A stretch of 64,000 nt of DNA. Source: an uncultured Alphaproteobacteria bacterium. Its GTDB lineage: Bacteria > Pseudomonadota > Alphaproteobacteria > RF32 > CAG-239. The notes beneath the pieces were generated by a model. The model was not told the origin of the DNA. It saw only the letters and a program-made list of their open reading frames with translations, and ran no database searches. This document shows positions 1 through 64,000 of the stretch, in pieces (within the stretch, counting starts at the first letter, position 1; the number at the start of each line of letters is the position of its first letter). The DNA lies in contig CALXPU010000007.1 of NCBI GenBank assembly GCA_944390455.1, positions 356-64,355 of the forward strand. Direction: 5' to 3'. The position numbers and the translations under genes were made by a program.

Positions 1-200
1 TCTGGGGAGAATGTGGTGGATGGAGCGCTGTTTGCTTGTTCGGCCGAGGCTGGTAATCCGAATGGATCTTGAATGTTTTCGGGTTGCTCTATAAATATTT
101 CATTTCGACCTCCGTTCGGAGTGGCGGCAGAGCCGATGACTTCAGTCGGAGAGTTCGGGACGGATGATATGATAATGGATGATATGATTAAAGCTAGCAT
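1..200 (-). CDS. hypothetical protein, 3'-truncated by window edge (N-terminus hydrophobic, signal-peptide-like: MLALIISSIIISSVP...)
   Basis: Open frame on minus strand from ATG at 200-198 running off window start. Strong SD: revcomp of 201-215 gives AGGAGAaaaacATG. Region 1-180 is GC-richer than the flanking AT-rich spacer. Not in the ORF track because no stop is present in the window. Confidence 0.45.
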   Translation of the reverse strand, partial: MLALIISSIIISSVPNSPTEVIGSAATPNGGRNEIFIEQPENIQDPFGLPASAEQANSAPSTTFSP

Positions 201-565
201 GTTTTTCTCCTGTTTTTGTGTTTCTTTTTAGATAGTTTTGATGAGGCTTTTTTAAAGGTATAAATTTTGAAAAATCTTTGAGGCGCAATTTTTGTCTAAA
301 GTGTATTTATGTGAATCTTTGCAAGGCGTTTTAAAAGATAAAAAAAGTGATTTTTTTTGATTTTTTGTGCATTTTTTTGTTGCAATTATAAAATTTATAT
401 GCTACAAAAGCAGCGCAACAAATGTTAAGGAAGTGTTAACTTTCTTGCGAATCAAATATAACCCATAATGCAGATTGGTTGTTGCGAATATCTGCAGTAA
501 TTTTTGTAAATGGCAAGTTTCCATTGTGGAAGTATTTGCCATTTAGTTATAGGAAAAGTGTTAAA

Positions 566-877
566 ATGATGGATACACAAAATATAAGAATTCGCCTCAA
601 GGCTTTTGACCATCGCTTGCTTGACTTGTCAACAAAAGAGATTGTTCATACAGCTAAAAGAACAGGGGCAAATGTTAGAGGACCTATTCCTCTTCCAACT
701 AAAATTGAGAAGTTTACGGTTAACCGTTCTCCTCACGTTGATAAAAAGTCTCGTGAACAGTTCGAAATCCGTACTCACAAAAGACTTCTTGATATTGTAG
801 ATCCTACTCCTCAAACCGTTGATGCCTTGATGAAATTAGACTTGGCTGCCGGTGTGAATGTAGAAATTAAGTTATAA
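566..877 (+). CDS. rpsJ: 30S ribosomal protein S10
   Basis: Translation [20 protein letters not shown]...VNVEIKL is canonical S10. SD aggaaaag 8 nt upstream. The track ORF at 479 is a 5' over-extension. Confidence 0.95.
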
Positions 878-935
878 TTTTAATGTTGGTTTTTGAAAGA
901 TAAAATCAACCTATTGAAAAAAGGAAAAAATAATA

Positions 936-1661
936 ATGCGTACTGGTCTAATCGCAAAAAAACTTGGAATGACTAGAATTTTTGAAGCTGACGGAACTCA
1001 TGTTCCAGTAACAGTTTTGGCTGTTGAAGGCTTGAAAGTTATCAATGTCAGAACAATTGAAAAAGACGGTTACAGTGCTGTTCAACTTGGAACAGGTGCT
1101 GTAAAGGCTAAGAATTTATCTAAGCCGTTGAAAGGATATTTCGCTAAGGCTAACGTTGAGCCTAAAAAGAAAATGGCTGAATTCAGAGTTTCTGAAGATT
1201 GCCTTTTGTCTGTTGGCGATGAATTGTCTGCAGAACATTTTGTAGCTGGACAATATGTTGATGTTTGCGCTAATTCAATCGGTAAAGGTTTTGCCGGTGT
1301 TATGAAGCGTCATAACTTTGCTGGTCTTGAAGCTACTCACGGTGTTTCTTTAACTCACCGTTCTCATGGTTCTACAGGACAAAGACAAGATCCGGGTAAG
1401 GTATTCAAAGGTAAAAAGATGGCTGGACATATGGGTGATGAACGCGTTACAGTTCAAAACCTTAAAGTTGTTGCAGTTGATGCTAACCGTGGTTTGATTA
1501 TGGTTAAAGGTGGCGTTCCTGGTGCTGAAAATGCATGGGTACGTGTTACTGATGCTCTTAAGAAAACTGCAGACGTTAAATTGCCAATGCCTGCCGGTTT
1601 GAAAAAGGTTGATGAACCTGTTGCAGTTAAAGCTGAAGAAACAGCAGCTGATAATGCATAA
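936..1661 (+). CDS. rplC: 50S ribosomal protein L3
   Basis: [16 protein letters not shown]...[16 protein letters not shown] is an L3 hallmark. Has an alpha-type C-terminal extension. SD aaaggaaaaa upstream. Confidence 0.95.
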
Positions 1662-1677
1662 AAGAGTTTAAGGAATT

Positions 1678-2304
1678 TTGAATATGAAACAGGACATCTT
1701 AAATTTAAATAATGAAAACGTTGGCAGCATTGAACTTAACGATGCTATCTTTGGTGTAGAAGTTCGCGCCGATGTTTTGCACCGCGTTGTTAATTGGCAG
1801 CTTGCTATGCGCCAATGCGGTAATCACCAGACTAAAGGCCGTTCTGACGTTGCTTTGACTCCTGCTAAACCTTTTAAACAAAAAGGTTCTGGTAATGCTC
1901 GTCAAGGTAGCCGTAAAGGAACTCAATTTAGAAAAGGTGGTATTGTATTTGGACCGGTTGTTAGAGATCATTCTCACGACTTGACCAAAAAGTTCAGAAA
2001 ATTAGGTCTGAAAACAGCTCTTTCGGCTAAAGCCAAAGAGGGTAATCTTATCATTATTGACGAAGCAAAGCTTTCAAATCCTAAAACGAAAGATTTACTC
2101 GCTAAATTGAACGCTTGCGGTTTGAATAACTGCTTGTTTATTGATGGTAAGGAAGTTGATGTTAATTTCGCATTGGCTAGCCGCAATATTGTTGGTGTAG
2201 ATGTTTTGCCGACAATTGGTGCCAATGTATACGATATTTTGAGAAAAGAGAAGTTAGTATTGACTAAAGAGGCCGTTGCTTGCTTGGAGGAAAGATTACA
2301 ATGA
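1678..2304 (+). CDS. rplD: 50S ribosomal protein L4
   Basis: L4/L1e family sequence. Operon position between rplC and rplW. Confidence 0.93.
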
Positions 2305-2618
2305 AAAAATCAAATAACACAAACAATGTAACTGCAGCTATGTATGATACATTACTTCGTCCGGTAATTACTGAGAAGTCTATGATGTCTTCCGAAAATG
2401 GCAAAGTTGTCTTCATGGTTCCTTTGTCAGCTACGAAAGAAAGCGTTAAAGCAGCTGTTGAAGCTATCTTTAATGTTAAGGTAAATAAAGTAAATACCGT
2501 TAAACAAGCTGGTAAGGTAAAACGCTTTAGAGGTTATGAGGGCGTTCGCTCTGATTATAAGAAAGCTGTTATTACGCTTGCCGAAGGTCAAAATATTGAT
2601 GTTACAGCAGGAATTTAG
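2301..2618 (+). CDS. rplW: 50S ribosomal protein L23
   Basis: MKKSNNTNN...[11 protein letters not shown]...[11 protein letters not shown] matches L23. Start ATG overlaps rplD stop (ATGA). Track ORF 2280 is an upstream over-extension. Confidence 0.92.
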
Positions 2619-2620
2619 TC

Positions 2621-3457
2621 ATGGCTTTGAAAACATATAAACCTGCCACTCCGGGTCTTCGTCAGCTGATTATTGTTGACAGAAGTGAACTGTATAAAGG
2701 TAATCCGGAAAAAAGTCTGACCGTTGGTCTGACCAAAAGCGGTGGGCGTGATAATTTCGGACACGTTACAAGTCGTAGAATCGGTGGCGGTCATAAACGC
2801 AAATATCGTGTAATCGACTTCAAACGTAATAAATTTGATTGTGAAGCAACTGTGGAGAGAATCGAATATGATCCTAACCGCACATCTTTTATCGCTTTGA
2901 TTAATTATGAAGATGGCGAAAAGGCTTATATTTTGGCTCCGCAAAGATTGAAAGCCGGCGATAAAGTTATCTCTTCTGAGAAAGCTGATATTAAGCCGGG
3001 TAATGCAATGCCGTTGAAGAGCATGCCGGTTGGTACTATTGTTCACAACGTTGAGTTGAAAGTTGGCAAAGGCGGACAATTAGTTCGTTCTGCTGGTTGT
3101 TATGCTCAAGTTGTTGGTAAAGACGCTGGTTACGCTCAATTGAAGCTCTCTTCTGGTGAGTTGAGAATCGTACGTGAAGAATGCTTGGCTACTGTTGGCG
3201 CTGTTTCTAACCCAGATAATCAAAATGTTTCTTTGGGTAAAGCAGGTCGCGCTAGATGGTTGGGCGCTCGTCCGGTTTCTCGTGGTGTTGCTATGAACCC
3301 TGTTGACCACCCACATGGCGGTGGTGAAGGTCGTACTTCTGGTGGCCGTCATCCGGTTACACCTTGGGGTAAACCAACTAAGGGTGCTAAAACTCGTTCT
3401 AACAAGAAGACAGATCGCTTTATTATGAGATCTCGTCATGAAAATAAAAAGAAATAA
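2621..3457 (+). CDS. rplB: 50S ribosomal protein L2
   Basis: [15 protein letters not shown]...GGGEGR...[24 protein letters not shown] is canonical L2. Confidence 0.96.
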
Positions 3458-3469
3458 GGAGGTAAACAA

Positions 3470-3748
3470 ATGACACGTTCCGTTTGGAAAGGACCTTTTG
3501 TAGATGGTTATCTTCTTAAAAAAGCTGATGCAGCAAGAGCATCTACTCGTAATGAAGTGATTAAAATTTGGTCTCGTCGTTCTACCATGTTGCCACAGTT
3601 TGTTGGTTTAACATTTGGTGTTCACAATGGTCATAAATTTATTCCAGTACTCGTTACTGAAGAAATGGTTGGCCATAAATTCGGTGAATTTGCTCCGACA
3701 CGTACCTTCTATGGTCACGCTGCAGATAAAAAAGTTAAGAGAGGTTAA
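3470..3748 (+). CDS. rpsS: 30S ribosomal protein S19
   Basis: [12 protein letters not shown]...[12 protein letters not shown]...[13 protein letters not shown] is S19. SD aggaggt upstream. Confidence 0.96.
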
Positions 3749-3750
3749 TT

Positions 3751-4125
3751 ATGGGAAAAACTAAAGATACAAGAAGACTTGCCGACAACCAGGCTATGGC
3801 TGTATGCAATTCTATCCGCTCAAGCTCTCGTAAATTAAACCTTGTTGCTCAGACAATCAGAGGCTTAAGCGCTGAAAAGGCTGTTGCAGAACTTAGCTTT
3901 TCTAAGAAAAGAATCGCAAAAGTTGCTTTAGAAGTATTAAAATCTGCTATTGCTAACGCTGAAAACAATCACAAGCTTAACATTGATAAACTTGTTGTTG
4001 CTGAAGCTTATACTGGTAATGGTATCGTTATGAAACGTATGCACGCACGTGGTCGTGGTAGAGGCGCTAGAGTTTTGAAGCCGTTCTCTAAATTGACTAT
4101 CGTTGTTGCAGAGCGTGGGGAGTAA
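3751..4125 (+). CDS. rplV: 50S ribosomal protein L22
   Basis: L22 family sequence with conserved RRLA/hairpin region. Operon position. Confidence 0.93.
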
Positions 4126-4130
4126 GTTAA

Positions 4131-4799
4131 ATGGGACAGAAAGTAAATCCTATCAGTCTTCGTTTAGGTGTTAACCGCACTTGGGACTCTCGTTGGTATG
4201 CTGATGAGAAGTTCGCTGATTACCTCCACGAAGATTTGAAAATTAGAAAATTTTTGAAAGAAAAGTTGGCTCAAGCTGGTATTAGTAAGGTTGTTATTGA
4301 GCGCCCAGCTAAAAAAGCTAGAGTTACTATTCATTCAGCAAGACCAGGTGTTGTAATTGGCAAGAAAGGTCAAGACATTGAGTTGTTGAGAAAAGACATT
4401 CAAAAGTTGACTGATTCTGAAGTTCAATTAAATATTCTGGAAGTCAGAAAGCCTGAACTGGATGCTCAGTTGGTTGCTGATTCTGTTGCTCAACAATTGG
4501 AAAGACGTGTTGCTTTCCGTCGTGCAATGAAGAGAGTTATGCAATCTGCTTTGCGTCTTGGTGCCGAAGGTATTAAAGTTTGCTGTTCTGGTCGTTTAGG
4601 CGGTGCAGAAATCGCAAGAACTGAATATTACCGTGAAGGCAGAGTGCCTTTGCACACTCTTCGTGCTGATATTGACTATGCTACTTCAACTGCTCACACC
4701 ACATATGGTGCTTGCGGCGTTAAGGTTTGGATTTACAAAGGTGAGATTATGACTCACGATCCAATGGCACAAGACAAGAAATTGGCTGAACAAAAGTAA
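4131..4799 (+). CDS. rpsC: 30S ribosomal protein S3
   Basis: [24 protein letters not shown]...KH domain...C-terminal domain is canonical S3. Confidence 0.96.
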
Positions 4800-4814
4800 G
4801 AATGAGGTTTTAAA

Positions 4815-5243
4815 ATGTTAAGTCCAAAACGTGTAAAGTTCCGTAAGCAACATAAAGGCCGTATTCACGGTGTTGCAAAAGGCGGTGCTGAGTTAAGTTT
4901 CGGTTCATACGGATTGAAAGCTCTTTCACCGGAGCGCGTTACCGCTCGCCAAATCGAGGCAGCTCGTCGCGCTATCACTCGTGAAATGAAGAGAGCCGGA
5001 AGACTATGGATTAGAATTTTCCCAGATGTTCCTGTGTCAGATAAACCTGCCGAGGTTCGTATGGGTAAAGGTAAAGGTGCTCCTGAATTTTGGGTAGCAA
5101 GAGTTAAACCTGGTCGCATTATGTTCGAAATCGGTGAGGTTGATGAAGAAACCGCACGCAGAGCATTTGCGTTGGGTGCAGCAAAATTGCCAGTTAAGAG
5201 CAAGTTTGTTAAACGCTTGAATTCTGATAATGGAGAAGCATAA
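4815..5243 (+). CDS. rplP: 50S ribosomal protein L16
   Basis: [16 protein letters not shown]...RMGKGKG...[15 protein letters not shown] is canonical L16. Confidence 0.96.
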
Positions 5244-5440
5244 TGGTTAAAATTAAAGATTTGAGAGCTATGAGTGATGATGAGTTGGAAAACAGACTCG
5301 TAGAATGCAAAAAAGAGCAATTAAGTTTGCGCATTCAGCAGGCTACTGGTCAGCTCCAAAAACCTTCTGATATCTCTAAAGTTCGTAAAGAAGTAGCTCA
5401 AATCAATACGCTTTTAACAGAGCGTAAGAAGAATAGTTAG
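5243..5440 (+). CDS. rpmC: 50S ribosomal protein L29
   Basis: 65 aa, [15 protein letters not shown]...[10 protein letters not shown] is L29. Start overlaps rplP stop. Confidence 0.92.
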
Positions 5441-5451
5441 GAGAAAAACAG

Positions 5452-5694
5452 ATGCCTAAAAGAATTCTTCAAGGTGTTGTTGTAAGTGCTAAACAGGATA
5501 AAACTGTCGTTGTCAGCGTTGAGCGTCAAGTTATGCATCCTGTTTACAAGAAAATCGTGAAGAAAAGTAAGAAATTTGCTGCTCACGATGAAAATAATCA
5601 GTTCAAAGAAGGGGATCAGGTTTCTATCATTGAATCTAAACCTTATTCCAAAACTAAAACTTGGACTGTGTTAACTAATAATGAAAATGCCTAA
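5452..5694 (+). CDS. rpsQ: 30S ribosomal protein S17
   Basis: [34 protein letters not shown] is S17. Confidence 0.94.
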
Positions 5695-5711
5695 TTAGGA
5701 AGGAATGAATT

Positions 5712-6080
5712 ATGATACAGATGCAAACCAACCTAGATGTTGCGGATAATTCTGGAGCACGTCAGGTGCAGTGCATTAAAGTTCTTGGTGGTTCCAAGAG
5801 AATGCATGCTTCAGTCGGTGACATTATTATCGTTTCCGTTAAAGATGCTATGCCTAAAGGGCGTGTAAAGAAAGGCGACGTTCAACGTGCAGTCATCGTT
5901 AGAACGGCTAGCGACATCAGACGTAAAGACGGTAGTGTAATCCGTTTTGATAGCAATGCAGCTGTTTTGGTTAACAAAGATGGTGAACCAATCGGTACTC
6001 GTATCTTTGGCCCGGTAACCAGAGAGTTGCGTGCGAAAAAATTTATGAAGATAATTTCTTTAGCGCCGGAGGTTTTGTAA
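5712..6080 (+). CDS. rplN: 50S ribosomal protein L14
   Basis: [17 protein letters not shown]...CIKVLGG is canonical L14. Confidence 0.96.
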
Positions 6081-6394
6081 TGAGCAAAATGAAAATCAAA
6101 AAAGGTGATAAAGTAATCGTTATCGCAGGTGATGATAAAGGTAAAACAGGTGAAGTTTTGAAAGCTATGCCGAAAGAAGGTAAAGTTGTTGTTCAAGGCG
6201 TTAACCTCGTTAAAAGACATACAAAACCAAGTCAAACAAATCCTGGCGGTATTGTTACTAAAGAAGCAGCTATTCAGGTTTCTAATGTGGCAGCATTGAC
6301 AGCTGACGGTAAACCTTCTAAAGTAGGTTATAAAGTTGTTGATGGTGTTAAAAAGCGTGTTGCTCGGAAATCCGGTGAAGTAATCGATAATTAG
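6080..6394 (+). CDS. rplX: 50S ribosomal protein L24
   Basis: [24 protein letters not shown] (KOW motif) is L24. 1-nt overlap with rplN stop. Confidence 0.94.
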
Positions 6395-6402
6395 GAGATA
6401 AT

Positions 6403-6945
6403 TTGATGACAAATTTTGAAACTTTATATAATGATGTCATTAAGAAGGCTCTTGTGGAAAAGTTCGGTTACAAGAACCCGCATGAGATTCCGAAGTTGAC
6501 TAAAATTGTTCTGAATATGGGCGTTGGTGACGCTATTACAGACAAGAAAAAGCTTAATAATGCTGTTGAGGAAATGGCTATGATTGCTGGTCAAAAACCA
6601 GTTGTAACTACAGCCAGAAAATCTATCGCTACTTTTAAATTAAGAGAAGGTATGCCGATCGGTTGTAAAGTAACATTACGTTCTGATAGAATGTATGAGT
6701 TCCTTGAACGCTTGATTAATATGGCTCTTCCGCGCATCAGAGACTTCCATGGTATTTCTGGTAAGAACTTTGATGGAAGAGGTAACTTTGCTTTTGGCAT
6801 TAAAGAGCAAATTATTTTCCCTGAAATTAACTATGAAAAAGTTGAACAGGTTAGAGGTATGGATATCGTTATCTGCACTTCTGCTAAAACTGATGAAGAA
6901 GCTAAATTCCTTCTTACATCTTTCAACTTACCATATAAGAAATAA
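6403..6945 (+). CDS. rplE: 50S ribosomal protein L5
   Basis: L5 family (…[13 protein letters not shown]…[16 protein letters not shown]). Confidence 0.95.
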
Positions 6946-6959
6946 GTGGAGATTTTACG

Positions 6960-7265
6960 ATGTCAAAAACAAGTTCAGTTTACAGAAACTTGAAAAGAGT
7001 GAAAATGGTTGCGAAATACGCAAACGTTCGCTCCAAGTTGAAGGCCATTGCCAATGACAAAAATGCTCCTGAAGAAGATAGATTTCAGGCTACTTTGAAG
7101 TTGGCTGAATTACCACGTAACTCTTCAAAGGTTAGAGTTAGAAATCGTTGCAGAATTACTGGTCGTTCTCGTAGTGTTAGCAGGAAGTTCGGTGTTAGCC
7201 GTGTTGAATTAAGACAAATGGCTAGTTTCGGTGAAATTCCTGGTTTGGTAAAATCAAGCTGGTAA
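6960..7265 (+). CDS. rpsN: 30S ribosomal protein S14
   Basis: 101 aa long-form S14 (…[43 protein letters not shown]). Confidence 0.94.
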
Positions 7266-7277
7266 GGAGATGATATT

Positions 7278-7676
7278 ATGTCTATGACTGATCCTTTGGG
7301 CGATATGCTCGCACGCATTAGAAACGCACAAAGAGCGAAGAAAAGTGATGTTGTATCACCTGCTTCTCGCTTGCGTGAAAATGTATTGGAAGTTTTGAAA
7401 AGAGAAGGATATATCGCTGGTTATGAAAAAACTAACGTTCGTCCTGGTGTTGATGAACTTCGTATTCAATTAAAGTATCATGAGGGTACAAGTGTAATTA
7501 CTGAAATTTATCGCGTTTCCACTCCGGGACGTCGTGTATATTCCAGTGTTAGAGACCTGCCTAGAGTTTATAATGGCCTCGGTATTTCTATCGTTTCTAC
7601 TCCGAAAGGTGTTATGAGCGATAACGAAGCCAGAAAAGCTAATGTTGGCGGCGAAATCTTGTGCCAAGTTTTCTAG
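7278..7676 (+). CDS. rpsH: 30S ribosomal protein S8
   Basis: [22 protein letters not shown] is canonical S8. Confidence 0.96.
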
Positions 7677-7687
7677 GGAGATAGCGG

Positions 7688-8224
7688 ATGTCAAGAGTTG
7701 GAAAATATCCTGTAATTATCCCGGAAGGTGTTAGCGCATCCATTAATGGGAATGTTGTTAACGTTAAAGGAAAATTAGGTGAATTAAGCTTTGCTTATGA
7801 TGATTCTCACGTTAATGTTGAACTCAATGAAGGCAAAATTGTTGTTACTCCGCATTCTCAAAGCCGTACGGCTAGAACTCTTTGGGGTACAACCAGAGCT
7901 CAAATTAACTCTTTGGTAAAAGGTGTAAGTGCCGGTTACAGCAAGAGCATTGAGTTGAACGGTGTGGGTTATAAGGCTCGTATGGAAGGTAAAAAATTAG
8001 TTCTTACATTGGGCTTTTCGCACGATGTTCCGTTTGAAACACCAAATGGCATTACTATTGTTTGCGAAACTCCTACAACTTTGAAAGTTAGCGGTGTTGA
8101 CAAACAGTTAGTAGGTCAGGTTGCGGCTGAAATTCGTAAATACAGAAAACCTGAACCTTATAAAGGAAAAGGTATCCGTGTTGATGGCGAATATGTACGT
8201 CGTAAAGAAGGTAAGAAGAAATAG
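7688..8224 (+). CDS. rplF: 50S ribosomal protein L6
   Basis: [28 protein letters not shown] is L6. Confidence 0.95.
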
Positions 8225-8235
8225 GATGTAAAGCA

Positions 8236-8598
8236 ATGAATACACCAAAGAAATTATATGAAAAAAGAAAAGCTCGTGTTAGAACGGCTTTGAAAGCTGC
8301 TGCGAATGGAAAGATGAGATTGTCTGTATTTCGTAGCGGAAAACATATCTATGCGCAAGTTATTGATGACGCTAAAGGTGCTACAGTTGCTTCTGCTTCT
8401 ACCTTGGATAAAGAAGTAAGAGCCAATATTACTAAATCTTCTAATATTGAAGCTGCTCAGTATGTTGGTAAAGTAGTTGCTGAACGTGCTGTTAAAAATG
8501 GCGTCAGCGAAGTTGTGTTTGATCGTGGCGGTTATGTTTACCATGGTCGCGTGAAGGCTCTGGCAGATTCTGCCCGTGAAGCCGGGTTGAAATTTTAG
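8236..8598 (+). CDS. rplR: 50S ribosomal protein L18
   Basis: …[18 protein letters not shown]…[26 protein letters not shown] is L18. Confidence 0.95.
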
Positions 8599-8607
8599 GA
8601 GGTTATC

Positions 8608-9174
8608 ATGGCACAATCTTTAGATCGTCATAATAAGGCGGATAAAAAAGAAGAATTGGTTGAGAAACTCGTTTTCGTAAACCGTGTAGCTAAAACTGTA
8701 AAAGGTGGTCGTACTATGTCTTTTGCGGCTTTGGTTGTTGTAGGTGATCAAAAAGGTCGTATCGGCTTTGGTTCCGGTAAAGCAGCTGAAGTTCCTGAAG
8801 CTATTGTTAAAGCTACTAACGAAGCTAAAAAGAACATGGTTCGCATTCCTTTGCGTGAAGGCAGAACTTTACACCACGATATTGCTGGTCGCTTTGGTGC
8901 TGGTAAGGTTGTTTTGAGAACTGCTCCTGCCGGTACTGGTGTGATTGCCGGTGGTCCTATGCGTGCTGTATTTGAAGTTTTGGGTGTACAAGACGTTGTT
9001 GCTAAATCTTTGGGTTCTAATAACCCTTACAATATGATTAAAGCAACTTTTGCTGCACTTCAATCTATCAGCAGTCCGCGTATGGTTGCTGCTAAACGTG
9101 GCAAAAAAGTTGGTGATATCGTAAGTCGCCGCGAAAATACTTCTAACGTTAAGATGGAAAAAGAGGAGGCTTAA
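8608..9174 (+). CDS. rpsE: 30S ribosomal protein S5
   Basis: …[24 protein letters not shown]…GTGVIAGG is S5. Confidence 0.96.
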
Positions 9175-9176
9175 TC

Positions 9177-9362
9177 ATGGTTGCTAAAAAGACTGTTAAA
9201 GTTACTCAAGTTAAAAGTTCCATCGGCCACGGCAAAGAGCAAATTGCTACTTTGAAAGGTTTGGGCTTAAACAAAGTTGGCAGAACTTCTGTTTTGGAAG
9301 ATACTCCAGCTGTTAGAGGTATGATTAATAAGGTAGCTCACCTCATTAAAGTTGAAGAATAA
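9177..9362 (+). CDS. rpmD: 50S ribosomal protein L30
   Basis: 61 aa, …[55 protein letters not shown] is L30. Confidence 0.93.
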
Positions 9363-9470
9363 TTGCAGTCGGGCGTTGAGCGGTTTTTACCGCTCTGCCC
9401 CAAGCTGTTGAGGTTAGCCCGTAGCAAGTGTTTTTGATTTTATTTTGAGTTTTTGTAAAAGGTGAATAAA

Positions 9471-9926
9471 ATGAAATTAAATGAATTAAGAGATAATGAA
9501 GGCGCTACTAAAAACCGTATTCGCGTTGGTCGCGGTATCGGAAGCGGTAAAGGTAAAACGGCTGGTCGTGGTCAGAAAGGTCAAAAATCTCGTTCAGGTG
9601 TTGCTGTTCACGGTTTTGAAGGTGGACAGATGCCTATCTATCGTAGATTGCCGAAACGTGGTTTCAAAAATCCGTTTGCTAAGACTTTTGCTGTTATCAA
9701 TTTGGATACAATCCAAAAAGCTATTGATGCTGGTAAATTGAATGCTGCTGAAATCAATAAAGAATCTTTGTTGGCTTCTAAGTTGGTTTCTAAAGAAATG
9801 GACGGTATTCGTTTGTTGGCTAGAGGTGCTTTGACTGCAGCTATCAACATTACTGTTGATTCAGCTTCTAAGGCAGCTGTTGAAGCTGTTGAAAAAGCTG
9901 GCGGTAAAGTTACTGTTAACGCTTAA
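9471..9926 (+). CDS. rplO: 50S ribosomal protein L15
   Basis: [38 protein letters not shown] is L15. ATG 9471 sits 5 nt after SD aaaaggtga. The track ORF begins at GTG 9462. Confidence 0.94.
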
Positions 9927-9949
9927 TTTTAGCGCATACTTTATTTAGA

Positions 9950-9982
9950 AAAAGGCAGGGTTTATTTACCTTGCCTTTTTTG
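9950..9982. terminator. rho-independent terminator closing the r-protein operon (bidirectional; also serves the convergent kinase gene)
   Basis: aaggcaggg-tttattta-ccttgcctt stem (one mismatch) followed by TTTTTT. Lies directly after the rplO stop. Confidence 0.7.
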
Positions 9983-10166
9983 TATTAAGAAAAGCTGTTT
10001 ATGCGTGATTGGGAAATGAAGATGGATAATATGTATGTTTTATTCGCTTATGAATTTCCTAAATGTTTTATAAAGATTATCTCAGGCTTCATCTATATTT
10101 AGAGAGTTTATTTTTCCGCTTATATGGCGAGGAGAAATCTCTATAGTTAAGTGAAATATCCTATAA

Positions 10167-10733
10167 TTAAATCAGAGAATACGAAAAATCATCTTGAGAA
10201 ATTAATCTCAAATCAAATTTATCTGCCAAAGGAAGAATAAATAGCTCAAACTGTTCGTATCTTATCTCCATTCTCTCTCTTGTTAAATCGGCTCCGGCTC
10301 TTGCTCTTTGAACTCTTCTTTTATATTCCGTTTCTTTATCTACTTGCATAAAAATTTTATATGCGTTTTCAAAGCTATCGATAATAAGAGCAACACCGAT
10401 ACCTTCAACAATTATTATATCTGCATTTTTAGAATGAATTGCGTTGTCTAAATATTGGTAATTATAGGCTTCGGGAAAGGTCGAAGCAATGTAAGCCGTT
10501 TTAGGTTTTCCGCTTTTGTCATTATATGTAATGAAGTTATTTTTACGATATGCTTTATCTTTCATATAATTATCAGTACTTATAATGCGGACAGTTTTGC
10601 CGGTAAGCTCTAATTTTTCTTGTAATATTTTTGCAAAGGTAGATTTTCCGGCGCCACCATTGCCGGAAATCAAAACAAACTTATATTTGCCTCTTAAAAC
10701 AGTATTACAAATGCTATCTATAGTTTTTTTCAT
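10167..10733 (-). CDS. P-loop nucleoside/nucleotide kinase-like protein (uridine kinase/PRK-like family)
   Basis: Walker A LISGNGGAGKSTFAK. 188 aa small kinase architecture (…IISTDNY…). 15 nt downstream of the MFS gene on the same strand. Confidence 0.55.
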   Translation of the reverse strand: MKKTIDSICNTVLRGKYKFVLISGNGGAGKSTFAKILQEKLELTGKTVRIISTDNYMKDKAYRKNNFITYNDKSGKPKTAYIASTFPEAYNYQYLDNAIHSKNADIIIVEGIGVALIIDSFENAYKIFMQVDKETEYKRRVQRARAGADLTRERMEIRYEQFELFILPLADKFDLRLISQDDFSYSLI

Positions 10734-10748
10734 ATCTTATCTATATTA

Positions 10749-11951
10749 CTAAAATTTGCTCCATTTATCAAAATAATGATTTAAGCGAATTCCATTAAGG
10801 CTCATTAATGCAACAAACATTGTCAAAAATAATAAGAAGTATTGCAAAATTTCAAAATTTCCATAAAGACCAAACATCAAGAGCATAGTATAACTGACAA
10901 TTCGCCCTAAGCCTAGAAATAGCTCTCTAATTACAAAATACTCATTTTTATATTCAATAACTTCCGGAAGATTAGCGACATTAAACATATTAATATCAAC
11001 AATAACACGCATAAACTGAGTAACGACAATAAAACAAAAATTATAAAAAATAAAACTAACTTTATTTGGAACAAAAATAAATATCAGTACCGAAGATATA
11101 ACCAAGACAGCAGCCAACATTAAAATCTTTACAAAATGATGATATTTACAACAACGACCAAACCAAAAATTAAGAACAATGGTAATTGCATAAAAAGCTG
11201 AACTAATCAATCCCAACTTAAAATCTGTTTTGAATAAATAAATAGTATAAAGCGTAATCAAAGTTCCTAAAGTTCCATCAATCGTCATACCTCGACAAAA
11301 CTCTATTTTATAAAGCTGTCGAACATACACAAGATTTTTAGTTTTTTGCCAAAAGGTTTTTATATCCATCGGCGGAAGTTCTTTTCGTGCAGGAGCTTTA
11401 ATTTGACTAAATAAAATAAATTCAAAAACCGATAAAAAAGCTAAAAAAGCCACAGTTTTGAAATAAGAATCAAAAGTAAGGAAAAAACCTAAAATAAGCG
11501 GAGATGCTACACGAATTATATTTTTCAGACTTTCTAAATATCCCTTGAAAGTAATCATTTTTGAAGCAGGTACATTATCTGCCACAATCAAATTAAATGG
11601 GAATGCCTTACAAGACATAATGATACCAAAAACAATACCGCAAAATGGAATATAACTGATTATATCATCTTGCAAATAAATAAAGAACATAAAGCCAATA
11701 AAGGTCGTAATAATCCCCAACTGATACATTAACAACCTATTGCCACGTTTAATCCAATTTCCGGTTAAATACGCCAAAATTGCTACAAACATATAACAAG
11801 TAAGATGATAAATACTAATATCTGTTACACTTTCTTCTGTCTTTCTGAGCAAAAAAGACACCATAAATGTACCAAGAAAGATATCATAAATCTTATTTAT
11901 GCAATTAGTAATAATGAGTAGATAGGTGTTTTTGTTTGTTTTTTCAGACAT
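10749..11951 (-). CDS. MFS-type polytopic transporter
   Basis: 400 aa, about 12 hydrophobic helices, no soluble domain. Family assignment from topology only. Confidence 0.5.
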   Translation of the reverse strand: MSEKTNKNTYLLIITNCINKIYDIFLGTFMVSFLLRKTEESVTDISIYHLTCYMFVAILAYLTGNWIKRGNRLLMYQLGIITTFIGFMFFIYLQDDIISYIPFCGIVFGIIMSCKAFPFNLIVADNVPASKMITFKGYLESLKNIIRVASPLILGFFLTFDSYFKTVAFLAFLSVFEFILFSQIKAPARKELPPMDIKTFWQKTKNLVYVRQLYKIEFCRGMTIDGTLGTLITLYTIYLFKTDFKLGLISSAFYAITIVLNFWFGRCCKYHHFVKILMLAAVLVISSVLIFIFVPNKVSFIFYNFCFIVVTQFMRVIVDINMFNVANLPEVIEYKNEYFVIRELFLGLGRIVSYTMLLMFGLYGNFEILQYFLLFLTMFVALMSLNGIRLNHYFDKWSKF

Positions 11952-12061
11952 TTATTAGTTATTCCGGTTAAGTTCTTCTTGATAGCGTCGGATAATTTTA
12001 TTCATTAGCGGTTTGCAAAAACGGCAAGAGTTCATTTTATTTTCCTGAAGTTGTTTAGTTA

Positions 12062-12089
12062 TAAACTTTATCTTAAAATATAAAGTTTA
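12062..12089. promoter_or_regulatory. perfect 10-bp inverted repeat TAAACTTTAT-N8-ATAAAGTTTA in divergent promoter region (candidate operator)
   Basis: Directly read from sequence. Located between divergent starts at 11951 (-) and 12148 (+). Confidence 0.4.
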
Positions 12090-12147
12090 ATTTTTTTATA
12101 ATATAAGTGCATGTAGAAAATTTGGTTGTAGAGGAACTGTTGCGACG

Positions 12148-12780
12148 ATGGGGATAAAAGAATTGCTCAAAAAATATAATGAACGATTTATGCAGAATAA
12201 TTCGCATGGGGACGAACTGTGTGAAGAGATTTTTGAATTTACTGATCGCTCTTCTTTATTGATTTTGTCTGCACCGCATTCTACGCGCAGTTTTGTGGCT
12301 AAAAGAGAGAAAATGGCGGATTTGTATACCGGAGCTCTTGTTCAATATCTGGGCGAAAAGCATCATGTATCAACGTTAATTCGCACAAAATATACTCCTT
12401 TTAAAGCGTTGATTTCTGATTGTGTTGTGCAAAAAAATCTCGGAGAACATTATTTTTTAGATATTCATGGATTTAATCAGGAAGTCGGTTATGATATTTG
12501 TCTTGGTACGGGAGAGTTTTCTGAAGAGGCGTATCCATATTTGCAGGGTATAGTGAATATTGCACATCAATTTGGGCTGAAAGCGGTTATTAATCATCCA
12601 AATTATATGGGAAAAATAGGGTTAACCGGAAGGTATCAAAAATTTTATAATAAGCCTAACGTGATTCAAGTGGAATTGAAGCAACATTTAAGAGATTTTT
12701 ATGGACATTTTGATGTGGTTAAAAATATTACTCTTCCTTTTTTTGAACAAATTATTCGTCAGTATCAAGCGAATGAGTAG
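12148..12780 (+). CDS. predicted metal-dependent amidohydrolase, N-formylglutamate amidohydrolase (FGase)-like
   Basis: 210 aa. Motifs LILSAPHSTR and LDIHGF resemble the FGase/HutG-like family. Weak assignment. Confidence 0.35.
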   Translation: MGIKELLKKYNERFMQNNSHGDELCEEIFEFTDRSSLLILSAPHSTRSFVAKREKMADLYTGALVQYLGEKHHVSTLIRTKYTPFKALISDCVVQKNLGEHYFLDIHGFNQEVGYDICLGTGEFSEEAYPYLQGIVNIAHQFGLKAVINHPNYMGKIGLTGRYQKFYNKPNVIQVELKQHLRDFYGHFDVVKNITLPFFEQIIRQYQANE

Positions 12781-12867
12781 TTTTGTTATTTTGTTGAGTT
12801 GCGATAAAATGATTGATAAATTTGAGAGATGATTTATATTTAAAGTGTTCAAATTTAGGAGGCATCA

Positions 12868-13338
12868 ATGTCATATGTTGAAGGTACATTATCTCAAGGG
12901 GAAGAAATTAAAGGGAAAGTTCGGCTGCACTGGATAAACTATCTGTTTACTTGGTTTTTATGTCTTCTGGCTTTTTTATTAGTTTTGCTTTGGTTGTTTG
13001 ATGCTACATGGCGCCAAAGTATAGAAGCTCAGATTTTTGTTGGTGCGGTGGTATTATGGGCTGTTTATGACTATTTACGTTTGGCTACAATTGAAATGGT
13101 GCTTACAAATAAACGTGTGATTTTTAAGAAGGGAATTATTAGTGTTAAAACACAGGAACTGAAAACTAGCAAGATTGAGTCTGTTGAAATTAAGCAATCA
13201 ATATTGGGTAGGCTCTTAGGGTATGGAATGTTGATGTTTTCTGGAACCGGAACGGCTAAAGTTCGGTTTACGGCAGTGGATAATCCATGGGAAGTTAAAA
13301 GTCAGGTAGAGACGATTATTGAAAGTTATGCTAACTAA
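12868..13338 (+). CDS. bacterial PH-domain (YdbS/YdbT-like, bPH_2) membrane protein
   Basis: Two N-terminal TM helices then TNKRVIFKKGIIS…ESVEIKQSILGRLLGYG…, typical of membrane-anchored bacterial PH domains. SD aggagg upstream. Confidence 0.5.
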   Translation: MSYVEGTLSQGEEIKGKVRLHWINYLFTWFLCLLAFLLVLLWLFDATWRQSIEAQIFVGAVVLWAVYDYLRLATIEMVLTNKRVIFKKGIISVKTQELKTSKIESVEIKQSILGRLLGYGMLMFSGTGTAKVRFTAVDNPWEVKSQVETIIESYAN

Positions 13339-13374
13339 ATTGGAACTGGTTTGATTTTTTTAATATGTGTAGGC

Positions 13375-13403
13375 TTGACTTTGCTTAAGTTTTTTGGTAT
13401 AAG
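13375..13403 (+). promoter_or_regulatory. sigma70-like promoter TTGACT-N17-TATAAG
   Basis: Seen in sequence immediately upstream of the 13410/13542 ORF. Confidence 0.45.
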
Positions 13404-13541
13404 CTGAGTATGAGCTTGGCAAACGCTCGGATTGTCCGCCAAAGGGTTCGTTGCCGTTGTTGTTTTTTACATAGATTTCTTGAGATGACTTATTCTGCTC
13501 ATCGGACAGGCAAAGTGGTAAGTTATCAGAAAGGAATTGGT

Positions 13542-14933
13542 ATGCGTAAATATCTTGAATTCTTCCGTGTGGAAGCAAAATCTTTATTAAAAAATTTCCA
13601 GAAAAATGAACAAAGTGCGGTTGCCAGATGTGCAGAAGTTTTTGGCGATAAAAAAGATTTATCGTTGATGAATATGCAACATGTGGTGGCTAAAGAATAT
13701 GGTTTTGACAATTGGAACGCTTTGAATAAAGCTGAAAATTGGCAACTTGCCGAAGTGCTGATAAAATCTAAAAATCAAACATTAGCTATGCCTCTTTATG
13801 CCGATGAAAAAAAGGGGAATGTTTATTCTCGGGCTGAACGCTATGAAGTTGGTTTGATTAAAAGCCGTGCGGGAGTGGATTTAGAAAATTTTATTCAAAC
13901 ATCACCGAATGGTTATGCGTCTCCTTTTTTGCAATTAGAAAGATTTGATTTGTCTGATTATGATTTATCAAAAATGAATCCGTTGTTTGTGTCTTTTGAT
14001 GAGTATACACGTTGGCCGGAAGATGTTGCTAAATTGCCTCAAAACTTTAATCCGCAAAAATTTATGGAGCAAAGAAAAAATCCAGGGCTTGGTATTCGTC
14101 GTTTGCATCGGCAAAATCTTGTTGGTCAGGGGCGTGCGATGGCTGTTATTGATGGTTTTCTATTGAGTGATCATTTGGAATATCATGAAAATTTGAAAGG
14201 TTATGAGAGAATTTGTTCAGATGATTTGGGACATGGTGCTAATGGTGGTGCGTTGGTGTCTGCCCTTGTGGGGAAAACTTGTGGAGTAGCCCCGTTTGCC
14301 GATGTTTATTATTTTTCGGCGCAACAGATGGAAAATAATCATCGGACGCAGCGATATTATGCGCAAGCGTTGCAGAAAATTTGTGATATTCATGAGAAAC
14401 TTCTGCAAAATGGGAAAAACGGTATTGATACGGTTTGCATTTTATGGGGAATTACAAGCCCTGTTTTTCAGCAGGATGACGGTGTATCTGAGATGAAAGA
14501 CGCTCTGGAACGAGCTCATAGCTTAAATATTTGGGTTAATAGCGGTGACTTGAAGTTTGAGGGTAAACTGTGGTCTGAAGGACGGATACATTGTACTTAT
14601 AGCGGAGATTTAGATAATCCGATGGATTATGAAGTGATGCCTAACGCTCCCAAAATTCCTTTAGAAGTTAGTGAATTTTGGAAAAACAGATTATGTTTTC
14701 CGGCTGGTGGTCGCACAGTGACGAGAAATGACAGACTAGATGCTTATGCATTTTCGGCTCCGGGGTTTTATCTCAAGCCTTATGAATGCGGATTGTTTGT
14801 ATTGGCAAGGTGTATCAAAAATGATTTGACACCTGAGGAGTTTTGGAAGTTTTCTCTTGAAACAGGAGATTATCGTGCCGGTATGGGGGTGATTGTTAAT
14901 CCGCAAAAATTGATTGATGCTTTAAGAAAATAA
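13542..14933 (+). CDS. hypothetical protein with subtilase-like Asp/His/Ser motif order (possible S8-like peptidase); alternative start 13410
   Basis: AMAVIDGF…LGHGANGGALVSAL…GITSPVF resemble the D/H/S blocks of S8 peptidases but are degenerate. ATG 13542 has an AAGGA SD, while 13410 has none. Confidence 0.4.
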   Translation: MRKYLEFFRVEAKSLLKNFQKNEQSAVARCAEVFGDKKDLSLMNMQHVVAKEYGFDNWNALNKAENWQLAEVLIKSKNQTLAMPLYADEKKGNVYSRAERYEVGLIKSRAGVDLENFIQTSPNGYASPFLQLERFDLSDYDLSKMNPLFVSFDEYTRWPEDVAKLPQNFNPQKFMEQRKNPGLGIRRLHRQNLVGQGRAMAVIDGFLLSDHLEYHENLKGYERICSDDLGHGANGGALVSALVGKTCGVAPFADVYYFSAQQMENNHRTQRYYAQALQKICDIHEKLLQNGKNGIDTVCILWGITSPVFQQDDGVSEMKDALERAHSLNIWVNSGDLKFEGKLWSEGRIHCTYSGDLDNPMDYEVMPNAPKIPLEVSEFWKNRLCFPAGGRTVTRNDRLDAYAFSAPGFYLKPYECGLFVLARCIKNDLTPEEFWKFSLETGDYRAGMGVIVNPQKLIDALRK

Positions 14934-14991
14934 TGTTATACAAGGGAGAGTGAGTGATTGCTCTCCTTTTTTATGATGTAGAGGAATTTGA

Positions 14992-15471
14992 ATGAGTAAG
15001 AATATTGATATTTTAGTAGCAAATGAAGAAGATGCAGAAGATATTGCCCGCCTTTCTTATCAAGTGGGAAAAATGCATGATGATGCGTTGCCGGATTATT
15101 TTAAACCGACACCCGAAGAAGAACATTTGCGGATTATTCAGAATATGCTGAAAGATGAAAATGCCGTTATTTTTAAAGCAGTAGAGGGTGGTAAAATTTG
15201 CGGGTTTATGTGTATGCTTATTCAAGAAAAATCACGCAATGGTTATGTACATTCCAAAGTTGCTTATATTTATAACTTTGGGGTTGATGAAGCTATGCGA
15301 AGCCGTGGAATTGGCGGAAGGATGCTACAAACAGCCGAGAGCTTTTTACAAACGAAAGGTGTTGAAGCTGTGGAGCTCAGTGTCTTTATGTTTAATCAAC
15401 GAGCTTTGACGTTTTATGAAAAAAACGGATATCGTACATTGGATGTTAATTTGCAGAAAATTTTGAAGTAA
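14992..15471 (+). CDS. GNAT family N-acetyltransferase
   Basis: 159 aa. …YIYNFGVDEAMRSRGIGGRMLQ… is acetyl-CoA binding motif A (R/Q-x-x-G-x-G/A). Confidence 0.75.
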   Translation: MSKNIDILVANEEDAEDIARLSYQVGKMHDDALPDYFKPTPEEEHLRIIQNMLKDENAVIFKAVEGGKICGFMCMLIQEKSRNGYVHSKVAYIYNFGVDEAMRSRGIGGRMLQTAESFLQTKGVEAVELSVFMFNQRALTFYEKNGYRTLDVNLQKILK

Positions 15472-15653
15472 AAATATCTATCAGCAATAAAAAAGGGGGC
15501 GAAGTATCGCACCCTTGCTTTATGCTTTTATTATAAAGAGGTAATTCTTTTTTGTCAAGTTCTTTATTTGCAGTTTTGCTGAAATAAGTTATTGATTTTA
15601 CTGTTTATTTTTATGTATTTTCAAGTTCTCATCAAATTTTGGAGGACTTTTTT

Positions 15654-17603
15654 ATGCAAGAACAGAGAGTTTTTCTTGAAAAGTATAATTTTGTAAAATT
15701 TGAATTAGAAAGAATTAAGTCTTTATGGGGATTGAAAAAGGAGCATGCAGAGCAGAAAAGTAGTTATGATATTTCAATTGGGGAAATTATTAAGGAGATT
15801 TTTTCAGAACTTAAATTGTATGCGTTTAAGCCTTGTAAAAAATTGTTATTAGCAATGGCTATATGTGGGGTGTTGAGTGGGATAACCCCTTATTTAAGAA
15901 TGCTTTATATGGGGGAACTTCCCGAACTTTTAAACGGAACAACCAAGGCTATTATTATTTTTTCTTGCTTTATGGCAATGAGTGAACTTAATGGTTATTT
16001 ATTATCAATTTTTTCTACGCGTTCCAGATTTATTCAAGATGAAATGATGGATTTATATGATAATTCTGTGCGGGCGAAAAATTATGTTGAAATTTTGCAT
16101 AAACCCAGAGCCTTATTTAATGTTAACGGTGTGGGGGGATTGCTTGCTATGGCTGAATCTATATTTAGGTATAAACGCTTTATTTTGGATAGATTGTTCA
16201 TTTCTTATAAAGAGTTTATTTCTTTAGTTGTTTGTACGGCTAGTTTGTTTGCTATTGTTCCGCAGTTGGCGTTGTTTATTTTGTTGTTGCAATTTATTTC
16301 AATGGAGTTTGCTCTTTATAATAATAAGTTTTTTAGAAGAGTTGATGAGCGGTTTCGTTTGTTTTCGGCGAAAGTTTATCGCGAAAACGGACAAATCAGC
16401 AGTCTTGCTTCATTGGTGCAAAGTGCTAATAAGGTGGAAAAAGAAAGTAAACGTGTTTATGCCAGGCTTATGCGTAGTTCCGCTAAATTGCGGTTAAAAA
16501 TCTTTAACCGTTTAATGGGGGAAGAAAGTATTCGCCTAATTTTGGATGCGCTTTTAGCTATTGCGGTTTGCTATGTGGCTATTCGGGATATTATTCAAAC
16601 CGGTGATATCGGACGATTGGCTTTAATTTCCGGTGCGGCGATGCAGATGCAAGGACGTTGGCAGAGTGTATTTCGTTTTTATTTTAATGTGGACGAGTAT
16701 AAAAATTTGGTTGCGGATACCAGAAAACGTATGCAACTTCCTAAAGTTTTAGAAAGAGTTACCGGTAATCATCATTTAAGTGTGGCGGATAATTTTATTC
16801 GCTTGGAAAATGTTAGTTTTGCGTATCCGGCTCTTAAACGTATGGAAGAAATAGGCTATCTAACGGAGATTAAATACGGTGCTACGGTTTTAGAGAATGT
16901 ATCGCTTGATATTCGTGCGGGAGGCGTTACTGTTGTGGCCGGAACTTCAGGGCAGGGTAAATCGACATTAATGAGGCTTATTCGACATGATTATGATGTG
17001 CAACAAGGTAAAGTCTTTATCGGAAGTCAGAATGTTTGTGATTTGCCAGATGAGGAAATTAACAAGCATATTGCTTTTATTGGGCAGAGTGTGCAGTTTT
17101 TTGATGCGTCTATTCGTCGTAATCTTACTTATTTGAGTGATGTAACGGATGAAAAACGTTTGCATGAGGTTTTGGATGCAGTTGGATTAACCGAAGATAT
17201 TGCTAAGTTTGAAGAGGGGCTTGACTATAAAATCGGAATTAATGGGAATAAACTTTCCGGTGGTCAACGACAGAGATTGGCTTTGGCGCGAACTTTATTA
17301 ACCAATCGTCCGATTGTGATTATGGATGAGCCAACAACCGGATTGGATCAGGTTTTGAGCTTTCAGGTGATGAAATCTCTTAAAGAATTGGCAAAGCACA
17401 AAACGGTATTGCTGGTTACACATAATCCAACTGAAATTGCTTTGGCGGATAGGGTGCTGATTATCAAAGATAAACATGTTGTTGCGGATGGGGAACCGTT
17501 GCACCTGGTGACACATTCGGAATTTTTGAAATCGGCAATGACAAAGCAAGATGTGTTGAGTAAACGAGAATTATTTATTGCGCATTGTTTGAAGGTTGCG
17601 TAA
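15654..17603 (+). CDS. ABC exporter, fused permease/ATPase, atypical (paralog of 20689..22956)
   Basis: C-terminal NBD with Walker A GTSGQGKST, signature LSGGQRQRLALAR, Walker B IVIMDEPTTGLD and H-loop VTHNP. N-terminal about 5-6 TM helices plus 70-aa soluble leader. GGAGG SD 8 nt before ATG 15654, whereas the track ORF starts at TTG 15639. Confidence 0.8.
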   Translation: MQEQRVFLEKYNFVKFELERIKSLWGLKKEHAEQKSSYDISIGEIIKEIFSELKLYAFKPCKKLLLAMAICGVLSGITPYLRMLYMGELPELLNGTTKAIIIFSCFMAMSELNGYLLSIFSTRSRFIQDEMMDLYDNSVRAKNYVEILHKPRALFNVNGVGGLLAMAESIFRYKRFILDRLFISYKEFISLVVCTASLFAIVPQLALFILLLQFISMEFALYNNKFFRRVDERFRLFSAKVYRENGQISSLASLVQSANKVEKESKRVYARLMRSSAKLRLKIFNRLMGEESIRLILDALLAIAVCYVAIRDIIQTGDIGRLALISGAAMQMQGRWQSVFRFYFNVDEYKNLVADTRKRMQLPKVLERVTGNHHLSVADNFIRLENVSFAYPALKRMEEIGYLTEIKYGATVLENVSLDIRAGGVTVVAGTSGQGKSTLMRLIRHDYDVQQGKVFIGSQNVCDLPDEEINKHIAFIGQSVQFFDASIRRNLTYLSDVTDEKRLHEVLDAVGLTEDIAKFEEGLDYKIGINGNKLSGGQRQRLALARTLLTNRPIVIMDEPTTGLDQVLSFQVMKSLKELAKHKTVLLVTHNPTEIALADRVLIIKDKHVVADGEPLHLVTHSEFLKSAMTKQDVLSKRELFIAHCLKVA

Positions 17604-17641
17604 TATTCTCTAAATTATTTTTTATTTAGAGGGGAAATGAA

Positions 17642-18325
17642 ATGTCCGGAATTGTTGAAAAAGCATTGTTATTTGCTAAAGAATGTCATGCAGGAGATAA
17701 TTCCGGACATGATTTTGAGCATATTTTGCGGGTGATGGCTAATGCCGAAAAGATTTTGATGGAAGAGCCTCTGGCCGATGCTGAAGCTGTACGTGTGGCG
17801 GTGGCTTTGCATGATGTTGATGATTACAAATTAGGTTCTGACGGTGCTCGGGCTAAAAGTTTTTTATCTGAAATCGGCGCTCAAGAAGATTTTGCTAGAA
17901 AAGTATTGGATATCGTTAGTTCTATCGGTTTTTCTAAATCGGGTAGTCATCCAAATTTTCAGATGATTGAGCAGGCGATTGTATCTGATGCGGATAAATT
18001 GGATGCGGTTGGAGCGATTGGAGTTTGTCGTACAGCTATGTATTCGGCGGCGACAAAACGTCCGCTCTTTAATGAGCAAATTTTTCCGGATGAAAATTTA
18101 ACACCAGAACAATATCAAAACAAAAATCGGGCGACAAACCACGCTATTAACCATTTTTTTGATAAATTGCTGAAACTTAAAGGTGCGATGCAGACAAAAG
18201 TCGGTAAAATGGAGGCGGAAAAACGCCATTTGTTTATGATTGCGTTTTTAAGAGAATTTTTTGATGAAGTGCGAGCTGATGAGTGGCAAGAATATTTGGA
18301 TAAATTCTTAAAACAAATTGCTTAG
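17642..18325 (+). CDS. HD-domain phosphohydrolase
   Basis: H…HD motif: FEHILRV … VALHDVDDYK … DADKLDAVG. Confidence 0.7.
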   Translation: MSGIVEKALLFAKECHAGDNSGHDFEHILRVMANAEKILMEEPLADAEAVRVAVALHDVDDYKLGSDGARAKSFLSEIGAQEDFARKVLDIVSSIGFSKSGSHPNFQMIEQAIVSDADKLDAVGAIGVCRTAMYSAATKRPLFNEQIFPDENLTPEQYQNKNRATNHAINHFFDKLLKLKGAMQTKVGKMEAEKRHLFMIAFLREFFDEVRADEWQEYLDKFLKQIA

Positions 18326-18352
18326 TTTTCTTTCTTTTTTCATGGAATAGTA

Positions 18353-18381
18353 TTGACCTTAGACAAAAAATATGGTATTAT
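18353..18381 (+). promoter_or_regulatory. sigma70-like promoter TTGACC-N17-TATTAT
   Basis: Seen in sequence about 150 nt upstream of the 18534 ORF. Confidence 0.45.
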
Positions 18382-18533
18382 CTTCTTGTTTACCGTATTA
18401 TTGTTTCTATAGATTTGAACGTTCTTTAGAGTATTTGCTTTAGGGAGTGATTTGGGTTTTGGACTTTAATTGGTGAGCCGTTAAGGGGAAAATCTTCTTA
18501 ATGTATTTTGTTTTTTTTTAAATTTTTTTAACC

Positions 18534-20144
18534 ATGAGACAAAATGTTTTTGTGCGGATTTTTGCCGCAATCATGAGAGTGTGTTTTCCGCTTATGGCGG
18601 TTAAGTACTTCACCAAGAAAACCAACAAACACGCTGAGTTGTTTTTGCCGAGCGAGGCAAAACAGCTTAAAGCAATTGAAAAGCTGGATTTAGACACCGA
18701 CCAGATACGAGCGCGTGTATGGTCTCTTCAGGTCAAAGTTGCGCGATTGCAACAGAGACACAATGACCTGATTCAGGAGATAAAGACTGAACAGGAGTTT
18801 TCCGCTCTTGTAGAGCGTGCTCATGTAGATATTGTTGCGCAAGCAATGAAGTTCTACACCCCGACACAAGAAATGGCTCTGCGTCTTCTGTCTCAATTCG
18901 GTCTGGATGCGGTTGAGCTGATTAATAAAGCTCCGGCGGCGTTTGATGGGCTTAAGGCCAGCGACATCTTGAGTGTTAAGCCAAATGAGGTTTGCGCCCC
19001 TGATAGTCCTCGTTGGGCTTTTGCAGAGGCTCTGGTCTCTAAGCGTTCGTCTTGGGCGCTTAAGTTTTTGGATGAACTTCGCAAGATGCCTCCGCAAAGA
19101 CTTGGCGAGCTGGGGAAAGCTAAATTTAACTTCTTTTTCAAATTCGCGTATGAGGCGAAGGAGAACGTGGCATTTTTGATGCCATATATGGCGGTTTTCT
19201 TCCCCGAGCTTTATGCTCAGGTGAGAGCGAATTTTTTCTTATATAAGGAATTCGCGCCATATATCACAAAAATGTTGCCTGCGAAGTTGAGATACTTGGA
19301 TAAAGGGAGATATAGTTTTCTCTCCAAGGGGTTTTCTCAGATTTCGGTGGAAGGGCAGCTTGATGAAGTCGGAGATGCCTATGCTTGGCTTAGTATTGCC
19401 TATTATAGGATGAATGAGCCGGCGGTTTATGAGCTTATCATTTCCAAGATGAGCGATATTAAGCCGATGGTGTCTGAGTCAATTTACAGTCAGCTTCTTG
19501 ATAGACTGATTGCATTGGCGAATTGTCCGGCGGATGTTTCTCGTCTGCTAAGTCTGGCTGATGACAAACGGAAGCAGGTTCTCTACCATAAAATGGTGGA
19601 GAAAAAATATGCAGTACTTTTGGCTGCTCAATATCCGTTCTCTTCATGGGAGGATAAAGAGCTAATCAAAAGTGCTTTACGTATTGTCATTACCGACAAT
19701 CATTTTCCTTTGGCAAAAATGCACGAACTTCCTGAGGATTTGCAGGAATTTGCAACTTACCAAATGGAAGTATCTGCTCAGATTGCTGCTTTAAAAAGTG
19801 ATATCTTCAAAAATGTAGGGTATCATTTGCTTCCTGAGGTAGAAATCTATCTGGTGCTGATGGATCCGCGGTACTCCTTGAAGTATCAGAAACTCTATGT
19901 TGATGAATTTAAATTGTCTGAAAAGGCATTTAATGCTTTGATACATAGAGAAACTGTTAAACTTCAAGATCAGGTGGTTTTTCCTGATGTTTTGGTTGGC
20001 AAATATGCAGCCAAATGGGGACTGACGGATGAGCAGTATCAAGCATTACTGCAGACACCGATGAAGAAATATACCCTTCAGTGGAAGGAGTATATTAAGA
20101 AACCGGAAGTTTCACATGTTTATCATAACGAAACAGAAGGGTAA
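18534..20144 (+). CDS. hypothetical alpha-helical protein (536 aa), compositionally foreign
   Basis: Long ORF with markedly higher GC and GCG/CTG-rich codon usage than neighbours. No recognisable motifs. Followed by a strong terminator. Confidence 0.55.
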   Translation: MRQNVFVRIFAAIMRVCFPLMAVKYFTKKTNKHAELFLPSEAKQLKAIEKLDLDTDQIRARVWSLQVKVARLQQRHNDLIQEIKTEQEFSALVERAHVDIVAQAMKFYTPTQEMALRLLSQFGLDAVELINKAPAAFDGLKASDILSVKPNEVCAPDSPRWAFAEALVSKRSSWALKFLDELRKMPPQRLGELGKAKFNFFFKFAYEAKENVAFLMPYMAVFFPELYAQVRANFFLYKEFAPYITKMLPAKLRYLDKGRYSFLSKGFSQISVEGQLDEVGDAYAWLSIAYYRMNEPAVYELIISKMSDIKPMVSESIYSQLLDRLIALANCPADVSRLLSLADDKRKQVLYHKMVEKKYAVLLAAQYPFSSWEDKELIKSALRIVITDNHFPLAKMHELPEDLQEFATYQMEVSAQIAALKSDIFKNVGYHLLPEVEIYLVLMDPRYSLKYQKLYVDEFKLSEKAFNALIHRETVKLQDQVVFPDVLVGKYAAKWGLTDEQYQALLQTPMKKYTLQWKEYIKKPEVSHVYHNETEG

Positions 20145-20160
20145 ACTTTAAAGAACAATT

Positions 20161-20196
20161 ATATGGGGTGACGTGAGTCATCCCATATTTTTTTGT
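20161..20196 (+). terminator. rho-independent terminator
   Basis: atatggggtgac-gtga-gtcatcccatat 12-bp stem followed by TTTTTTT. Confidence 0.75.
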
Positions 20197-20270
20197 CTTA
20201 TTATAAATTAGTTGTTGTATTTTTCTATTTTTTATATATCTTTTATTTTATATACAAATTTCTTTAGAAC

Positions 20271-20516
20271 TTGGAGCAAGCTATGCTAGATAGAGTTGAT
20301 GCTTTAGATGTAAAACAGTTTCGGGGGCGAAGCGTTTTTTATTACCAGTCTATTCGGCCGTCTATATACAAAGATAATACGTTTAAACGTGGGTATGGTA
20401 ATGATATGTGTTTTGTGGAAGAAAGAACTCAACAAAATGGATATAAAAATGCACGGGCCAGAGTTATTGATGGTGGTGTAGGACGGTTGACCGCATTGCC
20501 ACCGATTTATTGGTAA
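20271..20516 (+). CDS. small hypothetical protein (81 aa)
   Basis: ORF only. Moderate GC. No motif support. Confidence 0.25.
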   Translation: MEQAMLDRVDALDVKQFRGRSVFYYQSIRPSIYKDNTFKRGYGNDMCFVEERTQQNGYKNARARVIDGGVGRLTALPPIYW

Positions 20517-20688
20517 GGTGTTTGTTGTTGCCTTTTGATGGATGAGTATAGCTTTTTGTGACTTGCGTATTGTTGCTTTGAAATTTTTGTTTTATTGACC
20601 TTTTGAGGTCTTTTTTTGTGCTTGTTTTATGTGGTTTTTTGTGGTAAAATCTCTCTAATAGATGCCTAAATGTTAGGGAGATTTGAAA

Positions 20689-22956
20689 ATGGCTCAAGAG
20701 AAAACGAAAGAAAAAAAATCAAATAAAATTCCTAATTTTGCGGAATATGAACGTGAGCGCCTTAAAAATTTGGCAAGTGAAGCGAGGAAAGCTGCTCAAG
20801 AACTCAAATCTGCCGGACAGAAAATAGGAAAAGAAGTTTTGGATGCTCCGGAAAAAAAAGTTAAAGAGAAGGGAACACTTAAAACATCTTGGGAGGTTTT
20901 TAAGGAAGCCTGGGAAAAAACTGGTAAAGATTTTAGAAAATCAGTTGGCTATAAAATGGGAGAATCTGTTTTTCAGGGATTGTTACCATATTGTCAGAAT
21001 TTGTTATTTGGTTCACTTTCGGGGATTGTTGCCGGTACAAGCGGGGCAACAGCTAAATTCTTTGGAGCGGCAGCTCTTAATGTTGCACGACAAAGATTGG
21101 GGGATTTCTGCCGATTTAAATCTAAAATGGCAACGATTGTTTTAAATGATACGCATGCTAATGCCGCTTCTAGTTCTATCTATAAGGATATTCTTCATAA
21201 ACCGCGTCCGTATTTTAAAGATAATGCTCCAGCATCTTTGGGAGGTTTGACATCAGAGATTGTTTCGGCTAAAAATACTTTGCTAAATAAATCAGTAGAA
21301 TGTATGTCTAAAGTGATTGTATTTGGTATTAGTTCTGCTAGTTTAGTGGCTGTTGATCCGATGCTTGCTGCAGGGGTTTTGGGCGTGACTGTGGTTACGG
21401 CAGAATTTGGCGGATATATGAATAAAGTTTATCGTAAACTCAATAGTAAAATGCGTTCTTTTTCTCATAAAATCTCTAAAGAAAATAGTGATTCAATTAA
21501 AAATACACCACTTGTCCAAGATACTAATCGGGTTGAAGTGGAAACAAAGCAAATGGAAAATCGCTTAAATAAAGCTTCTAAAGTTACACAGAAGATTACA
21601 TATGCTAAGAGTAAAGCTTATCTGAAAATGAGTATGGCTATTAATATCGGTATGGAAGGATTAATTATGGCGGCAGCTTTTGCTGATGTGGTTAAAACCG
21701 GAGATATCGGCCGGTTTGCTCTGATTAGCACGGCTTCGTGGCAGATGATGAGCTCTGGGAATATGCTTTCGGAATTTTGGAATGAAATGCAGGCGGGAAC
21801 GCATAGACTTATTGATGCTTCTAAAAAATTGATTACACCAAAAGAACTTGAACGTGTTACAGGTAAAGAAAAATTAACCGAAAGGGATACTAAAATTAGT
21901 GTGCGAAAAGTTAATTTTGCATATCCGCAAATTAAAGATGTTACCGATATGAGCTTGGTTGAGGCCATGGATCGAGAAGGCGAGATTAAAAGAGGCGAAA
22001 ATGTGCTTAAAGATTTAAGTGTTGAGTTTGATAAAGGTTGTTTAACGGCTGTAGTTGGTACTTCAGGTAATGGCAAATCCACGTTGATGAGCCTTATTCG
22101 TCATGATTATGATGCTCAGTCGGGGCAAATATTTATCGGAAATAAGGAAATTCGTGAATTATCTGATGATGAACTTAATGCGCATATTGCGTTTGTGGAT
22201 CAAAATGTACACTTTTTTGATGAAAGCGTGGGGTATAATCTTAAATATTTTAAGCCTGAAGCTACAGATGAAGAACTTATGCAGGCATGCGAAAAAGCAG
22301 GATTTAATCGTGATATTCAGAAGTTTAATGATGGTCTTTCTCATAAAATCGGGCAAGATGGAGCTAAACTTTCTGGTGGACAAAGACAACGTTTGGCGCT
22401 GGCTCGTGTCTTTTTAACCGATAAACCGATAGTGATCATGGATGAACCGACAACAGGTCTTGATCCAAATCTTAGTCTTAAAATTATGAAGTCTCTTAAA
22501 GATATGGCTCAAGATAAAACGGTGATTATGGTGACACATAATCCAACTGAAGTTGCGCTTTCTGATAGAGTGGTTGTGATTGAAAAAGGTGAAATTGCTG
22601 CGGACGGAAAGCCGATGGATTTGATTAAAACCAGTGAGTTTTTGCGTAATGTCTTAACTAAAGATGATATTAAAAACAAAAATAAGCTTTATCAAACCAG
22701 TATTAATGGGGTTAATCCGATGCAGGAGGCTGCAACTGTGCTTAATGAAGAAGCTAACGGTAAAGTTTTGAGCGATATTGAAAGGGCGGAGAAAAGAAAA
22801 CTTTTGGAAGCGCATAAGAGAGCTTATGTTGGGGTTCGCAAGAAAACGCTTGAAAATCAACGTCGCAAGGAAGGCAAACCTTTACCAGAAAAGAAACAGA
22901 GACAACCTCTTAATCCGCCATCAGCTGTATTAAATCGTGGTGGGGCGGAGATTTAA
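20689..22956 (+). CDS. ABC exporter, fused permease/ATPase with long K/E-rich N- and C-terminal tails (paralog of 15654..17603)
   Basis: NBD GTSGNGKST…LSGGQRQRLALARV…IVIMDEPTTGLD…VTHNP. SD agggag 8 nt before ATG 20689. Extended -10 TGgTAAAAT at about 20643-20651. Confidence 0.8.
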   Translation: MAQEKTKEKKSNKIPNFAEYERERLKNLASEARKAAQELKSAGQKIGKEVLDAPEKKVKEKGTLKTSWEVFKEAWEKTGKDFRKSVGYKMGESVFQGLLPYCQNLLFGSLSGIVAGTSGATAKFFGAAALNVARQRLGDFCRFKSKMATIVLNDTHANAASSSIYKDILHKPRPYFKDNAPASLGGLTSEIVSAKNTLLNKSVECMSKVIVFGISSASLVAVDPMLAAGVLGVTVVTAEFGGYMNKVYRKLNSKMRSFSHKISKENSDSIKNTPLVQDTNRVEVETKQMENRLNKASKVTQKITYAKSKAYLKMSMAINIGMEGLIMAAAFADVVKTGDIGRFALISTASWQMMSSGNMLSEFWNEMQAGTHRLIDASKKLITPKELERVTGKEKLTERDTKISVRKVNFAYPQIKDVTDMSLVEAMDREGEIKRGENVLKDLSVEFDKGCLTAVVGTSGNGKSTLMSLIRHDYDAQSGQIFIGNKEIRELSDDELNAHIAFVDQNVHFFDESVGYNLKYFKPEATDEELMQACEKAGFNRDIQKFNDGLSHKIGQDGAKLSGGQRQRLALARVFLTDKPIVIMDEPTTGLDPNLSLKIMKSLKDMAQDKTVIMVTHNPTEVALSDRVVVIEKGEIAADGKPMDLIKTSEFLRNVLTKDDIKNKNKLYQTSINGVNPMQEAATVLNEEANGKVLSDIERAEKRKLLEAHKRAYVGVRKKTLENQRRKEGKPLPEKKQRQPLNPPSAVLNRGGAEI

Positions 22957-22988
22957 TAATAGCTTATACTTTAAGGTTAGGGGCTTGG

Positions 22989-24734
22989 TTATGATTGGAT
23001 AAAGCCGTCTGACTGCAAATTGAATAAATGGTAAAATTTACCGGATTTGTTTTTGAGCAATTCTTGTGGTGCTCCACTTTCTACGATTTTGCCGTGTTCC
23101 AGCACTACTATTCTATCCATGTTTCTTAAAGTTGATAAGCGGTGGGCAATCGCTATAACGGTTTTGTTTTTCATGATGTTTTGTAGAGCCTTTTGGATGG
23201 CTGTTTCTGATTCGCTATCTAAAGCGGAAGTAGCTTCATCTAAAATTAAAATCGGAGTGTCTTTTAGGATAGCTGAGGCTATGGCTATTCTTTGTCTTTC
23301 GCCGCCGGATACCTTAACTCCTCTTTCTCCGACTACGCTTTGATACCCTTTAGGCATTTTTAAGATTGTGTCGTGAATTTGAGCTAGTTTGGCTGCTTTG
23401 TAAACATCTTCATCGGAGGCTTTAGGGTTTGAAAAGCGGATGTTATTTATTATAGAACGATTGAATAAGGTCGGCTCTTGCGGGATAAGGGCTATATGAC
23501 GGTGTAGCGAACTTTGTGTTATCTTGGCAATGTTTTGCTCAGAAATCTGAATTTCTCCTCCTTTTATGTCATAGGCGCGGAGGATTAAATTGATTAGAGT
23601 TGATTTGCCTGAGCCAGATAAACCAACGATACCGACTTTTTCGTTTGCTTTTATTTCTAGATTGAAATCTTCAAATAATGGGGCTTTGTTTTCATAGGCA
23701 AAGCTCATATTTTTTATGGAAATATTGGGCTTGCTTATTTTTAGTTGCTTGGCGTTGGGGGCGTCATTGACTTCTATCGGTTTATAAATGATATTTATAG
23801 CATCTTCTAAACCGCCTAGGTTTTGTTGATAGCGTATGATAAAATCTCCTATTCTATCTATCGGAGATAAAAGTAAATGAATGTATGTCAAGGCAATCAG
23901 AACTTGGCTGATATTGAGATTTTTTGCATGCCAGAAATAAACTAAAATCAATAGAGATATGACGCGTAAGACCATCAGCGATAAGATATTAAAGCTGTTG
24001 GATATGCCTGTTTCTTGTCCTTTTTTGAGGTAACTTCGGACGACTTTTTTCAGTGTTTTGCCTAAGTAAGCCTTTTCATGCAATACAGCGCCGCAGTTTT
24101 TTACTAGGCGGGCATTGGCGATACTGTCTACGATAATTCCGGCAGCTTCCGACTCTAATTGAGCGTTTTCTCTGGAGATTGGTTTTAGGTTTTTGCAGTG
24201 GTAGTAGTTAAAGAAACTTGTTATTACGCAAAAAAAGGTAATGGATGTGGCTAAGCCTTTGTCAACGCTGAATAATATCGGTAAGGCAACTGCATAGGGG
24301 ATAATGACTGCTTCCAATACGCCTTTAAAACTCCAGCAGAGATTTATGGTTTGAAGGACAAGTTGAATAACTTTATTAGATATTTTTCCGGACATTTCTT
24401 CGGTAAAATATGAAGTGGAGTGTTTATGTGTGTACTTGAATGCGTCTTTGTAAATATTGCGTTTTAGAAAAATATCCATGCGAAATTCAAAAATGGTGCG
24501 TAGGCCGTCGCAAATATTTGAGCCAAAATGTAGGGCAGCGTATATGGCAACATAGGTTATAGAAGTGCTGGTTATAATTTGCGTTGGATTTTCAACAATG
24601 TAACCGAACAACGATGCAATGTAGTAATTGTCTAGGTAAATAAATACACGACTGAGCCCAAATAAACCAAAGGTGGCGATGGTGTACAATTTAATTCGTC
24701 TTAAGTATTTGAAAATAAATTTTATTGCGGTCAT
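22989..24734 (-). CDS. ABC transporter ATP-binding/permease protein, MsbA-like exporter (tandem paralog 1 of 3)
   Basis: 6-TM TMD plus NBD (GLSGSGKST, VSGGERQRIAIA, ILILDEATSALD, IAHRL). Confidence 0.9.
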   Translation of the reverse strand: MTAIKFIFKYLRRIKLYTIATFGLFGLSRVFIYLDNYYIASLFGYIVENPTQIITSTSITYVAIYAALHFGSNICDGLRTIFEFRMDIFLKRNIYKDAFKYTHKHSTSYFTEEMSGKISNKVIQLVLQTINLCWSFKGVLEAVIIPYAVALPILFSVDKGLATSITFFCVITSFFNYYHCKNLKPISRENAQLESEAAGIIVDSIANARLVKNCGAVLHEKAYLGKTLKKVVRSYLKKGQETGISNSFNILSLMVLRVISLLILVYFWHAKNLNISQVLIALTYIHLLLSPIDRIGDFIIRYQQNLGGLEDAINIIYKPIEVNDAPNAKQLKISKPNISIKNMSFAYENKAPLFEDFNLEIKANEKVGIVGLSGSGKSTLINLILRAYDIKGGEIQISEQNIAKITQSSLHRHIALIPQEPTLFNRSIINNIRFSNPKASDEDVYKAAKLAQIHDTILKMPKGYQSVVGERGVKVSGGERQRIAIASAILKDTPILILDEATSALDSESETAIQKALQNIMKNKTVIAIAHRLSTLRNMDRIVVLEHGKIVESGAPQELLKNKSGKFYHLFNLQSDGFIQS

Positions 24735-26488
24735 GCTTCTTCTCCATAAGAAAGATAGCCATTGTTTTGGAGCTGATAAAGTTTGTAGAATGTGCCGGAT
24801 TTGTTTTTGAGTAGTTCATCTATGGAACCTTCTTCAATTATCTTGCCATTTTCTAAGACGATTATTCTATCCATGCTTCTTAAGGTTGATAAACGGTGAG
24901 CAATGGCGATAACGGTTTTATCTTTGATGATATTTTGTAATGCCTTTTCTATCATTATTTCCGCTTCACTGTCTAAGGCCGATGTTGCTTCATCCAAAAT
25001 TAAAATCGGAGCATCTTTTAGGATAGCAGAGGCTATGGCTATTCTTTGTCTTTCGCCGCCGGATACCTTAACGCCTCTTTCTCCGACTACGCTTTGATAC
25101 CCTTTAGGCATTTTTAAAATCGTGTCGTGAATTTGAGCTAGTTTGGCTGCTTTGTAAACATCTTCATCAGATGCTTTGGGGTTTGAAAAGCGGATGTTAT
25201 TCATTATGGAGCGGTTAAATAAACTGGGTTCTTGTGGAATTAAGGCTATGTGATGGCGCAACGAACTTTGTGTCACTTCTGTAATATTTTGCTCGGAAAT
25301 CTTAATTTCTCCCCCTTTTATATCATAGGCGCGAAGAATTAAATTGATTAGAGTGGATTTGCCGGAGCCTGATAAACCAACGATACCGACTTTCTCGTTT
25401 GCTTTTATTTCTAGATTGAAATCTTCAAACAATGGGGCTTTGTTTTCATAAGCAAAGCTCATATTTTTGATAGAGATATTGGGGGTGTTTATTTTTAATT
25501 GTTTAGCGTTGGGAGCATCATTTATTTCTATCGGTTTATAGATGACATTTATAGCATCCTCCAAAGAGCCTGTGTCTTGTAAATAGCGAAGAAATGCAGC
25601 TCCTATTTGATTTATGGGGGATAATGCTAACTGAATGTAAGTTAAGGCAATCAGAACTTGGCTGATGTTGAGATTTTTTGTATGCCAGAAGTAAACTAAA
25701 ATCAGTAAAGATATGACACGCAAGACCATTAGGGATGTAGTATTGAAACTGATTGATATTCCTCTTTCGTGTCCTTGTTTTAAATGGCTTTTGATGACTT
25801 TTTTAAGAGCTTTACCTAAGTAAGCCTTTTCATGCAATATGGCACCGCAATTTTTAACTAGGCGAGCATTGGCAATGCTATCCACGATAATTCCGGTGGC
25901 TTCTGACTCTAATTTTGCATTTTCTTTGGATATCGGTTTTAGAATCTTGCTGTGCCAACAGTTGAGGAGACTTGTTATTATGCAAAAAAAGATGATGGAT
26001 GTAGCTAAACCTTTGTCAATACTAAACAATATCGGTAGGGCGACAGCATAAGGAATAATGACGATTTCAAGTATTATTTTAAAACACCCACAAAAATATA
26101 TTGAACTATCTACAAGTTGAATAATTTTATCAGATACTTTTCCGGACATTTCTTCCGTAAAATAAGAAGAGGAGTGTTTATGCGTATGTTTGAATGCATC
26201 TTTATAAATATTGCGTTTTAAGAAAATATCCATGCGAAGTTCTGTAAAGGCACGAATACTATCGATTACGTTTGAACTAAAGTGCAAGAGAGTATATATG
26301 ATAATATAGGTTAAAGAAGTGTTGGTTATTATTTGTGTCGGATTTTCGGCTATATAACCGAATAATGAGGCTATATAATAATTGTCCAGATAAATGAGAG
26401 TGCGTTCAAGGCTATATAAACCAAGTGTTGCGATGGTGTAGAGCTTGATTTGCTTAAAATATTTGAAAATAAATTTTATTGCAGTCAT
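24731..26488 (-). CDS. ABC transporter ATP-binding/permease protein, MsbA-like exporter (tandem paralog 2; mosaic)
   Basis: Same architecture. ATGA overlap with paralog 1. Middle section near-identical to paralog 1, last about 85 codons identical to paralog 3. Confidence 0.9.
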   Translation of the reverse strand: MTAIKFIFKYFKQIKLYTIATLGLYSLERTLIYLDNYYIASLFGYIAENPTQIITNTSLTYIIIYTLLHFSSNVIDSIRAFTELRMDIFLKRNIYKDAFKHTHKHSSSYFTEEMSGKVSDKIIQLVDSSIYFCGCFKIILEIVIIPYAVALPILFSIDKGLATSIIFFCIITSLLNCWHSKILKPISKENAKLESEATGIIVDSIANARLVKNCGAILHEKAYLGKALKKVIKSHLKQGHERGISISFNTTSLMVLRVISLLILVYFWHTKNLNISQVLIALTYIQLALSPINQIGAAFLRYLQDTGSLEDAINVIYKPIEINDAPNAKQLKINTPNISIKNMSFAYENKAPLFEDFNLEIKANEKVGIVGLSGSGKSTLINLILRAYDIKGGEIKISEQNITEVTQSSLRHHIALIPQEPSLFNRSIMNNIRFSNPKASDEDVYKAAKLAQIHDTILKMPKGYQSVVGERGVKVSGGERQRIAIASAILKDAPILILDEATSALDSEAEIMIEKALQNIIKDKTVIAIAHRLSTLRSMDRIIVLENGKIIEEGSIDELLKNKSGTFYKLYQLQNNGYLSYGEEA

Positions 26489-28245
26489 GCTTCTTCTCCA
26501 TAAGAAAGATAGCCATTATTTTGGAGCTGATAAAGTTTATAGAATGTACCGGATTTGTTTTTGAGTAGTTCATCAATGGGACCTTCTTCAATTATCTTGC
26601 CATTTTCTAAGACAATTATTCTATCCATGCTTCTTAATGTAGAAAGTCTATGAGCGATGGCAATCACGGTTTTATCTTTGATGATATTTTGTAATGCCTT
26701 TTCTATCATTATTTCCGCTTCACTGTCTAAGGCCGATGTTGCTTCATCCAAAATTAAAATCGGAGCATTTTGTAAAATAGCGCGGGCAATAGCAATGCGT
26801 TGTCTTTCTCCACCGGAAAGCATTGTCCCTCTTTCACCGACGACGCTATTGTATCCGTGTGGTAAATTCATAATGGTTTTATCAATTTGTGCTAATTGAG
26901 CGGCTTGGCGGATTTGCTCTTCGCTCGCTTGTGAGTTGGTTATACGCAAATTTTCCAAGATACTACGATTAAATAAGGCGGTATCTTGTGAGATAACGGC
27001 AATGTTTTTGTGGTGGGAGCGGAAAGTTAAGTCTTTGATATTTGTTTTGTTTAGCAATATTTCTCCGCTGTCTACATCATAAGCGCGAAGTAATAAGTTA
27101 ATCAAGGTGGATTTTCCTGAGCCGGAATGTCCGACTACTCCAATCTTTTCTCCGGCTTTGATATGTAGATTTAGGTTTTCAAATATCGGTTTGCCTTTGA
27201 TGTATGCAAAGTTTACGTTTTTGAATATTATTTCAGCTTTTGTTGGGCGTATGTTGATGGCGTTTTCTTTTTCTTTGATGTCAATGGGTTGGTTTAGGGT
27301 TGAGAAATTAGCACGAATTCCTCCCAGCTGATCAGATATAAATTGGCAGTAGTTGTTTATGCCCATGGTGGCTAAAACTAAGTTGACCAAGGTGGTGTAA
27401 ACGTAAAACAGATTATCCAGAGCGATATTGTCTTTTTGTGCAAAATATAAGATTAAAAAGATTCCGGAGGTTAAGAATACGGTATCTATTGCATGAAAGG
27501 TAAAACGCGAAACAATTTGATAACGTCCTTGTTCGGCTATGCGTAAAAGGGCTTGTTTTAAGCTTTTGTAAAAATAAAGTTGTTCGCTGAAAAATGATCC
27601 GCTGTATTTGACTAAATTGGCATTGGCAATGCTGTCTACTAAAATGCCTTTGGCTATGTTTTCATAATTTACACGATTTCGGCCTAAATCAAAAAAGTGA
27701 CGATTTACTTTATATACGGCGAAAAAATATGGAATGTTTATTGCAAATAATAGGGCGCTTAGTGATGGACTGAATGTTGCTATAATGGAATAAGATACGA
27801 TTAAAATTCCCATTGGACGGATGAGTAAAAAACAGGTATCCGAGAATAATTGTGTTAAACTCTGGCATAATCCTGTTAGTGCCGATGATATACGACCACT
27901 CATTTCATCATCAAAGTAACGAACGGAATGAGCATGAATTTTGGTGAAAATGTCTGTTACTAAATGACTTAAAAATGTTTGGGAAAAGGCGTCTTTTATA
28001 TATGTGGCGTAGTAGCCGTTTACGAGGGCGCGGATAAGGTAATATCCGACTAATATCAATAAAATTGTGAAACATTGATTGAGCGCTTCGGTTGAGTTTT
28101 TTATTTCAAAGCAACCAACAAGGCGGCTGATAAGCCATGTTTCTAATGGTAAAATGATGCAGGTCAAAATGAATGTAATGCAAAAAAGAATAAACAGTTT
28201 TTTACATTTTTTAAGATTTTTTAATATAAGCGTTCTAATATCCAT
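26485..28245 (-). CDS. ABC transporter ATP-binding/permease protein, MsbA-like exporter (tandem paralog 3)
   Basis: TMD plus NBD (GHSGSGKST, LSGGERQRIAIARA, ILILDEATSALD). ATGA overlap with paralog 2. Confidence 0.9.
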   Translation of the reverse strand: MDIRTLILKNLKKCKKLFILFCITFILTCIILPLETWLISRLVGCFEIKNSTEALNQCFTILLILVGYYLIRALVNGYYATYIKDAFSQTFLSHLVTDIFTKIHAHSVRYFDDEMSGRISSALTGLCQSLTQLFSDTCFLLIRPMGILIVSYSIIATFSPSLSALLFAINIPYFFAVYKVNRHFFDLGRNRVNYENIAKGILVDSIANANLVKYSGSFFSEQLYFYKSLKQALLRIAEQGRYQIVSRFTFHAIDTVFLTSGIFLILYFAQKDNIALDNLFYVYTTLVNLVLATMGINNYCQFISDQLGGIRANFSTLNQPIDIKEKENAINIRPTKAEIIFKNVNFAYIKGKPIFENLNLHIKAGEKIGVVGHSGSGKSTLINLLLRAYDVDSGEILLNKTNIKDLTFRSHHKNIAVISQDTALFNRSILENLRITNSQASEEQIRQAAQLAQIDKTIMNLPHGYNSVVGERGTMLSGGERQRIAIARAILQNAPILILDEATSALDSEAEIMIEKALQNIIKDKTVIAIAHRLSTLRSMDRIIVLENGKIIEEGPIDELLKNKSGTFYKLYQLQNNGYLSYGEEA

Positions 28246-28327
28246 AATAAATAGCCTTAAAAATTTGCGATGTGTGTATAATAGTCAAAAAAATATTTTT
28301 GTCAAGTAAAAAATTAAAAGGAGCTGT

Positions 28328-29344
28328 TTGATGAAGAAAATTGCCATTTTGGTTGTTTTAGTTTTAACGCTCGTGGGAGCTTTTTGGTTTTTAAATCGCT
28401 TGGATTATTCTAAAGTTGCGATTGTTTTACCTTCTTCCGAACGCGCCTCATCTCCTTATTACTATCAAAAAGATGGGGATTTTTTCTTGGCGGATGATTT
28501 AAAACAGGGGTTGCAGAAATTAGGGTACAAAGTTGAGTATAGGTTTCGCGAAAATTATGATGATTTAAATTTGAGTGATATCGGCAATGTGATTTATTTT
28601 AAGGGATATTATAATTTTGAGCATTTGCCGGATGCCGAAAATAAAGACGACGGGCGTAAACGTGTTCTCTATCTCTATTATGTGGAAGGTTTGCATCCTG
28701 AAATATTAAACGAAGTTGATGTGGTGGCTTGTGCTTCGCAAAAGTTTATTAAAGATATGGTTGCTCCATTAGGGGTGGCTACTGCATATATTCCGCAATT
28801 TACTAATCCGGATAGATTTAAGCCGACAGCTAAAGAAATGGATAAGGCTTATACGGTGTTGTTTGTCGGTTCTGACCATTCGGGATTTGGACGCAAAAGT
28901 GTTGATTATGCCGTTTTGGCAGATGCTAACTTGAGTGTTTTTGGCAAGTTTTGGGAAAAAAGTTTGCAACCGGATGTATTAAAAGGGAACTTTATTGAGA
29001 ATAATGACTTGTATCGTTATTATGCAAGTGCGGATATTGTTCTTAATGATCATCGGGAAGATATGAGCTATTATGGATTTATTTCTAACCGAATTTTTGA
29101 TGTGACAGCGTCTGGCGGTTTTGTGCTTACGGATTATTTACCTGAAATTGAGGCAGTTTATGGCGATAGTGTCGCAACTTATAAAGACTATTATGAATTT
29201 AAAGAAAAGTTAGAGTATTATTTGGCTCATCCAGAAGAACGCGCAGTGATGGCTCAGAAAGCTCGTGAGATTACTTTGAAGAACTTTTCTAATGTTAAAA
29301 TTGCGGAAATGTTTGACGCTCTCTTTAAAAATATAAAAAAATGA
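28328..29344 (+). CDS. glycosyltransferase, CgeB-like (DUF3880 / Glyco_trans_1_2-type) with N-terminal membrane anchor
   Basis: N-terminal TM. C-terminal …NRIFDVTASGGFVLTDY… is typical of CgeB-family GT1-like domains. Confidence 0.5.
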   Translation: MMKKIAILVVLVLTLVGAFWFLNRLDYSKVAIVLPSSERASSPYYYQKDGDFFLADDLKQGLQKLGYKVEYRFRENYDDLNLSDIGNVIYFKGYYNFEHLPDAENKDDGRKRVLYLYYVEGLHPEILNEVDVVACASQKFIKDMVAPLGVATAYIPQFTNPDRFKPTAKEMDKAYTVLFVGSDHSGFGRKSVDYAVLADANLSVFGKFWEKSLQPDVLKGNFIENNDLYRYYASADIVLNDHREDMSYYGFISNRIFDVTASGGFVLTDYLPEIEAVYGDSVATYKDYYEFKEKLEYYLAHPEERAVMAQKAREITLKNFSNVKIAEMFDALFKNIKK

Positions 29345-29381
29345 TAAAATCTTTCTCAAAGGCTTGATTTTGTAAAAACGA

Positions 29382-29410
29382 AACACTAACTAACCTATTA
29401 GTTTTAGTGT
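29382..29410. promoter_or_regulatory. inverted repeat ACACTAA-N14-TTAGTGT upstream of groES (possible heat-shock operator; not a canonical CIRCE)
   Basis: Seen in sequence 26 nt upstream of groES ATG. Confidence 0.3.
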
Positions 29411-29435
29411 AACCTATTTGATGGGAGTAATTTAA

Positions 29436-29726
29436 ATGCAAGTAAAGCCTTTACGCGAGAACGTTTTAATTAAACGCGTTGAAGAAGAAAATAAAACCGC
29501 AGGTGGTATTATCCTGCCTGATACAGCGAAAGAAAAGCCCAGCGAGGGAGTTGTTATTGCTGCCGGTGAAGGGCCGAGAACTCCTGATGGAAAAATCTTG
29601 CCGATGAGTGTTAAAGTTGGTGACCATATTTTGTTTAGCAAATGGTCCGGAACTGAAGTTAAAATTGATGGCGAGCCTCATTTGATTATCAAAGAGGGTG
29701 ATATTTTGGCTGTTGTGGAAAGATAA
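29436..29726 (+). CDS. groES: co-chaperonin GroES
   Basis: [29 protein letters not shown] is canonical GroES, 96 aa. Confidence 0.96.
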
Positions 29727-29730
29727 TTAG

Positions 29731-31392
<1,662 letters not shown>

Positions 31393-31510
31393 TCTTTTTG
31401 TTGCTTATTTGACAGCCGGATTTTTTCCGGCTGTTTTTGTTTGTATAAACTTAATTTTAATTATTGTCTGTTATCCTAGAACACAACAGGTGTTTTTTAG
31501 GATATTTGAA

Positions 31511-34500
31511 ATGGGACTACTTAAACGTATTTTTGGCGTTAATATTTTATTTTTGTTTCTTTTTTGTGCCGTTAATGAGGCTAAAGCATTGTCTTTTGCT
31601 GGTTTTGCATATCAAAATGCAAGGCAGGCAAATATTATTGCGATAAAAAATTATCTTAAAAAAGGATATAAAATAGATTCCATTTCTCCGAATGGATATA
31701 CAGCTTTGTGCTATGCTGCTGCATATAATGATTATCCGGCATATAGTCGTTTACGTAATTTAGGGGCTGATGAAAATCATGAGTGTATGCAAAAGGTTAA
31801 TCCGGCTTATGTGCAAGATTTGGCGCAAAGATATGACGCAGTGGCTTCTCATCCTAACTATGCTTCTAATTTAGCGGATTCAGATACAACTAAAAAATAT
31901 TTAATTGCAGGAACTGCTTTGGCCGGAACAGCTGCCGCGGTTGCTTTGTTGGCAGATAGTGGTAGTGGTGGTTCTTCCGGAAATACAAATCGTTGTCCTA
32001 TCGGTCAAGAATGGGATGGCGAACAATGTATTCCGATTATTTGTCCGGACGGAACTCATTTAGAGGGAAATAATTGTGTTTCATGTCCTACCGGTCAGAA
32101 ATGGGATGGTTCTAAATGTATTCCGATTATTTGTCCTGATAATACGCATTTGGTTGGGAATGATTGTGTTGCCGACGATATTAATATTGATAACGATAAT
32201 GATAAGGACGTGTATGGAATTTATTCGGAAGAAGAAGATGTATATAATTTACGTTCAGATTCTGAATATCCTGATAAAGAGGCGAATATTAATATAGATA
32301 ATAAGGGTAATGGTAACGTTTATGGTATTTATGGCTTTGGTAATATTAAGAATTCCGGTGTTACAGATGCTGAGGCTGATGGAGAAGCTAATGTTGGTGT
32401 AGGAAATATTACTATTAATAATCAAGGTACTGGTAATGTTTTTGGAATTTACTCTCATGTTGAAGATATTTCTATTTTGAAAGAAGCATATATTGCCATG
32501 GCAACAAAAGGTGGTACAGCGTATGGCAACTTGGAGATAAATAATCAAGGCGGAGGGACCGCAACCGGTGTTTATGGCGATGTGCGCGCTTATAATGCCA
32601 GAGGTAATTTTGGTGGAAAAGCATACGGAAATATTACTATTCGCAATGACGGTGATATTTATGGTTTGAGCGGATATACTAATGCGACTAATGTAATTAC
32701 ATTTAATGGTGGTGGTGAAGCTAAAGGTGTCATTAATTTATATAGCAAAGGTGATGGAGACATTTATGGAATGGCCGTTAGTCCTGATGGAATTCCAGGA
32801 GTAGGGCAGCCTGAAGGTGGAGAGGGGCAGTTAGCAAATTGGTTTGCATATAACTCAGTGGTTTACAGTGATAATAGCTATGATTGGACGGGAAAGACAT
32901 CTACATCTGCTGAGATTAATATTCATAATATAGGTGATGGTAATGTGTATGGAATGTATGGAGGACAAACTCTTCAAAATGCTATTTACCAAGGAGTTGT
33001 GGATGGAGAAGGAAATGTTCAAGGTCTTGCAGATGGCTTGATTAGCATTGTTAATCATGGGAATGGTGATGTTTATGGTATGTATACGCTTGGTGGAAAA
33101 GATGGTACTCCGTCCAATATAGGTAATGTTACTAATGATGGCGCTCATTCGGTTATTAATATTGTTAATAGCGGAGATGGGGTTTCAACAGGTTTGCGTG
33201 GTGGCCAAGGTGGTTATATTGAAAATTCAGGTGAAATTAATATTAATAATTTAGGAAACGGTACTGCTGTTGGTATTTATGGTGGGGCAAATTCAAATAT
33301 TGTTAATAGCGGAACTATTAATATTTATCGTAAAGCCTATGTAGATGATGAAATGAAGCAAACTTATACACCTGAAAGTGCAACAGGCGGTACGGCTTAT
33401 GGTATTTATGCGGAAACAGGTTCTCATGTTATTAATGCTGGAACTATTACTGTTACGGGAGCGGATAAAGGAGCCGGTATTTATTTAGAAGCAGGGGCAA
33501 CATTTGAAAATTCCGGAGATGTTAAGTTTAATGGTTCTTCAGATTCCGCTATTCAAGAAGATGGAGAAGCTATTGATATTTATGGGGATGGGACAGATAG
33601 AGCTTCTGTTGACTTGAATGATATTGGTGGAGAAATTATTTTAGGACAAGGCGGACGCTTTTTTGCGGATAGCCTAAAAGGCGATATGAGTGTTTCCGAA
33701 AAAAATGTATTAGGTGGTTTTGATAATCAATATGTCTTGACGGGAGCTTTGCAAGCGGATGATGTTGATGAGTTGAATTTAAATTCTAAATCGGCAATGT
33801 TTGAAGCTACTTCTCAGAAAAATGAAAATGGTGGATATGATGTCGTTATGACGCGTCAGAACTTTAAAGATATTATTGATGATGATAATATTTCTGGTTA
33901 TCTTGAAAATAATTATGTTGGTGAAAACGGAAGTAAGATTTTTGATAGTTTGAAAACCGCAGGCGATAAAGGTACTCTTAATCAGAAAGCGGCAAATCTT
34001 TTAGGAACGGATATGTTACCAAATTTCCGTCGTGAAGATGCTTTGCTTTATCGTAATTTGAGCCGACAATTTAATGATAATTTATTTAATCAGCCTAATC
34101 AGAATTATATTGGCGGATATAAATATGTTGATATTTCAACAGATGCTGATGGTACACTTATGGGAACCGATGGTCAGGCTCATGTTGCTTATGGCATGAT
34201 GAAAAATAAAGGCGATAACGGAGTTACCTATGGTTTAGGGGCTAGTATTGCTAAGCTTAACAGCGATTATGACAATGGTTCTAAACGTGATGCCAATATT
34301 TTTGGGGTATGGGCTCCTGTTGGATATGATTTTAAAAATGGTGCACAATGGTATTCTAAATTGTATCTAGGTTATGTTGATGGCTCTTATGATCGTATAA
34401 CAGATTTACAGAAATATTCTGCAGATATGAATGAATATCAATATGGATTGAGTAATGAAGTTCGCTATGATTTGAGTTTAGGTGGTGGTTTTACATTTAG

Positions 34501-34906
34501 TCCATTAGCTGAATTAAATTTGTTTGGCGTTTATAGCGATGGTTATGATGAGGGGAATGATGAAGGAGCAATTCATACTGATAGCCAAAATGATTTATCT
34601 TTAGAAGGTGGACTTGGCGCTTATTTGGCTAAAAAGGTTGATTTTTCTGATGATAGTCATTTGACGGTTCAAATTGGTGGTGTTTATTATGTAGAATTTC
34701 TTGATCCGGATGATGGTTTTGATGCTTCTGTATCCGCTCTTGATGGCAAATATAAATTATCACACAAGTCAGATGATGGACGTGCTGTTTTATCTGCTCG
34801 CGTAAATTATAACTATAAAGATATTACAATTTATGGAAATATTGAAAAAGAAACATCAAATGATAAAAGTTTACTTATTGATGCTGGGGTGCAATATAAA
34901 TTTTAA
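31511..34906 (+). CDS. autotransporter (type Va) adhesin-like protein with N-terminal signal peptide, ankyrin-like segment, Cys-rich tandem modules and Gly-rich beta-helix repeats
   Basis: Signal peptide MGLLKRIFGVNILFLFLFCAVNEAKA. NGYTALCYAAAYNDYPAYSRLRNLGADEN matches the ANK consensus. 2x 29-aa CP.GQ.WDG..CIPIICPD.THL.GN.CV repeats. More than 10 I.I.N.G.G.VYG(I/M)YG repeats. C-terminal beta-barrel ending ...GVQYKF (aromatic terminus). The track ORF start 31337 overlaps groEL and is an over-extension. Confidence 0.7.
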   Translation: MGLLKRIFGVNILFLFLFCAVNEAKALSFAGFAYQNARQANIIAIKNYLKKGYKIDSISPNGYTALCYAAAYNDYPAYSRLRNLGADENHECMQKVNPAYVQDLAQRYDAVASHPNYASNLADSDTTKKYLIAGTALAGTAAAVALLADSGSGGSSGNTNRCPIGQEWDGEQCIPIICPDGTHLEGNNCVSCPTGQKWDGSKCIPIICPDNTHLVGNDCVADDINIDNDNDKDVYGIYSEEEDVYNLRSDSEYPDKEANINIDNKGNGNVYGIYGFGNIKNSGVTDAEADGEANVGVGNITINNQGTGNVFGIYSHVEDISILKEAYIAMATKGGTAYGNLEINNQGGGTATGVYGDVRAYNARGNFGGKAYGNITIRNDGDIYGLSGYTNATNVITFNGGGEAKGVINLYSKGDGDIYGMAVSPDGIPGVGQPEGGEGQLANWFAYNSVVYSDNSYDWTGKTSTSAEINIHNIGDGNVYGMYGGQTLQNAIYQGVVDGEGNVQGLADGLISIVNHGNGDVYGMYTLGGKDGTPSNIGNVTNDGAHSVINIVNSGDGVSTGLRGGQGGYIENSGEININNLGNGTAVGIYGGANSNIVNSGTINIYRKAYVDDEMKQTYTPESATGGTAYGIYAETGSHVINAGTITVTGADKGAGIYLEAGATFENSGDVKFNGSSDSAIQEDGEAIDIYGDGTDRASVDLNDIGGEIILGQGGRFFADSLKGDMSVSEKNVLGGFDNQYVLTGALQADDVDELNLNSKSAMFEATSQKNENGGYDVVMTRQNFKDIIDDDNISGYLENNYVGENGSKIFDSLKTAGDKGTLNQKAANLLGTDMLPNFRREDALLYRNLSRQFNDNLFNQPNQNYIGGYKYVDISTDADGTLMGTDGQAHVAYGMMKNKGDNGVTYGLGASIAKLNSDYDNGSKRDANIFGVWAPVGYDFKNGAQWYSKLYLGYVDGSYDRITDLQKYSADMNEYQYGLSNEVRYDLSLGGGFTFSPLAELNLFGVYSDGYDEGNDEGAIHTDSQNDLSLEGGLGAYLAKKVDFSDDSHLTVQIGGVYYVEFLDPDDGFDASVSALDGKYKLSHKSDDGRAVLSARVNYNYKDITIYGNIEKETSNDKSLLIDAGVQYKF

Positions 34907-34919
34907 GTGAGAGGGAAAT

Positions 34920-35654
34920 ATGGAAAAATTTATTTTATATATTAGACAGGGAAAAGGAATTGGGGCGCTCTTTTTATTAGCAGCAGCTGTATTGATTACC
35001 ATGATGTTGGCCATTTCTCTTAGAAATTCGTATTCTGAAGCGAAACCGGAAATTATGTTGGTTGCTAATGAATTTTTGCCGTTGACGGTTAAGGATGGTC
35101 AAGTTGTGCAACCTGTTGATGCATATAAAAAAGTTGATATTGATTTAGGACAACAAGGTAAGCCTGAAGATTTGTTTTCGGTTGTTTTGGATACCAGAGC
35201 TGATGCTAAAGCTCCGGCTATGAATGAATTGGGGATTTTTATTACCAAAGATGTTGTTTATTTGTCATCTCCAAATCAAATTAAACGTATTCAATTTCAA
35301 GATGGGGAATTCACTAAAGAAAATTTTCCGGAAATAGTTGATAATGCTGTTGGTGCTGTTTCTGCTATTGTGGTTTTGGTTTTGTTAATCTTTTTCTTTA
35401 TTACATATTTAATTAAAACCGGTTTTGTTGTTTTGTTTATGTCTTTGATTTTAAGGATATTGAAAAAGAAAGAGTTAATTCGCACATCATCTTTGATGCG
35501 TTTGAGTGCCGTTACTGTTGCCGGAGTGGAGTTTTTAGTTTTTGTATTGGATTTAGTACTTGATTCTGCAACGTTAGGCATTGTGCGTTTTGGTATTGCT
35601 TTTGTTCTTGTTTTAGTTTTTGTTTTTAAATTTTTGCTAAATGAGAATAAATAA
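34920..35654 (+). CDS. hypothetical integral membrane protein
   Basis: 244 aa. TM helix near the N-terminus and a C-terminal cluster of 3-4 TM helices. 13 nt after the autotransporter stop. Confidence 0.5.
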   Translation: MEKFILYIRQGKGIGALFLLAAAVLITMMLAISLRNSYSEAKPEIMLVANEFLPLTVKDGQVVQPVDAYKKVDIDLGQQGKPEDLFSVVLDTRADAKAPAMNELGIFITKDVVYLSSPNQIKRIQFQDGEFTKENFPEIVDNAVGAVSAIVVLVLLIFFFITYLIKTGFVVLFMSLILRILKKKELIRTSSLMRLSAVTVAGVEFLVFVLDLVLDSATLGIVRFGIAFVLVLVFVFKFLLNENK

Positions 35655-35802
35655 ATTACGGATGTTATCAAAAAATCCCCTTGTTAGGGGATTTTTTGTT
35701 TGTGTGCATATGATGTGGTAAAACTATCTTTTTACTTGATTATATAGTCAGATGTAGTTTACTTTTATATCATGTTAATTGATATATAAGTTAGGAGCTC
35801 TT

Positions 35803-37320
35803 ATGTCTTTTCGTTTTTGTTGTTTGGTTTTAGGGTGTATGGTTTTAAATTTCCATGCGGCTTGGGCTACGTATACTTATAAAGAAGATGATACTCGTAT
35901 GGTTAATGGCATATTGTATGACATTAACGGTGATCCGGTGACAGGTAATTATGAGCTCTTTTATGAAAATAATATCAGAAAAAGTTTGATGCCGTATGTT
36001 GACGGAATGTTAAACGGTGTGGGCTCTGTTTATAATGAACAAGGAATAAAAGAAGCAGATATGCCGTTCATTAATGGAAAGTTAGAAGGTGTGGCACTGG
36101 TTTATTATGAAGACGGAAGCCTTAAGGAGAAAATCCCTTATAGAGGTGGTAAGATTAATGGTGTTATGAGAGCTTTCTACAAAAATGGTCAGGTTAAGGA
36201 TAGAATATCTTATGATGCAGATATTAAAAACGGAACGGCGAAATCATATTATGAAGATGGAAAATTAAAGGAACTCTATAATTATACCGATGGGCAGAAA
36301 GAAGGGGAAGCTACGGTTTATTTTTACGATGGGAGTATTGCTGAAAAACTTAACTATAGTGGAGATGCTATTGTCGGAGAGCGGACAATCTATTATAAAA
36401 GCGGACGCGTTAAATCTCGTATGAGTTATGAGTTTGGTAAAAAGAATGGCAATATGCAGAACTATTATGAAAGCGGTGGTTTAGCAGCGATTGTTCCTTA
36501 TAAGGATGATATTATTGATGGAGAAGGATCTTTTTATACTGAAGATGGTGTACTGAATTTAACGGTTAATTATAAAAATAATGTTCGCGATGGGGTGGCT
36601 CGTGCTTATTTCCCAAATGGTTCGGTTAAACTTGCAGTAGAATATCAAAATGATGTCAAAAATGGAGTTGAAACTGAATATTTTGAAGATGGTAAAGTAA
36701 AAATGGAAATGCCTTATGTTAATGGGGTTGTTAATGGTATTGGGCGTGAGTATTATGAAACTTCCGGTTTGAAAATGGAAATGACGTATGTTGATGCTGT
36801 GGCAAATGGCGTGGCAAAGTTTTATGATGAAAAAGGAAAGTTGTCTGTAGAGGCTTATTATAAAGATGGTAAGAAAGATGGTCTTCAGAAGAATTTTGAT
36901 GAAGATGGTAAGCTTGTTTCTGAAAGTAATTTTGTTAAAGATGTTTTGAATGGCGAATATAAAGAATTTTATGATTCAGGTAAGGTTAAGTCTACAGCTA
37001 ATTATACAGATGGAGTGTTGGAAGGTTTGACACTTGTTTATGATGAGGATGGAAATTTATCTTATGAAATTCCTTATGTTAAAAACAGAAAAGAAGGAAA
37101 AGTAAAACGTTATTATCCGACCGGAGAGCTTATGGGCGAAGTTTCTTATGAAAAAGGTAAGAAACATGGTATGTTGGATGCGTATAATCAAGATGGAACT
37201 TTAATGGCTAAGGTCTTGTTTAATAAAGATGAGGCTATTAAGGGGTATAGTCTTAATCATGGTAAAGATCCTGTGTTGATGTCTGAAGAAGAACTCAAAC
37301 TGATTAACGACGCGTATTAG
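35803..37320 (+). CDS. secreted MORN-variant repeat protein (YwqK-family repeats)
   Basis: Signal peptide MSFRFCCLVLGCMVLNFHAAWA, then about 17 tandem YwqK/MORN2-type repeats (…NG…YYE(D/N)GKLK…Y…GKK(N/D)G…). AGGAG SD 5 nt before ATG 35803. The track ORF starts at TTG 35779. Confidence 0.65.
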   Translation: MSFRFCCLVLGCMVLNFHAAWATYTYKEDDTRMVNGILYDINGDPVTGNYELFYENNIRKSLMPYVDGMLNGVGSVYNEQGIKEADMPFINGKLEGVALVYYEDGSLKEKIPYRGGKINGVMRAFYKNGQVKDRISYDADIKNGTAKSYYEDGKLKELYNYTDGQKEGEATVYFYDGSIAEKLNYSGDAIVGERTIYYKSGRVKSRMSYEFGKKNGNMQNYYESGGLAAIVPYKDDIIDGEGSFYTEDGVLNLTVNYKNNVRDGVARAYFPNGSVKLAVEYQNDVKNGVETEYFEDGKVKMEMPYVNGVVNGIGREYYETSGLKMEMTYVDAVANGVAKFYDEKGKLSVEAYYKDGKKDGLQKNFDEDGKLVSESNFVKDVLNGEYKEFYDSGKVKSTANYTDGVLEGLTLVYDEDGNLSYEIPYVKNRKEGKVKRYYPTGELMGEVSYEKGKKHGMLDAYNQDGTLMAKVLFNKDEAIKGYSLNHGKDPVLMSEEELKLINDAY

Positions 37321-37342
37321 TCTGTGAAAATATCTTAAAATT

Positions 37343-37410
37343 AAAGGCCTCTGTTTAGAGGTCTTTATCGTATAAAATAAACCCCGCATTTTGTGCGGGG
37401 TGTTTGTTTT
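37343..37410. terminator. pair of hairpins forming a bidirectional terminator between convergent genes
   Basis: aaaggcctct-gttt-agaggtcttt and ccccgca-ttttg-tgcgggg, each flanked by T/A runs on the respective strands. Confidence 0.65.
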
Positions 37411-37420
37411 CGGTTTTTAT

Positions 37421-38725
37421 TTAGAGCTTTCTTCCTAAACTCATGATTTCAAAACCGAGTTCTTTTGCTTTTTTGCAATCAAATGTATTGCGGTAGTCTG
37501 CAATTTGAGGTTTTGTTAATAACATTTTGATTTTCTCTAAATCCAACTCTTTGAATTCTGCCCAATCGGTCAAAACAGCAAGAGCATCTGCGCCGCCAAT
37601 GGCTTCATACGCAGAATTGCAATAAGTAATCATGTTGCCTAAAATTGCTTTTGTGTTTGGCATTGCTTGTGGATCATACAAGCGAATATTTACGTCATGC
37701 GCTAACATGATTTCAATGATTTGCAAAGCAGGAGATTCACGGCAATCGTCTGTTCCCCCTTTGAAAGCACTTCCCAAAACGGCGATCGTTGGATTTTTCT
37801 TGTCTGAAACCATATCAAGAATACGTTTTGCCATATTGATTTTGCGGCGTTCATTACTTTTAATTGTTGTTTCTATCAAAGATAAATCAACACCATTGAA
37901 TTTTCCCATATATGCCATTGCGTTTGTGTCTTTTGGGAAGCAAAAGCCACCATATCCCGGTCCTGGTACTAAGAATTTTGCACCAATACGAGAATCTAAT
38001 CCCATACCTTTAGCTACTTCATAAATATCGGCACCAGATGTCTCGCAGAAGTCAGCCATTTCGTTGATGTATTGAATTTTCATGGCTAAAAAGGCATTTG
38101 ATGCATATTTTATTGTTTCTGAAGATTGGCGGGAAACGTATAAAATTGTGCATTTATCTTTGAACGGTTCATATAAAGTGCGGATGACATCTTTGGCACG
38201 TTCAGAGTTGGCACCAACGATAATTCTGTCTGGATTGAAGAAGTCATGCACCGCGAAGCCTTCACGTAAAAATTCCGGTAAAGATATAACATCAAAATCA
38301 GCTGTAGGGTTAGTTCTGCGGATGATGTCTTCAACAGCATTACCTGTATTAACCGGTACAGTTGATTTTATGGCGATAACAGTATAACCGCTCAGATGAT
38401 GTGCTAGTTCTTCCGCGGCAGCTTTGATATATTTCATATCAGCTTCTTTGGTTATCGGGTTTGGTGGAGTACCAACGGCTAAAATAACTAAGTCTGCATT
38501 AGGAATACTGTCTGCAAATGAGGTTGAAAATGTTACTTTGCCATTTGCGGTATTTTTTTGAAATAAATCTTCTAATCCTTCTTCAAAAATGGTAACTTTG
38601 CCTGATTTGAGTTGATTAATTTTTTTCTCATCAATATCCAAGCATATCACATCATTACCAAGTTCTGCCAGCCCTACACCAGTGGGAAGTCCAACATAAC
38701 CTGTTCCGATAACCGTAATTTTCAT
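37421..38725 (-). CDS. ugd: UDP-glucose 6-dehydrogenase / nucleotide-sugar dehydrogenase
   Basis: MKITVIGTGYVGLPTGVGLAELGNDV (Rossmann). Catalytic …GFCFPKD… region. 434 aa. Confidence 0.88.
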   Translation of the reverse strand: MKITVIGTGYVGLPTGVGLAELGNDVICLDIDEKKINQLKSGKVTIFEEGLEDLFQKNTANGKVTFSTSFADSIPNADLVILAVGTPPNPITKEADMKYIKAAAEELAHHLSGYTVIAIKSTVPVNTGNAVEDIIRRTNPTADFDVISLPEFLREGFAVHDFFNPDRIIVGANSERAKDVIRTLYEPFKDKCTILYVSRQSSETIKYASNAFLAMKIQYINEMADFCETSGADIYEVAKGMGLDSRIGAKFLVPGPGYGGFCFPKDTNAMAYMGKFNGVDLSLIETTIKSNERRKINMAKRILDMVSDKKNPTIAVLGSAFKGGTDDCRESPALQIIEIMLAHDVNIRLYDPQAMPNTKAILGNMITYCNSAYEAIGGADALAVLTDWAEFKELDLEKIKMLLTKPQIADYRNTFDCKKAKELGFEIMSLGRKL

Positions 38726-38900
38726 TATAAATCTCCTAAGTTTTTGATGCGCTTATTCTAGCTTATTGTTTTGTTTTTGCAACTTTTAAAATGCTGGTGT
38801 TTATAATATATGGAAGAGAAAATACACATGTTTTTATTTGTTATTGCGATTTTTTTGATGGTTGTTAAAATGAGATATAATTTGTTGGTATAGGAGATTT

Positions 38901-39188
38901 TTGATGGGAAAATTTAGAACAATTTTGACGGCTTTGTTGTTTTTTGCGGCCTCTAATGTTTCTGCGGCAGATATTACGGCGGATAGTCTTAAATTAACAG
39001 ATGAGCAGAATAAAAAATTGATTGAATTAAAAGATAATCTTCAAGCAGAAGTTCAACCTATTTGGGAAGAAGTTGAAAGCGGACGCAATCGGATTATGGA
39101 AATTGAAAAACGCTATTTTGAGGAGTTTTGGAATATCTTAACCGATGAGCAAAAAAAGGAGTTTGCTAAGTTAAATAAGGTGGAGTGA
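38901..39188 (+). CDS. periplasmic LTXXQ-motif protein (Spy/CpxP-like)
   Basis: Signal peptide MMGKFRTILTALLFFAASNVSA. Two LTDEQ motifs (LTDEQNKKL, LTDEQKKEF). Confidence 0.55.
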   Translation: MMGKFRTILTALLFFAASNVSAADITADSLKLTDEQNKKLIELKDNLQAEVQPIWEEVESGRNRIMEIEKRYFEEFWNILTDEQKKEFAKLNKVE

Positions 39189-40108
39189 TACTCGTGTTTG
39201 ATAAAAATGTTCTGCATTTGGCGGAGGTTTTAGAAAAATGGTCGACTGAGGGGTATCCTTGTTTAGATGAAAAAGATTTTGCTGACGAAAAAGTTGAGTA
39301 TGCTCGGTTATACTTTGCGGCAAAAGAAGGGGATGAACAAGCAAAAAAAACGTTGCAGTATTTGGATTCTAAGCTATCTCTTCCTCTTCTTACGAATTTT
39401 GATGTGAAGAAACAAATGGTTTCTTTGTTGGAAACATATGGACGAGTTACTCCTCGTCAGGCGGCACTTTTTAATCAGTTGGTGCAAGAACAGAAAGTAG
39501 TGAGATATATTCCAGAGTTTTGTGATATTTCTTATTTAATGAAAGAAATTGATAACGATACGAAGCAGAAATACCAAATGAAAACAGATGAGGTATTAAA
39601 TGAGGTTCTTTCTGTTGATGTATATCCGAATAAAAAATTGGCAGAATTGTTGAAAGATAATCTGATTATTTTTTATTATACCGAACATGATAGTACTGAT
39701 GCTGCGATGGCTAGTATTTTTCAAAATGGAAAACGTAGACCAGTTATGATTCTTGATAGAGGTCTTTTGAGGGAGGATAATAAAGAACTATTGGTCGGTA
39801 TTATGTGTCATGAATTAGGACACTGGCTTGATGATAGTAGTCGGCCGGATAATTTTTACGGAGAAATACGTTTGGCAGAAGAGTGTTTTGCGGATCTTGT
39901 CGGTTTTAAAATGTGTCAAAATGCCGGATATAATCCGTTGGTACGTTTTTATAATTACCAGAAGTTTGTAAAAGAATGTGCAAAAATGTATGATGAAAAT
40001 CATCCTCTTGTGCAATTTAATAAAAAAAGAACGGCATTTTATCGGGCTTGTTTTATTGACTGTGACGAAGCGATTATGGCTAAAAAAAAGCGAGAGGGGC
40101 GTAATTAG
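39185..40108 (+). CDS. predicted zinc metallopeptidase (HEXXH zincin)
   Basis: MCHELGHWLDD contains HEXXH, with downstream Glu (EECFAD). GTG start overlaps upstream stop. Strong SD AAGGTGGAG. An alternative GTG at 39194 is possible. Confidence 0.5.
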   Translation: MILVFDKNVLHLAEVLEKWSTEGYPCLDEKDFADEKVEYARLYFAAKEGDEQAKKTLQYLDSKLSLPLLTNFDVKKQMVSLLETYGRVTPRQAALFNQLVQEQKVVRYIPEFCDISYLMKEIDNDTKQKYQMKTDEVLNEVLSVDVYPNKKLAELLKDNLIIFYYTEHDSTDAAMASIFQNGKRRPVMILDRGLLREDNKELLVGIMCHELGHWLDDSSRPDNFYGEIRLAEECFADLVGFKMCQNAGYNPLVRFYNYQKFVKECAKMYDENHPLVQFNKKRTAFYRACFIDCDEAIMAKKKREGRN

Positions 40109-40112
40109 CATA

Positions 40113-40150
40113 ATAAAAAACGCAGGTTTTTAAGCCTGCGTTCTTTTTTG
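40113..40150. terminator. bidirectional rho-independent terminator (dnaK / zincin gene)
   Basis: aaaaaacgcagg-tttttaag-cctgcgtt followed by CTTTTTT. Confidence 0.7.
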
Positions 40151-40164
40151 ATGGTTGAAGTTGA

Positions 40165-42090
40165 TTATTTAACTTCTTCAAAGTCTGCATCAACAACGTT
40201 ATCATCTTTTTTTGCTTCCGCTTCCGGTGCACCTTGTTCTGCGCCTTGGGCACCGGCAGCGCCTGCAGCAGCTCCTTGAGCTTTGTACATAGCTTCACCG
40301 AGTTTCAAAGAAGCTTGCATTAAAGCGTCGGATTTTTCTTTAATAGCTGCAACATCGTCACTTTCCATTACGCCTTTTAATGCGGTAATAGCTGTTTCAA
40401 TTGCATCTTTATCAGCAGAAGAAATCTTGTCTGAATTTTCTTTCAAGGTTTTTTCTGTGGTGTGAATTAATCCTTCAGCTTGGTTTTTAGCTTCAATCAA
40501 TTCCTTCTTCTTCTTGTCTGCTTCGGCGTTTGCTTCTGCATCTTTTACCATCTTTTCAATATCGGCATCTGATAAGCCGCCGGATGCTTGAATACGAATG
40601 GCTTGCTCTTTGTTTGTAGCTTTATCTTTTGCAGAAACGTTTACGATACCGTTTGCGTCAATATCAAATGTTACTTCAATTTGTGGCATACCACGTGGTG
40701 CAGGAGGAATGCCTACCAAATCAAATTGACCAAGCAATTTGTTGTCGGCAGCCATTTCACGTTCACCTTGGAATACACGTATTGTAACAGCTGTTTGACC
40801 ATCTTCCGCAGTTGAGAAAACTTGTGATTTACGTGTCGGAATAGTTGTGTTTCTATCAATCAAACGTGTAAATACACCACCTAAAGTTTCAATACCCAAA
40901 GACAATGGAGTTACATCCAACAACAATACGTCTTTGACATCACCCATCAAGACACCACCTTGAATTGATGCACCAACGGCAACAACTTCATCTGGGTTAA
41001 CGCCTTTGTGTGGTTCTTTACCGAAGATTTCTTTAACTTTTTCTTGTACTTTCGGCATACGGGTCATACCACCAACCAAGATTACTTCACTAATGTCTGA
41101 TGGTTTAACGCCTGCATCTGCCATAGCTTTTTTACAAGGTTCAACTGTTTTTTCAATTAAATCTTCAACGATTGATTCCAATTTAGCACGGGTTAATTTC
41201 ATATTTAAGTGCTTTGGAATTGGTGTACCGGTGCTCATATCTGCAGTGATAAACGGCAAGTTGATTTCAGTTTGAGTTGTTGAAGACAATTCAATTTTAG
41301 CTTTTTCTGCTGCTTCTTTCAAACGTTGTAAAGCTAAACGGTCTGTTTTCAAATCAATGTTATTTTCTTTTTTGAATTCATCAGCCAGGTAGTTTACCAA
41401 GCGTTGGTCAAAGTCTTCACCACCTAAGAAAGTATCACCGTTTGTAGATTTAACTTCAAATACACCATCGCCGATTTCCAAAATTGAAATATCAAATGTA
41501 CCACCACCAAGGTCGTATACAGCGATTGTACCAGAAGCCTTTTTATCCATACCATAAGCCAATGCAGCGGCAGTTGGTTCGTTGATAATACGCAATACAT
41601 CAAGTCCGGCAATCTTACCAGCGTCTTTTGTTGCTTGACGTTGTGAGTCATTAAAGTATGCCGGTACAGTGATAACAGCTTTTTCTATCTTTTCGCCAAG
41701 ATAGCTTTCTGCATATTCTTTAATCTTTTGCAAAACGATAGCAGAAATTTGTGAAGGAGCATATTTTTTGCCTTTAACTTCAACCCATGCATCGCCATTG
41801 TCGCCTTCAATAATTTTGAATGGTACGAGTTGCTTGTCTTTTGCAACTTCAGGAGAATCATAACGACGTCCGATTAAACGTTTAATTGCAAATAATGTGT
41901 TTTCCGGATTGGTTACAGCTTGACGTTTTGCCGGATAGCCAACCAAGGTTTCTGTATCTGTAAAAGCAACCATAGATGGTGTTGTTCTTGCACCTTCGGA
42001 ATTTTCCAGTACTTTCGGCTCGCCGCCTTCCATAATGGCAAAGCAGGAGTTTGTTGTACCTAAGTCAATACCTAATACTTTATTGCTCAT
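40165..42090 (-). CDS. dnaK: molecular chaperone DnaK (Hsp70)
   Basis: [10 protein letters not shown]…[13 protein letters not shown]…641 aa ending EEVK. Canonical Hsp70. Confidence 0.97.
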
Positions 42091-42135
42091 CTCTTAAATC
42101 CTTTAATTACGTTTATAAAATCTTTCTGTTACCTT

Positions 42136-42164
42136 ATATAGGGAGTGCTTTTTTGCTAAGCAAT
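42136..42164 (-). promoter_or_regulatory. putative RpoH (sigma32)-type heat-shock promoter for dnaK: aTTGCTt-N15/16-CCTATAT
   Basis: Minus-strand reading ATTGCTTagcaaaaaagcactcCCTATATaag. The -10 matches the alphaproteobacterial sigma32 consensus CYTATNT. Lies 46 nt upstream of dnaK ATG. Confidence 0.4.
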
Positions 42165-42286
42165 AGGGGAAGGCGAAAAAAATGCAAATTTTTTAAAATT
42201 TTTAAAAGACTTAGATGAAAGTTGTGGTGAGGGATGCCATGATTATGTCTGTGATACGTGGTTTGAAATATTTTTGACAAAATATA

Positions 42287-42315
42287 TTGACAAATCAGTT
42301 TTTGTTTTGTATATG
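42287..42315 (+). promoter_or_regulatory. sigma70-like promoter TTGACA-N17-TATATG upstream of flotillin gene
   Basis: Seen in sequence. Embedded in three direct copies of TGACAAAT (42273, 42287, 42322). Confidence 0.4.
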
Positions 42316-42365
42316 TTTTGCTGACAAATAAAATTATTGTTTCACTAAATTAAATTTAAATTTTT

Positions 42366-43889
42366 ATGAATGAGTTTATGACTTATTTACCGTGGATTGG
42401 CATAGCCATTGCGGTAGTGATTGTGTTGTTCATCATTAGATGGATTTTGTCTTTGAGACGAGTAGTAAAACCTTCTGAAGTTCATGTTGTAAGGCGTACG
42501 AAATCAACGGAGATCTATGGACAGCCTAATTCGGACCTTGGCAAAGATGAAACAGCGGGTAATGTTTATTACGAGATTCCAATTTGGATGCCGATTTGGG
42601 GTGTTGAAGTACAGGTTCTGCCTCTTTCAAACTTCTCAGTCAATTTGGAAGATTATGAGGCATATGACAAAGATAAATTGCCATTTGTTGTTGATGTTAC
42701 AGCCTTTTTCCGTATTGCAGATTATCGCCAAGCGGCTTCCCGTATTGAGGATAATGAAACTCTGGAAAGCCATCTGACAAGCATTGTTCAAAGTGCTGTT
42801 CGTTCCATTTTAGCAAATGACACACTGGATCAAATTATGACTCAACGTTCTATTTATGGAGAGAAATTTACCGAAGAGGTGATAGAGAATCTCAAAGAAT
42901 GGGGTATTGTTCCAGTTAAGAGTATTGAGCTCATGGATGTTCGTGACAAAGAAGGCGAAAAGGTTATATCCAATATCATGGAAAAGAAAAAATCTTGTAT
43001 TGATATGGAATCTCGCAAAGAAGTAGCCAAGAATAGACAAGAAGCCCGAGAAGCTGAAATTGCTGCTGAAAAGGCTATTGCTATTAAGGAACAGGAAAAA
43101 GCTGAAGAGGTTGGTAAGCGTACTGCTGATCAAGAAAAAGCTGTCGGTATTGCTCAGGAAAAATCTAAGCAAGAGATTGCAGAGCAAAAGAAAATTACAC
43201 AGGAAAAAGACATGGATGTTATCCAAGTTAAGACTGTGCGTCAGGCTGAGATTGATAAGCAAGAAGTTATTATCAAGGCTAATGCCGGCAAAGATAAACA
43301 ACGTATTGATGCTGAAGCAGGCGTTATTGTTGCCGGACAGCAGAAAGAAGCTCAGAAAATTGAGGCTGAAGCTAAAGTATTGGTGGCTGAACAGAACGAA
43401 AAAGCTGCAACCCATGATGCTCAGGCTGCTTATGTGAAGAAAACTAAGGAAGCTGAAGCTAATTTGGTTGCGACTAAAAAAGAAGCCGAAGGTATTGAAG
43501 CGAAGGGTGCGGCTGAAGCTACAGCTAAAGAAAAACTGGGTAATGCGGAAGTGGCTCCTCAAATTGAATTGGCTAAGGAAATCGGTAATAATGAAGGTTA
43601 TCAGAAGTATTTGATTGAAATCAGAAAAGTTGATGCTATCAAAGAAGTCGGTGTTGAACAGGCTAAGAACTTGGGTAATGCAGATATCAAGATTATTGCC
43701 AATGCCGGAGGTAATTTGAATGAAGGACTTAATTCCGTAATGGAACTCTTCTCTGCTAAAGGTGGACAGAGCTTAGGAGCTATGCTTGAAGCATTGGCAG
43801 GTTCTGAAGCGGGACAGCAGATTCTTAATAAAGTAATTAAAAAAGATGATGCTGACGTTGCAAATACAGGTAAGACTTCTAAGAAATAG
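42366..43889 (+). CDS. SPFH/band-7 flotillin-like protein (YqiK-type)
   Basis: N-terminal TM, SPFH domain (…PFVVDVTAFFRIADY…), then long E/K/A/Q-rich coiled coil. 507 aa. Confidence 0.75.
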   Translation: MNEFMTYLPWIGIAIAVVIVLFIIRWILSLRRVVKPSEVHVVRRTKSTEIYGQPNSDLGKDETAGNVYYEIPIWMPIWGVEVQVLPLSNFSVNLEDYEAYDKDKLPFVVDVTAFFRIADYRQAASRIEDNETLESHLTSIVQSAVRSILANDTLDQIMTQRSIYGEKFTEEVIENLKEWGIVPVKSIELMDVRDKEGEKVISNIMEKKKSCIDMESRKEVAKNRQEAREAEIAAEKAIAIKEQEKAEEVGKRTADQEKAVGIAQEKSKQEIAEQKKITQEKDMDVIQVKTVRQAEIDKQEVIIKANAGKDKQRIDAEAGVIVAGQQKEAQKIEAEAKVLVAEQNEKAATHDAQAAYVKKTKEAEANLVATKKEAEGIEAKGAAEATAKEKLGNAEVAPQIELAKEIGNNEGYQKYLIEIRKVDAIKEVGVEQAKNLGNADIKIIANAGGNLNEGLNSVMELFSAKGGQSLGAMLEALAGSEAGQQILNKVIKKDDADVANTGKTSKK

Positions 43890-43974
43890 GAGTTACGTCT
43901 AAACTAAAGGAAAGGAGCGATTTTATCGCTCCTTTTTTGTTTTGATTTTGTATGGATTTTTCCCATCTATATGG

Positions 43975-45009
43975 TTAAATTGTCGGGTTGCCTTGGTTAT
44001 CAAAGTAACTCATTAAGCCTTTGCGACATAGTTCTTTATATATCGGGCGAGCTAGTTTTAATTCTTCAATTACAGTTTTCGGTTCACAATTCGGACTGAT
44101 ATCTGCAATCTTGATTTTTCCGTTTTTTATTGTTTTGATAACCGCACTTGGGAGTTGTGATTTACCAATACATGAAGATAAATAAACATAGCATGCATCA
44201 TTGTCTTCAAGATATTTTATTGCCAATTTACGAGCATATAAATTTAAGGTTAAATCTGCCTTACTTGGATCTTTCGTCCACGGAGAACCGCCACCGATGG
44301 GGCAGGCTGTGGAGTAGAAATCGCAAGCTAATTTTCTGCCGGTAATGCCACAATCAGCAATAGATGAATGACACTTATAGCACCCTGTGCCGTTGATGAT
44401 TAAATTTTGTGGTTTTTGTTCTAATACATTTATGATAAATGTACTCAAATCCTCAGGCTCAAGCATTGGAATAGCGGCAATGGCTGTTATAATTTTGCCT
44501 TGTTCATTTAGGGTTATCTGGGTTTTTATATCTAAGCCTAGATTTTCAGAAGTTTGAGCTTTTTCATAAAGGGCATGATTTAGTTTTTGGGCCAGATAAA
44601 GTTCTTGATTGATTAATCCTTGGCTCTTTTCTGCATAGCCCACAAATACGCCTTGATCTCCCCAACCGTTTGCGTCAATGCCTTGACCTATTTCTTCTGA
44701 TTGAGCACTGATGAGGTTGGTTACTTTTATCTGATTGATGTCAATAGCGTTTGTTTGCCAAATTTGGCTGTATTCTTCATCATAGCCGATTTCACGCAGA
44801 GCCTGTTTGGCTATATCGGTTAAATTTCCGATTTTAACTTTACCGCTTACTTCTCCGCCGAAGATGATGTTGTTATTCTTGACCATTACTTCTACGGCGT
44901 AACGTACTTTTTTATCTTGTTTTAGACATTCGTCCAGAAGGTAGCTTGAAAGAAAATCGGCAATTTTATCCGGGTGTCCTAGGGACACATATTCCGCAGT
45001 TCTGTTCAT
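43975..45009 (-). CDS. metK: S-adenosylmethionine synthetase, short divergent form
   Basis: GHPDKIADFLS…GWGDQGVFVGYA…DCGITGRK…GGGSPWTKDPSKAD align with the MetK motifs GHPDKI / GAGDQG / DCGLTGRK / GGGAFSGKDPSKVD. 344 aa (shorter than typical). Confidence 0.75.
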   Translation of the reverse strand: MNRTAEYVSLGHPDKIADFLSSYLLDECLKQDKKVRYAVEVMVKNNNIIFGGEVSGKVKIGNLTDIAKQALREIGYDEEYSQIWQTNAIDINQIKVTNLISAQSEEIGQGIDANGWGDQGVFVGYAEKSQGLINQELYLAQKLNHALYEKAQTSENLGLDIKTQITLNEQGKIITAIAAIPMLEPEDLSTFIINVLEQKPQNLIINGTGCYKCHSSIADCGITGRKLACDFYSTACPIGGGSPWTKDPSKADLTLNLYARKLAIKYLEDNDACYVYLSSCIGKSQLPSAVIKTIKNGKIKIADISPNCEPKTVIEELKLARPIYKELCRKGLMSYFDNQGNPTI

Positions 45010-45107
45010 TTTAGTTCTCCTTGTTTAGTCCTATCAGGTGTCGGACAAGTTAGGTTAAATCCACACAAAGTGATATATCAAATATCACTTTCAGCGTGAT
45101 TAAAAAC

Positions 45108-45833
45108 CTATTGCGGATGTTTGTCAAGCGCTTTGCGGGTAAAAGTTTCTTTTTCTTCTTCCGGTACGACAATACCACAGGATACGACATATTTTAAAGC
45201 GTCTTCTACGCTCATCTTTAGTTTTATGACATCTTCTGCCGGTACGATAATTAAAAAGCCAGAAGTTGGGTTTGGTGTTGTGGGAACAAAGATGCTTAAC
45301 ATTTTTTTGTTGTGTAATTTATGTGCCAATTCTCCGGTGGTGTCTCCGGCGAGGAAGCCGATTATCCAGATGCCTTTGCGAGGATATTCCAACAATACGG
45401 CTTCTTTGAAAGATTTTGATTTTTGGGAGAAAATGGTTTCAAAGAGTTGTTTTAATAGTGAGTAAATGCTTGAAATTAAAGGCATCTTTGAAACAATGTA
45501 ATCACCTAAGCGTACGAAGAATCCGCCAATAAACCCAGTGGTAAACATGCCGATTACTATTAAAACGGCAATTAAAATGATTACGCCAACTCCAGGGATA
45601 TATGGAATTAATTCGTGGGCTACAACTTGGGGCGGAATTAATGCGCGTGTCCATTTATCCATCCAAATGAATAATTCGTATGCCATGTAAAAAGTGATAG
45701 TTACAGGGGCGGTTACTAAAATACCCGTGAATAGATAGGTTTTTAGTTTGGATATTACATATCCAAAAAAGCTTGGCTTATTTTGTTTTTGTTCAATGGT
45801 TTTACGCAGTTTTTTGATTTGAGATTTTTTCAT
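45108..45833 (-). CDS. DUF502-family membrane protein
   Basis: Two TM regions plus …FVPTTPNPTSGFLIIVP…, characteristic of DUF502. Confidence 0.6.
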   Translation of the reverse strand: MKKSQIKKLRKTIEQKQNKPSFFGYVISKLKTYLFTGILVTAPVTITFYMAYELFIWMDKWTRALIPPQVVAHELIPYIPGVGVIILIAVLIVIGMFTTGFIGGFFVRLGDYIVSKMPLISSIYSLLKQLFETIFSQKSKSFKEAVLLEYPRKGIWIIGFLAGDTTGELAHKLHNKKMLSIFVPTTPNPTSGFLIIVPAEDVIKLKMSVEDALKYVVSCGIVVPEEEKETFTRKALDKHPQ

Positions 45834-47599
45834 CTTGCCCTCTTAATGTCGGTAATCATAAATTGCAACGTGGTGCGATTGTTCCAATGGTTAAAGCGTA
45901 AGTTGCCGACAACATCATAACAATCGTGATGCTTGCTTAAAATTTCTTTGCCCATTTCTGTATCGGCAATCTTAAAAGCAATGGCGGTTAAACGTTCTTT
46001 GGTTAAAGTGCTCAGCTCGCATTTGATATGTCCGCTTCCAATGATGTATGGTTTTTCAAAATATACATTGCGGATGAGGATTAAGGGTTCTGGATTGCCG
46101 GTGCCGAACGGTTTTAGTTTCTCTAATTCTTCACATAGATTATTGTTCGCTGCGGTTAAACTTAGACTTAAATCTATGTTTAAGATAGGATGCGGTTTTG
46201 TGTTGTTCAAAACTTTGGCTATATATTCTCCGGCGAATTGCTCAAATTGAGGAATTTGCTCTTCTGTTAAAGAGAAACCAGCGGCCATGGTGTGTCCTCC
46301 ACCTTTGGTAATAACGCCTTTTTCTTTGGCGGCGATGATTAATGCTCCTAAATCAATGCCAGGAATCGAGCGCGCTGAGCCTTTGACTTCATCTTCTTCA
46401 ATGCTCATCACAAAAGCCGGTAAATTGTAACGCTCCTTTAATTTTCCGGCGACAATACCAATCACGCCTTGATGCCACCCTCTGTTATAGACAAAAGCCA
46501 TAGGCCAGCTTTGAGGAGTGCCTTCTAATATCTCAATGGATTGTTCTAATACGAAACATTCTATATCTTTGCGCTCTTGGTTGAATGTATTGAGTTCTTC
46601 CGCTAGTTTTTGCGCTTCCAAAGGATTGGTAGAGCAGAGAAGTCTGCTGCCGACACTGGCTTTGCCGACACGGCCTCCAGCGTTTATTCTCGGACCGAGC
46701 ACAAAGCCTAAATGATAAGCATCAGGTTTTTCATTTATACCGGATAAATCGGATAAAGTTTTTAGTCCTAAATTTTGGCGGTTGGACATTATTTTTAAGC
46801 CTTGCGTTACATACGCACGGTTTATTCCCAATAAAGTTACAACATCGCAAACAGTGCCCAAAGCAACTAAATCCAACCATTGCATTAAATTAGGTTCAGG
46901 ATGTTCGGCGGTGTAAAAGTTTTTTTCTCTTAGTAGGCGATTGACGGCGACAATGGTCATAAATACCACGCCTACGGCTGCCATATAGCCAAGATCAGGG
47001 TGTTCGTCGCTTTGGTCTAGTCGTTTAGGGTTAACGACAGCATATACTTTAGGTAGTTTTGTTTCAGCTTCATGGTGGTCAAGGACAATAATTTCAAATT
47101 TTTCGGCACCTCTTTCTAATACATCAAAGGCGGTGGTTCCGCAATCTACGGTAATGACTAAGTCTGCTCCAAAATCTGAAAATTCTTGAAAGGCCAAATC
47201 ACTTGGTCCGTATCCTTCTTCACGCTCAGGAATATGGACGGCTGTTTCTACATTATTATAAGTTAAAAATAGTCTTAAAACAGAAGTAGATGTAGCACCG
47301 TCAACGTCATAATCGCCGATAATGCCGATTTTTTGATGTTTCATGATGGCATCGGCAATACGGCTTGCCGCTTTGTCCATGTCTTTTAAAACGCTGGGGT
47401 TAGGCATGGATGTGGAAAGTTTCGGATTTAGAAAATACGGAGCAGAGGTTGTGTTAATTCCTCGTAACAGCAAGAGTTTACTTAGATTTGGAGATAAACC
47501 TAATTGGCGGCACATTCGTTCGGTTTCACGTTCGTCTGTGTCGGCTATGTTCCAAATGTTGCCTCCTAATGAGAGTTCTTGATTTTCTGCTTCAATCAT
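45830..47599 (-). CDS. recJ: single-stranded-DNA-specific exonuclease RecJ
   Basis: DHH motifs IIGDYDVDGATS, VITVDCG, IVLDHHEAE, then DHHA1 region. 589 aa. Confidence 0.9.
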   Translation of the reverse strand: MIEAENQELSLGGNIWNIADTDERETERMCRQLGLSPNLSKLLLLRGINTTSAPYFLNPKLSTSMPNPSVLKDMDKAASRIADAIMKHQKIGIIGDYDVDGATSTSVLRLFLTYNNVETAVHIPEREEGYGPSDLAFQEFSDFGADLVITVDCGTTAFDVLERGAEKFEIIVLDHHEAETKLPKVYAVVNPKRLDQSDEHPDLGYMAAVGVVFMTIVAVNRLLREKNFYTAEHPEPNLMQWLDLVALGTVCDVVTLLGINRAYVTQGLKIMSNRQNLGLKTLSDLSGINEKPDAYHLGFVLGPRINAGGRVGKASVGSRLLCSTNPLEAQKLAEELNTFNQERKDIECFVLEQSIEILEGTPQSWPMAFVYNRGWHQGVIGIVAGKLKERYNLPAFVMSIEEDEVKGSARSIPGIDLGALIIAAKEKGVITKGGGHTMAAGFSLTEEQIPQFEQFAGEYIAKVLNNTKPHPILNIDLSLSLTAANNNLCEELEKLKPFGTGNPEPLILIRNVYFEKPYIIGSGHIKCELSTLTKERLTAIAFKIADTEMGKEILSKHHDCYDVVGNLRFNHWNNRTTLQFMITDIKRAR

Positions 47600-47679
47600 T
47601 TTCTATCCCTTATTGGTCGGATTTTATGCGAGCTTCTTCTGATTGACAATAAAATTCTTTACCGTGAGGATAATTTTAT

Positions 47680-49296
47680 TTATTCAAAAAATAGCGGTGT
47701 TGATTTTTTTGTTTGTTCGTTTATCCAATTTTGACCACGAATTTTACCATCGTAGCTGAGTGTTAGAATAATTAACTCCGGTGATATATAAATGCTGTTT
47801 GGTGATGGCCATGGTTGAGCTTGTTTGTTGAGATATTGGATAAGAGTTGGCGTGATGGCGATTTGTTTTTCATCAATATAACTCCAATAAACGTCAAAAT
47901 CGGCTGAAACAAATTCTTTCAGATAGTAAAATTGATATGCTTTTGAGGGTAGGTGCCACGGAACATAAGGAGCAGTTAAGGTGTATCCGTCTTTTTTGCT
48001 TAAGTTGGTGTGGTGGTAAAAACGGCTACGGAAATCAGATATTCCACTTTGTACAAACGTATATTTTTCATTTGGGTTGAAATGCGGTTTTTGTTCTAGT
48101 TGTTTTATAATTCTTTCGCTTAAGCGCATTTCTGATTGGTATCCCAGTTGCCAAACTTTGGCGGCAAAGGCTTGTGTGTTAATATTATTGAGGATTAAGA
48201 AAAATCCTGCAAGATAACATAGGTTGCGCATGAAGTTGTTGGGAATAGAACAAAGGATGCTTATAGAAAAAATGTAGATATACATTAAACCGAAAAATTC
48301 AATGCGCGGTTCATACAAAACATGAGCTGTGTTTGGTGTTAAAAACACGGTTAATAAGCTAGAGAAAAGAAGTCCAAGAATGCAGAAAATAAATACGCAT
48401 ATGCTAGATAGTTTTTTGGGAAGATTGTGCCAGAGGGCGATTATGCTTAATAAAAATAAGCATAATCCACAGTATTTATAAAACTTTTCTATAAAACTGG
48501 TTGTAATGAAAAATTGTTGAACCATTGCTTGTAAACAAAAAGCAATTTTGGCGGGAATTTGGGTAATGTCTAATTCTGCCGTATTATATGTAGCGTATTG
48601 AAGATGGTAATGTTTTAGAAGTTGCTGAATAATGATGAATAAAATTCCGCTTAATGCTACGGCGCATATATGCGTGGTATATTTGCGCAAAATACTGGTA
48701 ACTGTTAATTTTTTTAAACATAAGTCTTTAAGGATTAAGCTAAATAAGAGCAAACCGATGAGGTTAACAACCGGAGGATAGCCTCCTAGTGATAGTGTGA
48801 ATAGTATAATGGCGCTTATAAAGCGGATGATATGCTTTTTTTCTAATAAGTAGTATGCATATATAACAGTGCAACTCCAAGATAAGCAACTTAAGGTTAT
48901 AAATGCAAAATATAACCAAGATAAAGTATATGGGGCGGTGGTGGTTAAGGCGCCGATGAGTAAGTATAATTTGGTTTTAGGTGGAATGTTCCATAATTTG
49001 AGGAGCAAAATTGTTCCGATACAAAAAAAGGCTAATGCAGTTAAAAGAGTAAGAACAGGAAGAATTTGTCCGCCGAAAAGTACATTTTGCAGGATAAATT
49101 GTGAGAAACGTCCTTCAAATAGACCGCTTTTGAGAGGGGTGCCTGTTTTTATCCATTCCCAATCGTGATTTCCCCACATAAAGTTAAACAGAAATGGCAG
49201 ATAGGCTATGAGGCTGATTAAATAGAGTTTTAATGCGCTATTTAGGTAAAATGATGTTTCTGTTTTTGCGGTTGATGTGGGGGAAGTGTTTGCCAT
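47680..49296 (-). CDS. polytopic membrane protein, putative GT-C glycosyltransferase (GtrC-like), paralog C
   Basis: About 11 TM. N-terminal FNFMWGNHDWEWIK…SGLFEGRFSQF. C-terminal periplasmic domain with QPWPSPNSIYI. Paralogous to 50331..51890 and 51892..53520. Adjacent to a GtrB-like GT2. Confidence 0.5.
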   Translation of the reverse strand: MANTSPTSTAKTETSFYLNSALKLYLISLIAYLPFLFNFMWGNHDWEWIKTGTPLKSGLFEGRFSQFILQNVLFGGQILPVLTLLTALAFFCIGTILLLKLWNIPPKTKLYLLIGALTTTAPYTLSWLYFAFITLSCLSWSCTVIYAYYLLEKKHIIRFISAIILFTLSLGGYPPVVNLIGLLLFSLILKDLCLKKLTVTSILRKYTTHICAVALSGILFIIIQQLLKHYHLQYATYNTAELDITQIPAKIAFCLQAMVQQFFITTSFIEKFYKYCGLCLFLLSIIALWHNLPKKLSSICVFIFCILGLLFSSLLTVFLTPNTAHVLYEPRIEFFGLMYIYIFSISILCSIPNNFMRNLCYLAGFFLILNNINTQAFAAKVWQLGYQSEMRLSERIIKQLEQKPHFNPNEKYTFVQSGISDFRSRFYHHTNLSKKDGYTLTAPYVPWHLPSKAYQFYYLKEFVSADFDVYWSYIDEKQIAITPTLIQYLNKQAQPWPSPNSIYISPELIILTLSYDGKIRGQNWINEQTKKSTPLFFE

Positions 49297-49298
49297 TT

Positions 49299-50252
49299 TT
49301 AATCCAATTTTTTATCTATGATATAGGTTGGACGATTTTTGACTTCAACGAAGATGCTGGCGATGTATTCGCCGATTATTCCCATGAATAAGATGGTAAT
49401 ACCGCTGAAAAAGGTGATGGTAGACATGAGTGATGCCCAGCCGACAATGGTGGATCCAGTGCAATATCCATAGACGGTCCATATCATCAAGAGGAAACTT
49501 AAGGCGGATATAAGCATGCCGCAAAGTGTGATTAAATGAAGCGGCATGGCTGAAAAACTAGATATTCCTTTTAAGGCAAATAAAATCATTTTTCTTAAAG
49601 GATATTTAGTTTGTCCGGCTTCTCTTTTTTGGCGTTCATAGTATACACAGTCGGATTTGAAACCAACTAACGGAACAATGGCGCGTAAAAAGAGATTTTT
49701 TTCTTTGAATTCTGACATCGCTTCTACGGCACGGCGACTTAATAAACGAAAGTCGGCATGGTTGGCGACCAATTCTACTCCAAGTAATTTCATTAGTTTA
49801 TAAAATAAAATGGCTGAGCTACGTTTAAAAACACTATCTGTATCTCGTTTGTTTCTGACACCATATACAATGTCACATCCATTTTGATATTTTTTTATCA
49901 TGGGTTTGATGGCATTAATATCATCTTGCAGGTCGGCATCTATGGTTATGTATATTTCGGCATCTGTATTGTATAATCCGGCAAGTAAAGCTTCTTGATG
50001 GCCAAAGTTGCGTGATAAACAAATCCCTTTGATATAAGATGATTTTTTGTGGGCTTTTTCAATTAGTTGCCAGGTGCTGTCTTTTGATCCGTCATTTACG
50101 AAAACAATTTGACTGTCTTTGGTGATTAATTCATCTTTTTGTAAATCTTCATATAATTTTGATAGCCTTTTTATACTTTGCGGAAGAACTTCTTCTTCAT
50201 TATAGCAGGGTATTATTAAGGCAAGTTTTGCGGCTTTTTTCATAGGTGTCAC
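49299..50252 (-). CDS. GT2 polyprenyl-phosphate glycosyltransferase (GtrB/ArnC-like)
   Basis: IIPCYNEEEVL…FVNDGSKDST…DADLQDD, with two C-terminal TM helices. 317 aa. Confidence 0.85.
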   Translation of the reverse strand: MTPMKKAAKLALIIPCYNEEEVLPQSIKRLSKLYEDLQKDELITKDSQIVFVNDGSKDSTWQLIEKAHKKSSYIKGICLSRNFGHQEALLAGLYNTDAEIYITIDADLQDDINAIKPMIKKYQNGCDIVYGVRNKRDTDSVFKRSSAILFYKLMKLLGVELVANHADFRLLSRRAVEAMSEFKEKNLFLRAIVPLVGFKSDCVYYERQKREAGQTKYPLRKMILFALKGISSFSAMPLHLITLCGMLISALSFLLMIWTVYGYCTGSTIVGWASLMSTITFFSGITILFMGIIGEYIASIFVEVKNRPTYIIDKKLD

Positions 50253-50330
50253 CCATTAATTTTGTTATAACAATTTAGCTCTTTTGTAGCACAAAACCGT
50301 AAGTTTTTTATTAACAATCTGATTTATTAT

Positions 50331-51890
50331 TTAAGGGCGAAGTGTGCGTAAAATGTTTTTGAAGTCATCTAATCCTATTTGATTATAGACGATGATGATA
50401 ATGTCTTGGTTAACATATACCGAGTTAGGGTGTGGCCATGGTTGGGCTTTATGCATAAAGAAATCATAAACTTCCGGCGTAATGTCTTCGGGGAGCAAGG
50501 GTAATTTATGGTCAATGTAGGTTGTGAGGGTATAAAATTCTAATAAATTGCTGCCTTGCCACATAGCTAAATATGGAATAGTTAAGAGAAAAACATCGTT
50601 AAACTCAAAAGAACCATTGTAGTAGTTGGGGCGTAAAGAGATGTCTCCTACTTGGTAAAAGCGATATTGATGATTTGCATCAAATTGAGGATGATTTTCT
50701 ATTCTTTCAACGACGTTATCTAAAATTTGAAATTCGGCGTCATGTCCCTGTTTCCAAATTTTTAGTGCTTGATAGTCGTTTAAAATATTTAAGCATAGCA
50801 GAAATGCGATAATTATTACTCCGAAACTTTGGTAGATTTTTGGGGTGAGTGTTAATAAAATTCCTGCCACCAAAGCATATAAAAATCCAAAGCCGTAAAA
50901 GTCTATGCGAGATACATATTCAGTGTGCGGTACAACGAGAAAAGTTGTTAATGCGGTTGCCCAAATTGTTCCTATCCAAAAACATAAGATTAGAATTTTT
51001 TTTGTGGCTTTTGATGGGATAAACAGTGTGCCGATAATGGCTATAAACGACATAATCGCTAAACAAAGTTTATATCCAATTTCCATAAAAGGTACAGTGA
51101 TGAAAAATTGTTTAAAAGAAATGCTTATGGTTTGTATAAATTTGTGAGGAAGGTTGTTTAGGCTTTCTGTTTCCAGATTATAGACGTTGTTTGGATTGAG
51201 GATGAAAAGGCTGATTTTGAATAAAATGGCAGCGATTATTATGTTTAAAATCGTAAATTTGTGGATGTGAAATAGTTGCTTTAAGCTTTTTTGTTCAAAA
51301 ACATAGCAGATGATGATTTTTCCACCTAAACATACGAAAAACATGTTGATTATCGGTGGATAGCCCCCTAATGTTAGGTAAAAACAAAGGATGGCTAAGC
51401 AACATAAGCCGAGTTTGTGATGACTGGCATTGATGCGTTCTGATATAAATAATCCCAAAGCGGCCAGTAATGTCCAGAGTAAGCAGCTGATGGTAATAAA
51501 AGTGAAATACATCCAAGATAAAGTATAAGGTTGGGTGGCGACAAAAGATATAAACAAAACGTATCCGATTAGAGATTTTTTTATGTTCCAATATTTGGCC
51601 AGAATCCATAATCCTATGGTTAGAAATGCGAATCCGAGCAGATTGTTTAATATGGGGAGAATCTGACCGGAAGTTAAAAGACGATAGGGGATAAATTGTG
51701 TAAATCTGCCTTCAAAAAGTCCAGATGATAAGAGTAATTCTTCTTTGATGAATTTTACATCATGATTGCCCCACATGAAATTTAAGGTGTGGTATAAAAA
51801 AGCGAAATTGATGATGCCAAAACTAATTAGCCAAGCTTTTAGGTCGGTTTTATCGGGGAGAAGATTTAGCTTTTTTAGAAATTCTTTCAT
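50331..51890 (-). CDS. polytopic membrane protein, putative GT-C glycosyltransferase (GtrC-like), paralog B
   Basis: LNFMWGNHDVKFIK…SGLFEGRFTQF N-terminal block. C-terminal AQPWPHPNSVYV. 519 aa. Confidence 0.5.
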   Translation of the reverse strand: MKEFLKKLNLLPDKTDLKAWLISFGIINFAFLYHTLNFMWGNHDVKFIKEELLLSSGLFEGRFTQFIPYRLLTSGQILPILNNLLGFAFLTIGLWILAKYWNIKKSLIGYVLFISFVATQPYTLSWMYFTFITISCLLWTLLAALGLFISERINASHHKLGLCCLAILCFYLTLGGYPPIINMFFVCLGGKIIICYVFEQKSLKQLFHIHKFTILNIIIAAILFKISLFILNPNNVYNLETESLNNLPHKFIQTISISFKQFFITVPFMEIGYKLCLAIMSFIAIIGTLFIPSKATKKILILCFWIGTIWATALTTFLVVPHTEYVSRIDFYGFGFLYALVAGILLTLTPKIYQSFGVIIIAFLLCLNILNDYQALKIWKQGHDAEFQILDNVVERIENHPQFDANHQYRFYQVGDISLRPNYYNGSFEFNDVFLLTIPYLAMWQGSNLLEFYTLTTYIDHKLPLLPEDITPEVYDFFMHKAQPWPHPNSVYVNQDIIIIVYNQIGLDDFKNILRTLRP

Positions 51891-51891
51891 G

Positions 51892-53520
51892 TTATCTCCG
51901 TAGTTGTGGGCTTAGATGAAGTAGTTTAAATTGATTGCGTAAAAGTTCTTTTCCTTCCGGCGTTAAGGCGATGATGGCGTATTTGTCATCAACATATACT
52001 GAATAGGGATGAGGCCATGGTGTCATTTGAGTTGATAAAAATGTTATCATCTCAGGGGTAATCTCTTCCGGTTTTATGGATGTGCCTTCTTGTACAAAGT
52101 TTTGCGGTGCGTAGAAATTGTAATATTCAAAAGCAATCCAATGTCTGGAATAAGGGGTGTTTAGCGTGTAGTATCCGTATTTTTCATTGGGCTTTTTTTG
52201 ATAATATTGGGGGCGAAGCGGAATTTCTCCTGCTTGAATAATCGTGTATAAATTATTGGTTAGATACTGTGGGTGGTTTTCTAGTCTGTTTATGATGCGT
52301 TCCAATAATTTATTTTCAGCATTAAAACCAAGTAAGTGAATTTTGCTGAAATTTAGGTTGGTGTTTATATTGGTCAGTAAAAGGAAAACGGCGCAAATAA
52401 AACTTATATTTTTTAGTATTTGCTTTTTCTGCTCTTGTATGAAATATAGGCAAAATAAAATTAAGATTGGATAGCTATAAAAGTCGGTGCGCACCATTGA
52501 TGTTGAGGGATCAAGTTTGGCAAAAGCGTTGTCTGTGTTATTTGATATTAGCCATGCGGAAAATTTTAAACTAATAAGCAAGCCTAAAATTAATATCAAA
52601 ATGAGCAAGATGTCGCCCATGTTTTTGCGGGTTTTGAATGTTTGAGTAAAGACACTAATAAGAAAAATTATGAAAATTATTGAGAGTACCTCTTTTAAAG
52701 AGATACTTAAAAAAGGTTGTGTTTCTGTAAATCCTATAATACCGGCTTGGATGATGGTTGGTAATTTTTGTATTAATTCAATAGGAGAGGCAGCCTGACT
52801 ATTATACATATTCATCATAAGATGATTTTGTTGTAAGTAGTCAAAAGTTATTTTTAGTAATCCAAGCGCTAAGATGAGATTTATTGCATGGGCTAGAATA
52901 TGTTTACTCAACTGGGTGTAACTTAATTGTTTGACTATTCTGAGTTGGATTAGGCGACAGCAAACCGCGGTTACGTACATGTTAATACAACCAGGATATC
53001 CTCCAAGAGCAATATATAATAAGGCAAATCCGCATATTTCCCACGGAATAAAGCTTTTTTCGGTGGCTTTTTGGGTGGCAATTAATGATAGTGTGATGAT
53101 GAATGTCCAAGATAGCAAGCTTAAGGTTATGAAATGAAAATAGAGGATTTCTATGATATAGGGCAAGCTTGCTGCAGCGCTGGTGTACAATACAGTTGAA
53201 AGTTTTGTGGGCTGAAATTTGAAATAATATTTGCCTAAGCAATACAAAGATAGGCTATAAAAAAAGAAGCCGATGATGATATTTAATATGGGGAGAATTT
53301 TTCCCATTAATAAAAGTTTTAAGAGCAAATATTGCGAAAAACGTCCTTCTATTAATCCAGATGTTAGATGATTGTCTTGAATGAGGGGGAGCCAATCGTG
53401 ATTGCCCCATATAAAATTGAAAAGTAGAGGAGAAAAACTTATGCATAGGATGATTAAAGGAACTATCCAAAGATAGTTACCTGTTTTTATTTTGTTTATG
53501 TCTTGTTTTAGTTCAAGCAT
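51892..53520 (-). CDS. polytopic membrane protein, putative GT-C glycosyltransferase (GtrC-like), paralog A
   Basis: FNFIWGNHDWLPLIQ…SGLIEGRFSQY N-terminal block. C-terminal MTPWPHPYSVYV. 542 aa. 1-nt gap to paralog B. Confidence 0.5.
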   Translation of the reverse strand: MLELKQDINKIKTGNYLWIVPLIILCISFSPLLFNFIWGNHDWLPLIQDNHLTSGLIEGRFSQYLLLKLLLMGKILPILNIIIGFFFYSLSLYCLGKYYFKFQPTKLSTVLYTSAAASLPYIIEILYFHFITLSLLSWTFIITLSLIATQKATEKSFIPWEICGFALLYIALGGYPGCINMYVTAVCCRLIQLRIVKQLSYTQLSKHILAHAINLILALGLLKITFDYLQQNHLMMNMYNSQAASPIELIQKLPTIIQAGIIGFTETQPFLSISLKEVLSIIFIIFLISVFTQTFKTRKNMGDILLILILILGLLISLKFSAWLISNNTDNAFAKLDPSTSMVRTDFYSYPILILFCLYFIQEQKKQILKNISFICAVFLLLTNINTNLNFSKIHLLGFNAENKLLERIINRLENHPQYLTNNLYTIIQAGEIPLRPQYYQKKPNEKYGYYTLNTPYSRHWIAFEYYNFYAPQNFVQEGTSIKPEEITPEMITFLSTQMTPWPHPYSVYVDDKYAIIALTPEGKELLRNQFKLLHLSPQLRR

Positions 53521-53549
53521 CGGTTATCTACGCATTTGTGGTTTCGTTG

Positions 53550-53578
53550 TTGACAGCTTAATCTCCAAATGTATAATT
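53550..53578 (+). promoter_or_regulatory. consensus sigma70 promoter TTGACA-N17-TATAAT
   Basis: Perfect -35 and -10 hexamers with 17-nt spacer. 25 nt upstream of the 53604 ORF. Confidence 0.55.
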
Positions 53579-53603
53579 TATAGTAAATTTTGAAAGGCTT
53601 TTT

Positions 53604-54017
53604 ATGCGGTATATTTTAGGATTTTTTTTGTTGTTTTATTCGGTTTCGGCATGGGCGCAGACTTTGCAAATAGCCGATAAAGCGCAGTTTGAAGTTGAAG
53701 TGGCTAAAACTCCCGAGCAGTTACAAAGAGGCTTGATGTTTGTTAAAAAACTACCGGAGAATCGAGGAATGTTGTTTGATTTGAGGGCTTATCCTAAAGC
53801 TAGTATGTGGATGAAAAACACGTATGTTCCTTTGGATATGTTGTTTGTTGATTGCAATTTTAATGTTGTTGATATTTATCCTAATGCCAAGCCTCAATCA
53901 TTAGATAAAATTTCTTCTGCTAAGGATTTTTGTTATGTGGTGGAAATTTTAGGGGGAAGTGCTCAGAAATATAACTTTTTGGTGGGCGATAAGCTTTTTC
54001 TTAATCCTTCTATGTAA
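53604..54017 (+). CDS. DUF192 (COG1430) family secreted protein
   Basis: Signal peptide. …LQRGLMFVKKLPENRGMLF…MWMKNTYVPLDMLFVD… matches the DUF192 consensus. Confidence 0.65.
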   Translation: MRYILGFFLLFYSVSAWAQTLQIADKAQFEVEVAKTPEQLQRGLMFVKKLPENRGMLFDLRAYPKASMWMKNTYVPLDMLFVDCNFNVVDIYPNAKPQSLDKISSAKDFCYVVEILGGSAQKYNFLVGDKLFLNPSM

Positions 54018-54074
54018 TTGAAAAAATCTCCTTCTTGCTTATATGTATGGTGTTGTTATTTGAAGGAGAATAAT

Positions 54075-54479
54075 ATGAAAAAAATTTTATTTATCTTGGC
54101 TATGGCTATTTCTTTGTCTGGTAATGCTTATGCAAAACATGATTGCGATTGCGAAAAATATTGCTCAAAAATGGAACATAAAATGATGAAGAAACAAGGT
54201 GGGTTTATTGATACGTCCATGAAACCTATGAGCGTAGCTGAAGTACAAAAACTTCCAGATGATGCTTATGTTACATTGTCTGGTTACATTACAAAACGGT
54301 TGAGTGATGATAAATATAATTTTTCGGATGGAACAAACAATCTTATCGTGAAAATTGATGATAAAGTATGGATGGGGCAGACTGTTACCCCAAAAGATAA
54401 AATCTTAATTACAGGTAAAGTGGATAAAGAATTTACTCATCTTAAACTTGATGTTAAATCTTTGCAGCTGGATAATTAA
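54075..54479 (+). CDS. YgiW/YdeI (BOF) family periplasmic OB-fold protein
   Basis: Signal peptide MKKILFILAMAISLSGNAYA. …YVTLSGYITKRLSDDKYNFSDGTNNLIVKIDDKVWMG… is a BOF pattern. AAGGAG SD before ATG 54075. The track ORF start 54018 is an over-extension. Confidence 0.65.
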   Translation: MKKILFILAMAISLSGNAYAKHDCDCEKYCSKMEHKMMKKQGGFIDTSMKPMSVAEVQKLPDDAYVTLSGYITKRLSDDKYNFSDGTNNLIVKIDDKVWMGQTVTPKDKILITGKVDKEFTHLKLDVKSLQLDN

Positions 54480-54498
54480 TTTTCTTTATAGCATAAAA

Positions 54499-54530
54499 AA
54501 GGGCATATTTCAAATATGTCCTTCTTTTGT
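54499..54530. terminator. bidirectional rho-independent terminator
   Basis: aagggcatattt-ca-aatatgtcctt (one mismatch) followed by CTTTTGT. Lies between convergent BOF gene and infA. Confidence 0.55.
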
Positions 54531-54554
54531 GCATGAATAGATTAATGGTTTTGT

Positions 54555-54776
54555 TTAATCTTTATGGCGGAATGTAATACGCCCTTTAGTTAAATCGTAA
54601 GGCGTCATTTCAATATCAACTTTATCGCCTACCATTACGCGAATGCGAAATTTACGCATCTTGCCTGCAGTGTGCGCTAAAATTTCAACGCCGTTTTCCA
54701 ATCTTACTCTAAACATGGCATTGGGAAGCTTTTCAATAACGTCTCCCGTGAATTCTAGCAGTTCTTCTTTACTCAT
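54555..54776 (-). CDS. infA: translation initiation factor IF-1
   Basis: [72 protein letters not shown] is canonical IF-1. Confidence 0.95.
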
Positions 54777-54824
54777 TTTATGTCCTTATCAATTCTTTTT
54801 TTCTGCTATATATACTGTATTATC

Positions 54825-56462
54825 TTATTTTACAAGTATTTTTTGCGTTTTGTGTCTTGGGATTGTAATTTCGAAGCATGTTCCCACATTTTCTTGGCTG
54901 GATACGCTTATTTGGGCGTTTAGTTTTACAACTAAATCTTTTACAATGGCTAAGCCTAAGCCTGTACCGCGTTTTTCATCAGAAGTTGATGCTGAAAAGA
55001 ACGGTTCAAAGATGTGCTTTATGGCTGATTTTGGTATGCCGCAGCCGCTATCTTTGACGCTTATGATAATATTTTCTTTGTTGGTGTTGGTTTTTATTTC
55101 TAAAGTTCCTCCGTTGGGCATGGCGTGTATGGCGTTTTGCACCAAATTTAAAATTATCATTTTAAAGTCTGTTTCGTTGCCGTAAATTTTTTCTTTAGTG
55201 TTTGAGAAATTTTTAGTTAAAACAATACCTTTGCTTTTAATTTCATAATCTAATAATGAAAGTGTATCGCTAATTTCTGAGGCAATGTTGAAGGTTGTAT
55301 TAACCTGTTCGGTGTTTCTGGAAATTTTTAGTAAACGTTCGGGAACTTTTATGCAATCTTTTATTTGTCCTGATATCATTTCTAGATATTGCTTTTCCTC
55401 GGAGTTTGTGGTGTTGGTATAGTATTTTTGTAGTATGCCATCCAGTATTATATTTATGGCTCCCAGATTGTTTTTCATTTCATGGGCTAAAGATGTGGCT
55501 AAGAAACCTAATGATGATATTTTTTGTTGATGTGAATAGTTTACGTTATCGCTTAAGTCACGGATTGATTCCACAATACCATATTGTCCGTTCAAATGTA
55601 TCCGCGCGGAGTTTATGGATAATGGGCGATTGTTTATGCTATGTATGATTTTTAGGCTGTTTTTGTTTTTTTCTTTTAATTCTTTCAGAGGGCAAATATA
55701 TTGAGATGAACTGCATGGGCACTGTCCTTCTTTTGAATATGCGCCATAACATTTGTCTGAGGGATATAAGCATTGTTTCTTTATATATTCCGCGTAAGCT
55801 TTGTTGTAGAGGATGATGTTGTAATTTTCATCAATAACACGAATAGCATCAGGTAAAGTGTCTATCAGGCTTTGCAGAAATACTTCTTTTTCTTTAATCT
55901 CATTAATGTTATTTTCAATGTTGTTTAACATGAAATTGATGGTTTGCATTAAGGTATTAAATTCATCGGTAAAATGCCCTTTATTGATTTTTAGGCGTTT
56001 GTTAAAATTACCATTCGCAACGTCAATAGATAGCTCTGTTAATTTATCAACCGGTGTTATAACCCAACGTTTTAGTAAAAACCATAAAATGATTAATGAT
56101 AGCAACGTTAAAAAGGCGCTTACACCTAGTATGCGTAGACTTTCTTGGATGGTGGCATAGCTTTCGTCATAGTTTTGGGTGAGTTCTTCGTTTAATCTTT
56201 TTTCGCGATTTAATTCTTCTCTTTTTTGGGAAAGGCTACCGTCTGTTACGGTTTGTGATTGTAGTTTTTCAAGCTTTTGGCGTAGCGATATGTTCTCGTT
56301 TAACAACTCAATAACATATTGGTTTCTAGTGATTAAATTGCTTTGCTCATTGCGGATTTTTTTACCGATGGCATTATCAAAAAAGATAATAAACAAAAAG
56401 GCACCTAGTCCTAAAAAGGCTAAGATGGTTAAAAGTATTTTTTTGCTTAAGCTGAAAAACAT
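54825..56462 (-). CDS. sensor histidine kinase (TM-HAMP-Cys-rich sensor-HisKA-HATPase)
   Basis: H-box LAHEMKNNLGAI. N-box LVQNAIHAM. G-boxes VKDSGCGI / GTGLGLAIV. HAMP-like segment. Cys cluster C-x7-C-x10-C-x-C-x6-C. Confidence 0.85.
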   Translation of the reverse strand: MFFSLSKKILLTILAFLGLGAFLFIIFFDNAIGKKIRNEQSNLITRNQYVIELLNENISLRQKLEKLQSQTVTDGSLSQKREELNREKRLNEELTQNYDESYATIQESLRILGVSAFLTLLSLIILWFLLKRWVITPVDKLTELSIDVANGNFNKRLKINKGHFTDEFNTLMQTINFMLNNIENNINEIKEKEVFLQSLIDTLPDAIRVIDENYNIILYNKAYAEYIKKQCLYPSDKCYGAYSKEGQCPCSSSQYICPLKELKEKNKNSLKIIHSINNRPLSINSARIHLNGQYGIVESIRDLSDNVNYSHQQKISSLGFLATSLAHEMKNNLGAINIILDGILQKYYTNTTNSEEKQYLEMISGQIKDCIKVPERLLKISRNTEQVNTTFNIASEISDTLSLLDYEIKSKGIVLTKNFSNTKEKIYGNETDFKMIILNLVQNAIHAMPNGGTLEIKTNTNKENIIISVKDSGCGIPKSAIKHIFEPFFSASTSDEKRGTGLGLAIVKDLVVKLNAQISVSSQENVGTCFEITIPRHKTQKILVK

Positions 56463-56469
56463 TATAAAA

Positions 56470-57171
56470 TTATTCCTGCTGTGTAAATTCTGACAAAGTG
56501 TTGGCTTGCAGATATGGATTAAATTCTTTTTCTTCTTTAAGGGTACTTGGCGCGAGTAGTCCTTGTTCTCGGCTGAGCATCTTCTTTATGTAGGTTTGAG
56601 CTTGAGGCATAGCGAGTAAATTTCGCGTTAGGCAAGCTCTGGTGTATTCATGTCCGGGGAAAATTTCTGTATTATCAGGAAGTGCTTTTATTTTTTGCAA
56701 GCTGTTGAACATTTGTTCGGCACTTCCTTCAAATAAACCGCCGACACATAAATTAAACAGAACATCTCCGGTAAATAATTTTTGTTCGTTAGGTAAATGA
56801 TACAAAATGTGTCCTAAAGTGTGTCCGGGGGCTTCTATTATTTGTATTTGGGTATTTTGAATATTTAATATATCGCCTTCTTGAACTGATATGGTTGCAC
56901 CTGGGATTTTGTTGAATTCTTTTTGAGAGGCAATAATTTCACAGTTGTATTTTTCTTTTAGAGCCAAATTGCCCTCCACGTGGTCAAAGTGGTGGTGAGT
57001 GGTTAGTATATGCGTTGGGTGGAGTTGTCTTTTTTCTAATTCACGCAGGATTGGATTGGCTTCTGCGGCATCTATAATAATTGTTTGCGAGTTTTGTTTG
57101 TCGGCAATTAGATAGGCGTAGTTCGTCATGTTTTTTTCATTACATAGAATCGGTATTATTTCTGTTGTCAT
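56470..57171 (-). CDS. gloB: hydroxyacylglutathione hydrolase (glyoxalase II), metallo-beta-lactamase fold
   Basis: THHHFDHVEGN plus downstream His/Asp ligands. 233 aa. Confidence 0.8.
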   Translation of the reverse strand: MTTEIIPILCNEKNMTNYAYLIADKQNSQTIIIDAAEANPILRELEKRQLHPTHILTTHHHFDHVEGNLALKEKYNCEIIASQKEFNKIPGATISVQEGDILNIQNTQIQIIEAPGHTLGHILYHLPNEQKLFTGDVLFNLCVGGLFEGSAEQMFNSLQKIKALPDNTEIFPGHEYTRACLTRNLLAMPQAQTYIKKMLSREQGLLAPSTLKEEKEFNPYLQANTLSEFTQQE

Positions 57172-58073
57172 TGTTTTAATCCTCTTTTTAAATGCCCAAG
57201 ATCAACTGCCAGTAAATCATAGTATGCCGTTGTATAATCTAGTATTCCGGCAAAATTAGGTAAGTTAGATGATTGTGAAAGAGCGTATGCGATACTTTCT
57301 CCGATAATTACGCCATGACGATCCGCGTAGCCTTCTCGCGCCATCCATATATGGCTGTAATTGATGTTTGAATTAAATGTTAAGGCGAAGCTACGCATAC
57401 ATTCTAAAAGGCTATCAAATATTTTGAATCTATAACCGTCATCTTTATTTTCAAGAGGTTCTAATCCTTCTGTTGTAAACCAAACTTTTTCTTTATATAA
57501 AGAGTTGGCTTCTTTGGCAACACGGGAAAAGCCCCAGTTACTTTCCATTGCGGCGGCAGCGATTAAAATAGACGGAGGAACATTATCAATACGTATTTTT
57601 AGGTTATGAATTTGAGATTCAATTCGGTTGGTTCCTTTTAGTCTGGTAAAATAATCATATTTAGTGGCGAGTTTTTCTAGTTTTTCTATTTCTTCAGGCG
57701 ATAAATTTTTGTTTTGTTTGTAATGGCGTTCTAATCTCAATAACGTGTTACGCTCGTTTGTAATTTCTTCGTTTACTTTTAACGTGAGCGGAGCAAGCAT
57801 ACGAATAAATAATTCATTCCGATATTTTTGTGATTTGATATCTTGATAATCAATTGGGAGTGTTTTTATGAAAATGGCAGGATATTCGTCATTATCTAAG
57901 GCGCGGGCTCGTTGATACTTATTTTTTTTATAGAGAGCTTCTAATTCGGAAACAGTGGCATTTTCCACGTATAATGTGCCACCAAAATCTTGAACTTTCA
58001 TTTGCGCATAGCTGTTGGTTATGTGGCAGCAGAATAAGACAATAATTAGAAAAATGCTGTTTCTTAGGTTCAT
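57168..58073 (-). CDS. glucosaminidase-domain protein (Bax/FlgJ-type peptidoglycan hydrolase)
   Basis: Signal peptide. …LIAAAAMESNWGFSR… matches the glucosaminidase (PF01832) core. Confidence 0.65.
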   Translation of the reverse strand: MNLRNSIFLIIVLFCCHITNSYAQMKVQDFGGTLYVENATVSELEALYKKNKYQRARALDNDEYPAIFIKTLPIDYQDIKSQKYRNELFIRMLAPLTLKVNEEITNERNTLLRLERHYKQNKNLSPEEIEKLEKLATKYDYFTRLKGTNRIESQIHNLKIRIDNVPPSILIAAAAMESNWGFSRVAKEANSLYKEKVWFTTEGLEPLENKDDGYRFKIFDSLLECMRSFALTFNSNINYSHIWMAREGYADRHGVIIGESIAYALSQSSNLPNFAGILDYTTAYYDLLAVDLGHLKRGLKQ

Positions 58074-58591
58074 TGTAAGACAACCTCTCTTACTTCTGGT
58101 AAATAGTAAATAAGATTTTTTTCAACTCGTTCTTTTAATGTTTTTTGAGCATATGGGCAACCTTGGCACTTTCCTAAAAAGTGTACGATGGCAGTACCGT
58201 TGTTGTAAGATACTAATTCAATATCTCCTCCATCTCTTTGCAAAAAAGGAGCAACAATGATTTTTAGTATTAATTTTATTTGGGCTGCAGTATGTTCCTG
58301 AGATGGCATAGAGATTTTTGGGGCATCAAAATCGTATTCGGAGATTTCGGCCATGGTTAGCGCTTCTATATCTTCTAAATGAGCAGTGTCGGTGCTTTGT
58401 AAATAGATGAAGTTTTCGGTTAAAAGAAGGCTTTCAACTTCTCCGCAACTTAAAATGTTATCAAGTAAATCTATATGCTGGGTTAATGGAGCGTGTTCTT
58501 TGTTGTAGTAAATTACTCCGCTTATTGGGAAACGCTTGGGGAAAAATAAGGTTGTTTCAAGTGAGCTTAATCTTTTTTGTTCTATTATCAT
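58070..58591 (-). CDS. Nfu/NifU-like Fe-S cluster assembly protein
   Basis: C-terminal GGDIELVSYNNGTAIVHFLGKCQGCPYAQKTLKERVE carries the NifU C-terminal CxxC motif. Confidence 0.7.
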   Translation of the reverse strand: MIIEQKRLSSLETTLFFPKRFPISGVIYYNKEHAPLTQHIDLLDNILSCGEVESLLLTENFIYLQSTDTAHLEDIEALTMAEISEYDFDAPKISMPSQEHTAAQIKLILKIIVAPFLQRDGGDIELVSYNNGTAIVHFLGKCQGCPYAQKTLKERVEKNLIYYLPEVREVVLQ

Positions 58592-58593
58592 GA

Positions 58594-59661
58594 TTATTTC
58601 CGTGCATAGTCTTCTATGTTATTATGAATTGTTTTTAGATAGTTTTGAGCTCGGGCTAAATAATATCCCAGATAAAGCAAGTGGTTTGCTTCATAGGTGT
58701 CTTGCGGAGAGGCATTTTTTATGGATATAGGATTTAGTTTTGAAGCTGTTTCTAAGAAACTTAATGCCGCAGTCAGGTTTTCATATTGATTGGTTTCTAC
58801 GATAATATCTTGATAGTCTTTCGCTATACCTTGTAGTATGTAGTGAATTGTGTAGATATATCCTTCAGTTTGATAAAAAACATTATCGGCCTTAAAATCC
58901 AATAGTTCAGAATTGTGTTCCAAAGCGTGTTGGTTTAGGATATTTAATTGGCGTTCAATGAGATTTTCTAAACCAGTCATTATGTATAAAAGTTCGTGGC
59001 TTCCTGTTGCTTTGTTATTGTTTTCAGAGGAGGCAAAATCTGTTAGTTTAGCTATGGCTTTGCGATATTGTTTGGCAGAACCGGGGGCTAATTTGTCATC
59101 CGCAGTTTGGGAAAATAGCCAAATGTTAGCTGGGTAATCCAGCAGTTCTCCGGCTTCTTTTAAATTATCATCGGTATGATAGCTGGATAAACGCTTAATC
59201 AGATATTTGGCACTATCTTTGGCGCCAATTTGGAAGTTGGGAAGGTTATCTAGTACAGCGGCTGGGAAAATTATAGGAAGAGCCGGTGTCCACGGAGTAT
59301 CGTCGATTTGTGATTTTAATACATGGCTGAGAGCTTCGGTTGTATGACGCGGAGATTTTTGGCTCACATTTATGGGGACGTCTAATCTGTTATTTATGTT
59401 TGAGCTTATTGTAGCACCCAGACCATAGTAAATTATCAGAAATCCTAAGATACCAGTGGTAAATAAACGCCATCTTTCACTAAATATCGCAAGATAATTT
59501 AAAATGCTGTTTTTATGACGGCGTTTGTTTTTTTCTTGAGGATTTTTAGATTTTGCGCGGATGGCGATAATGGAGTTTTTTACGTACACATATAGGTATA
59601 CACCTTTGCCAATCAATCGTTTTATTTGTATTTTTAATTTGGTCAAAAGCGTTCCTATCAT
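58594..59661 (-). CDS. hypothetical N-terminally membrane-anchored protein (possibly DUF2333-type)
   Basis: 355 aa. Basic N-terminus, one TM helix, then soluble domain. Family guess is weak. Confidence 0.35.
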   Translation of the reverse strand: MIGTLLTKLKIQIKRLIGKGVYLYVYVKNSIIAIRAKSKNPQEKNKRRHKNSILNYLAIFSERWRLFTTGILGFLIIYYGLGATISSNINNRLDVPINVSQKSPRHTTEALSHVLKSQIDDTPWTPALPIIFPAAVLDNLPNFQIGAKDSAKYLIKRLSSYHTDDNLKEAGELLDYPANIWLFSQTADDKLAPGSAKQYRKAIAKLTDFASSENNNKATGSHELLYIMTGLENLIERQLNILNQHALEHNSELLDFKADNVFYQTEGYIYTIHYILQGIAKDYQDIIVETNQYENLTAALSFLETASKLNPISIKNASPQDTYEANHLLYLGYYLARAQNYLKTIHNNIEDYARK

Positions 59662-61229
59662 GCTTTTTTTCTCCTTAAAATCAGATTTTGGATAATTGCA
59701 CTAATATCCAAGATGCCTCTTATTTTAGCGCCTGCTAAAAAAGTTGCAAGTCCTATTATGCCAATAATTCCCAGTTTCAGCATTAATAACCAGATATTGT
59801 GTTCCGGATAAATGGTGTTTAATAGGTATTGAGTTGCATAAACAAATATCCCCATTATAGTTGTGCAGAGGACAATATCCCATATTTTTTTCTTGAGTTC
59901 TGCAGAGAAAGACCAGAAGCCTCTTTTTTTCAAACCATGGATGTATTGGAATAAAGATACAAAAGCAGCTGCGGAGGTGGCGGTTGCGATACCAATGTGA
60001 CCAAAAGGTTTCATTAGCGCTAAATTCAGAACAAGATTTGTGATGAATACTACGGCACTGTATTTAACGGGAGTTATGGTATCACCTCTGGCGAAAAAGT
60101 TTGGCATTAAGGCTTTGACCATTACATAACATGGTAATCCTACAGCATATGCTTTTAGAGCTAATGCTGTTTTATATGTGTCTGATGCGGTAAAACGTCC
60201 ATGTTCAAATAATAATTCTATTATCGAATCGGCAAGACAAACGAATAATACGGCAGCAGGTAAAGACATCAGTAATCCGTAAATAATGGCTTTGTCTTGA
60301 ACGTTGGAAGCCTCGTTGGTTTCGCCAGCTTTTAGTTTTTTAGAAAGCAGGGGTAATAATGCAACGCTTATGGCGGCTCCGATAACGCCTAATGGCAATT
60401 GTTGTACACGATTAGCATAATATAGCCATGATACTGCTCCTCCTGATACCAAAGAGACGAGAATCGTGTCGACAACCATATTGATTTGGTATATTCCCGC
60501 ACCAACAATACCAGGGGCGATACGCTTGAAAAGAGTACGAATTTCGCTGTCTTTTAATAGAGTGATGATGTGTAAATCAGGTTTTATTTTGATGCTGTCT
60601 TTATTTAGGAAGTATTTGAGCCAGATGACTTCTATCATGCCGGTGATGGTGATGCTCCAAGCCATTCCGTAAACAGGCATATCTAAGAAGGCGATGGATG
60701 CAAGTCCGGCGATAATCATTCCGACGTTTAAAATTATCGGAGCTGCGGCAGGTGCAGCAAAGCGATCAAACGAATTTAAAATTCCGGCTTGGAAGGAAAC
60801 AATGGAAATAAACAATAAAAATGGAAAGGTGATGCGACATAAGTCTATGGTTAAAGCGACTTTTTCTGGATTTTCCATAAAACCAGGGGCGAGAATCTTG
60901 ACAACCCAAGGCATGCACAACTCAAAAATGATTGTGAATAGGATTAAGAAAAACGTTAGTAAAGAAATGGCTTTGGCAGCAAATTCTACAGATTTGTCTC
61001 GGCCGGATGCGACCAGTTTTGAAGAAAATAATGGAACAAACGCTGATGTAAATGCTCCTTCAGCAAAAAGACTCCTAAATAAATTCGGTAATTTGAACGC
61101 GACTAAAAATGCGTCGGAAACCATGCCTGCACCCAGAAAACTTGCGATGACCATGTCTCGCAGAAAGCCGGTTAAGCGGCTGACCATTGTGAATCCACTG
61201 AAGGTTGCTATTGATTTGATAAATGACAT
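59658..61229 (-). CDS. murJ: lipid II flippase MurJ (MviN)
   Basis: MSFIKSIATFSGFTMVSRLTGFLRDMVIASFLGAGMVSDAFLVAFKLPNLFRSLFAEGAFTSAFVP is a canonical MurJ N-terminus. 14 TM. Confidence 0.9.
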   Translation of the reverse strand: MSFIKSIATFSGFTMVSRLTGFLRDMVIASFLGAGMVSDAFLVAFKLPNLFRSLFAEGAFTSAFVPLFSSKLVASGRDKSVEFAAKAISLLTFFLILFTIIFELCMPWVVKILAPGFMENPEKVALTIDLCRITFPFLLFISIVSFQAGILNSFDRFAAPAAAPIILNVGMIIAGLASIAFLDMPVYGMAWSITITGMIEVIWLKYFLNKDSIKIKPDLHIITLLKDSEIRTLFKRIAPGIVGAGIYQINMVVDTILVSLVSGGAVSWLYYANRVQQLPLGVIGAAISVALLPLLSKKLKAGETNEASNVQDKAIIYGLLMSLPAAVLFVCLADSIIELLFEHGRFTASDTYKTALALKAYAVGLPCYVMVKALMPNFFARGDTITPVKYSAVVFITNLVLNLALMKPFGHIGIATATSAAAFVSLFQYIHGLKKRGFWSFSAELKKKIWDIVLCTTIMGIFVYATQYLLNTIYPEHNIWLLMLKLGIIGIIGLATFLAGAKIRGILDISAIIQNLILRRKKA

Positions 61230-61405
61230 TTGTTGTAGTTCCTGTTAAAAAAGTTTTATTTCTTAAGGAGAGTTTAACTTTAAATCTGTTAATAAAGGGC
61301 AAATAAAAGTTATGTAATCAAGTGATTTTTTTTCTTGAAGATGTAAAAGATAGTCTTGTTTTTAGTAAAAACAGGTGCTTATCTGGGTGATAATGGAGTT
61401 GAAAA

Positions 61406-62380
61406 ATGAATAAGGTTCTTGCCAAAACTGTTGAAAAACCCGATATCTCAATTATTGTTTCTGTTTATAATGAAGAAGATAGTTTGGATATTTTCTTTGA
61501 GGCTATTCGGCAAGTTATGGAAAAAAAGGCGGATTGTCGTTATGAAATAGTTTGTGTTGATGATGGTTCAACTGACGGAACTTTTCAATTGCTCCAAAAA
61601 TATGCTCAAGATGATTTTAGAATCAAAGTTTTGAAATTCTCACGTAATTTTGGTAAAGAATATGGGCTTATGGCAGGGCTTAAATATTGTTCCGGTCGGG
61701 CCGCTATTCCGATAGATGTTGATTTGCAGGATCCACCTGAGCTCATTCTTCAGTTTATTGAAAAATGGGAAGAAGGTTATGATATGGTTTATGGAATCCG
61801 TAACGATCGTGCCAGTGATACTTGGCTTAAGCGATGGACGGCGAAACTCTTTTATAAAACATATAATTTGATGACACGTTCGCCTATTCCTTATAATGCC
61901 GGAGATTATCGTCTGATTGATCGTAAAATTATTGATACTATTTTAGAACTTCCAGAACGTAATATTTTTATGAAAGGTATTTTTGGGTGGACCGGATTTA
62001 AATCTTGCGGAATTAAATATATTCGCCAAAAAAGGGCTGCCGGTGTTAGCAAATGGAATTATTGGAAGTTATGGAATTTTGCTCTTGATGGTATTACCGC
62101 TTCAACAACGTTACCTTTGCGTATTTGGACTTATTTGGGCTCAATGCTTTCATTCTTGGGGTTGTTGTATGCCTTGTATATTATCATTCGAACAATTATG
62201 TATGGCGCTGATGTTCCAGGGTATGCCTCTCTGTTAGTTTTTATTTTGTTAGTGGGCGGGGTGCAGATGATTATTTTAGGTATTCTTGGGGAGTATATCG
62301 GTAGAATTTTCATCGAAGTTAAACATCGGCCGCTTTATATTGTGGAGAAAAAGGTAAATTTTGGTAATGACAAAGAGTAA
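61406..62380 (+). CDS. GT2 polyprenyl-phosphate glycosyltransferase (GtrB/ArnC-like), second copy
   Basis: ISIIVSVYNEEDSL…VCVDDGSTDGT…DVDLQDPPE, with two C-terminal TM helices. Confidence 0.85.
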   Translation: MNKVLAKTVEKPDISIIVSVYNEEDSLDIFFEAIRQVMEKKADCRYEIVCVDDGSTDGTFQLLQKYAQDDFRIKVLKFSRNFGKEYGLMAGLKYCSGRAAIPIDVDLQDPPELILQFIEKWEEGYDMVYGIRNDRASDTWLKRWTAKLFYKTYNLMTRSPIPYNAGDYRLIDRKIIDTILELPERNIFMKGIFGWTGFKSCGIKYIRQKRAAGVSKWNYWKLWNFALDGITASTTLPLRIWTYLGSMLSFLGLLYALYIIIRTIMYGADVPGYASLLVFILLVGGVQMIILGILGEYIGRIFIEVKHRPLYIVEKKVNFGNDKE

Positions 62381-63629
62381 ATTTGCTTCTTATTTTTCAC
62401 GTAAAATGTTAATAACCATCGCCTTTGGTTTATCTAGTGGTTTGCCTTTGGCTTTGGTGTTTGGGACGCTTTCTCTTTGGTTTAAAGACTATCATATTGC
62501 GTATCGTACGATTGGGGCTTTTTCTTTATTAAGGTTACCGTATTCATTTAAATGGTTATGGGCGCCGGTGGTTGAAACTATTAAAATTCCATTCCTTTCT
62601 CGTTTGGGGAAACGCAGAAGTTGGGCTATTTTTTCACAGCTAGGTCTGTTTTTATCTATTTTATGGTTGTCTTGTCTTTCTCCGGATAATTGTATTTTGT
62701 GGATGGCTGTGGCGGCTTTTTGCGTCAGTTTGTTTTCAGCAACACAAGATATTGTTTTGGATGCGTTCCGTGTTGAATTGTTTCAGCATAATCAAGAAAA
62801 AGAAATTGATGGTGCAACAATGTATGTTTTGGGGTATCGAATCGGTAACGTAATTTCCGGAGCCGGTGCTATTGGTTTGGCTGCGATTTTAACTTGGAAT
62901 GAAGTCTATCTTATTAATGCTTTGATTTTGCTTATAGGTATGGGGGCTGTGTTATTGTCACGAGAACCCAAAGCGGAAGTGGCAGAAGTCAAACAAGAGA
63001 AAAATGTTCTTAAATATGCGGTAATAGAGCCGTTTCGTTTGTTTATGGAAAGGCAGTATTGGTTGGCTGCATTGATTGTGGTGTTTTGTTATCGTTTAAG
63101 TGATGCGTATTTTGCTCCGATGGCTTATCCTTTTTATGATGATTTGGGGTTTACGAAAACAGAAATTGCCTATATTTCTAAATTGTATGGTATGGGGGCA
63201 ACGATTATAGGTGGCTTGTTAGGTGGTTACTTTTTAACGAAAGTTGGGCTGTTGAAAGGTTTACTGATTTTTGCCTTTGTGCAAGGAGTGACGACGGCTC
63301 TTTATATTCCTCTTTATTATCTTGGGCATAATGTGTGGTTTTTGATGTTTACGATTTCTTTGGAAAATCTTTCTTCCGGTATGGCAACAACCGCAATTAT
63401 CGCGTTTATGTCTGTCTTGTGTCATAAAGGTCATACGGCAACACAATATGCTTTGTTATCATCACTTCCAGGGTTCGCTCGGGATATTTTTGCTTCAACG
63501 TCCGGGTGGGTTTTGGATCAGACATCTTGGCCGGAATTTTTTATGATTAGTGCGCTTTTGACACTTCCTGGAGCCGTATTTTGTTGCTTTTTATATAAGA
63601 AAAAGCCTGCATATTTAATTGATGCTTGA
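62361..63629 (+). CDS. ampG: AmpG family muropeptide MFS permease
   Basis: …SGLPLALVFGTLSLWFKD… and overall 12-TM MFS layout match AmpG. Overlaps the upstream GT2 by 20 nt (the true start may be 62367). Confidence 0.7.
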   Translation: MVMTKSKFASYFSRKMLITIAFGLSSGLPLALVFGTLSLWFKDYHIAYRTIGAFSLLRLPYSFKWLWAPVVETIKIPFLSRLGKRRSWAIFSQLGLFLSILWLSCLSPDNCILWMAVAAFCVSLFSATQDIVLDAFRVELFQHNQEKEIDGATMYVLGYRIGNVISGAGAIGLAAILTWNEVYLINALILLIGMGAVLLSREPKAEVAEVKQEKNVLKYAVIEPFRLFMERQYWLAALIVVFCYRLSDAYFAPMAYPFYDDLGFTKTEIAYISKLYGMGATIIGGLLGGYFLTKVGLLKGLLIFAFVQGVTTALYIPLYYLGHNVWFLMFTISLENLSSGMATTAIIAFMSVLCHKGHTATQYALLSSLPGFARDIFASTSGWVLDQTSWPEFFMISALLTLPGAVFCCFLYKKKPAYLIDA

Positions 63630-63687
63630 GTTTTTATAGAAAGTAGTGTACTATAACTTCAGTTTTTTTGATTGAGGATGAAACTTC

Positions 63688-64000
63688 ATGGAGCATTCTG
63701 ACGATATAGATACAACGGATTTTGGCGGTGCTCGTCCAGGAAGCGTGGCTAATCTTTCTGATGATGATGTCGTTGTTAAGGAAGAAACAGCAAATGTTTC
63801 CGATACGGTAAATGTTGCTCCAAATGTTGAATTTCAACCTGTTGTTTCTGAGGCTAAGGAAAAGCCCGTTTCTCCCCGTATGGAAAAGTTGCGCGCGTAT
63901 TATGCTCAATTAGGGCAAGTGCGTGAAATGATGGAGCAAGAGTTGGAGGCAACTCTTTCCGGTCATGTGGTAGAGGGTGAAGTTGAGGCAAAACTTTATG
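63688..64000 (+). CDS. hypothetical acidic protein, 3'-truncated by window edge
   Basis: ATG 63688 preceded by GAGGA SD. Open to the end of the window. Asp/Glu-rich N-terminus. No stop, so absent from the ORF track. Confidence 0.4.
   Translation, partial: MEHSDDIDTTDFGGARPGSVANLSDDDVVVKEETANVSDTVNVAPNVEFQPVVSEAKEKPVSPRMEKLRAYYAQLGQVREMMEQELEATLSGHVVEGEVEAKLY

Follow-up and report, generated by a model that had tools for sequence, protein, structure and literature searches.

The window, the whole 64,000-nucleotide stretch of DNA analysed here, derives from an uncultured, low-GC alphaproteobacterium of the gut and carries the S10-spc ribosomal protein genes from rpsJ to rplO, as expected of the canonical superoperon. 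In E. coli and most bacteria, rplO is followed within the S10-spc-alpha superoperon by secY, adk and the further genes up to rpsM, rpsK, rpoA and rplQ, and this cluster is a textbook example of conserved bacterial gene order. To our knowledge, its disruption is so rare that cases are listed individually. Unlike the canonical superoperon, the window has a predicted terminator and unrelated genes 3' of rplO, the latter extending over about 19.5 kb to groESL (Table 1); no secY lies directly 3' of rplO in the same orientation.

The identities of S5, L30 and L15 are backed by Pfam, and the 151-aa rplO product was found as an exact match in 101 blocks of the collection searched. An earlier note, made from the sequence alone, had stated that the spc operon stops at rplO without secY to rplQ, and both the window and conspecific contigs bear this out. 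SecY, ADK, S13, S11, RpoA and L17 domains were absent by Pfam from window open reading frames of at least 100 aa, and none of secY, adk, rpsM, rpsK, rpoA and rplQ was present up to +72 kb in conspecific contigs, which extend the window from 61406-62380. The genes from secY to rplQ are thus absent for at least 62 kb 3' of rplO. SecY homolog searches, context look-ups (P0108, P0053, P0103, P0120, P0136) and a metagenome scan did not find the secY of this species elsewhere. Every one of the SecY matches listed (the best 120) belonged to another species and had rplO upstream, and calibration suggests that the SecY of the window species sits at or below these best 120 matches. A possible marker of the other breakpoint was a pentapeptide-repeat protein near +64 kb, because a similar gene is located 3' of recX in relative L099; a comparison over the 30 aa available showed no similarity, and the candidate was rejected.

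Table 1. Features from the ribosomal gene cluster to groESL (window coordinates)
Feature	Position	Strand	Basis or remark
S10-spc ribosomal protein genes rpsJ to rplO	566-9926	+	Intact, canonical order; called genes and Pfam families in identical conspecific contigs
rplO (L15), last gene of the cluster	9471-9926	+	Pfam Ribosomal_L27A; exact product on record; true start is the ATG at 9471, stop at 9926
Predicted intrinsic terminator	9948-9985	+	14-bp stem, 6-nt loop, T-run (TTTTTT)
Conserved non-coding stretch	9986-10149		Ends at the fixed junction 10149/10150 with the variable cassette
Strain-variable cassette slot, here kinase and MFS	10150-~12080	-	GC 29-32%; polymorphic among strains
P-loop nucleoside-kinase-like gene	10167-10733	-	Pfam
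MFS transporter	10749-11951	-	Pfam
FGase-like protein, weak match	12148-12780	+	Pfam
bPH_2 membrane protein	12868-13338	+	Pfam
S8/subtilase-like protein, 507 aa	13410-14933	+	Distant homologs with Peptidase_S8 (PF00082)
GNAT	14992-15471	+	Pfam
ABC exporter, 654 aa (ABC654)	15639-17603	+	Pfam, NCBIfam
HD phosphohydrolase	17642-18325	+	Pfam, NCBIfam
536-aa orphan	18534-20144	+	Conserved in 10 strains and L203
Conserved 77-aa ORF	20283-20516	+	Precedes the second exporter
ABC exporter, 757 aa (ABC757)	20683-22956	+	Paralog of the 654-aa exporter
Three tandem MsbA/ChvA-like ABC half-transporter genes	22989-28245	-	Pfam; NCBIfam below curated cut-offs
Glyco_trans_1_2 (CgeB-like) glycosyltransferase (GT)	28328-29344	+	Pfam
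groES and groEL	Starts 29436 and 29746; GT-groES-groEL flank 28328-31392	+	Pfam

Genes between rplO and groESL

Pfam and NCBIfam calls agree with the heterogeneous gene set, followed by groESL, that the earlier note had listed, including its count of five ABC exporters: the 654-aa and 757-aa proteins, which are 37% identical over their full length, and the three tandem half-transporters. In NCBIfam, the exporters showed generic MsbA/ChvA/T1SS-like similarity, all below curated cut-offs. The middle tandem copy (24731-26488) has a mosaic identity profile and is absent in some strains, which carry two copies rather than three; homologs of the tandem exporters are present in relatives L085 and L203. 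The segment holding the 536-aa orphan, the 77-aa ORF and ABC757 (18534-22956) was kept in 10 strains and, at 41-65% identity, in L203. PDB sequence searches with the two orphans of the block gave zero matches.

The subtilase motif noticed earlier in the 507-aa protein agrees with its distant homologs, which carry Peptidase_S8. The protein itself had zero direct Pfam matches, and its tie to S8 runs only through intermediates carrying PF00082. Of its catalytic motifs, that of Asp is kept, that of His is ambiguous, and the serine motif GGxSWxxP shows no conservation. Judged from these motifs, the protein is probably inactive.

The rplO/secY junction in related genomes

Across other Alphaproteobacteria, secY was found 3' of rplO at a distance of 24-446 bp in 62 of 62 cases. 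Within the gut clade to which the window belongs, the linked relatives likewise keep secY after rplO, with a gap of 96-319 bp in about 11 species and of 0.78-3.3 kb in about nine; a further nine species, the window included, have no secY within 10 kb. The two genes are disconnected in all strains examined and in the sister species, and likewise in five more remote relatives, three of them at genus level and two deeper. In a neighbour-joining tree of 11 ribosomal proteins, in which all relatives are metagenome-assembled genomes, the window grouped with L001, L011, L012 and L085 at 100% bootstrap, with L013 joining at 84% and L021 at 84%; all of these are disconnected. Two further disconnected genomes fell elsewhere. 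L015 is embedded among secY-linked genomes, and L017 forms a pair with L014, where the link to secY persists, each with 100% bootstrap; the tree thus indicates at least three independent rplO/secY disconnections in the gut clade. For the window's own clade, a single ancestral break is inferred by parsimony, because L013 and L021 share just one weak homolog (31% identity) 3' of rplO. In other disconnected lineages, the core genes MutS, PGK and UvrC lie 3' of rplO.

The junction has also been invaded without loss of linkage. The inserts of about nine lineages at rplO/secY carry cargo that is unrelated between lineages, and insertions were also seen at rpoA/rplQ and adk/rpsM in relatives. Small inserts occur in sisters of disconnected lineages, namely L014 (3.3 kb) with L017 and L104/L016 (3.1 kb and 1.0 kb) with L015, each pairing having 100% bootstrap. 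No inserted cargo 3' of rplO was shared with the disconnected sisters in blastn and tblastx comparisons of L015 with L104/L016 and of L017 with L014.

As the source sequence and all relatives are metagenomic assemblies, and assemblers can mis-join conserved ribosomal-protein clusters, the junction could in principle be an assembly or binning artefact, a chimeric contig fusing rplO to an unrelated region. We consider this practically negligible. Among 22 independently assembled contigs with an identical L15 that were read, all 10 of the distinct contexts listed had non-secY genes 3' of rplO, and they showed an identical rplO-to-block junction in different samples and with different assemblers. 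Single contigs cover the distance from rplO to groES, one of them being ERZ16268096 scaffold_482, and the break recurs in related species with diverged sequence. The break is real, old and recurrent in one host-associated clade.

Age and composition of the block

The segment next to the conserved non-coding stretch varies among strains. The first 223 bp 3' of the rplO stop codon are 83-100% identical across all strains and L011, and similarity ends at the same base (10149/10150). Beyond it, strains whose ribosomal proteins are 99.3-100% identical differ in what the slot holds, with at least five configurations seen. A kinase is common to most cassettes, and the window's identical kinase was found at the slot site only. 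Repeats flanking the cassette were limited to short, chance-level matches. Content polymorphism against near-identical core genes, as expected of a strain-variable accessory cassette, was found for 10150-~12080 only. This slot resembles genomic islands and hotspots in its alternating contents, low GC and one fixed border, but differs from them in having no integrase, tRNA or direct repeats and in measuring just 0.75-4 kb.

The remainder of the block has a deeper history. It was found in one order across the conspecific contigs examined (10 distinct contexts listed at rplO and 10 at groES), and the sister species L011 shares its gene order except that it has no ABC654. The genus-level relative L203 (94.5% ribosomal-protein identity) carries a backbone 3' of rplO that consists of the S8-like protein, GNAT, the 536-aa orphan, the 77-aa ORF, ABC757, the tandem ABC exporters and the GT; the L203 sequence ends within the GT gene. 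The FGase-like and bPH_2 genes are present in L001-L011 and absent 3' of rplO in L012, L085 and L203; together with the HD gene and ABC654 they represent additions limited to the window species and its sister (L011 being without ABC654). The GT, groES and groEL form a right flank conserved at the genus level; in L012, rplO is followed after about 3.6 kb by the GT, groES, groEL and an autotransporter. S8-like, GNAT and ABC650 genes are also clustered in the more distant relatives L204/L205, at a site away from rplO. With the approximately 2-kb slot polymorphic, and with L012 and L085 differing in gene content at the genus level, the interval of 9.9-29.4 kb does include a small accessory element and a flexible region. 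Overall, the block combines parts of different ages into a mosaic rather than forming one island, and apart from the slot the other approximately 17 kb are inherited vertically.

The earlier note had proposed the block as a genomic island or a rearrangement breakpoint inside a conserved cluster. The breakpoint stands, and it is old; the island does not hold for the whole 9.9-29.4 kb. That the entire 19.5 kb is a recently acquired island, inserted 3' of rplO and displacing secY-rplQ, would account for its heterogeneous, accessory-looking content with five ABC exporters, for the lack of most of the block in L012 and L085, and for the low GC of the segment adjoining rplO. It is nonetheless very improbable given the order kept in conspecifics and L011 and the backbone in L203, the shared gene order in relatives being what the earlier note itself had named as speaking against an island. 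GC, GC3 and codon-usage distance of the block lie within the range of other window genes, housekeeping flanks included, the exceptions being the kinase and MFS genes (GC 0.29-0.32) and the 536-aa orphan (GC3 0.45, the highest of the block), so that by composition the block is native. No tRNA was found in the window, Pfam detected no integrase, transposase or recombinase domains, and no meaningful flanking repeats were seen. Moreover, rplO and secY are disconnected also in relatives that do not have the block. A housekeeping cluster with odd genes inside should thus not be called an island before its relatives have been checked.

The terminator and the history of the break

The earlier note had described a bona fide terminator directly 3' of rplO, and the sequence at 9948-9985 agrees with this. 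It has the features of a Rho-independent terminator, that is, a stable GC-containing hairpin and a U-run located 3' of a stop codon. The hairpin with its T-run has a predicted folding energy of -21 kcal/mol (z = -4.4), a value matched by 0 of 200 shuffled sequences; a simple terminator scan missed it, owing to the loop and tail rules of that scan. A terminator-like hairpin and T-run 3' of rplO was present in 28 of 30 gut-clade species versus 15 of 59 other Alphaproteobacteria. In the gut clade it lies 42-69 nt 3' of rplO and is present also where secY still follows; for the canonical relatives L091 and L024, an independent scan agrees. Because the hairpin occurs across the gut clade whatever the state of the junction, the predicted terminator is older than the break and not a product of it. 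Promoter scans of the stretch from terminator to secY in canonical relatives gave signals not above shuffled background, and an Rfam scan of 1-32 kb gave zero matches.

Together, we favour a model, at a probability of roughly 80%, in which the break is an old, inherited rearrangement at a clade-wide terminator and the block was then remodelled by ordinary genes of different ages. Gene order, its distribution in relatives, predicted terminators and composition were observed; from these we infer termination, a secY promoter and the order of events. Across the gut clade, transcription of the S10-spc unit would end at the intrinsic terminator about 50 nt 3' of rplO, so that secY-adk-rpsM-rpsK-rpoA-rplQ would form a separate unit with its own promoter. 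Because the rplO/secY spacer would already be an operon boundary, insertions and rearrangements there could be tolerated, many times over. A chromosomal rearrangement at rplO/secY, in an ancestor of the family-level lineage to which the window belongs, would then have separated secY-rplQ; as the location of secY-rplQ was not found, an insertion of more than 62 kb would formally fit as well as a translocation or inversion. By the time of the genus, rplO would have come to lie a few kilobases upstream of GT-groESL, and the interval would later have been filled by the genus-level backbone and then by additions in the window and sister species, with the slot still varying.

A different account of the same site is that insertions are targeted rather than merely tolerated, with the position just past the rplO terminator acting as an active hotspot of site-specific integration. 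The left cassette junction at the same base in all strains and the sister species, the five or more cassette variants within one species and the approximately nine independent insertions in one intergenic spacer across the clade all fit targeting. However, recombinases, repeats and att-like sequences were looked for and none was found, the cassettes share modules in a way that resembles stepwise gain and loss by homologous recombination, and the inserts at rpoA/rplQ and adk/rpsM are better matched by general relaxation than by one targeted site. We therefore regard targeting as unlikely. A combined proposition, that the ancestral terminator made rplO/secY a recurrent insertion and rearrangement site (at least three disconnections and about nine insertions versus none in 62) with a still-active, base-precise slot without a recognisable recombinase, is tentative and in our judgement falls clearly short of even odds. 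If there is more than passive tolerance, be it terminator-adjacent targeting or relaxed selection on the co-expression of secY/rpoA with ribosomal proteins in slow-growing gut symbionts, the clade would be a natural experiment on what holds the cluster together. For the favoured rearrangement at a clade-wide terminator, a terminator already splitting the transcription unit would be a concrete, testable reason why the junction fails here and not elsewhere. For annotation, binning and marker-gene pipelines, it means that secY-rplQ is not contiguous with rplO in such gut lineages.

A survey of Gammaproteobacteria and Bacilli found secY outside spc in a sole species, Bacillus selenitireducens, and described how rpoBC-str and str-S10 took up insertions and then became fully disconnected; insertions, it is suggested there, weaken the selection that maintains synteny (Brandis 2021, Genome Biol Evol, PMC8046335). 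The gut clade is similar in that genes are inserted between cluster units and the pair is fully disconnected in related species. It differs in that a single gut alphaproteobacterial clade accounts for at least three breaks and about nine invasions of the rplO/secY link, and in that a clade-wide terminator precedes these events. As an insertion-then-disconnection model would expect, small inserts are found at the same junction in related lineages, but their cargo is not retained in the disconnected sisters.

Part of the block also recalls lantibiotic-type modules for peptide maturation and export, in which the S8 protease LanP and the ABC exporter LanT occur. Unlike in these modules, the S8-like protein here is apparently without a catalytic serine motif, neither a precursor peptide nor modification enzymes were found, and the exporters match zero specific NCBIfam equivalogs. 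The similarity is that S8-like, GNAT and ABC exporter genes are clustered both here and, elsewhere in the genome, in a distant relative, and that a conserved 77-aa ORF stands before the second exporter; this is a resemblance and not membership.

Disconnection of the spc cluster after rplO

As the earlier note had claimed, the spc cluster of the window ends at rplO: secY, adk, rpsM, rpsK, rpoA and rplQ are missing from the block, from the remaining 34 kb of the window and, in conspecific contigs, up to +72 kb. The terminator claimed directly after rplO was recovered as a predicted hairpin with a T-run (-21 kcal/mol, z = -4.4; equalled by 0 of 200 shuffles). It is followed by a conserved non-coding stretch without an Rfam match, and the two together (9927-10149) stop at the identical base in every strain and likewise in sister species L011. 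Homolog searches, context look-ups and a metagenome scan for secY-rplQ of the window species returned other species only; in a calibration, its SecY is expected to be only ~84-87% identical to any SecY used as query. An assembly artefact at the junction was excluded, as an identical L15 occurs on at least 22 independently assembled contigs, the 10 distinct contexts examined among them all have the same junction between rplO and the block, and a single contig spans rplO to groES.

An L15 scan with one genome per species placed uncultured gut Alphaproteobacteria nearest, a group we take to be GTDB order RF32. Among them are 'uncultured Azospirillum sp.', 'Candidatus Scatocola faecipullorum' and MAGs labelled Hadza, human-gut, rumen or roe-deer; NCBI assigns Ca. 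Scatocola to Rhodospirillales. The str-S10 link is likewise missing in this gut clade. Instead of tuf, an opposite-strand 151-aa orphan (window species, 1-565) or NAD synthase (L098/L099, 1-93) lies upstream of rpsJ, and in L092 (20311-21353) the EF-Tu gene is on the other strand, downstream of rplQ.

Features of the window, with strand and remarks
Feature	Position	Strand	Remark
rpsJ to rplO	566-9926		canonical order
rplO start	9471		ATG; 151-aa product recorded in 101 blocks of the public collection
predicted terminator	9948-9985		14-bp stem, then TTTTTT; begins ~20 nt past the rplO stop
conserved non-coding stretch	9986-10149		~165 bp, between terminator and variable cassette
strain-variable slot	10150-~12080	-	P-loop kinase, MFS transporter
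FGase-like and bPH_2 proteins			FGase match weak
507-aa protein, then GNAT	13410-14933 (507-aa protein)	+ (507-aa protein)
ABC exporter, HD protein, 536-aa orphan
77-aa ORF	20283-20516	+	ends ...LPPIYW; shortly before the gene of the 757-aa ABC exporter
second ABC exporter			paralog of the first, 37% identity
three tandem ABC exporters	22989-28245	-	MsbA/ChvA-like
middle tandem ABC gene	24731-26488	-	mosaic
CgeB-like glycosyltransferase			followed by groES
groES	29436
autotransporter ORF	31337-34906	+	mechanical start is a GTG overlapping the groEL end
GtrII-like cluster	47680-53520	-	three paralogous glucosyltransferase genes; family-2 glycosyltransferase gene between first and second
infA	~54555-54776	-	73 aa, eIF-1a domain; position inferred from gene calls in conspecific contig L197

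Age of the break and a candidate enabling feature

To place the junction, we compared 10 kb on either side of rplO in 80 species. All 62 non-gut Alphaproteobacteria for which enough sequence was available had secY behind rplO at a distance of 24-446 bp (median 110). The gut clade comprised ~11 canonical species (rplO-secY gap of 96-319 bp), ~9 with 0.78-3.3 kb between the two genes and 9, including that of the window, without secY within 10 kb. In a neighbour-joining tree built with bootstrapping from 11 concatenated ribosomal proteins, every member of the window's clade was disconnected: L011 (98.7% ribosomal-protein identity to the window species), the genus-level relatives L203, L012 and L085 (~94.5%) and the deeper L013 and L021 (87-88%). 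The genus-level core had 100% bootstrap support; adding L013 gave 84%, and adding L021 likewise gave 84%. Because the disconnected L015 groups with L104, L020 and L016, which keep secY nearby, and the disconnected L017 pairs with L014, where secY is still nearby (100% bootstrap each), the link was lost at least three times. Core genes follow rplO in other disconnected lineages (MutS in L085, PGK in L015 and UvrC in L017), which points to chromosomal rearrangements rather than island insertions there. The small rplO-secY inserts carry unrelated cargo (GNAT, NUDIX and GNAT, methyltransferase, HTH protein, orphans). Junctions of the alpha operon have been invaded in relatives as well: 1.5-3 kb of small ORFs separates rpoA and rplQ in L091-L093 (14163-17145), ~7 kb has invaded that junction in L105 (14057-20916), and ~6 kb separates secY/adk from rpsM in L111/L112.

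Of 30 gut-clade species, 28 have a terminator-like hairpin with a T-run 42-69 nt past the rplO stop, irrespective of whether secY is adjacent, follows an insert or is gone. For L091 and L024, both canonical relatives, a separate terminator scan confirmed the hairpin, and only 15 of 59 other Alphaproteobacteria passed the same loose hairpin test. That the hairpin is kept whatever the junction state argues that this predicted terminator is older than the break. In the gut clade, spc transcription would then end at rplO and secY-rplQ would form a separate transcription unit, so that insertions and rearrangements in the rplO-secY spacer would be tolerated. Promoter scans in canonical relatives demonstrated no secY promoter above shuffled background. 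The junction matches the pattern reported for other cluster junctions, where insertions are followed by full disconnection in related species (Brandis 2021, PMC8046335); that survey, which covered Gammaproteobacteria and Bacilli, had secY outside spc in one species only. The shared cargo expected from a stepwise model was not found between disconnected species and their insertion-bearing sisters. The break is of a kind already described, and the case is built on MAGs and predicted terminators; it departs cleanly and repeatedly from a well-known rule of synteny, and something that plausibly enabled it can be named.

A block of mixed ages

The earlier note had read the block as a genomic island or a rearrangement breakpoint. 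The breakpoint is supported; an island comprising the whole block is not. Judged by its distribution among relatives, the 19.5-kb block is a mosaic of ages. Its backbone follows rplO directly in L203 (S8-like protein, GNAT, 536-aa orphan, 77-aa ORF, the 757-aa ABC exporter, two further ABC exporters and the glycosyltransferase; 41-78% protein identity to the window), L085 has kept the pair of ABC exporters and, at ~21% identity, a weak homolog of the 536-aa orphan, and L012 retains only the glycosyltransferase and groESL, ~3.6 kb from rplO. Among the relatives compared, the FGase-like, bPH and HD genes are confined to the window species and L011, and the 654-aa ABC exporter to the window species, being missing from L011. 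The right half, from the 536-aa orphan through groESL and beyond, is kept in ten strains, bar ABC copy number. Profiling for a foreign block found GC, GC3 and codon usage of the block genes matching the rest of the window, which is low in GC (~37%), has positive GC skew throughout and yielded no tRNA genes. Relatives largely share the arrangement (strains and L011, with the backbone in L203), which argues that it is ancient and lineage-wide, at a pre-existing operon boundary.

A small strain-variable cassette slot adjoins this ancient boundary, and the region is flexible at genus level. The slot (GC 0.29-0.32) holds a kinase and MFS in the window, L007, L001 and L010 (the last with an additional HIT); an AP-endonuclease-2 fold with another MFS and the kinase in L002 and L005, with the kinase in L003, and with the kinase, MBL and HIT in L004; and ~0.75 kb without a kinase in L006, L008, L009 and L011. 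No identical copy of the kinase was found outside this site, and no recombinase or repeats were found flanking the slot.

Gene content of the block and its surroundings

Pfam calls reproduced the gene list proposed from rplO to groES, including five ABC exporters. The suspected subtilase motif of the 507-aa protein was also upheld: the protein has no Pfam match, its distant homologs carry Peptidase_S8, and it is a divergent S8-like protein lacking a conserved catalytic serine motif. The S8-like, GNAT and ABC650 genes also sit together in a more distant relative (L204/L205; L204 10001-15571), there at an unrelated place in the chromosome, so that the trio is probably a functional module; from its resemblance to LanP/LanT, one might guess at peptide processing and export. 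Gene calls include the 77-aa ORF, which has no family match, in each of the ten strains compared around groES as well as in L203.

The tandem ABC array has three genes in some strains and two in others (L181-L190). In its middle gene, the first ~1500 nt are 74-97% identical to the 22989-24734 gene and the last ~290 nt 93-96% identical to the 26485-28245 gene; together with the copy-number variation, this suggests unequal crossing-over or gene conversion.

Beyond groESL, the autotransporter genes called in conspecific contigs begin after the mechanical start and encode 1121 to 1184 aa; passenger domain length therefore differs between strains. The GtrII-like and family-2 glycosyltransferase genes are probably a surface-glycan modification cluster. 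infA sits apart from any ribosomal-protein cluster; it is flanked by genes for a BOF-domain protein and a histidine kinase.

Follow-up and report, generated by a model that had tools for sequence, protein, structure and literature searches.

Two anciently diverged ABC half-transporter paralogues of probable type IV architecture, one with a conserved C-terminal tail, from an uncultured alphaproteobacterium

What kind of proteins are encoded by the two atypical ABC genes in a 64,000-nucleotide stretch of DNA (the window) from an uncultured alphaproteobacterium, and do their charged tails and neighbouring genes point to a function? The short-type paralogue A (15654..17603, + strand) and the long-type paralogue B (20689..22956, + strand) were called from their ORFs and translations. 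The initial annotation had placed both ORFs correctly, with lengths of 650 and 756 aa; the real lengths are 649 and 755 aa. A has the ribosome-binding site GGAGGA 8 nt upstream of its ATG, and an RBS-like AGGGAG lies upstream of the start of B. The exact sequences of both, with the same starts, were found in public assemblies. The proposed paralogy was confirmed, as A and B share 37% sequence identity over 653 aa (E = 5e-146, BLASTP), with 53-55% in the NBD and 29% in the TMD. The motif GTSG[QN]GKSTLM.LIRHDYD is common to both, as first noted, but the earlier figure of about 60% NBD identity was too high. Against the neighbouring MsbA-like genes, the NBD alone of A and B aligns, at 33-34% identity, which agrees with the much lower similarity claimed before. 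A TMD-wide alignment to these MsbA-like proteins was also obtained, at 25-27%.

The A/B family contains about 40 clusters at E < 1e-120, followed by a cliff to 1e-69 with NBD-only matches. Its members come so far solely from uncultured gut and rumen Alphaproteobacteria (MAGs). In the NJ tree, the family forms a short clade (A, 646-651 aa) and a long clade (B). The next-best database matches beyond the family are CydCD fusions. The NBDs were recognised by PF00005 at 101 bits in A and 100.9 bits in B. The best NCBIfam scores were 185-222 bits vs cut-offs of 329-867, with no curated model reached and no clustering inside a characterised ABC subfamily. With the NBD only, the scores were tied among CydC, LssB, CydD, and MsbA-related models (A: LssB 194, CydC 186, CydD 180 bits; B: CydC PRK11160 201, LssB 198, CydD 192, MsbA_rel 192 bits), those of B all being far below the cut-offs. 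The NBDs of CydDC, a thiol reductant/heme exporter, are thus among the closest, and the DEPT..LD Walker B/D-loop and the TH H-loop of A and B resemble those of CydDC. However, the scores are far below the cut-offs (630, 435, and 329), the TMD gave no match, and no cydAB was found nearby. The CydDC affiliation is not specific, because the NBD models of LssB and of the MsbA-related group come within 10 bits. The type I secretion/PCAT exporters (HlyB, LssB, PrtD, bacteriocin ABC) share with A and B the type IV fold and an N-terminal cytosolic accessory region, with LssB ranking among the best NBD models (194-198 bits). Here the N-terminal extension has no C39 or C39-like domain, there is no MFP/OMP gene in the 64 kb, and the cut-offs of 510-725 are missed by a wide margin. 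A and B belong to a small, atypical subfamily of ABC exporter half-transporters, which falls in no curated ABC subfamily. The novelty is modest; this is a common type of ABC exporter, not a new kind of system.

The NBD of A (aa 382-628; 16797..17537, + strand) and that of B (aa 403-654; 21895..22650, + strand) were delimited by family alignment. In A, the Walker A, Q-loop, signature, Walker B, D-loop, and H-loop are all intact. The canonical catalytic motifs of B are GTSGNGKST, Q505, LSGGQRQR, IVIMDEPTTGLD, and VTHNP. The Walker A K463, Q505, LSGGQ, the Walker B D585-E586, H617, and the A-loop Y412 are invariant in the family. The alignment also showed a family-specific insertion of ~20 aa in the NBD β-subdomain of B (21928..21996, + strand), after the A-loop (FAYP, then QIKDVTDMSLVEAMDREGEIKRG). 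It is present in all family members, with ~14 aa after FAYP in A as a gap vs the MsbA-like NBD, but is absent from the MsbA-like neighbours. Its pLDDT in B is 61-72.

The TMD had been described as divergent and reduced. The divergence was borne out: the Pfam ABC_membrane model was sub-threshold in B (23 bits vs 28), and the Pfam scan gave no match in A. The reduction was not. The AF2 model of B (pLDDT 81.3, pTM 0.69) has long helices at residues 63-97, 99-115, 120-169, 181-222, 224-271, 282-337, and 340-380. The region of aa 63-380 (20875..21828, + strand) was assigned by AF2, Foldseek, and hydropathy as an elbow helix and a six-helix type IV TMD. Foldseek matched the B model to complete type IV exporters (McjD, MsbA, Rv1273c/72c, TM287/288, TmrAB, and Atm1), with target-normalised TM-scores of 0.83-0.89 over ~600 columns that take in the TMD. 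Residues 164-647 of B also align in sequence to V. cholerae MsbA 3b5x. The family has its own TMD motifs (HKPRPYF, N..D...N.PLVQD, and KTGDIGRFALI). As modelled, the TMD of B is a complete type IV domain, divergent and less hydrophobic, rather than a reduced one.

The best superposition of the B model was with McjD, the lasso-peptide exporter and self-immunity pump of microcin J25 (TMt 0.88-0.89, rmsd 3.2 A, ~600 columns). However, McjD has 19% identity to B and no long tails, and its high score may be due solely to AF2 having produced the occluded conformation. The MsbA/Sav1866-type exporters share with A and B the domain order of TMD then NBD, the six long TM helices, the intracellular extensions, the elbow helix, and the canonical NBD motifs; the TM-score of the B model is 0.82-0.84, and the sequence aligns across both the TMD and the NBD. 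They differ in that the identity is about 20%, and their models give 185-222 bits vs cut-offs of 602-867. Compared with MsbA, the TM helices of A and B are more polar and G/A/S-rich, and ABC_membrane stays below threshold. A and B also have an extra N-terminal extension of ~60 aa, the ~20-aa NBD insertion and, in B, a C-terminal tail of ~100 aa.

The TM topology was based on hydropathy and the model. The TM segments of the A/B family are richer in G, A, and S, with a mean KD of 0.92 vs 1.13-1.33 in the MsbA-like neighbours. Only two segments of B exceed KD 1.2 (19-residue window), and TM2 and TM6 have a mean KD of 0.1-0.5 across the long clade. Such values, and the strongly basic C-terminal tail (net charge +6 over 694-728), would suit a soluble or peripheral ABC ATPase, in which the former TMD is now a helical scaffold and the charged tails are regulatory or nucleic-acid-binding. 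This is very improbable. The full type IV TMD geometry is kept at pLDDT 80-94, the hydrophobic belts remain in TM1, TM3, TM4, and TM5, and the TMD coupling motifs are conserved in the family alignment. Overall, the MsbA-like neighbours differ only modestly, and TM6 is weakly hydrophobic in A as well.

The N-terminal cytosolic extension of B (aa 1-62; 20689..20874, + strand) was defined by alignment and AF2. The initial annotation had given it as a K/E-rich tail of ~110 aa. It is indeed charge-rich (24 K/R and 16 D/E in residues 1-95), but only ~60 aa are truly an extension, since the stretch 63-97 belongs to the usual elbow helix. An F-x-x-[YF]-E-x-E-R motif is found in both clades, family-wide, and E21 is at least 90% conserved. 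The extension also contains an amphipathic helix (17-41, pLDDT 62-73) and a disordered K/E-rich linker (42-60, pLDDT <50).

The C-terminal tail of B (aa 655-755; 22651..22953, + strand) was analysed by alignment, AF2, and phmmer; A has no long C-terminal tail. The tail is rich in charged residues, as first described (22 K/R and 13 D/E), but spans ~100 aa instead of ~130. Four helices are predicted (658-673, 677-689, 696-708, and 710-728; pLDDT 65-72), and the end beyond them is basic and contains proline. The conserved core, VLSD.ER..KR.LLEAHKRAYVGVRK...R.K.GKPLPEKK.RQPLNP, is kept by all members of the long clade, even at 34% identity. When 1.84 billion representatives were searched exhaustively with phmmer, family members or fragments alone were returned. 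Because the tail is conserved to 34% identity and confined to the family, it is not low-complexity noise. No Pfam domain was found in either the N-terminal extension or the C-terminal tail of B; these are extensions, not fused known modules, and the earlier term fusion does not apply.

Type IV exporters with short helices C-terminal to the NBD have been described before (PMC8694623, PMC11774805); the length and conservation of the B tail are unusual, not its existence. In Atm1, TmrAB ("zipper helices"), and BmrA, such helices contact the partner protomer, confine NBD separation, or are required for stability and activity (PMC8694623; PMC11774805). The B tail is likewise helical and post-NBD, and by analogy a similar role is its most economical model. 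However, these helices are at most ~25 residues long, whereas the B tail has ~100 residues, four predicted helices, and a basic proline-rich end, with no sequence relationship to them. The hydrophobic patch of yeast Atm1 is species-specific, in contrast to the clade-wide conserved B tail (PMC8694623). The AF2 model of B is a monomer prediction, and the packing of the tail in a dimer is outside its scope. The tail could also be a docking surface for co-conserved cytosolic proteins.

Phylogenetic and structural analyses suggest that A and B are probably anciently diverged paralogues of lineage-restricted type IV (ABCB/MsbA-like) half-transporters, in architecture and general mechanism. In each, an N-terminal extension and elbow helix precede a complete six-helix TMD, and the C-terminal NBD carries all catalytic motifs; the long clade adds the conserved, family-specific, basic four-helix tail of ~100 aa. 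Each would form a homodimer in the inner membrane, since both ATP sites are consensus, A and B lie 3 kb apart with a strong terminator between them, and loci with a single type (short or long) within 20 kb exist (L001, L003, L086, and L087). This spacing contrasts with the three MsbA-like genes in the window, which overlap by 4 bp. ATP binding and hydrolysis at two equivalent consensus sites would switch the dimers between inward- and outward-facing states, and a cytoplasmic substrate would be exported through A or B dimers. An A/B heterodimer, with asymmetry from the B tail, is rather improbable. A and B are within 7 kb on the same strand and share contigs across the species-level cluster; heterodimeric type IV exporters are common, and the best fold matches include TM287/288 and TmrAB. 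However, A and B do not adjoin and show no translational coupling, being separated by two genes, a small ORF, and a strong terminator; degenerate sites are absent from both NBDs, and several loci contain one type only.

Upstream of A is a cytosolic pseudo-subtilase (S8-like; 13542..14933, + strand), assigned through distant homologues with PF00082. Its true start is probably M45 of a 507-aa ORF opening at 13410. Alignment of the cytosolic clade showed that the catalytic His and Ser are lost and the Asp is variable; an N-terminal helical domain takes the place of the signal peptide. A terminator-like hairpin (12-bp stem and T-run; 14942..14969, + strand) follows it. Between it and A is a GNAT N-acetyltransferase (14992..15471, + strand; PF00583 at 69 bits), which reached no NCBIfam equivalog. 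The pseudo-subtilase is syntenic with the GNAT and the short-type ABC in L003/L004, L006, and L087, and is also present in L001. GNAT orthologues or paralogues adjoin family ABCs in L001, L003/L004, L005 (5 copies), and L087. Between the paralogues, the HD hydrolase of the initial annotation was identified as a YedJ/PRK10119-like HD-domain phosphohydrolase (17642..18325, + strand; PF01966 at 31.6 bits), scoring 68 bits to PRK10119, below the cut-off of 286. The gene starts 38 nt downstream of A and is probably co-transcribed with it. L007 has the same order, ABC-HD-alpha protein, with an HD protein of 63% identity.

Upstream of B, an all-alpha (solenoid-like) protein of 536 aa (18534..20144, + strand) is parted from a small ORF and B by a terminator-like hairpin (12-bp stem and T-run; 20161..20188, + strand). 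The conserved small ORF (77 aa; 20283..20516, + strand) lies directly upstream of B. Its product has no Pfam/NCBIfam match, but same-position orthologues were found in L001 (35% identity, E = 2e-16) and L086, and the extreme C-terminus P-x-I-Y-W is conserved. It was absent beside the short-type ABCs and beside the family ABCs of L002, L085, and L088.

These neighbours would fit a peptide or small-protein export or immunity module (RiPP, bacteriocin, or type I-like), in which the 77-aa protein or another peptide would be the cargo, the pseudo-subtilase a non-catalytic peptide-binding chaperone, and the GNAT a modifying or immunity enzyme. In three genomes, long-type ABCs are immediately preceded by the small ORF, whose product ends in P-x-I-Y-W each time, and the pseudo-subtilase and GNAT are conserved beside short-type ABCs. 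S8 LanP and ABC LanT occur as pairs in lantibiotic clusters, and GNAT and ABC genes occur together in microviridin and microcin C clusters. McjD, on which the B model superposes best, exports a peptide as a homodimeric type IV transporter, and its cluster is not known to include a dedicated MFP or OMP gene. Such a module is nevertheless quite unlikely. Neither a C39 peptidase nor a CLD domain was found in A or B, no RiPP maturase was recognisable near them, and no lasso-peptide maturation genes were among the scanned neighbours. As first reported, no periplasmic adaptor or outer-membrane partner is nearby, with no HlyD/MFP or OEP/TolC domain in the scanned ORFs of the 64-kb window. Moreover, the catalytic His and Ser are gone from the subtilase homologue, the small ORF is missing beside the short-type ABCs and those of L002, L085, and L088, and the genes are in separate transcription units.

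The 15.6-22.9 kb block was not found as a unit in the loci surveyed; instead, two sub-modules recur. In the genome survey, whose contig scan was saturated by a generic NBD pattern, the pseudo-subtilase, GNAT, and short ABC recur in at least 4-5 loci, and the all-alpha gene, small ORF, and long ABC in at least 3. Both arrangements persist at only 40-65% protein identity, with different outer flanks. Because some long-type members (L002, L085, and L088) have unrelated surroundings, the functional link of the ABCs to their neighbours may be loose. Most neighbour genes are separate transcription units with terminator-like hairpins. These two features would also fit ordinary housekeeping lipid or multidrug exporters, in which A and B are extra MsbA-like paralogues, the tails are structural elaborations, and the neighbours are bystanders by local synteny. 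The canonical type IV fold and motifs agree with this, as do the three further MsbA-like genes in the window, one pair of which is 81% identical. A and B are still unlikely to be such exporters: their TM segments are less hydrophobic and G/A/S-richer than those of the MsbA-like neighbours, the MsbA model scores 185-222 bits vs a cut-off of 602, the tail is strongly conserved, and both gene arrangements are kept at 40-45% identity with different flanks. For the lineage-restricted half-transporters preferred here, a polar or amphipathic cargo would be more likely than bulk lipid, because of the small/polar-rich TMD helices and the conserved neighbours (pseudo-subtilase, GNAT, HD, all-alpha, and 77-aa proteins). 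Candidates might be a peptide, a small protein, or an acetylated amine-bearing metabolite; any particular substrate would be a doubtful assignment.

The all-alpha gene had been called a compositionally foreign orphan. It is no orphan, as 36 homologue clusters were found (100-35% identity). Its orthologues precede long-type ABCs in L001 and L086 and follow ABC-HD in L007. The AF2 model (pLDDT 89.6) gave only generic HEAT/ARM-like matches in the structure search (TM <=0.23). Its GC3 is the highest in the window (0.449, z = +2.9), and to that extent the composition is unusual, but the gene is syntenic and the orthologue in L001 is no GC3 outlier. The gene evolves fast and is lineage-restricted, and it was probably not acquired recently from a foreign source.

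The two ABC exporter genes were found at 15654..17603 (paralogue A, 649 aa) and 20689..22956 (paralogue B, 755 aa), both on the + strand and exactly where the initial annotation had placed them. The A gene has an RBS (GGAGGA) 8 nt 5' of its ATG, and the B gene has AGGGAG upstream. Public assemblies contain the exact protein sequences, with the same starts, on up to 12 contigs. BLASTP gave 37% identity over 653 aa (E = 5e-146), which bears out the proposed paralogy, and no large gaps interrupt the alignment of A with B across the TMD. Measured by region in the family alignment, A and B share 53-55% identity over the NBD, 29% over the TMD, and 22% over the N-terminus. The NBDs are thus highly similar as first claimed, with a measured value somewhat lower than the estimate of about 60%. 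Alignment of A and B with the three downstream MsbA-like genes is confined to the NBD (33-34%), in line with the far lower similarity expected for these neighbours. A and B belong to a very well known kind of transporter, of which they represent a lineage-restricted variant that is still uncharacterised. The initial annotation was largely right in its observations and partly right in their interpretation.

Homologues of B were searched among 5.8 billion protein clusters, and about 40 clusters were identified with E < 1e-120. Below this family, the scores fall sharply to 1e-69, with NBD-only alignments, mostly to CydCD fusions. The few named family matches are labelled "MAG: Alphaproteobacteria bacterium" or "MAG: Acetobacter sp."; the reference-genome loci belong to Alphaproteobacteria MAGs from roe-deer rumen and mouse gut and to a third MAG of this class, labelled SGB_5265. 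A scan of genome contigs with the family alignment was dominated by a generic Walker-B pattern; the related loci L005, L006, and L007 were useful among the matches listed. The literature on RF32 gut Alphaproteobacteria yielded nothing on A, B, or the neighbouring genes. In a neighbour-joining tree (distance-based and midpoint-rooted, indicative only), the family falls into two clades, a short one of 646-651 aa with A and a long one of 712-784 aa with B. One tailed sequence of 736 aa falls outside both.

Analysis of the 40-sequence family alignment showed that the ATPase motifs are all invariant, including the A-loop (F410-x-Y412-P), Walker A (GTSGxGKST), Q505, the LSGGQRQR signature, Walker B (IVIMDEPT), the D-loop (TGLD), and the H-loop (VTHNP). 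There are also three TMD motifs specific to the family (HKPRPYF, N..D...N.PLVQD, and KTGDIGRFALI), an NBD insertion of 14-20 aa immediately after the A-loop, and an N-terminal F-x-x-[YF]-E-x-E-R motif common to A and B. The ABC_tran model (PF00005) scored 101 bits in both proteins. The ABC_membrane model (PF00664) scored 23 bits in B, under the cut-off of 28, and did not match A. Precomputed PF00664 matches are present in several family members. This shortfall of A and B reflects diverged sequence, not an absent fold.

One alternative is that A and B are ordinary MsbA-like paralogues. The PDB sequence search aligned B residues 164-647 with the MsbA of V. cholerae, and the neighbouring MsbA-like proteins align with family members across the TMD at 25-27% (tblastn). 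The curated NCBIfam models argue against membership. None was reached: the best full-length scores were 185-222 bits, against cut-offs of 329-867. For the MsbA models TIGR02203 and PRK11176 (cut-offs 602 and 867), A scored 185.5 and 155.5 bits, and B scored 222.2 and 193.2 bits. The CydDC models TIGR02857, TIGR02868, PRK11160, and PRK11174 (equivalog cut-offs 435, 329, 630, and 684 bits) were not reached either; the best scores were 204.5 bits (PRK11160) and 193.9 bits (TIGR02868), and the match was essentially to the NBD only. With the NBD of B alone, CydC (201 bits), LssB (198), CydD (192), and MsbA-related (192) models were effectively tied, and A behaved similarly. With the TMD alone, B scored 30 bits to MsbA and A scored nothing. 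By these score measures, with tied NBD models all below cut-off, the family appears to cluster with no ordinary characterised ABC subfamily.

The TMD had been described as reduced, and this description is rejected. The AlphaFold2 model of B, built on the family alignment (mean pLDDT 81.3, pTM 0.69), contains long paired helices in the style of type IV exporters. In a Foldseek search of the PDB, the model superposed over about 600 columns on complete type IV ABC exporters. The closest was McjD, with a target-normalised TM-score of 0.88-0.89 and an rmsd of 3.2 A; MsbA, Rv1273c/72c, TM287/288, TmrAB, Atm1, and Sav1866 gave TM-scores of 0.83-0.87. Together with the MsbA sequence alignments, this fold match indicates a full six-helix domain that is diverged and less hydrophobic. 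The predicted architecture is that of a type IV exporter, with a six-helix TMD followed by a C-terminal NBD. The difference in hydrophobicity is real but modest. B has two 19-residue windows with KD > 1.2, whereas the MsbA-like neighbours have five or more; the mean KD of the TM segments is 0.92 in B versus 1.13-1.33 in the neighbours, and TM2 and TM6 have a mean KD of 0.1-0.5 across the long clade. The six TM segments of B contain 46 G, A, or S among 129 residues, compared with 21-27 in the neighbours. These values might be taken to favour a non-transporting ATPase. A soluble ABC ATPase was rejected, as the hydrophobic belts are kept and the geometry is intact. Since the difference is modest, the preferred reading of B remains an integral membrane protein whose cavity is polar.

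The tails of B are rich in charged residues, as first described. About 95 aa precede TM1, of which residues 63-97 form a normal elbow helix; the true N-terminal extension is therefore about 60 aa. It consists of a predicted amphipathic helix (residues 17-41, pLDDT 62-73), which carries the conserved motif, followed by a disordered K/E-rich linker. The C-terminal tail covers residues 655-755. Its first ~15 residues (LTK.DI.NK..L) are common to A; the rest comprises predicted helices at 677-689, 696-708, and 710-728 (pLDDT 65-72) and a basic, proline-containing end. The tail core, VLSD.ER..KR.LLEAHKRAYVGVRK...R.K.GKPLPEKK.RQPLNP, is recognisable in every long-clade sequence of the alignment, including those with as little as 34% overall identity. 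When the B tail alone was searched exhaustively with phmmer against 1.84 billion representatives, 8 matches were obtained, 7 of which are family members or fragments; the eighth, outside the family (P0306), was rejected as a repeat artefact. A Pfam search of the isolated tails with E up to 10 found nothing meaningful in either. The conservation, the family-only matches, and the lack of Pfam domains show that the tails are extensions conserved within, and specific to, the family. Low-complexity noise does not account for them, they contain no fused known domain, and the term "fusion" does not apply. Short C-terminal helices after the NBD contact the partner protomer or are needed for activity in Atm1, TmrAB ("zipper helices"), and BmrA (PMC8694623, PMC11774805); the B tail is about four times longer. 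The most economical view is that it would be an enlarged version of such a post-NBD zipper or clasp, or else a surface where cytosolic partners dock.

The catalytic motifs are intact at what would be two equivalent ATP sites. A and B would each probably form a homodimer, because the two genes are neither adjacent nor coupled, no degenerate site is present, and each type occurs alone in several loci. An A/B heterodimer would be suggested by the presence of both paralogues in one window, and the same three points speak against it. As homodimers, each paralogue would export a cytoplasmic substrate by ATP-driven alternating access. The polar and small-residue-rich TM helices, and the kind of neighbours, faintly suggest that the cargo could be polar or amphipathic and not bulk lipid; any specific class of cargo is, on its own, unlikely.

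Another alternative is a dedicated peptide or small-protein export module. The neighbours described below, a degenerate protease and a small protein, would be compatible with such a role, and the hallmarks of the known systems are lacking. No HlyD/MFP or OEP/TolC Pfam domain was found in any window ORF scanned, which agrees with the earlier remark that no periplasmic adaptor or outer-membrane partner is encoded nearby. No Peptidase_C39 domain was found by Pfam in A, B, or their isolated N-termini. The type I secretion model LssB scored 192-199 bits for A and B (cut-off 693), and the PCAT model TIGR01193 scored 140-157 bits (cut-off 524). Membership in the T1SS or PCAT groups was rejected, with no C39/CLD, no MFP, and no OMP.

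The 15.6-22.9 kb block does not recur as a unit. Two modules recur separately in related genomes, and the block is a juxtaposition of these modules with an HD gene. In the first module, a pseudo-subtilase, a GNAT, and a short-type ABC gene are found in this order in the window, L003/L004, and L087; in L006, the pseudo-subtilase lies directly upstream of the short-type ABC gene. The second module, found in the window, L001, and L086, comprises, in this order, the gene for an all-alpha protein, that for a 73-77-aa protein, and a long-type ABC gene, followed by convergent MsbA-like genes, a glycosyltransferase gene, and groESL. Three other long-type genes are in unrelated contexts. The genes do not form one operon, as strong terminator-like hairpins lie behind both the pseudo-subtilase (14942-14969) and the all-alpha gene (20161-20188). 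NCBIfam found no equivalog for the GNAT, the small ORF, or other neighbours. In L005, from a roe-deer rumen MAG, five GNAT copies (7703..9135 and 11927..12880) flank the short-type ABC gene; such a local expansion may point to a connection of acetylation with export, or to a role in detoxification. A conserved trio of a RimB-like protease, a 7TM-transglutaminase, and an ATP-grasp protein (ATPgrasp_ST) was observed in L003 (760..3783), L004, and L005 (3196..6222); in several genomes it lies a few kb upstream of the module with the short-type ABC.

The pseudo-subtilase gene (13542..14933, +) has an ORF that opens at 13410, and its start is probably M45 (nt 13542). The protein is a divergent relative of the S8 subtilases. 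Distant homologues carry PF00082 and signal peptides; the protein itself had no Pfam match, and remained under the PF00082 threshold. Alignment of the S8-like proteins showed that its cytosolic clade has lost the catalytic His and Ser through substitution and varies at the Asp; the protein is therefore a pseudo-subtilase and not a working S8 peptidase. A helical N-terminal domain (FRVEAKSLLKNF...LSLMNMQHVIAKEYGF) takes the place of the signal peptide of the secreted relatives. More than 80 homologue clusters were found, all unannotated.

The small protein of about 75 aa is encoded directly upstream of the long-type ABC genes in three divergent genomes: the window (20283..20516, +, 77 aa), L001 (9471..9704), and L086 (7741..7962). 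It always ends in P-x-I-Y-W-stop, has no match among known families, and could act as a cargo, as a regulator, or as an accessory subunit.

The HD hydrolase gene (17642..18325, +) lies between the paralogues, as annotated. The 536-aa all-alpha protein (18534..20144, +) had been called a compositionally foreign orphan. It has no Pfam or NCBIfam match, and phmmer against the PDB gave nothing usable for it and nothing for the S8-like protein. It is no orphan, with 36 homologue clusters (100-35% identity), and its gene precedes the long-type ABCs of L001 and L086 and, in L007, follows an ABC-HD pair. Its GC3 of 0.449 is the highest in the window (z = +2.9); the orthologue is again the highest in L086 but no outlier in L001. 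A recent horizontal origin was rejected on the basis of this synteny and of the GC3 in L001, and the high GC3 looks like a gene-specific bias. The protein evolves faster than its neighbours: on the contig of one relative, it is 61% identical, compared with 85% for B and 84% for the S8-like protein. Its AlphaFold2 model is all-alpha (pLDDT 89.6), and Foldseek matched only generic HEAT/ARM solenoids with TM at most 0.23.

A bolder reading, which we consider very improbable, is that the long-type exporter forms the core of an undescribed, lineage-specific, adaptor-free machine. The conserved basic tail, with its four helices, and the N-terminal F..YE.ER helix would recruit the all-alpha protein (the pseudo-subtilase and GNAT in the short-type module). 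These partners would choose a specific peptide or small protein, for instance the 77-aa P-x-I-Y-W protein, modify it, and pass it on. Substrate delivery would then be built on a dead protease scaffold instead of a C39 domain. If the reading of A and B as type IV exporters is right, they would define an uncharacterised clade restricted to gut and rumen Alphaproteobacteria of a poorly known group. This clade would have three family-specific additions (the N-terminal motif, the NBD insertion, and the conserved 100-residue C-terminal tail), and its recurrent partners would include a catalytically dead subtilase. The B tail would be a natural test case for post-NBD helices that tune ABC exporter dimers, and the exported product may be lineage-specific and relevant to gut life. 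The current understanding of ABC transporters is unchallenged, and the findings on A and B make no long-standing question testable; their present value lies in annotation and hypothesis generation. For a specialist, only the tail and the associations with the pseudo-subtilase, the GNAT, and the small ORF would be mildly surprising.

Several other features of the window were observed. The three MsbA/NdvA-like ABC genes stand in tandem (22989..28245, -), with overlaps of 4 bp. A recent duplication is suggested by the 81% identity between the first and the second, and only two such genes are present in the relatives L001 and L086. Gene conversion is suggested as well, since over its last ~70 residues the product of the middle gene appears to match the end of the third almost exactly. 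A Glyco_trans_1_2 gene (28328..29344) and then groESL follow in the window, L001, and L086. Unrelated genes come after L15 (9462..9926), the last gene of the ribosomal-protein operon (~1..9926), with the same break in L001 and L086; L15 is usually followed by secY and adk. Just after this operon lies a low-GC island (10167..11951, -; 29-32% GC, z = -2 to -2.9) with genes for an MFS transporter and a P-loop kinase-like protein. It resembles foreign DNA more than anything else in the window does, and L001 and L086 have different genes at the corresponding position. A diversified system for surface-glycan modification is suggested at 47680..53520 (-), where three paralogous GtrII-like glucosyltransferase membrane proteins (538, 519, and 542 aa) are encoded with a GT2 gene (49299..50252). 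Downstream of groEL are a MORN-repeat protein (35779..37320, +) and a 1189-aa autotransporter (31337..34906, +) with a BigA-like beta-sandwich and an autotransporter beta-domain; L001 has an autotransporter at the same place.

Follow-up and report, generated by a model that had tools for sequence, protein, structure and literature searches.

We analyzed a window of 64,000 nucleotides from an uncultured alphaproteobacterium, by which we mean the whole stretch of DNA, and found that its five ABC half-transporter genes are probably two unrelated exporter sets of ordinary fold placed side by side, not one dedicated machine. The first-pass annotation had placed all five genes in an accessory block and proposed a single specialized export function for them; comparative genomics instead split them into a set of two (A1 and A2) and a set of three (M1, M2 and M3). 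Densely packed transporter genes need not form one machine, and the density here appears to be that of a core, probably heterodimeric pair with a chimeric tandem duplicate and a lineage-specific, diverged exporter pair alongside.

Overall organization of the five half-transporter genes

The five genes and the signals that surround them are as follows.

14942..14969, plus strand: terminator-like hairpin after the pseudo-subtilase gene (12-bp stem, then a T-run)
15654..17603, plus strand: A1, half-transporter of 649 aa with PF00005, clade-restricted A family
20161..20188, plus strand: terminator-like hairpin after a 536-aa ORF
20683..22956, plus strand: A2, A-family half-transporter of 755-757 aa with PF00005
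22989..24734, minus strand: M3, type IV half-transporter with PF00664 and PF00005, conserved partner of M1
24731..26488, minus strand: M2, tandem copy that varies among strains, M3-like from codon 1 to ~480 and M1-like at its 3' end
26485..28245, minus strand: M1, type IV half-transporter, first gene of the M operon
28278..28305, minus strand: promoter-like site upstream of M1 (TTGACA, 16 nt, TATTAT; 11 of 12 matches, a consensus match alone)
28328..29344, plus strand: glycosyltransferase with a membrane anchor (PF13524), divergent from M1; groES and groEL come next

The Pfam scan identified PF00005 (ABC_tran) in five ORFs with E-values from 1e-28 to 1e-35, which confirmed the five genes with a transmembrane domain (TMD) and a nucleotide-binding domain (NBD) reported by the first-pass annotation; the limits of the block were exact, with 15654 being the ATG of A1 and 28245 the start of M1. 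In the same scan, PF00664 scored above its cut-off in M1, M2 and M3, matched A2 weakly (23 bits; cut-off 28) and did not match A1. Every one of the five proteins carried a canonical Walker A motif, Q-loop, LSGGQ/VSGGE signature, Walker B glutamate and H-loop, with the N-terminal TMD followed by the C-terminal NBD. They are intact half-transporters of the type IV (ABCB/MsbA-like) exporter fold, and all five are predicted to operate in the export direction. The two families and the paralogy noted earlier were evident from the identities: A1 and A2 were 38% identical and M2 and M3 81% identical, M1 shared 42-47% with M2 or M3, and the A and M proteins shared only ~30%, mostly over the NBD. The opposite strands, the two hairpins at 14942 and 20161 and the promoter-like site upstream of M1 suggest that the sets belong to separate transcription units.

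Distribution of the two sets in related genomes

Orthologues of M1 were present in metagenome-assembled genomes (MAGs) of gut Alphaproteobacteria at 44-63% identity, and an M3 orthologue lay directly downstream of M1 throughout the clade. At this level of identity, the order M1-M3-glycosyltransferase-groESL-autotransporter was kept together with the A block in one locus (L077) and without it in two others (L078 and L079). Contrary to the proposal that the whole block is accessory, the M1-M3 pair belongs to the core genes of this clade of uncultured Alphaproteobacteria, represented by MAGs from gut and rumen. Strain-specificity, which had been raised as a point to check, applied only in part: M2 was strain-variable, being missing from L005-L009, L014, L077 and L078, and A1 was missing in L006 and L008, whereas the M1-M3 pair was found clade-wide. 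A2 was found in every close relative. The number of ABC genes in close relatives ranged from 3 to 5, these relatives being non-independent observations.

If all five half-transporters formed one dedicated system, it would serve one class of host-directed lipid, glycoconjugate or peptide. We consider this very improbable. The genes do cluster within 12.6 kb, a glycosyltransferase gene flanks the cluster, and all five proteins score below the curated cut-offs of the substrate-specific families; however, the A and M families differ in distribution and separate in relatives, they are encoded on opposite strands and have terminators of their own, and close relatives can do without A1 or M2.

We also observed that M1 and the glycosyltransferase gene remained adjacent in L014 and L077-L079. 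Because synteny in the clade extends over the entire region, this adjacency is a weak sign of a functional link between the two genes.

The M1-M3 pair and the chimeric M2

Successive M genes overlapped by 4 nt. Heterodimeric exporters such as TM287/288, BmrCD, LmrCD and EfrCD are encoded by overlapping gene pairs and typically have one degenerate ATP site. The M genes resemble them in being tandem and overlapping and in encoding proteins of about 580 aa each; in contrast, none of the three M proteins departs from the consensus in the Walker B glutamate, H-loop histidine or signature. M1 and M3 are translationally coupled and most likely pair as a heterodimeric exporter in which both ATP sites are catalytically competent, a dimer composition that we infer from gene organization alone.

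The 3' end of M2 revealed an exchange between paralogues.

24701..25020, minus strand: near-identical tract at the 3' end of M2, whose counterpart at the 3' end of M1 is 26455-26774 (gene conversion or unequal crossover)

In an ungapped comparison and in a sliding-identity analysis, the last ~320 nt of M2 were 94-100% identical to M1, and M1 and M2 were 40-68% identical outside this tract. Recombination between M1 and M2 is thus real, as the first-pass annotation had suggested. We interpret M2 as a recent tandem duplicate of M3, variable among strains, in which M1 sequence has taken the place of the original 3' end; M1 probably gains from it a second possible partner whose membrane domain has diverged. 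A single unequal crossover, considered as the full origin of M2, fits the chimeric layout, yet the divergences disagree: M2 differed from M3 by about 20% of nucleotides and the M1-like tract from its counterpart by 0-6%, and the tract is therefore younger or repeatedly homogenized. This is a clear case of paralogue exchange in which the membrane domain of an exporter has been reshaped and the ATPase domain kept constant.

Comparison with known exporters

None of the five proteins reached the curated cut-offs for MsbA, NdvA, CydDC, HlyB or the bacteriocin exporters. Their description as no known system accordingly held, and a literature search for the clade under the label RF32, on which our reading does not depend, returned microbiome surveys alone, with nothing on these genes. 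The orthologous blocks showed no linkage to established loci for lipid A or drug efflux.

MsbA shares the TMD-NBD layout, the type IV fold and the canonical ATPase motifs, but the M genes have a two-gene, heterodimer-type arrangement. The MsbA model TIGR02203 was the best NCBIfam match of M1 (328 bits) and also matched M3 (326), M2 (306), A2 (217) and A1 (185), all below its equivalog cut-off of 602 bits; the second MsbA model, PRK11176, gave 155-290 bits for the five proteins against a cut-off of 867. In MsbA, lipid A phosphoglucosamine is bound by a ring of R78, R148, R296, K299, D41, E149 and D252, and E. coli requires ring residues that include R78, R296, K299, D41 and D252 in order to transport lipid A (PMC8660845). 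The equivalent of R148 was the sole conserved ring residue, found as arginine in 59 of 61 M1-like proteins. The R78 position was mostly glutamine, and R296, K299, D41 and D252 were not conserved in M1-like or M3-like proteins, single columns being uncertain in an alignment of 26-28% identity.

These results bear on whether M1/M3 could be the lipid A/LPS-core flippase of the lineage, that is, a heterodimeric functional MsbA. The best match of M1, the conserved arginine and the core status of the pair in a diderm clade that carries an autotransporter are all consistent with such a role. We nevertheless regard it as unlikely: the scores of the M proteins are about half the equivalog cut-offs, the ring residues needed for transport are not conserved apart from the R148 equivalent, and neither lpxK nor any other lpx gene was found nearby among the window ORFs scanned.

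The M set, which we favor as a heterodimeric exporter distinct from the A set, was also compared with other families. NdvA/ChvA, the cyclic beta-1,2-glucan exporter (PRK13657, TIGR01192), is likewise an alphaproteobacterial half-transporter and was the top NCBIfam match for M2 and M3, but the PRK13657 scores (M3, 339 bits; M2, 335 bits) were below the cut-off of 733. Additionally, the window ORFs scanned contained no ndvB/chvB glucan synthase gene, and the sole adjoining glycosyltransferase belongs to the small PF13524 family.

A type I secretion system (T1SS) was rejected. The ABC components HlyB, PrtD and LssB go with a linked membrane fusion protein and outer membrane factor, and a Pfam scan of 40 window ORFs (ribosomal-protein ORFs at 1-9200 not included) detected neither HlyD/MFP nor TolC/OEP, nor a C39 domain; HlyD and OEP were likewise not detected in the called genes of related loci. 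The best T1SS score was 290 bits, for M3 with TIGR01846, the cut-offs being 725 for TIGR01846, 510 for TIGR01842 and 693 for TIGR03375. The PCAT/bacteriocin exporter model TIGR01193 gave 140-237 bits against a cut-off of 524, and no match to the C39 peptidase domain PF03412 was found in any of the five proteins. Our scan of the window ORFs thus agreed with the first-pass annotation, which had seen neither a T1SS partner nor a C39 domain nor obvious biosynthetic genes. An anti-phage defense system was also rejected, PADLOC having returned generic ABC-ATPase similarity alone and no match for the remaining genes. Searches of the window for Rfam families and tRNAs were negative.

For A1 and A2, the NBDs matched best to the CydC/CydD models and to fused CydCD proteins. 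With TIGR02857/TIGR02868, A2 scored 190/194 bits and A1 177/165 bits, below the cut-offs of 435/329. In contrast to CydDC, a thiol/heme exporter, the match covered the NBD alone (26-35% of the query), the TMD was unrelated in sequence, and there was no linkage to cydAB.

The A set belongs to a small, clade-restricted subfamily

The AF2 model of A1 (pLDDT 83) contained six long TM helices of 40-55 residues and an NBD. Foldseek matched this model to MsbA (best), PCAT1 and Atm1 with TM-scores of 0.7-0.85, and TM287/288 was also among the best matches. A2 aligned with A1 throughout; its membrane domain was low in hydrophobicity, and its C-terminus carried a basic extension of about 100 aa. Full-length homologues of the A family were found only in gut and rumen Alphaproteobacteria MAGs, the next matches covering the NBD alone; with the TMD alone as query, only 17 of 1.84 billion representative proteins were recovered at E<=1e-3. 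A1 and A2 belong to a very small, clade-restricted subfamily whose TMD has diverged past sequence recognition and, on the basis of the model, is predicted to adopt a six-helix type IV exporter fold. The A proteins are probably homodimers because relatives often have a single A gene. We thereby provide an initial account of a tiny subfamily of ABC exporters that is confined to uncultured Alphaproteobacteria of the gut and rumen and has a pseudo-subtilase and GNATs as its recurrent partners.

Pseudo-subtilase, GNAT and other neighbors of the A genes

The following genes accompany A1 and A2.

13542..14933, plus strand: pseudo-subtilase, 463 aa from Met45 of a 507-aa ORF, S8 fold lacking the catalytic His and Ser
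14992..15471, plus strand: GNAT acetyltransferase, 159 aa, PF00583 (E 4.6e-19), with the R-x-x-G-x-G acetyl-CoA motif (RSRGIGG)
17642..18325, plus strand: HD-domain phosphohydrolase, 227 aa, PF01966, PRK10119-like
18534..20144, plus strand: fast-evolving 536-aa protein with a hydrophobic N-terminus (KD peak at residues 5-23)
20283..20516, plus strand: conserved 77-aa ORF upstream of A2, C-terminus TALPP(I/V)YW, called as a gene in public contigs

A PDB sequence search with the pseudo-subtilase found nothing, and a fold search was needed. Its AF2 model (pLDDT 93.5) was matched by Foldseek to S8 proteases at an E-value of about 1e-8 (4e-8) and a TM-score of about 0.6 on the target, and distant homologues carried PF00082. 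Of the 38 family members, none had the catalytic His, 1 had the Ser and 29 had the Asp, as compared with 11 of 11 for each residue in the S8 outgroup. The protein had no signal peptide and began with a helical domain of about 85 aa. It is predicted to be a cytoplasmic, catalytically dead protein that keeps the subtilisin-like fold and lacks an intact Asp-His-Ser triad.

The pseudo-subtilase gene adjoined A-type ABC genes in L003-L011, L013, L018 and L020-L025, and GNATs recurred beside both in relatives. A-type genes with the pseudo-subtilase, GNATs or both occurred in at least four different gene arrangements; in distant relatives they were found at other loci, again beside the pseudo-subtilase and GNATs. 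The association was not strict, as the pseudo-subtilase and GNAT pair occurred without an ABC gene in L080 and L081, and L026 had an A-type gene with neither neighbor. The recurrence of A-type genes with a dead subtilase and GNATs suggests, without proving it, the export of a cytoplasmically modified (acetylated) small molecule or peptide, the coupling to the neighboring genes and the substrate class both being tentative. This association is the only unusual element of the locus, and the practical gains are modest.

The three kinds of genes might together form a module for peptide or protein handling and export, which we consider decidedly unlikely. In one version, the dead subtilase would be the substrate receptor, by analogy with the inactive C39-like domain in HlyB; in another, proteins that share its N-terminal helical domain would be the cargo. 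Such a module would fit the adjacency of the three genes in several arrangements, the retention of the subtilase fold at high model confidence despite the lost catalytic residues, the unusual hydrophilicity of the A2 membrane domain and the presence of the same N-terminal domain on an unrelated 191-aa protein beside an A-type gene (L016, 7070-7645). However, this was the only other protein with the domain in an HMM search of the ORFs of the fetched loci, and a widespread targeting tag was rejected for the domain. No MFP or OMP to cross the outer membrane was found among the window ORFs scanned, and the pair without an ABC gene also argues against a module. There was no precursor-peptide candidate either: the search for a linked small ORF with an exported peptide, advised earlier, gave only the 77-aa ORF as conserved, which had no family match and, as its GG motif was not conserved in the alignment, gave no support for a leader peptide. 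A RiPP or bacteriocin cluster was rejected on the same features, namely the lack of C39 and of a conserved double-glycine motif and the conserved C-terminus (TALPPIYW) of this ORF.

Lantibiotic-type systems with the exporter LanT and the subtilisin-like leader peptidase LanP likewise place an S8-fold protein gene beside a type IV exporter gene. The PCAT exporters were compared as well: the structural matches of A1 included PCAT1, and those of the pseudo-subtilase included the cyanobactin protease PagA. In contrast, the subtilase here is dead and without a signal peptide, C39 and a precursor peptide are missing, and the GNAT is the only modification enzyme. By analogy with the C39-like domain of HlyB, the orphan-TMD exporters, dead subtilase and GNAT might be an undescribed export module of gut Alphaproteobacteria in which the pseudo-protease would act in trans as a substrate receptor or chaperone for an acetylated peptide or small protein; this is highly doubtful. 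If the A module were a functional unit, it would represent a new accessory-protein logic for ABC export.

Alternatively, the A block could be a loose set for xenobiotic or antibiotic detoxification, made up of the GNAT as modifying enzyme, the HD hydrolase, a nearby P-loop protein resembling kinases, an MFS pump and the ABC proteins as efflux pumps. The GNAT weakly matched aminoglycoside acetyltransferase models, genes for an AAA_18/zeta-like kinase and an MFS protein lay just upstream (10167-11951), a zeta-toxin-like gene adjoined the module in L020, and the organisms are from the gut, going by database records. This is improbable, as all matches were at the generic superfamily level and far below cut-offs, no resistance determinant was recognized, and the pseudo-subtilase would be left unexplained.

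Beside the lineage-specific A exporters, the HD-domain gene traveled with A2-type genes in the nearer subclade. The 536-aa protein had no Pfam, NCBIfam or PADLOC match and was 75-90% identical in relatives, as compared with 93-97% for its neighbors.

Two sets of ABC half-transporters

The first-pass annotation reported five ABC half-transporter genes and proposed a dedicated export system. The five-gene observation was confirmed, with the coordinates as given there, by domains, motifs, identities and the lack of partner domains in the ORFs scanned, and PF00005 was found in all five products.

ABC half-transporter genes of TMD-NBD architecture
15654-17603, + strand: A1, PF00005
20683-22956, + strand: A2, PF00005
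22989-24734, - strand: M3, PF00005 and PF00664 above cut-off
24731-26488, - strand: M2, PF00005 and PF00664 above cut-off
26485-28245, - strand: M1, PF00005 and PF00664 above cut-off

The consensus Walker A, Q-loop, signature, Walker B-Glu and H-loop motifs were intact in all five proteins. A1 and A2 showed 38% identity, M2 and M3 81%, and M1 42-47% to M2 or M3; identity between A and M proteins was approximately 30%. No membrane-fusion, outer-membrane-factor or C39 domain was present in the 40 window ORFs scanned, in agreement with the earlier statement that a T1SS partner and a C39 domain are lacking. As a rule, type IV half-transporters with such an architecture act as exporters or flippases, and export direction was assigned to both sets on this basis.

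The M1-M3 pair is core to the clade

Each gene of the M1-M2-M3 series shares 4 nt with the next, and the series diverges from a gene for a membrane-anchored glycosyltransferase (GT) of family PF13524. M1 orthologues (44-63% identity) were found throughout gut Alphaproteobacteria MAGs, and the order M3-M1 / GT-groES-groEL-autotransporter-DUF1189 was preserved in the homologous loci L014, L077, L078 and L079 of related bacteria, even though L078 and L079 had no A-type gene beside it. The M1-M3 pair is therefore core to the clade, and the earlier placement of the whole set in an accessory block does not hold for it. This synteny speaks against the rival reading that all five half-transporters, clustered as they are, constitute one five-gene system; the best-supported reading is that two unrelated exporter sets happen to be neighbours.

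M2 was found in the window and in L003, L004, L011 and L013, and was missing from L005-L009, L014, L077 and L078. The gene comprises approximately 1440 nt of M3-like sequence followed by an M1-like 3' end; M2 and M1 share 94-100% identity over their final ~320 nt, compared with 40-68% over the remainder of both genes, which substantiates the recombination suggested previously. In the comparison of M2 with M3, identity is 98% in parts of the NBD region and 70-80% in the TMD. Judged from the sequences, this is exactly the layout expected if M1 and M3 had undergone unequal crossover in their NBD-coding regions; later gene conversion is also needed because the M1-like tract is far less diverged than the M3-like part. 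We also observed that the middle M gene of the close relatives L003 and L013 (~14070-15806) was nearer the window M3 than the window M2, indicating that M paralogues have been exchanged or re-duplicated between strains.

According to another rival reading, the M pair is MsbA. M1 scored 328 bits against the NCBIfam MsbA model (cut-off 602) and M3 scored 339 bits against the NdvA-type glucan exporter model (cut-off 733), and no NCBIfam equivalog cut-off was reached by any M protein. In E. coli MsbA, a ring of R78, R148, R296, K299, D41, E149 and D252 contacts lipid A, and double Arg mutants are non-functional (PMC8660845). When MsbA was aligned with 83 M1-like and M3-like proteins, the R148 equivalent alone of this ring was conserved, in 59 of 61 M1-like proteins. 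On the basis of these scores and the lack of conservation in the remaining ring, the M pair is not a recognisable MsbA. In the reading of two unrelated sets, M1 and M3 would most likely form a heterodimer that acts as an exporter and has both ATP sites active, M2 would probably serve as an alternative partner, and the substrate might be an amphipathic lipid, glycolipid or xenobiotic.

The A genes form an orphan family with an ordinary fold

Full-length homologues of A1 and A2 occurred only in Alphaproteobacteria MAGs from gut and rumen; beyond these, matches covered the NBD alone and were best to fused CydCD proteins, to which the likeness is limited to this domain. When the membrane domain of A1 (372 aa) was searched by itself against 1.84 billion representatives clustered at 50% identity, 17 proteins matched at E<=1e-3; the full-length ones were 648-784 aa, like family members, and the others were fragments. 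The A-family profile could be aligned with MsbA across positions 154-636, and the AlphaFold model of A1 (33 input sequences, pLDDT 83), with six long helices and an NBD, matched MsbA, PCAT1, Atm1 and TM287/288 with TM-scores of 0.7-0.85. The earlier description of the A exporters as atypical is thus correct for the sequence, which belongs to an orphan family, but not for the fold. A2 has an extra basic C-terminal tail of ~100 residues and an unusually hydrophilic membrane domain. With A1 missing from L006 and L008, and only one A gene present in many relatives, it is simplest to assume homodimers.

Neighbours of the A genes

Features around the A genes and M1
13542-14933, + strand: pseudo-subtilase (pseudo-S8)
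14942-14969: terminator-like hairpin after the pseudo-subtilase gene, pattern match
14992-15471, + strand: GNAT acetyltransferase
17642-18325, + strand: HD-domain phosphohydrolase (HD)
18534-20144: fast-evolving 536-aa protein, no family match
20161-20188: terminator-like hairpin after the 536-aa ORF, pattern match
20283-20516: conserved 77-aa ORF upstream of A2, no family match
upstream of M1: near-consensus promoter-like site, pattern match

The hairpins and the promoter-like site agree with the strand changes, indicating several putative transcription units.

The 507-aa ORF upstream of A1, which probably starts at Met45 (13542), had no Pfam match; it is distantly homologous to PF00082 subtilases, which carry signal peptides or lipoboxes. 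The catalytic His was kept in none of the 38 window-family members and the Ser in one, compared with 11 of 11 in the outgroup. In place of the signal peptide of the secreted relatives there is a conserved helical N-terminal domain (~85 aa; EAKxLLKxF...LSLMNxQHVIAKEYGF), which also occurs on a 191-aa protein of L016 (7070-7645). The model (pLDDT 93.5) matched S8 proteases. The product is a cytoplasmic pseudo-subtilase with an S8 fold whose catalytic His and Ser have been lost across the family.

Several gene orders were seen in which pseudo-subtilase and/or GNAT genes flank those of A type:
pseudo-S8-GNAT-A1-HD-...-A2
GNATs-small TM protein-A-GNAT
pseudo-S8-A-A
pseudo-S8-A-pseudo-S8-GNAT-A

The link is not obligatory, as L080 and L081 carry the pseudo-S8 and GNAT pair without an ABC gene and L026 carries an A-type gene without either neighbour. 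Two further rival readings are a peptide or protein export module with the pseudo-protease as receptor, and a detoxification gene set. In the reading of two unrelated sets, the A proteins would most likely be homodimeric exporters of a lineage-specific substrate, possibly a more hydrophilic, perhaps acetylated, small molecule or peptide. Pfam, NCBIfam and PADLOC, the curated libraries searched, hold no description of the A family or of its association with pseudo-subtilase and GNAT genes, which is a gene-neighbourhood observation. Everything seen fits the known ABC-exporter mechanism, and the results do not establish a new kind of system; the ABC genes are further members of an established exporter kind.

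Only in the nearer subclade is A2 accompanied by the HD hydrolase, the 536-aa protein and the 77-aa ORF. The 536-aa protein was 75-90% identical in relatives whose neighbouring genes were 93-97% identical, and 30-43% where these were 65-75%; its N-terminus is hydrophobic, and it may be surface-exposed. The C-terminus of the 77-aa ORF is almost invariant, TALPP(I/V)YW.

Genomic setting

Window proteins (G+C ~37%) were found on ENA gut-metagenome contigs and on MAGs from human, mouse and ruminant gut collections, labelled 'uncultured Alphaproteobacteria bacterium', 'uncultured Rickettsiales bacterium UMGS1453' or 'Acetobacter sp. 46_36'.

Features around the ABC block
1 to ~9900: ribosomal-protein operon, flanking the block on one side
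10167-10733, - strand: P-loop kinase-like protein, weak AAA_18 and zeta-toxin matches, in the low-GC patch
10749-11951, - strand: MFS transporter, in the low-GC patch
29436-31392: groES-groEL, flanking the block on the other side
31337-34906: large autotransporter with BigA beta-sandwich domain, after groEL
35779-37320: MORN-repeat protein, downstream of groEL
47680-49296, 50331-51890 and 51892-53520, - strand: GtrII-like genes (PF14264)
49299-50252, - strand: GT2 gene among them

The positions of the autotransporter and MORN-repeat genes are kept across the clade. Between the ribosomal operon and the ABC block lies the low-GC patch (10001-12000; 0.30 compared with ~0.37), in which GC skew is reversed; L020 also has a zeta-toxin-like gene near its A module. 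The three GtrII-like membrane glucosyltransferase genes form a second paralogue array (47680-53520, - strand), which probably has a role in surface-glycan modification.

Follow-up and report, generated by a model that had tools for sequence, protein, structure and literature searches.

The middle member of a tandem array of three ABC transporter genes (A, M and B) in this uncultured, low-GC alphaproteobacterium is a chimera: gene M is B-like over nt 1-1474, where it encodes an alpha-type transmembrane domain (TMD) and the B-type core of its nucleotide-binding domain (NBD), and A-like over nt 1476-1758, as far as its stop codon. The account that we favour, and consider likely to be right, is that an ancestral A-B operon became A-M-B by unequal crossover and was afterwards reworked by gene conversion and cassette exchange. 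An earlier note, made from the letters of the window (the whole 64,000-nt stretch of DNA that was analysed), had described three co-directional genes with ATGA overlaps, and ORF calling returned exactly these genes:

26485..28245, minus strand: gene A (the earlier note's paralog 3), 586 aa, first in the operon; ORF with Pfam ABC_membrane and ABC_tran domains
24731..26488, minus strand: gene M (paralog 2), 585 aa, the chimeric middle gene, with an alpha-type TMD
22989..24734, minus strand: gene B (paralog 1), 581 aa, last in the operon; beta-type TMD and a B-type tail of its own
24731..24749, minus strand: junction motif TATGGAGAAGAAGCATGAC, copy 1, a Shine-Dalgarno-like GGAG followed by the overlapping ATGA
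26485..26503, minus strand: junction motif TATGGAGAAGAAGCATGAC, copy 2, a duplicate of 24731-24749
28278..28305, minus strand: best match to a sigma-70-like promoter (TTGACA-16-TATTAT, 11/12; 82-nt gap upstream of A), a consensus match only

Neighbouring genes overlap by 4 nt (stop/start) and keep a constant 1754-nt register, and a direct repeat of 2079 bp (82.6% identity at an offset of 1755) spans both gene junctions. Each three-gene locus has two copies of the junction motif, spaced by 1754 nt, and each complete two-gene locus has one; a scan of JGI metagenome contigs gave 0 matches. No terminator-like sites were found on the coding strand between A, M and B, and the three genes would appear to share a single transcript. 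Searches across the window found no tRNA genes or Rfam families, and no LPS-biosynthesis genes adjoin the array. Gene M is under purifying selection, with an omega of 0.08-0.16 against its orthologues.

By domain, motif and fold, A, M and B all qualify as type IV (ABCB-like) ABC exporter half-transporters. Pfam detects ABC_membrane (PF00664, 47-68 bits, cut-off 28) and ABC_tran (PF00005, 106-122 bits, cut-off 25) in all three proteins, and their alignment carries a canonical set of motifs covering Walker A, Q-loop, signature, Walker B (D-E) and H-loop (GxSGSGKST, PQE/SQD, (V/L)SGGERQR, ILILDEATSALD and AHRLST). Gene A is an ABCB-type half-transporter, TMD plus NBD, and the conserved member of the array. 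The AlphaFold model of M (mean pLDDT 82.9) has a type IV exporter fold with six long helices (3-48, 56-102, 115-157, 159-208, 216-270 and 275-316), for which Foldseek returned Atm1-type, Sav1866, TM287/288, MsbA and ABCB6 structures (E about 1e-31 to 1e-28, TM-score 0.63-0.76), the closest folds, at TM-scores of 0.70-0.75, being Atm1-type, Sav1866, TM287/288 and MsbA.

The genes had also been called MsbA-like, a description that holds at the level of fold only. Domain order and length are shared with MsbA (the lipid A flippase) as well; in NCBIfam, MsbA ranks first for A and within the first three for M and B, and among solved half-transporters the best match is MsbA for A and Sav1866 for M and B. 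However, scores of about the same size come from glucan exporter, HepA and further families, and A, M and B all stay below every NCBIfam equivalog cut-off: the three score 325.6, 305.7 and 327.8 bits on TIGR02203 (MsbA, cut-off 602 bits) and 261, 251 and 290 bits on NF008381 (MsbA, cut-off 867 bits). Judged by these scores they are not MsbA equivalogs. Assignments to MsbA, glucan exporter, HepA and type I secretion were rejected because the scores lie far below the curated cut-offs, and for the same reason a specific function is not assignable. MsbA is moreover a single-gene homodimer, unlike the two- or three-gene operon found here.

The operon resembles heterodimeric exporters more closely in its layout. 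TM287/288 and TmrAB are likewise encoded by adjacent, co-directional, overlapping genes, each with a 6-TM domain and an NBD, and share the type IV fold (Foldseek TM-score 0.68-0.75); LmrCD and BmrCD are further heterodimeric bacterial exporters from adjacent half-transporter genes. The adjacent A-B pair, with its overlap of 1-4 nt, is kept as a two-gene operon in the outgroups and at the two-gene ingroup loci. The A-B operon probably encodes a heterodimeric exporter. The array departs from TM287/288 and TmrAB in its third, chimeric gene and in its ATP sites. A degenerate, non-catalytic ATP site is common, although not universal, in heterodimeric ABC exporters; none is present in the NBDs of A, M or B, whose motifs are all canonical, and a heterodimer thus gains no support from the ATP sites.

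The evidence that M is a chimera comes from the segment that it shares with A, which runs across the gene junction:

24706..25014, minus strand: acceptor copy of the A-to-M tract, made up of the last 284 nt of M (3'), the junction and ~25 nt at the start of B; 292/309 identical to 26460-26768
26460..26768, minus strand: donor-type copy of the tract, made up of the end of A (3'), the junction and ~25 nt at the start of M
24884..24911, minus strand: divergent patch within the tract, 28 nt at 64% identity (10/28 mismatches between M and resident A)

The breakpoint falls at window position 25013/25015, M nt 1475, in the Walker B motif at codon 492 (between LKD and APILILDE). Its max-chi2 value of 251 was reached in 0/2000 permutations, a Sawyer-type run test on the M/A tract likewise gave 0/2000, and informative sites shift from 78 A-like and 568 B-like to the left of nt 1475 to 69 and 9 to its right. 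Within M, the shared block (24731-25014 against 26485-26768) is identical at 268 of 284 positions (94.4%), includes a perfect run of 103 nt at 24912-25014 and continues for about 25 nt beyond the stop/start junction, to 24706; the rest of the M/A pair is 44% identical (ungapped) and the whole gene pair 56% in codon alignment. Synonymous divergence between M and A is saturated over codons 1-490 (pS 0.77-0.78) and drops to a dS of 0.26 over codons 491-585, which marks the block as a product of recombination and not of constraint. These results bear out the near-identical block of about 280 bp between paralogs 2 and 3 that the earlier note had reported, as well as its reading of paralog 2 as a chimera with a sharp breakpoint; the uniform divergence that it had named as the opposite outcome is not what the alignment gives. 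Its breakpoint, between SALDSE and AEIMIE, needs to be moved 13 codons upstream, since what it had picked was the first visible run of amino-acid differences.

Gene A is identified as the donor by the stretch M nt 1476-1577, where M shows 0/102 mismatches to resident A, far fewer than the 23-27 to other M genes or the 23 to B. Across the same stretch A orthologues differ from one another at a median of 11/102 positions. Over the entire tail, 16 mismatches separate M from resident A and 51-63 separate it from other M genes; within the tract, paralogues from the same genome are closer than orthologues from other genomes, as is characteristic of conversion. The 28-nt patch was considered as a micro-tract derived from B, which was rejected, since four relatives (L005, L008, L009 and L046) carry A alleles with the identical sequence.

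Comparison with related loci adds a copy-number dimension. The outgroup loci (L049, L050, L051 and L052) hold two genes, A-B, in identical synteny, and among close relatives there are three genes in L005-L008 and two in L009-L011, L045 and L046; two- and three-gene arrays thus occupy the same locus, with one or two junction motifs accordingly. Every middle gene combines a B-type 5' part with an A-type 3' end, the breakpoint differing from genome to genome (nt 1675/1692 in L005, 1599/1606 in L006, 1675/1684 in L007 and 1680/1697 in L008). Perfect conversion tracts measure from 103 nt, the run in the window, to 536 nt, a tract in L005 in which M equals B. In L005, L007 and L008 the tail has evidently been overwritten by B-to-M tracts, and the single B gene of L011 resembles an M/B fusion of an L007-type array. 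Ongoing recombination, another proposal of the earlier note, is supported by the different breakpoint in each of five related genomes and by the perfect tracts. The overall pattern fits one unequal crossover followed by lineage-specific gene conversion. Exact runs shared by A and B are now only 16-19 nt long, so the founding A x B crossover was presumably a rare event, and its original breakpoint is unrecoverable. As species relationships were drawn from flanking DNA only, and are blurred by recombination between lineages, one gain with several losses is inseparable from a horizontal spread of the three-gene state.

A second block of similarity links M and B:

23265..23714, minus strand: NBD-core block of B, 90.2% identical to M 25019-25468

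For this core the earlier claim of more than 90% identity between paralogs 1 and 2 holds, while the longer span originally proposed was 6 nt out of register and falls to 88.0% when 23250-23830 is compared with M in the +1754 register. Inside the block, sub-blocks at 95.7% and 94.0% flank a 139-nt stretch at 80%, and its dS of 0.56 is half the TMD dS of 1.01. From the window alone the block is not significant as a conversion tract (run test P=0.066), for which reason M/B conversion in the window was set aside; taken by itself, this block is weak evidence of recombination.

The membrane domains behave differently from the ATPase ends.

25529..26488, minus strand: TMD-coding cassette of M (alpha), with 77.5% identity to its beta counterpart in B at 23775-24734

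This value, together with clustered substitutions, agrees with the roughly 80% identity that had been noted between the paralog 1 and 2 TMDs. Across genomes the TMD cassettes fall into distinct types, alpha, beta and gamma, whose positions in the array vary. The gamma cassette in the middle gene of L008 (position 2) is identical over 591 nt (-29 to +561 from the ATG) to that in the B gene of L007 (position 3), despite flanks that are ~91% identical; the alpha cassette (L045) and the gamma cassette (L007/L008) together show 97-100% identity between genomes, against 88-91% for their flanks.

Diversification does concentrate in the TM regions, as had been suggested from the window. In an MK-type test, the TMDs showed an excess of fixed amino-acid changes, with fixed nonsynonymous/synonymous differences of 51/15 against polymorphic ones of 112/187 (p=4e-9), and close subsets alone gave 82/50 against 48/102 (p=5e-7), although the test breaks its own assumptions, in that the "polymorphism" is variation between species, synonymous change is partly saturated and the sequences recombine. 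The NBD core has no fixed differences, and the fixed amino-acid differences cluster once per TM helix; predicted helix boundaries would place the TMD substitution clusters near the inner-leaflet/cytoplasmic boundary. The comparison of dN/dS between paralogs that had been advised gives a higher omega for the TMD (0.14) than for the NBD (0.06), with 0.20-0.37 in the TMD clusters against 0.06-0.07 in the remaining TMD. Positive selection in the sense of omega >1 is unsupported in the window (TMD pairwise 0.14, clusters 0.2-0.4), and the ratio exceeds 1 in one 21-codon cluster only, in the sister genome L005. Amino-acid identity in the TMD is 0.94-1.00 among nine A orthologues and 0.69-0.97 among B/M genes. 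Taken together, these results suggest that binding or pairing has diverged between M and B, with A held constant, and substrate-range diversification may be the outcome.

In the history that we favour, the ancestral state would be a two-gene, translationally coupled A-B operon. In the stem of the species group, A and B would have recombined by an unequal homologous crossover within their NBD-coding 3' parts to give A-M-B, the new gene M receiving a B-type 5' part, an A-type 3' end and a second copy of the GGAG...ATGA junction. The NBD-coding parts and junctions would since have served as homology arms, along which non-reciprocal tracts would be copied between neighbours (from A to M at the 3' end, and in the NBD core between B and M). 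A crossover between M and B would delete or re-create a gene, TMD cassettes would swap between positions and between lineages, and the alpha, beta and gamma TMD-coding cassettes would themselves escape homogenisation. The latest event in the window is probably the copying of A sequence into M downstream from Walker B codon 492. The gene-conversion mosaic of the earlier note is hence retained in part: conversion stands, preceded however by the unequal crossover in an A-B operon that would have created M, and the copy-number aspect had been missed.

Other explanations have to be weighed against this history. An origin of the middle gene, or of its tail, in a related strain, with import by homologous recombination across conserved flanks, is unlikely: it would agree with the cassettes that are closer between genomes than their flanks, and, owing to the 28-nt patch, the M tail is slightly nearer to A of L005, at 12 mismatches, than to resident A, but the 103-nt run matches the resident A allele (also found in L011, and with one mismatch in L007), and the A-type end and duplicated junction of every middle gene would be left unexplained. 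Import and in-situ conversion are, in any case, not mutually exclusive. We also find it quite improbable that the nt-1475 junction is that of the original duplication crossover, the sister tails having been shortened by later B-to-M conversions and no recent A-to-M conversion having taken place. The Walker B/D-loop stretch is the peak of A/B likeness (75-83%), and hence a plausible crossover site, and tail-overwriting tracts do exist in three sister genomes; yet alpha and beta are separated by a dS of ~1.0, and a tract of duplication age would be expected to be at least as diverged, not free of mismatches to resident A over 102 nt where A orthologues themselves differ.

Two whole-gene duplications with no recombination at all, the blocks reflecting stronger purifying selection on the ATPase domain, are very improbable. 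The NBD is the most conserved part of ABC proteins, parts of the M/B NBD block are 94-99% conserved across the B/M genes of the clade, and that block is the one with the non-significant run test. Against this, M-A synonymous divergence falls from saturation exactly at nt 1475, A and B have no such block, orthologous NBD dS is not lower than TMD dS, breakpoints vary by genome and L005 holds its perfect M=B tract. Finally, that the middle gene or its A-like tail arose by mis-joining or repeat expansion is barely credible: all sequences compared are short-read metagenome assemblies, in which a 103-nt perfect run could confuse a de Bruijn graph, but the 5.5-kb array (22900-28400) is 100% identical across three independent assemblies (ERZ24773408, ERZ28614498 and ERZ24773413), which argues against an artefact, the M protein is present on 11 contigs, its TMD sequence is unique, its tail differs from the resident A tail at 16 positions including the allelic patch, and an intact middle gene of the same architecture occurs in four other species-level MAGs.

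Gene conversion and concerted evolution of bacterial paralogues are exemplified by tufA/tufB, and Santoyo and Romero reportedly reviewed gene conversion in bacterial paralogues in 2005. Our literature search for a bacterial precedent among ABC half-transporter arrays found nothing direct. The array shares with the paralogues of a published survey (PMC6053082) non-reciprocal homogenisation tracts that recur in several lineages, and a closer likeness, inside the tract, of same-genome paralogues than of orthologues in different genomes; unlike them, it homogenises only its NBD end while the rest has diverged, and its direct tandem copies let the same homology alter copy number. The text of that survey makes no mention of ABC transporters, and in the two papers on ABC proteins that do raise gene conversion (PMC7674697, PMC2892482) the authors speak against it for the cases that they studied.

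A formal parallel is offered by domain movement (DOMO) in the Type I restriction-modification specificity genes of Helicobacter pylori, where recombination between flanking repeats moves a variable module and changes its number, from 2 to 1 or from 2 to 3 (PMC3077401). The array has the same architecture, x-(variable)-y-x-(variable)-y, with the A-type tail and junction as x, the NBD core as y and the TMD cassette as the variable module; as in DOMO, a module is found in different positions (the gamma cassette of L008 and L007) and in varying number (two or three genes). The modules of the array are, however, entire membrane domains of separate operon genes, in contrast to recognition domains within one polypeptide. 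A tentative and rather doubtful reading is that the locus is a modular diversification system, in which a constant A pairs with interchangeable M or B, cassettes lying between homology arms (upstream the A-type tail and junction, downstream the NBD core) are duplicated, deleted, moved and exchanged between species, and a host-associated alphaproteobacterium thereby retunes export under selection. If true, it would be an exporter counterpart of restriction-specificity domain movement.

Both the process and the protein family are well known, and no new kind of system is revealed. What the locus does offer is a compact natural example of a hybrid third transporter gene, probably born from one unequal crossover and kept distinct, whose ATPase ends appear to evolve in concert with those of its neighbours while the membrane domains diverge. 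At least 15 related loci, which differ in gene number (two or three) and in breakpoint, form a panel that provides material on what limits conversion tracts, on how selection may shield specificity-determining regions from homogenisation, and on alternative partners that would share one ABC subunit.

The array is made up of three ABCB-type half-transporter genes, here called A, M (the chimeric middle gene) and B, which overlap by ATGA at each pair and keep a constant 1754-nt register, so that the three co-directional, overlapping genes described in the earlier note at 22989-28245 are confirmed as contiguous open reading frames.

Genes of the array
26485-28245, minus strand, gene A, 586 aa, first transcribed (paralog 3 in the earlier numbering)
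24731-26488, minus strand, gene M, 585 aa (paralog 2)
22989-24734, minus strand, gene B, 581 aa (paralog 1)

The 82-nt gap that precedes A contains a promoter-like site (best match TTGACA-16-TATTAT), nothing terminator-like was found between the three genes on the coding strand, and the GGAG...ATGA motif is identical at both internal junctions; these features fit a single operon. A terminator-like stem-loop occurs antisense, on the plus strand, at the same place in B and M (23681-23706 and 25435-25460), and is probably just a conserved portion of the repeat.

In each of the three proteins an ABC_membrane domain precedes ABC_tran; the Walker A, Q-loop, signature, Walker B and H-loop motifs are all canonical, and the motif alignment revealed no degenerate ATP site in any of them. 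Six long helices and an ATPase domain (NBD) make up the AlphaFold model of M (pLDDT 82.9), which matches Atm1-type exporters, Sav1866, TM287/288 and MsbA (TM-score 0.63-0.76). The label "MsbA-like" is thus apt for the fold of M but not as an identity, which is ruled out by MsbA NCBIfam scores of 306-328 bits for A, M and B against a cut-off of 602. As none of them reaches any curated NCBIfam cut-off, they are generic ABCB-type half-transporters.

Five ABC-type genes, array included, lie within 13 kb. Two further ABC ATPase genes, at 15639-17603 (654 aa) and 20683-22956 (757 aa), have long N-terminal regions with weak or no ABC_membrane match, and the latter is convergent with the array across a gap of only 32 nt. 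Large open reading frames without Pfam match lie at 13410-14933 (507 aa) and 18534-20144 (536 aa), the second of which keeps its position in all related loci. On the other side, groEL (29746-31392) is overlapped at its end by the longest reading frame of an autotransporter (31337-34906, 1189 aa, GTG start); in related contigs the autotransporter gene is called as 1131 or 1184 aa, so its true start is probably further downstream. The autotransporter and a DUF1189 gene adjoin the gene for a 513-aa protein of MORN-repeat variants (35779-37320; PF07661, E=4e-64). Across nearly the whole window, minus-strand array included, GC skew is positive, but it turns negative at 10001-12000, where GC falls to 0.296 over a minus-strand MFS transporter gene (10749-11951). 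Neither tRNA genes nor Rfam families at gathering threshold were found in window 1-64000.

Assembly collapse or expansion as the source of the array can be dismissed: the exact M protein is present on 11 contigs, the 5.5-kb stretch 22900-28400 is 100% identical across contigs of three different assemblies, the membrane-domain part (TMD) of M has a sequence of its own, and the M tail (3' end) differs from that of resident A at 16 positions.

In a self-alignment, a direct repeat of 2079 bp (82.6% identity, offset 1755) spans both junctions. M and A share a block (24731-25014 vs 26485-26768) that is identical at 268 of 284 positions (94.4%), contains a perfect 103-nt run at 24912-25014 and extends across the stop/start junction as far as 24706, while outside the block the two genes are 44% identical ungapped (56% over the whole gene pair by codon alignment). 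Among 724 informative sites, those upstream of nt 1475 in M agree with A in 78 cases and with B in 568, and those downstream in 69 and 9, respectively; the resulting max-chi2 of 251 was equalled in 0/2000 permutations, and the run test on the block gave the same outcome. The previously proposed paralog 2/3 block is therefore real and significant, and divergence is not uniform. At synonymous sites, M/A divergence reaches saturation over codons 1-490 (pS 0.77-0.78) and drops to 0.26 in codons 491-585, which protein constraint cannot explain. A sharp breakpoint thus exists as had been claimed, although at the nucleotide level it falls at codon 492 (LKD|APILILDE, in the Walker B motif), 13 codons upstream of the amino-acid landmark then given.

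The donor of this tract was A. From nt 1476 to 1577, M matches the resident A throughout (0/102 mismatches) and shows 23-27 mismatches to the M genes of other genomes, with a median of 11 among A orthologues themselves; given a dS of about 1.0 between the alpha and beta types of TMD cassette, the tract is much younger than the duplication. A 28-nt divergent patch in M (24884-24911) exactly matches A alleles from four related loci (L005, L008, L009 and L046), which rules out an origin in B; the patch is allelic variation of A. The M/B block is less clear-cut. Its reported identity of over 90% holds in correct register for the core (23265-23714, 90.2%, with sub-blocks of 95.7% and 94.0%), but the coordinates were 6 nt off, the whole is 88.0% identical and the run test for a conversion tract in the window was not significant (P=0.066). 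Its dS of 0.56 is nevertheless about half the TMD value (1.01), and between orthologues the NBD has no inherently lower dS.

When one genome per species was scanned, seven related MAGs emerged, and further loci came from metagenome contigs. All loci keep one gene order (groEL, groES, a glycosyltransferase-like gene, then the array), followed by a convergent 746-756-aa ABC gene in all but L049.

Gene content of the array
Three genes (A-M-B): window, L005, L006, L007, L008
Two genes (A-B): L009, L010, L011, L045 (A cut by contig end), L046/L047
Two genes, more distant lineages (B 51-58% aa identical): L049, L050, L051/L052

As the more distant lineages carry two genes, the two-gene operon is the ancestral state. 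The junction motif occurs twice in each three-gene locus and once in each complete two-gene locus, and all middle genes join a B-type 5' part to an A-type 3' end. This layout, A - (B 5'::A 3') - B, is just what a single unequal crossover within the NBD-coding regions of the two genes should yield. The longest exact runs are now only 16-19 nt between A and B, versus 103 nt for M/A and 44-47 nt for M/B, so that the present array is more recombination-prone than its ancestor.

The point at which M turns from B-like to A-like varies by genome, with 0/2000 permutations in each of the five.

Switch points in M
Window: 1474/1476 nt
L006: 1599/1606 nt
L007: 1675/1684 nt
L005: 1675/1692 nt
L008: 1680/1697 nt

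In L005 (8001-11500), moreover, M and B share a 536-nt perfect tract (gene nt 1009-1540) that is missing from the window and is a very recent conversion tract; other M=B tracts occur in L007 and L008. The differing switch points and the L005 tract bear out the ongoing recombination put forward earlier, and indicate that it has continued since M was created. The TMD cassettes also change places.

TMD types
Alpha: M of the window, L005 and L006; B of L045
Beta: most B genes; M of L007
Gamma (set apart mainly in nt 1-600): B of L007 and L048; M of L008

Array order is A-beta-gamma in L007 and A-gamma-beta in L008, and their gamma copies (L007:9755-11500, position 3; L008:6247-8004, position 2) are identical over 591 nt, from -29 to +561 relative to the ATG, between flanks only ~91% identical, which suggests recent exchange between lineages. 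L045 combines an alpha cassette with a B-type tail in an apparently two-gene array (the contig starts inside A), and the single B gene of L011 resembles a fusion of M and B in an array of the L007 type. That gene (L011:8001-9742) is 1742 nt long instead of 1746 nt, with a frame shift near codon 32, which points either to a pseudogene or to an error of assembly. The A-type tail with the junction upstream and the NBD core downstream thus behave as homology arms, around which cassettes are deleted, duplicated, moved and exchanged. Such movement formally resembles that of domains in Type I restriction-modification specificity genes (PMC3077401).

A three-step mechanism is well supported: M arose when A and B crossed over unequally within their NBD-coding regions, repeated partial gene conversion and crossovers then remained confined to the NBD end, and cassette types were retained through selection. 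M is under purifying selection relative to its orthologues (omega 0.08-0.16) and is thus a working gene. TMD amino-acid identity is 0.94-1.00 among A orthologues (n=9) and 0.69-0.97 among B/M genes. Between alpha and beta TMDs, fixed N/S is 51/15 vs polymorphic 112/187 (p=4e-9), or 82/50 vs 48/102 (p=5e-7) among closely related sequences only, where "polymorphism" denotes between-species variation and synonymous sites are partly saturated; the NBD core has no fixed differences between the types. Amino-acid positions with fixed changes gather in six clusters (codons 16-30, 66-82, 120-142, 174-192, 232-251 and 288-308), one per predicted TM helix, and the helix boundaries of the model would place them nearer the cytoplasmic half of each helix. 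Within the clusters pairwise omega is 0.20-0.37, against 0.06-0.07 outside them, and it does not exceed 1. These results support a phase of accelerated protein divergence in the membrane domains, with constraint setting in afterwards. The concentration of divergence in TM regions had been recognised before; the substrate diversification drawn from it is still only suggested. From the conserved, translationally coupled pair and the constancy of A against the variability of B/M, we infer that A and B may form a heterodimer for which M would be an alternative partner, and that M and B may differ in substrate or pairing; no degenerate ATP site speaks for such a pairing.

None of the ingredients is new: tandem duplication through unequal crossover, gene conversion over part of a gene, and half-transporters of the ABCB type are each well known. 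In the literature searched, no direct bacterial precedent for their combination was found, and two ABC papers in which gene conversion comes up (PMC7674697, PMC2892482) speak against it for the systems they studied. The array is chiefly of value as a clean natural series in which to study partial concerted evolution and, possibly, the swapping of partners among ABC exporters.
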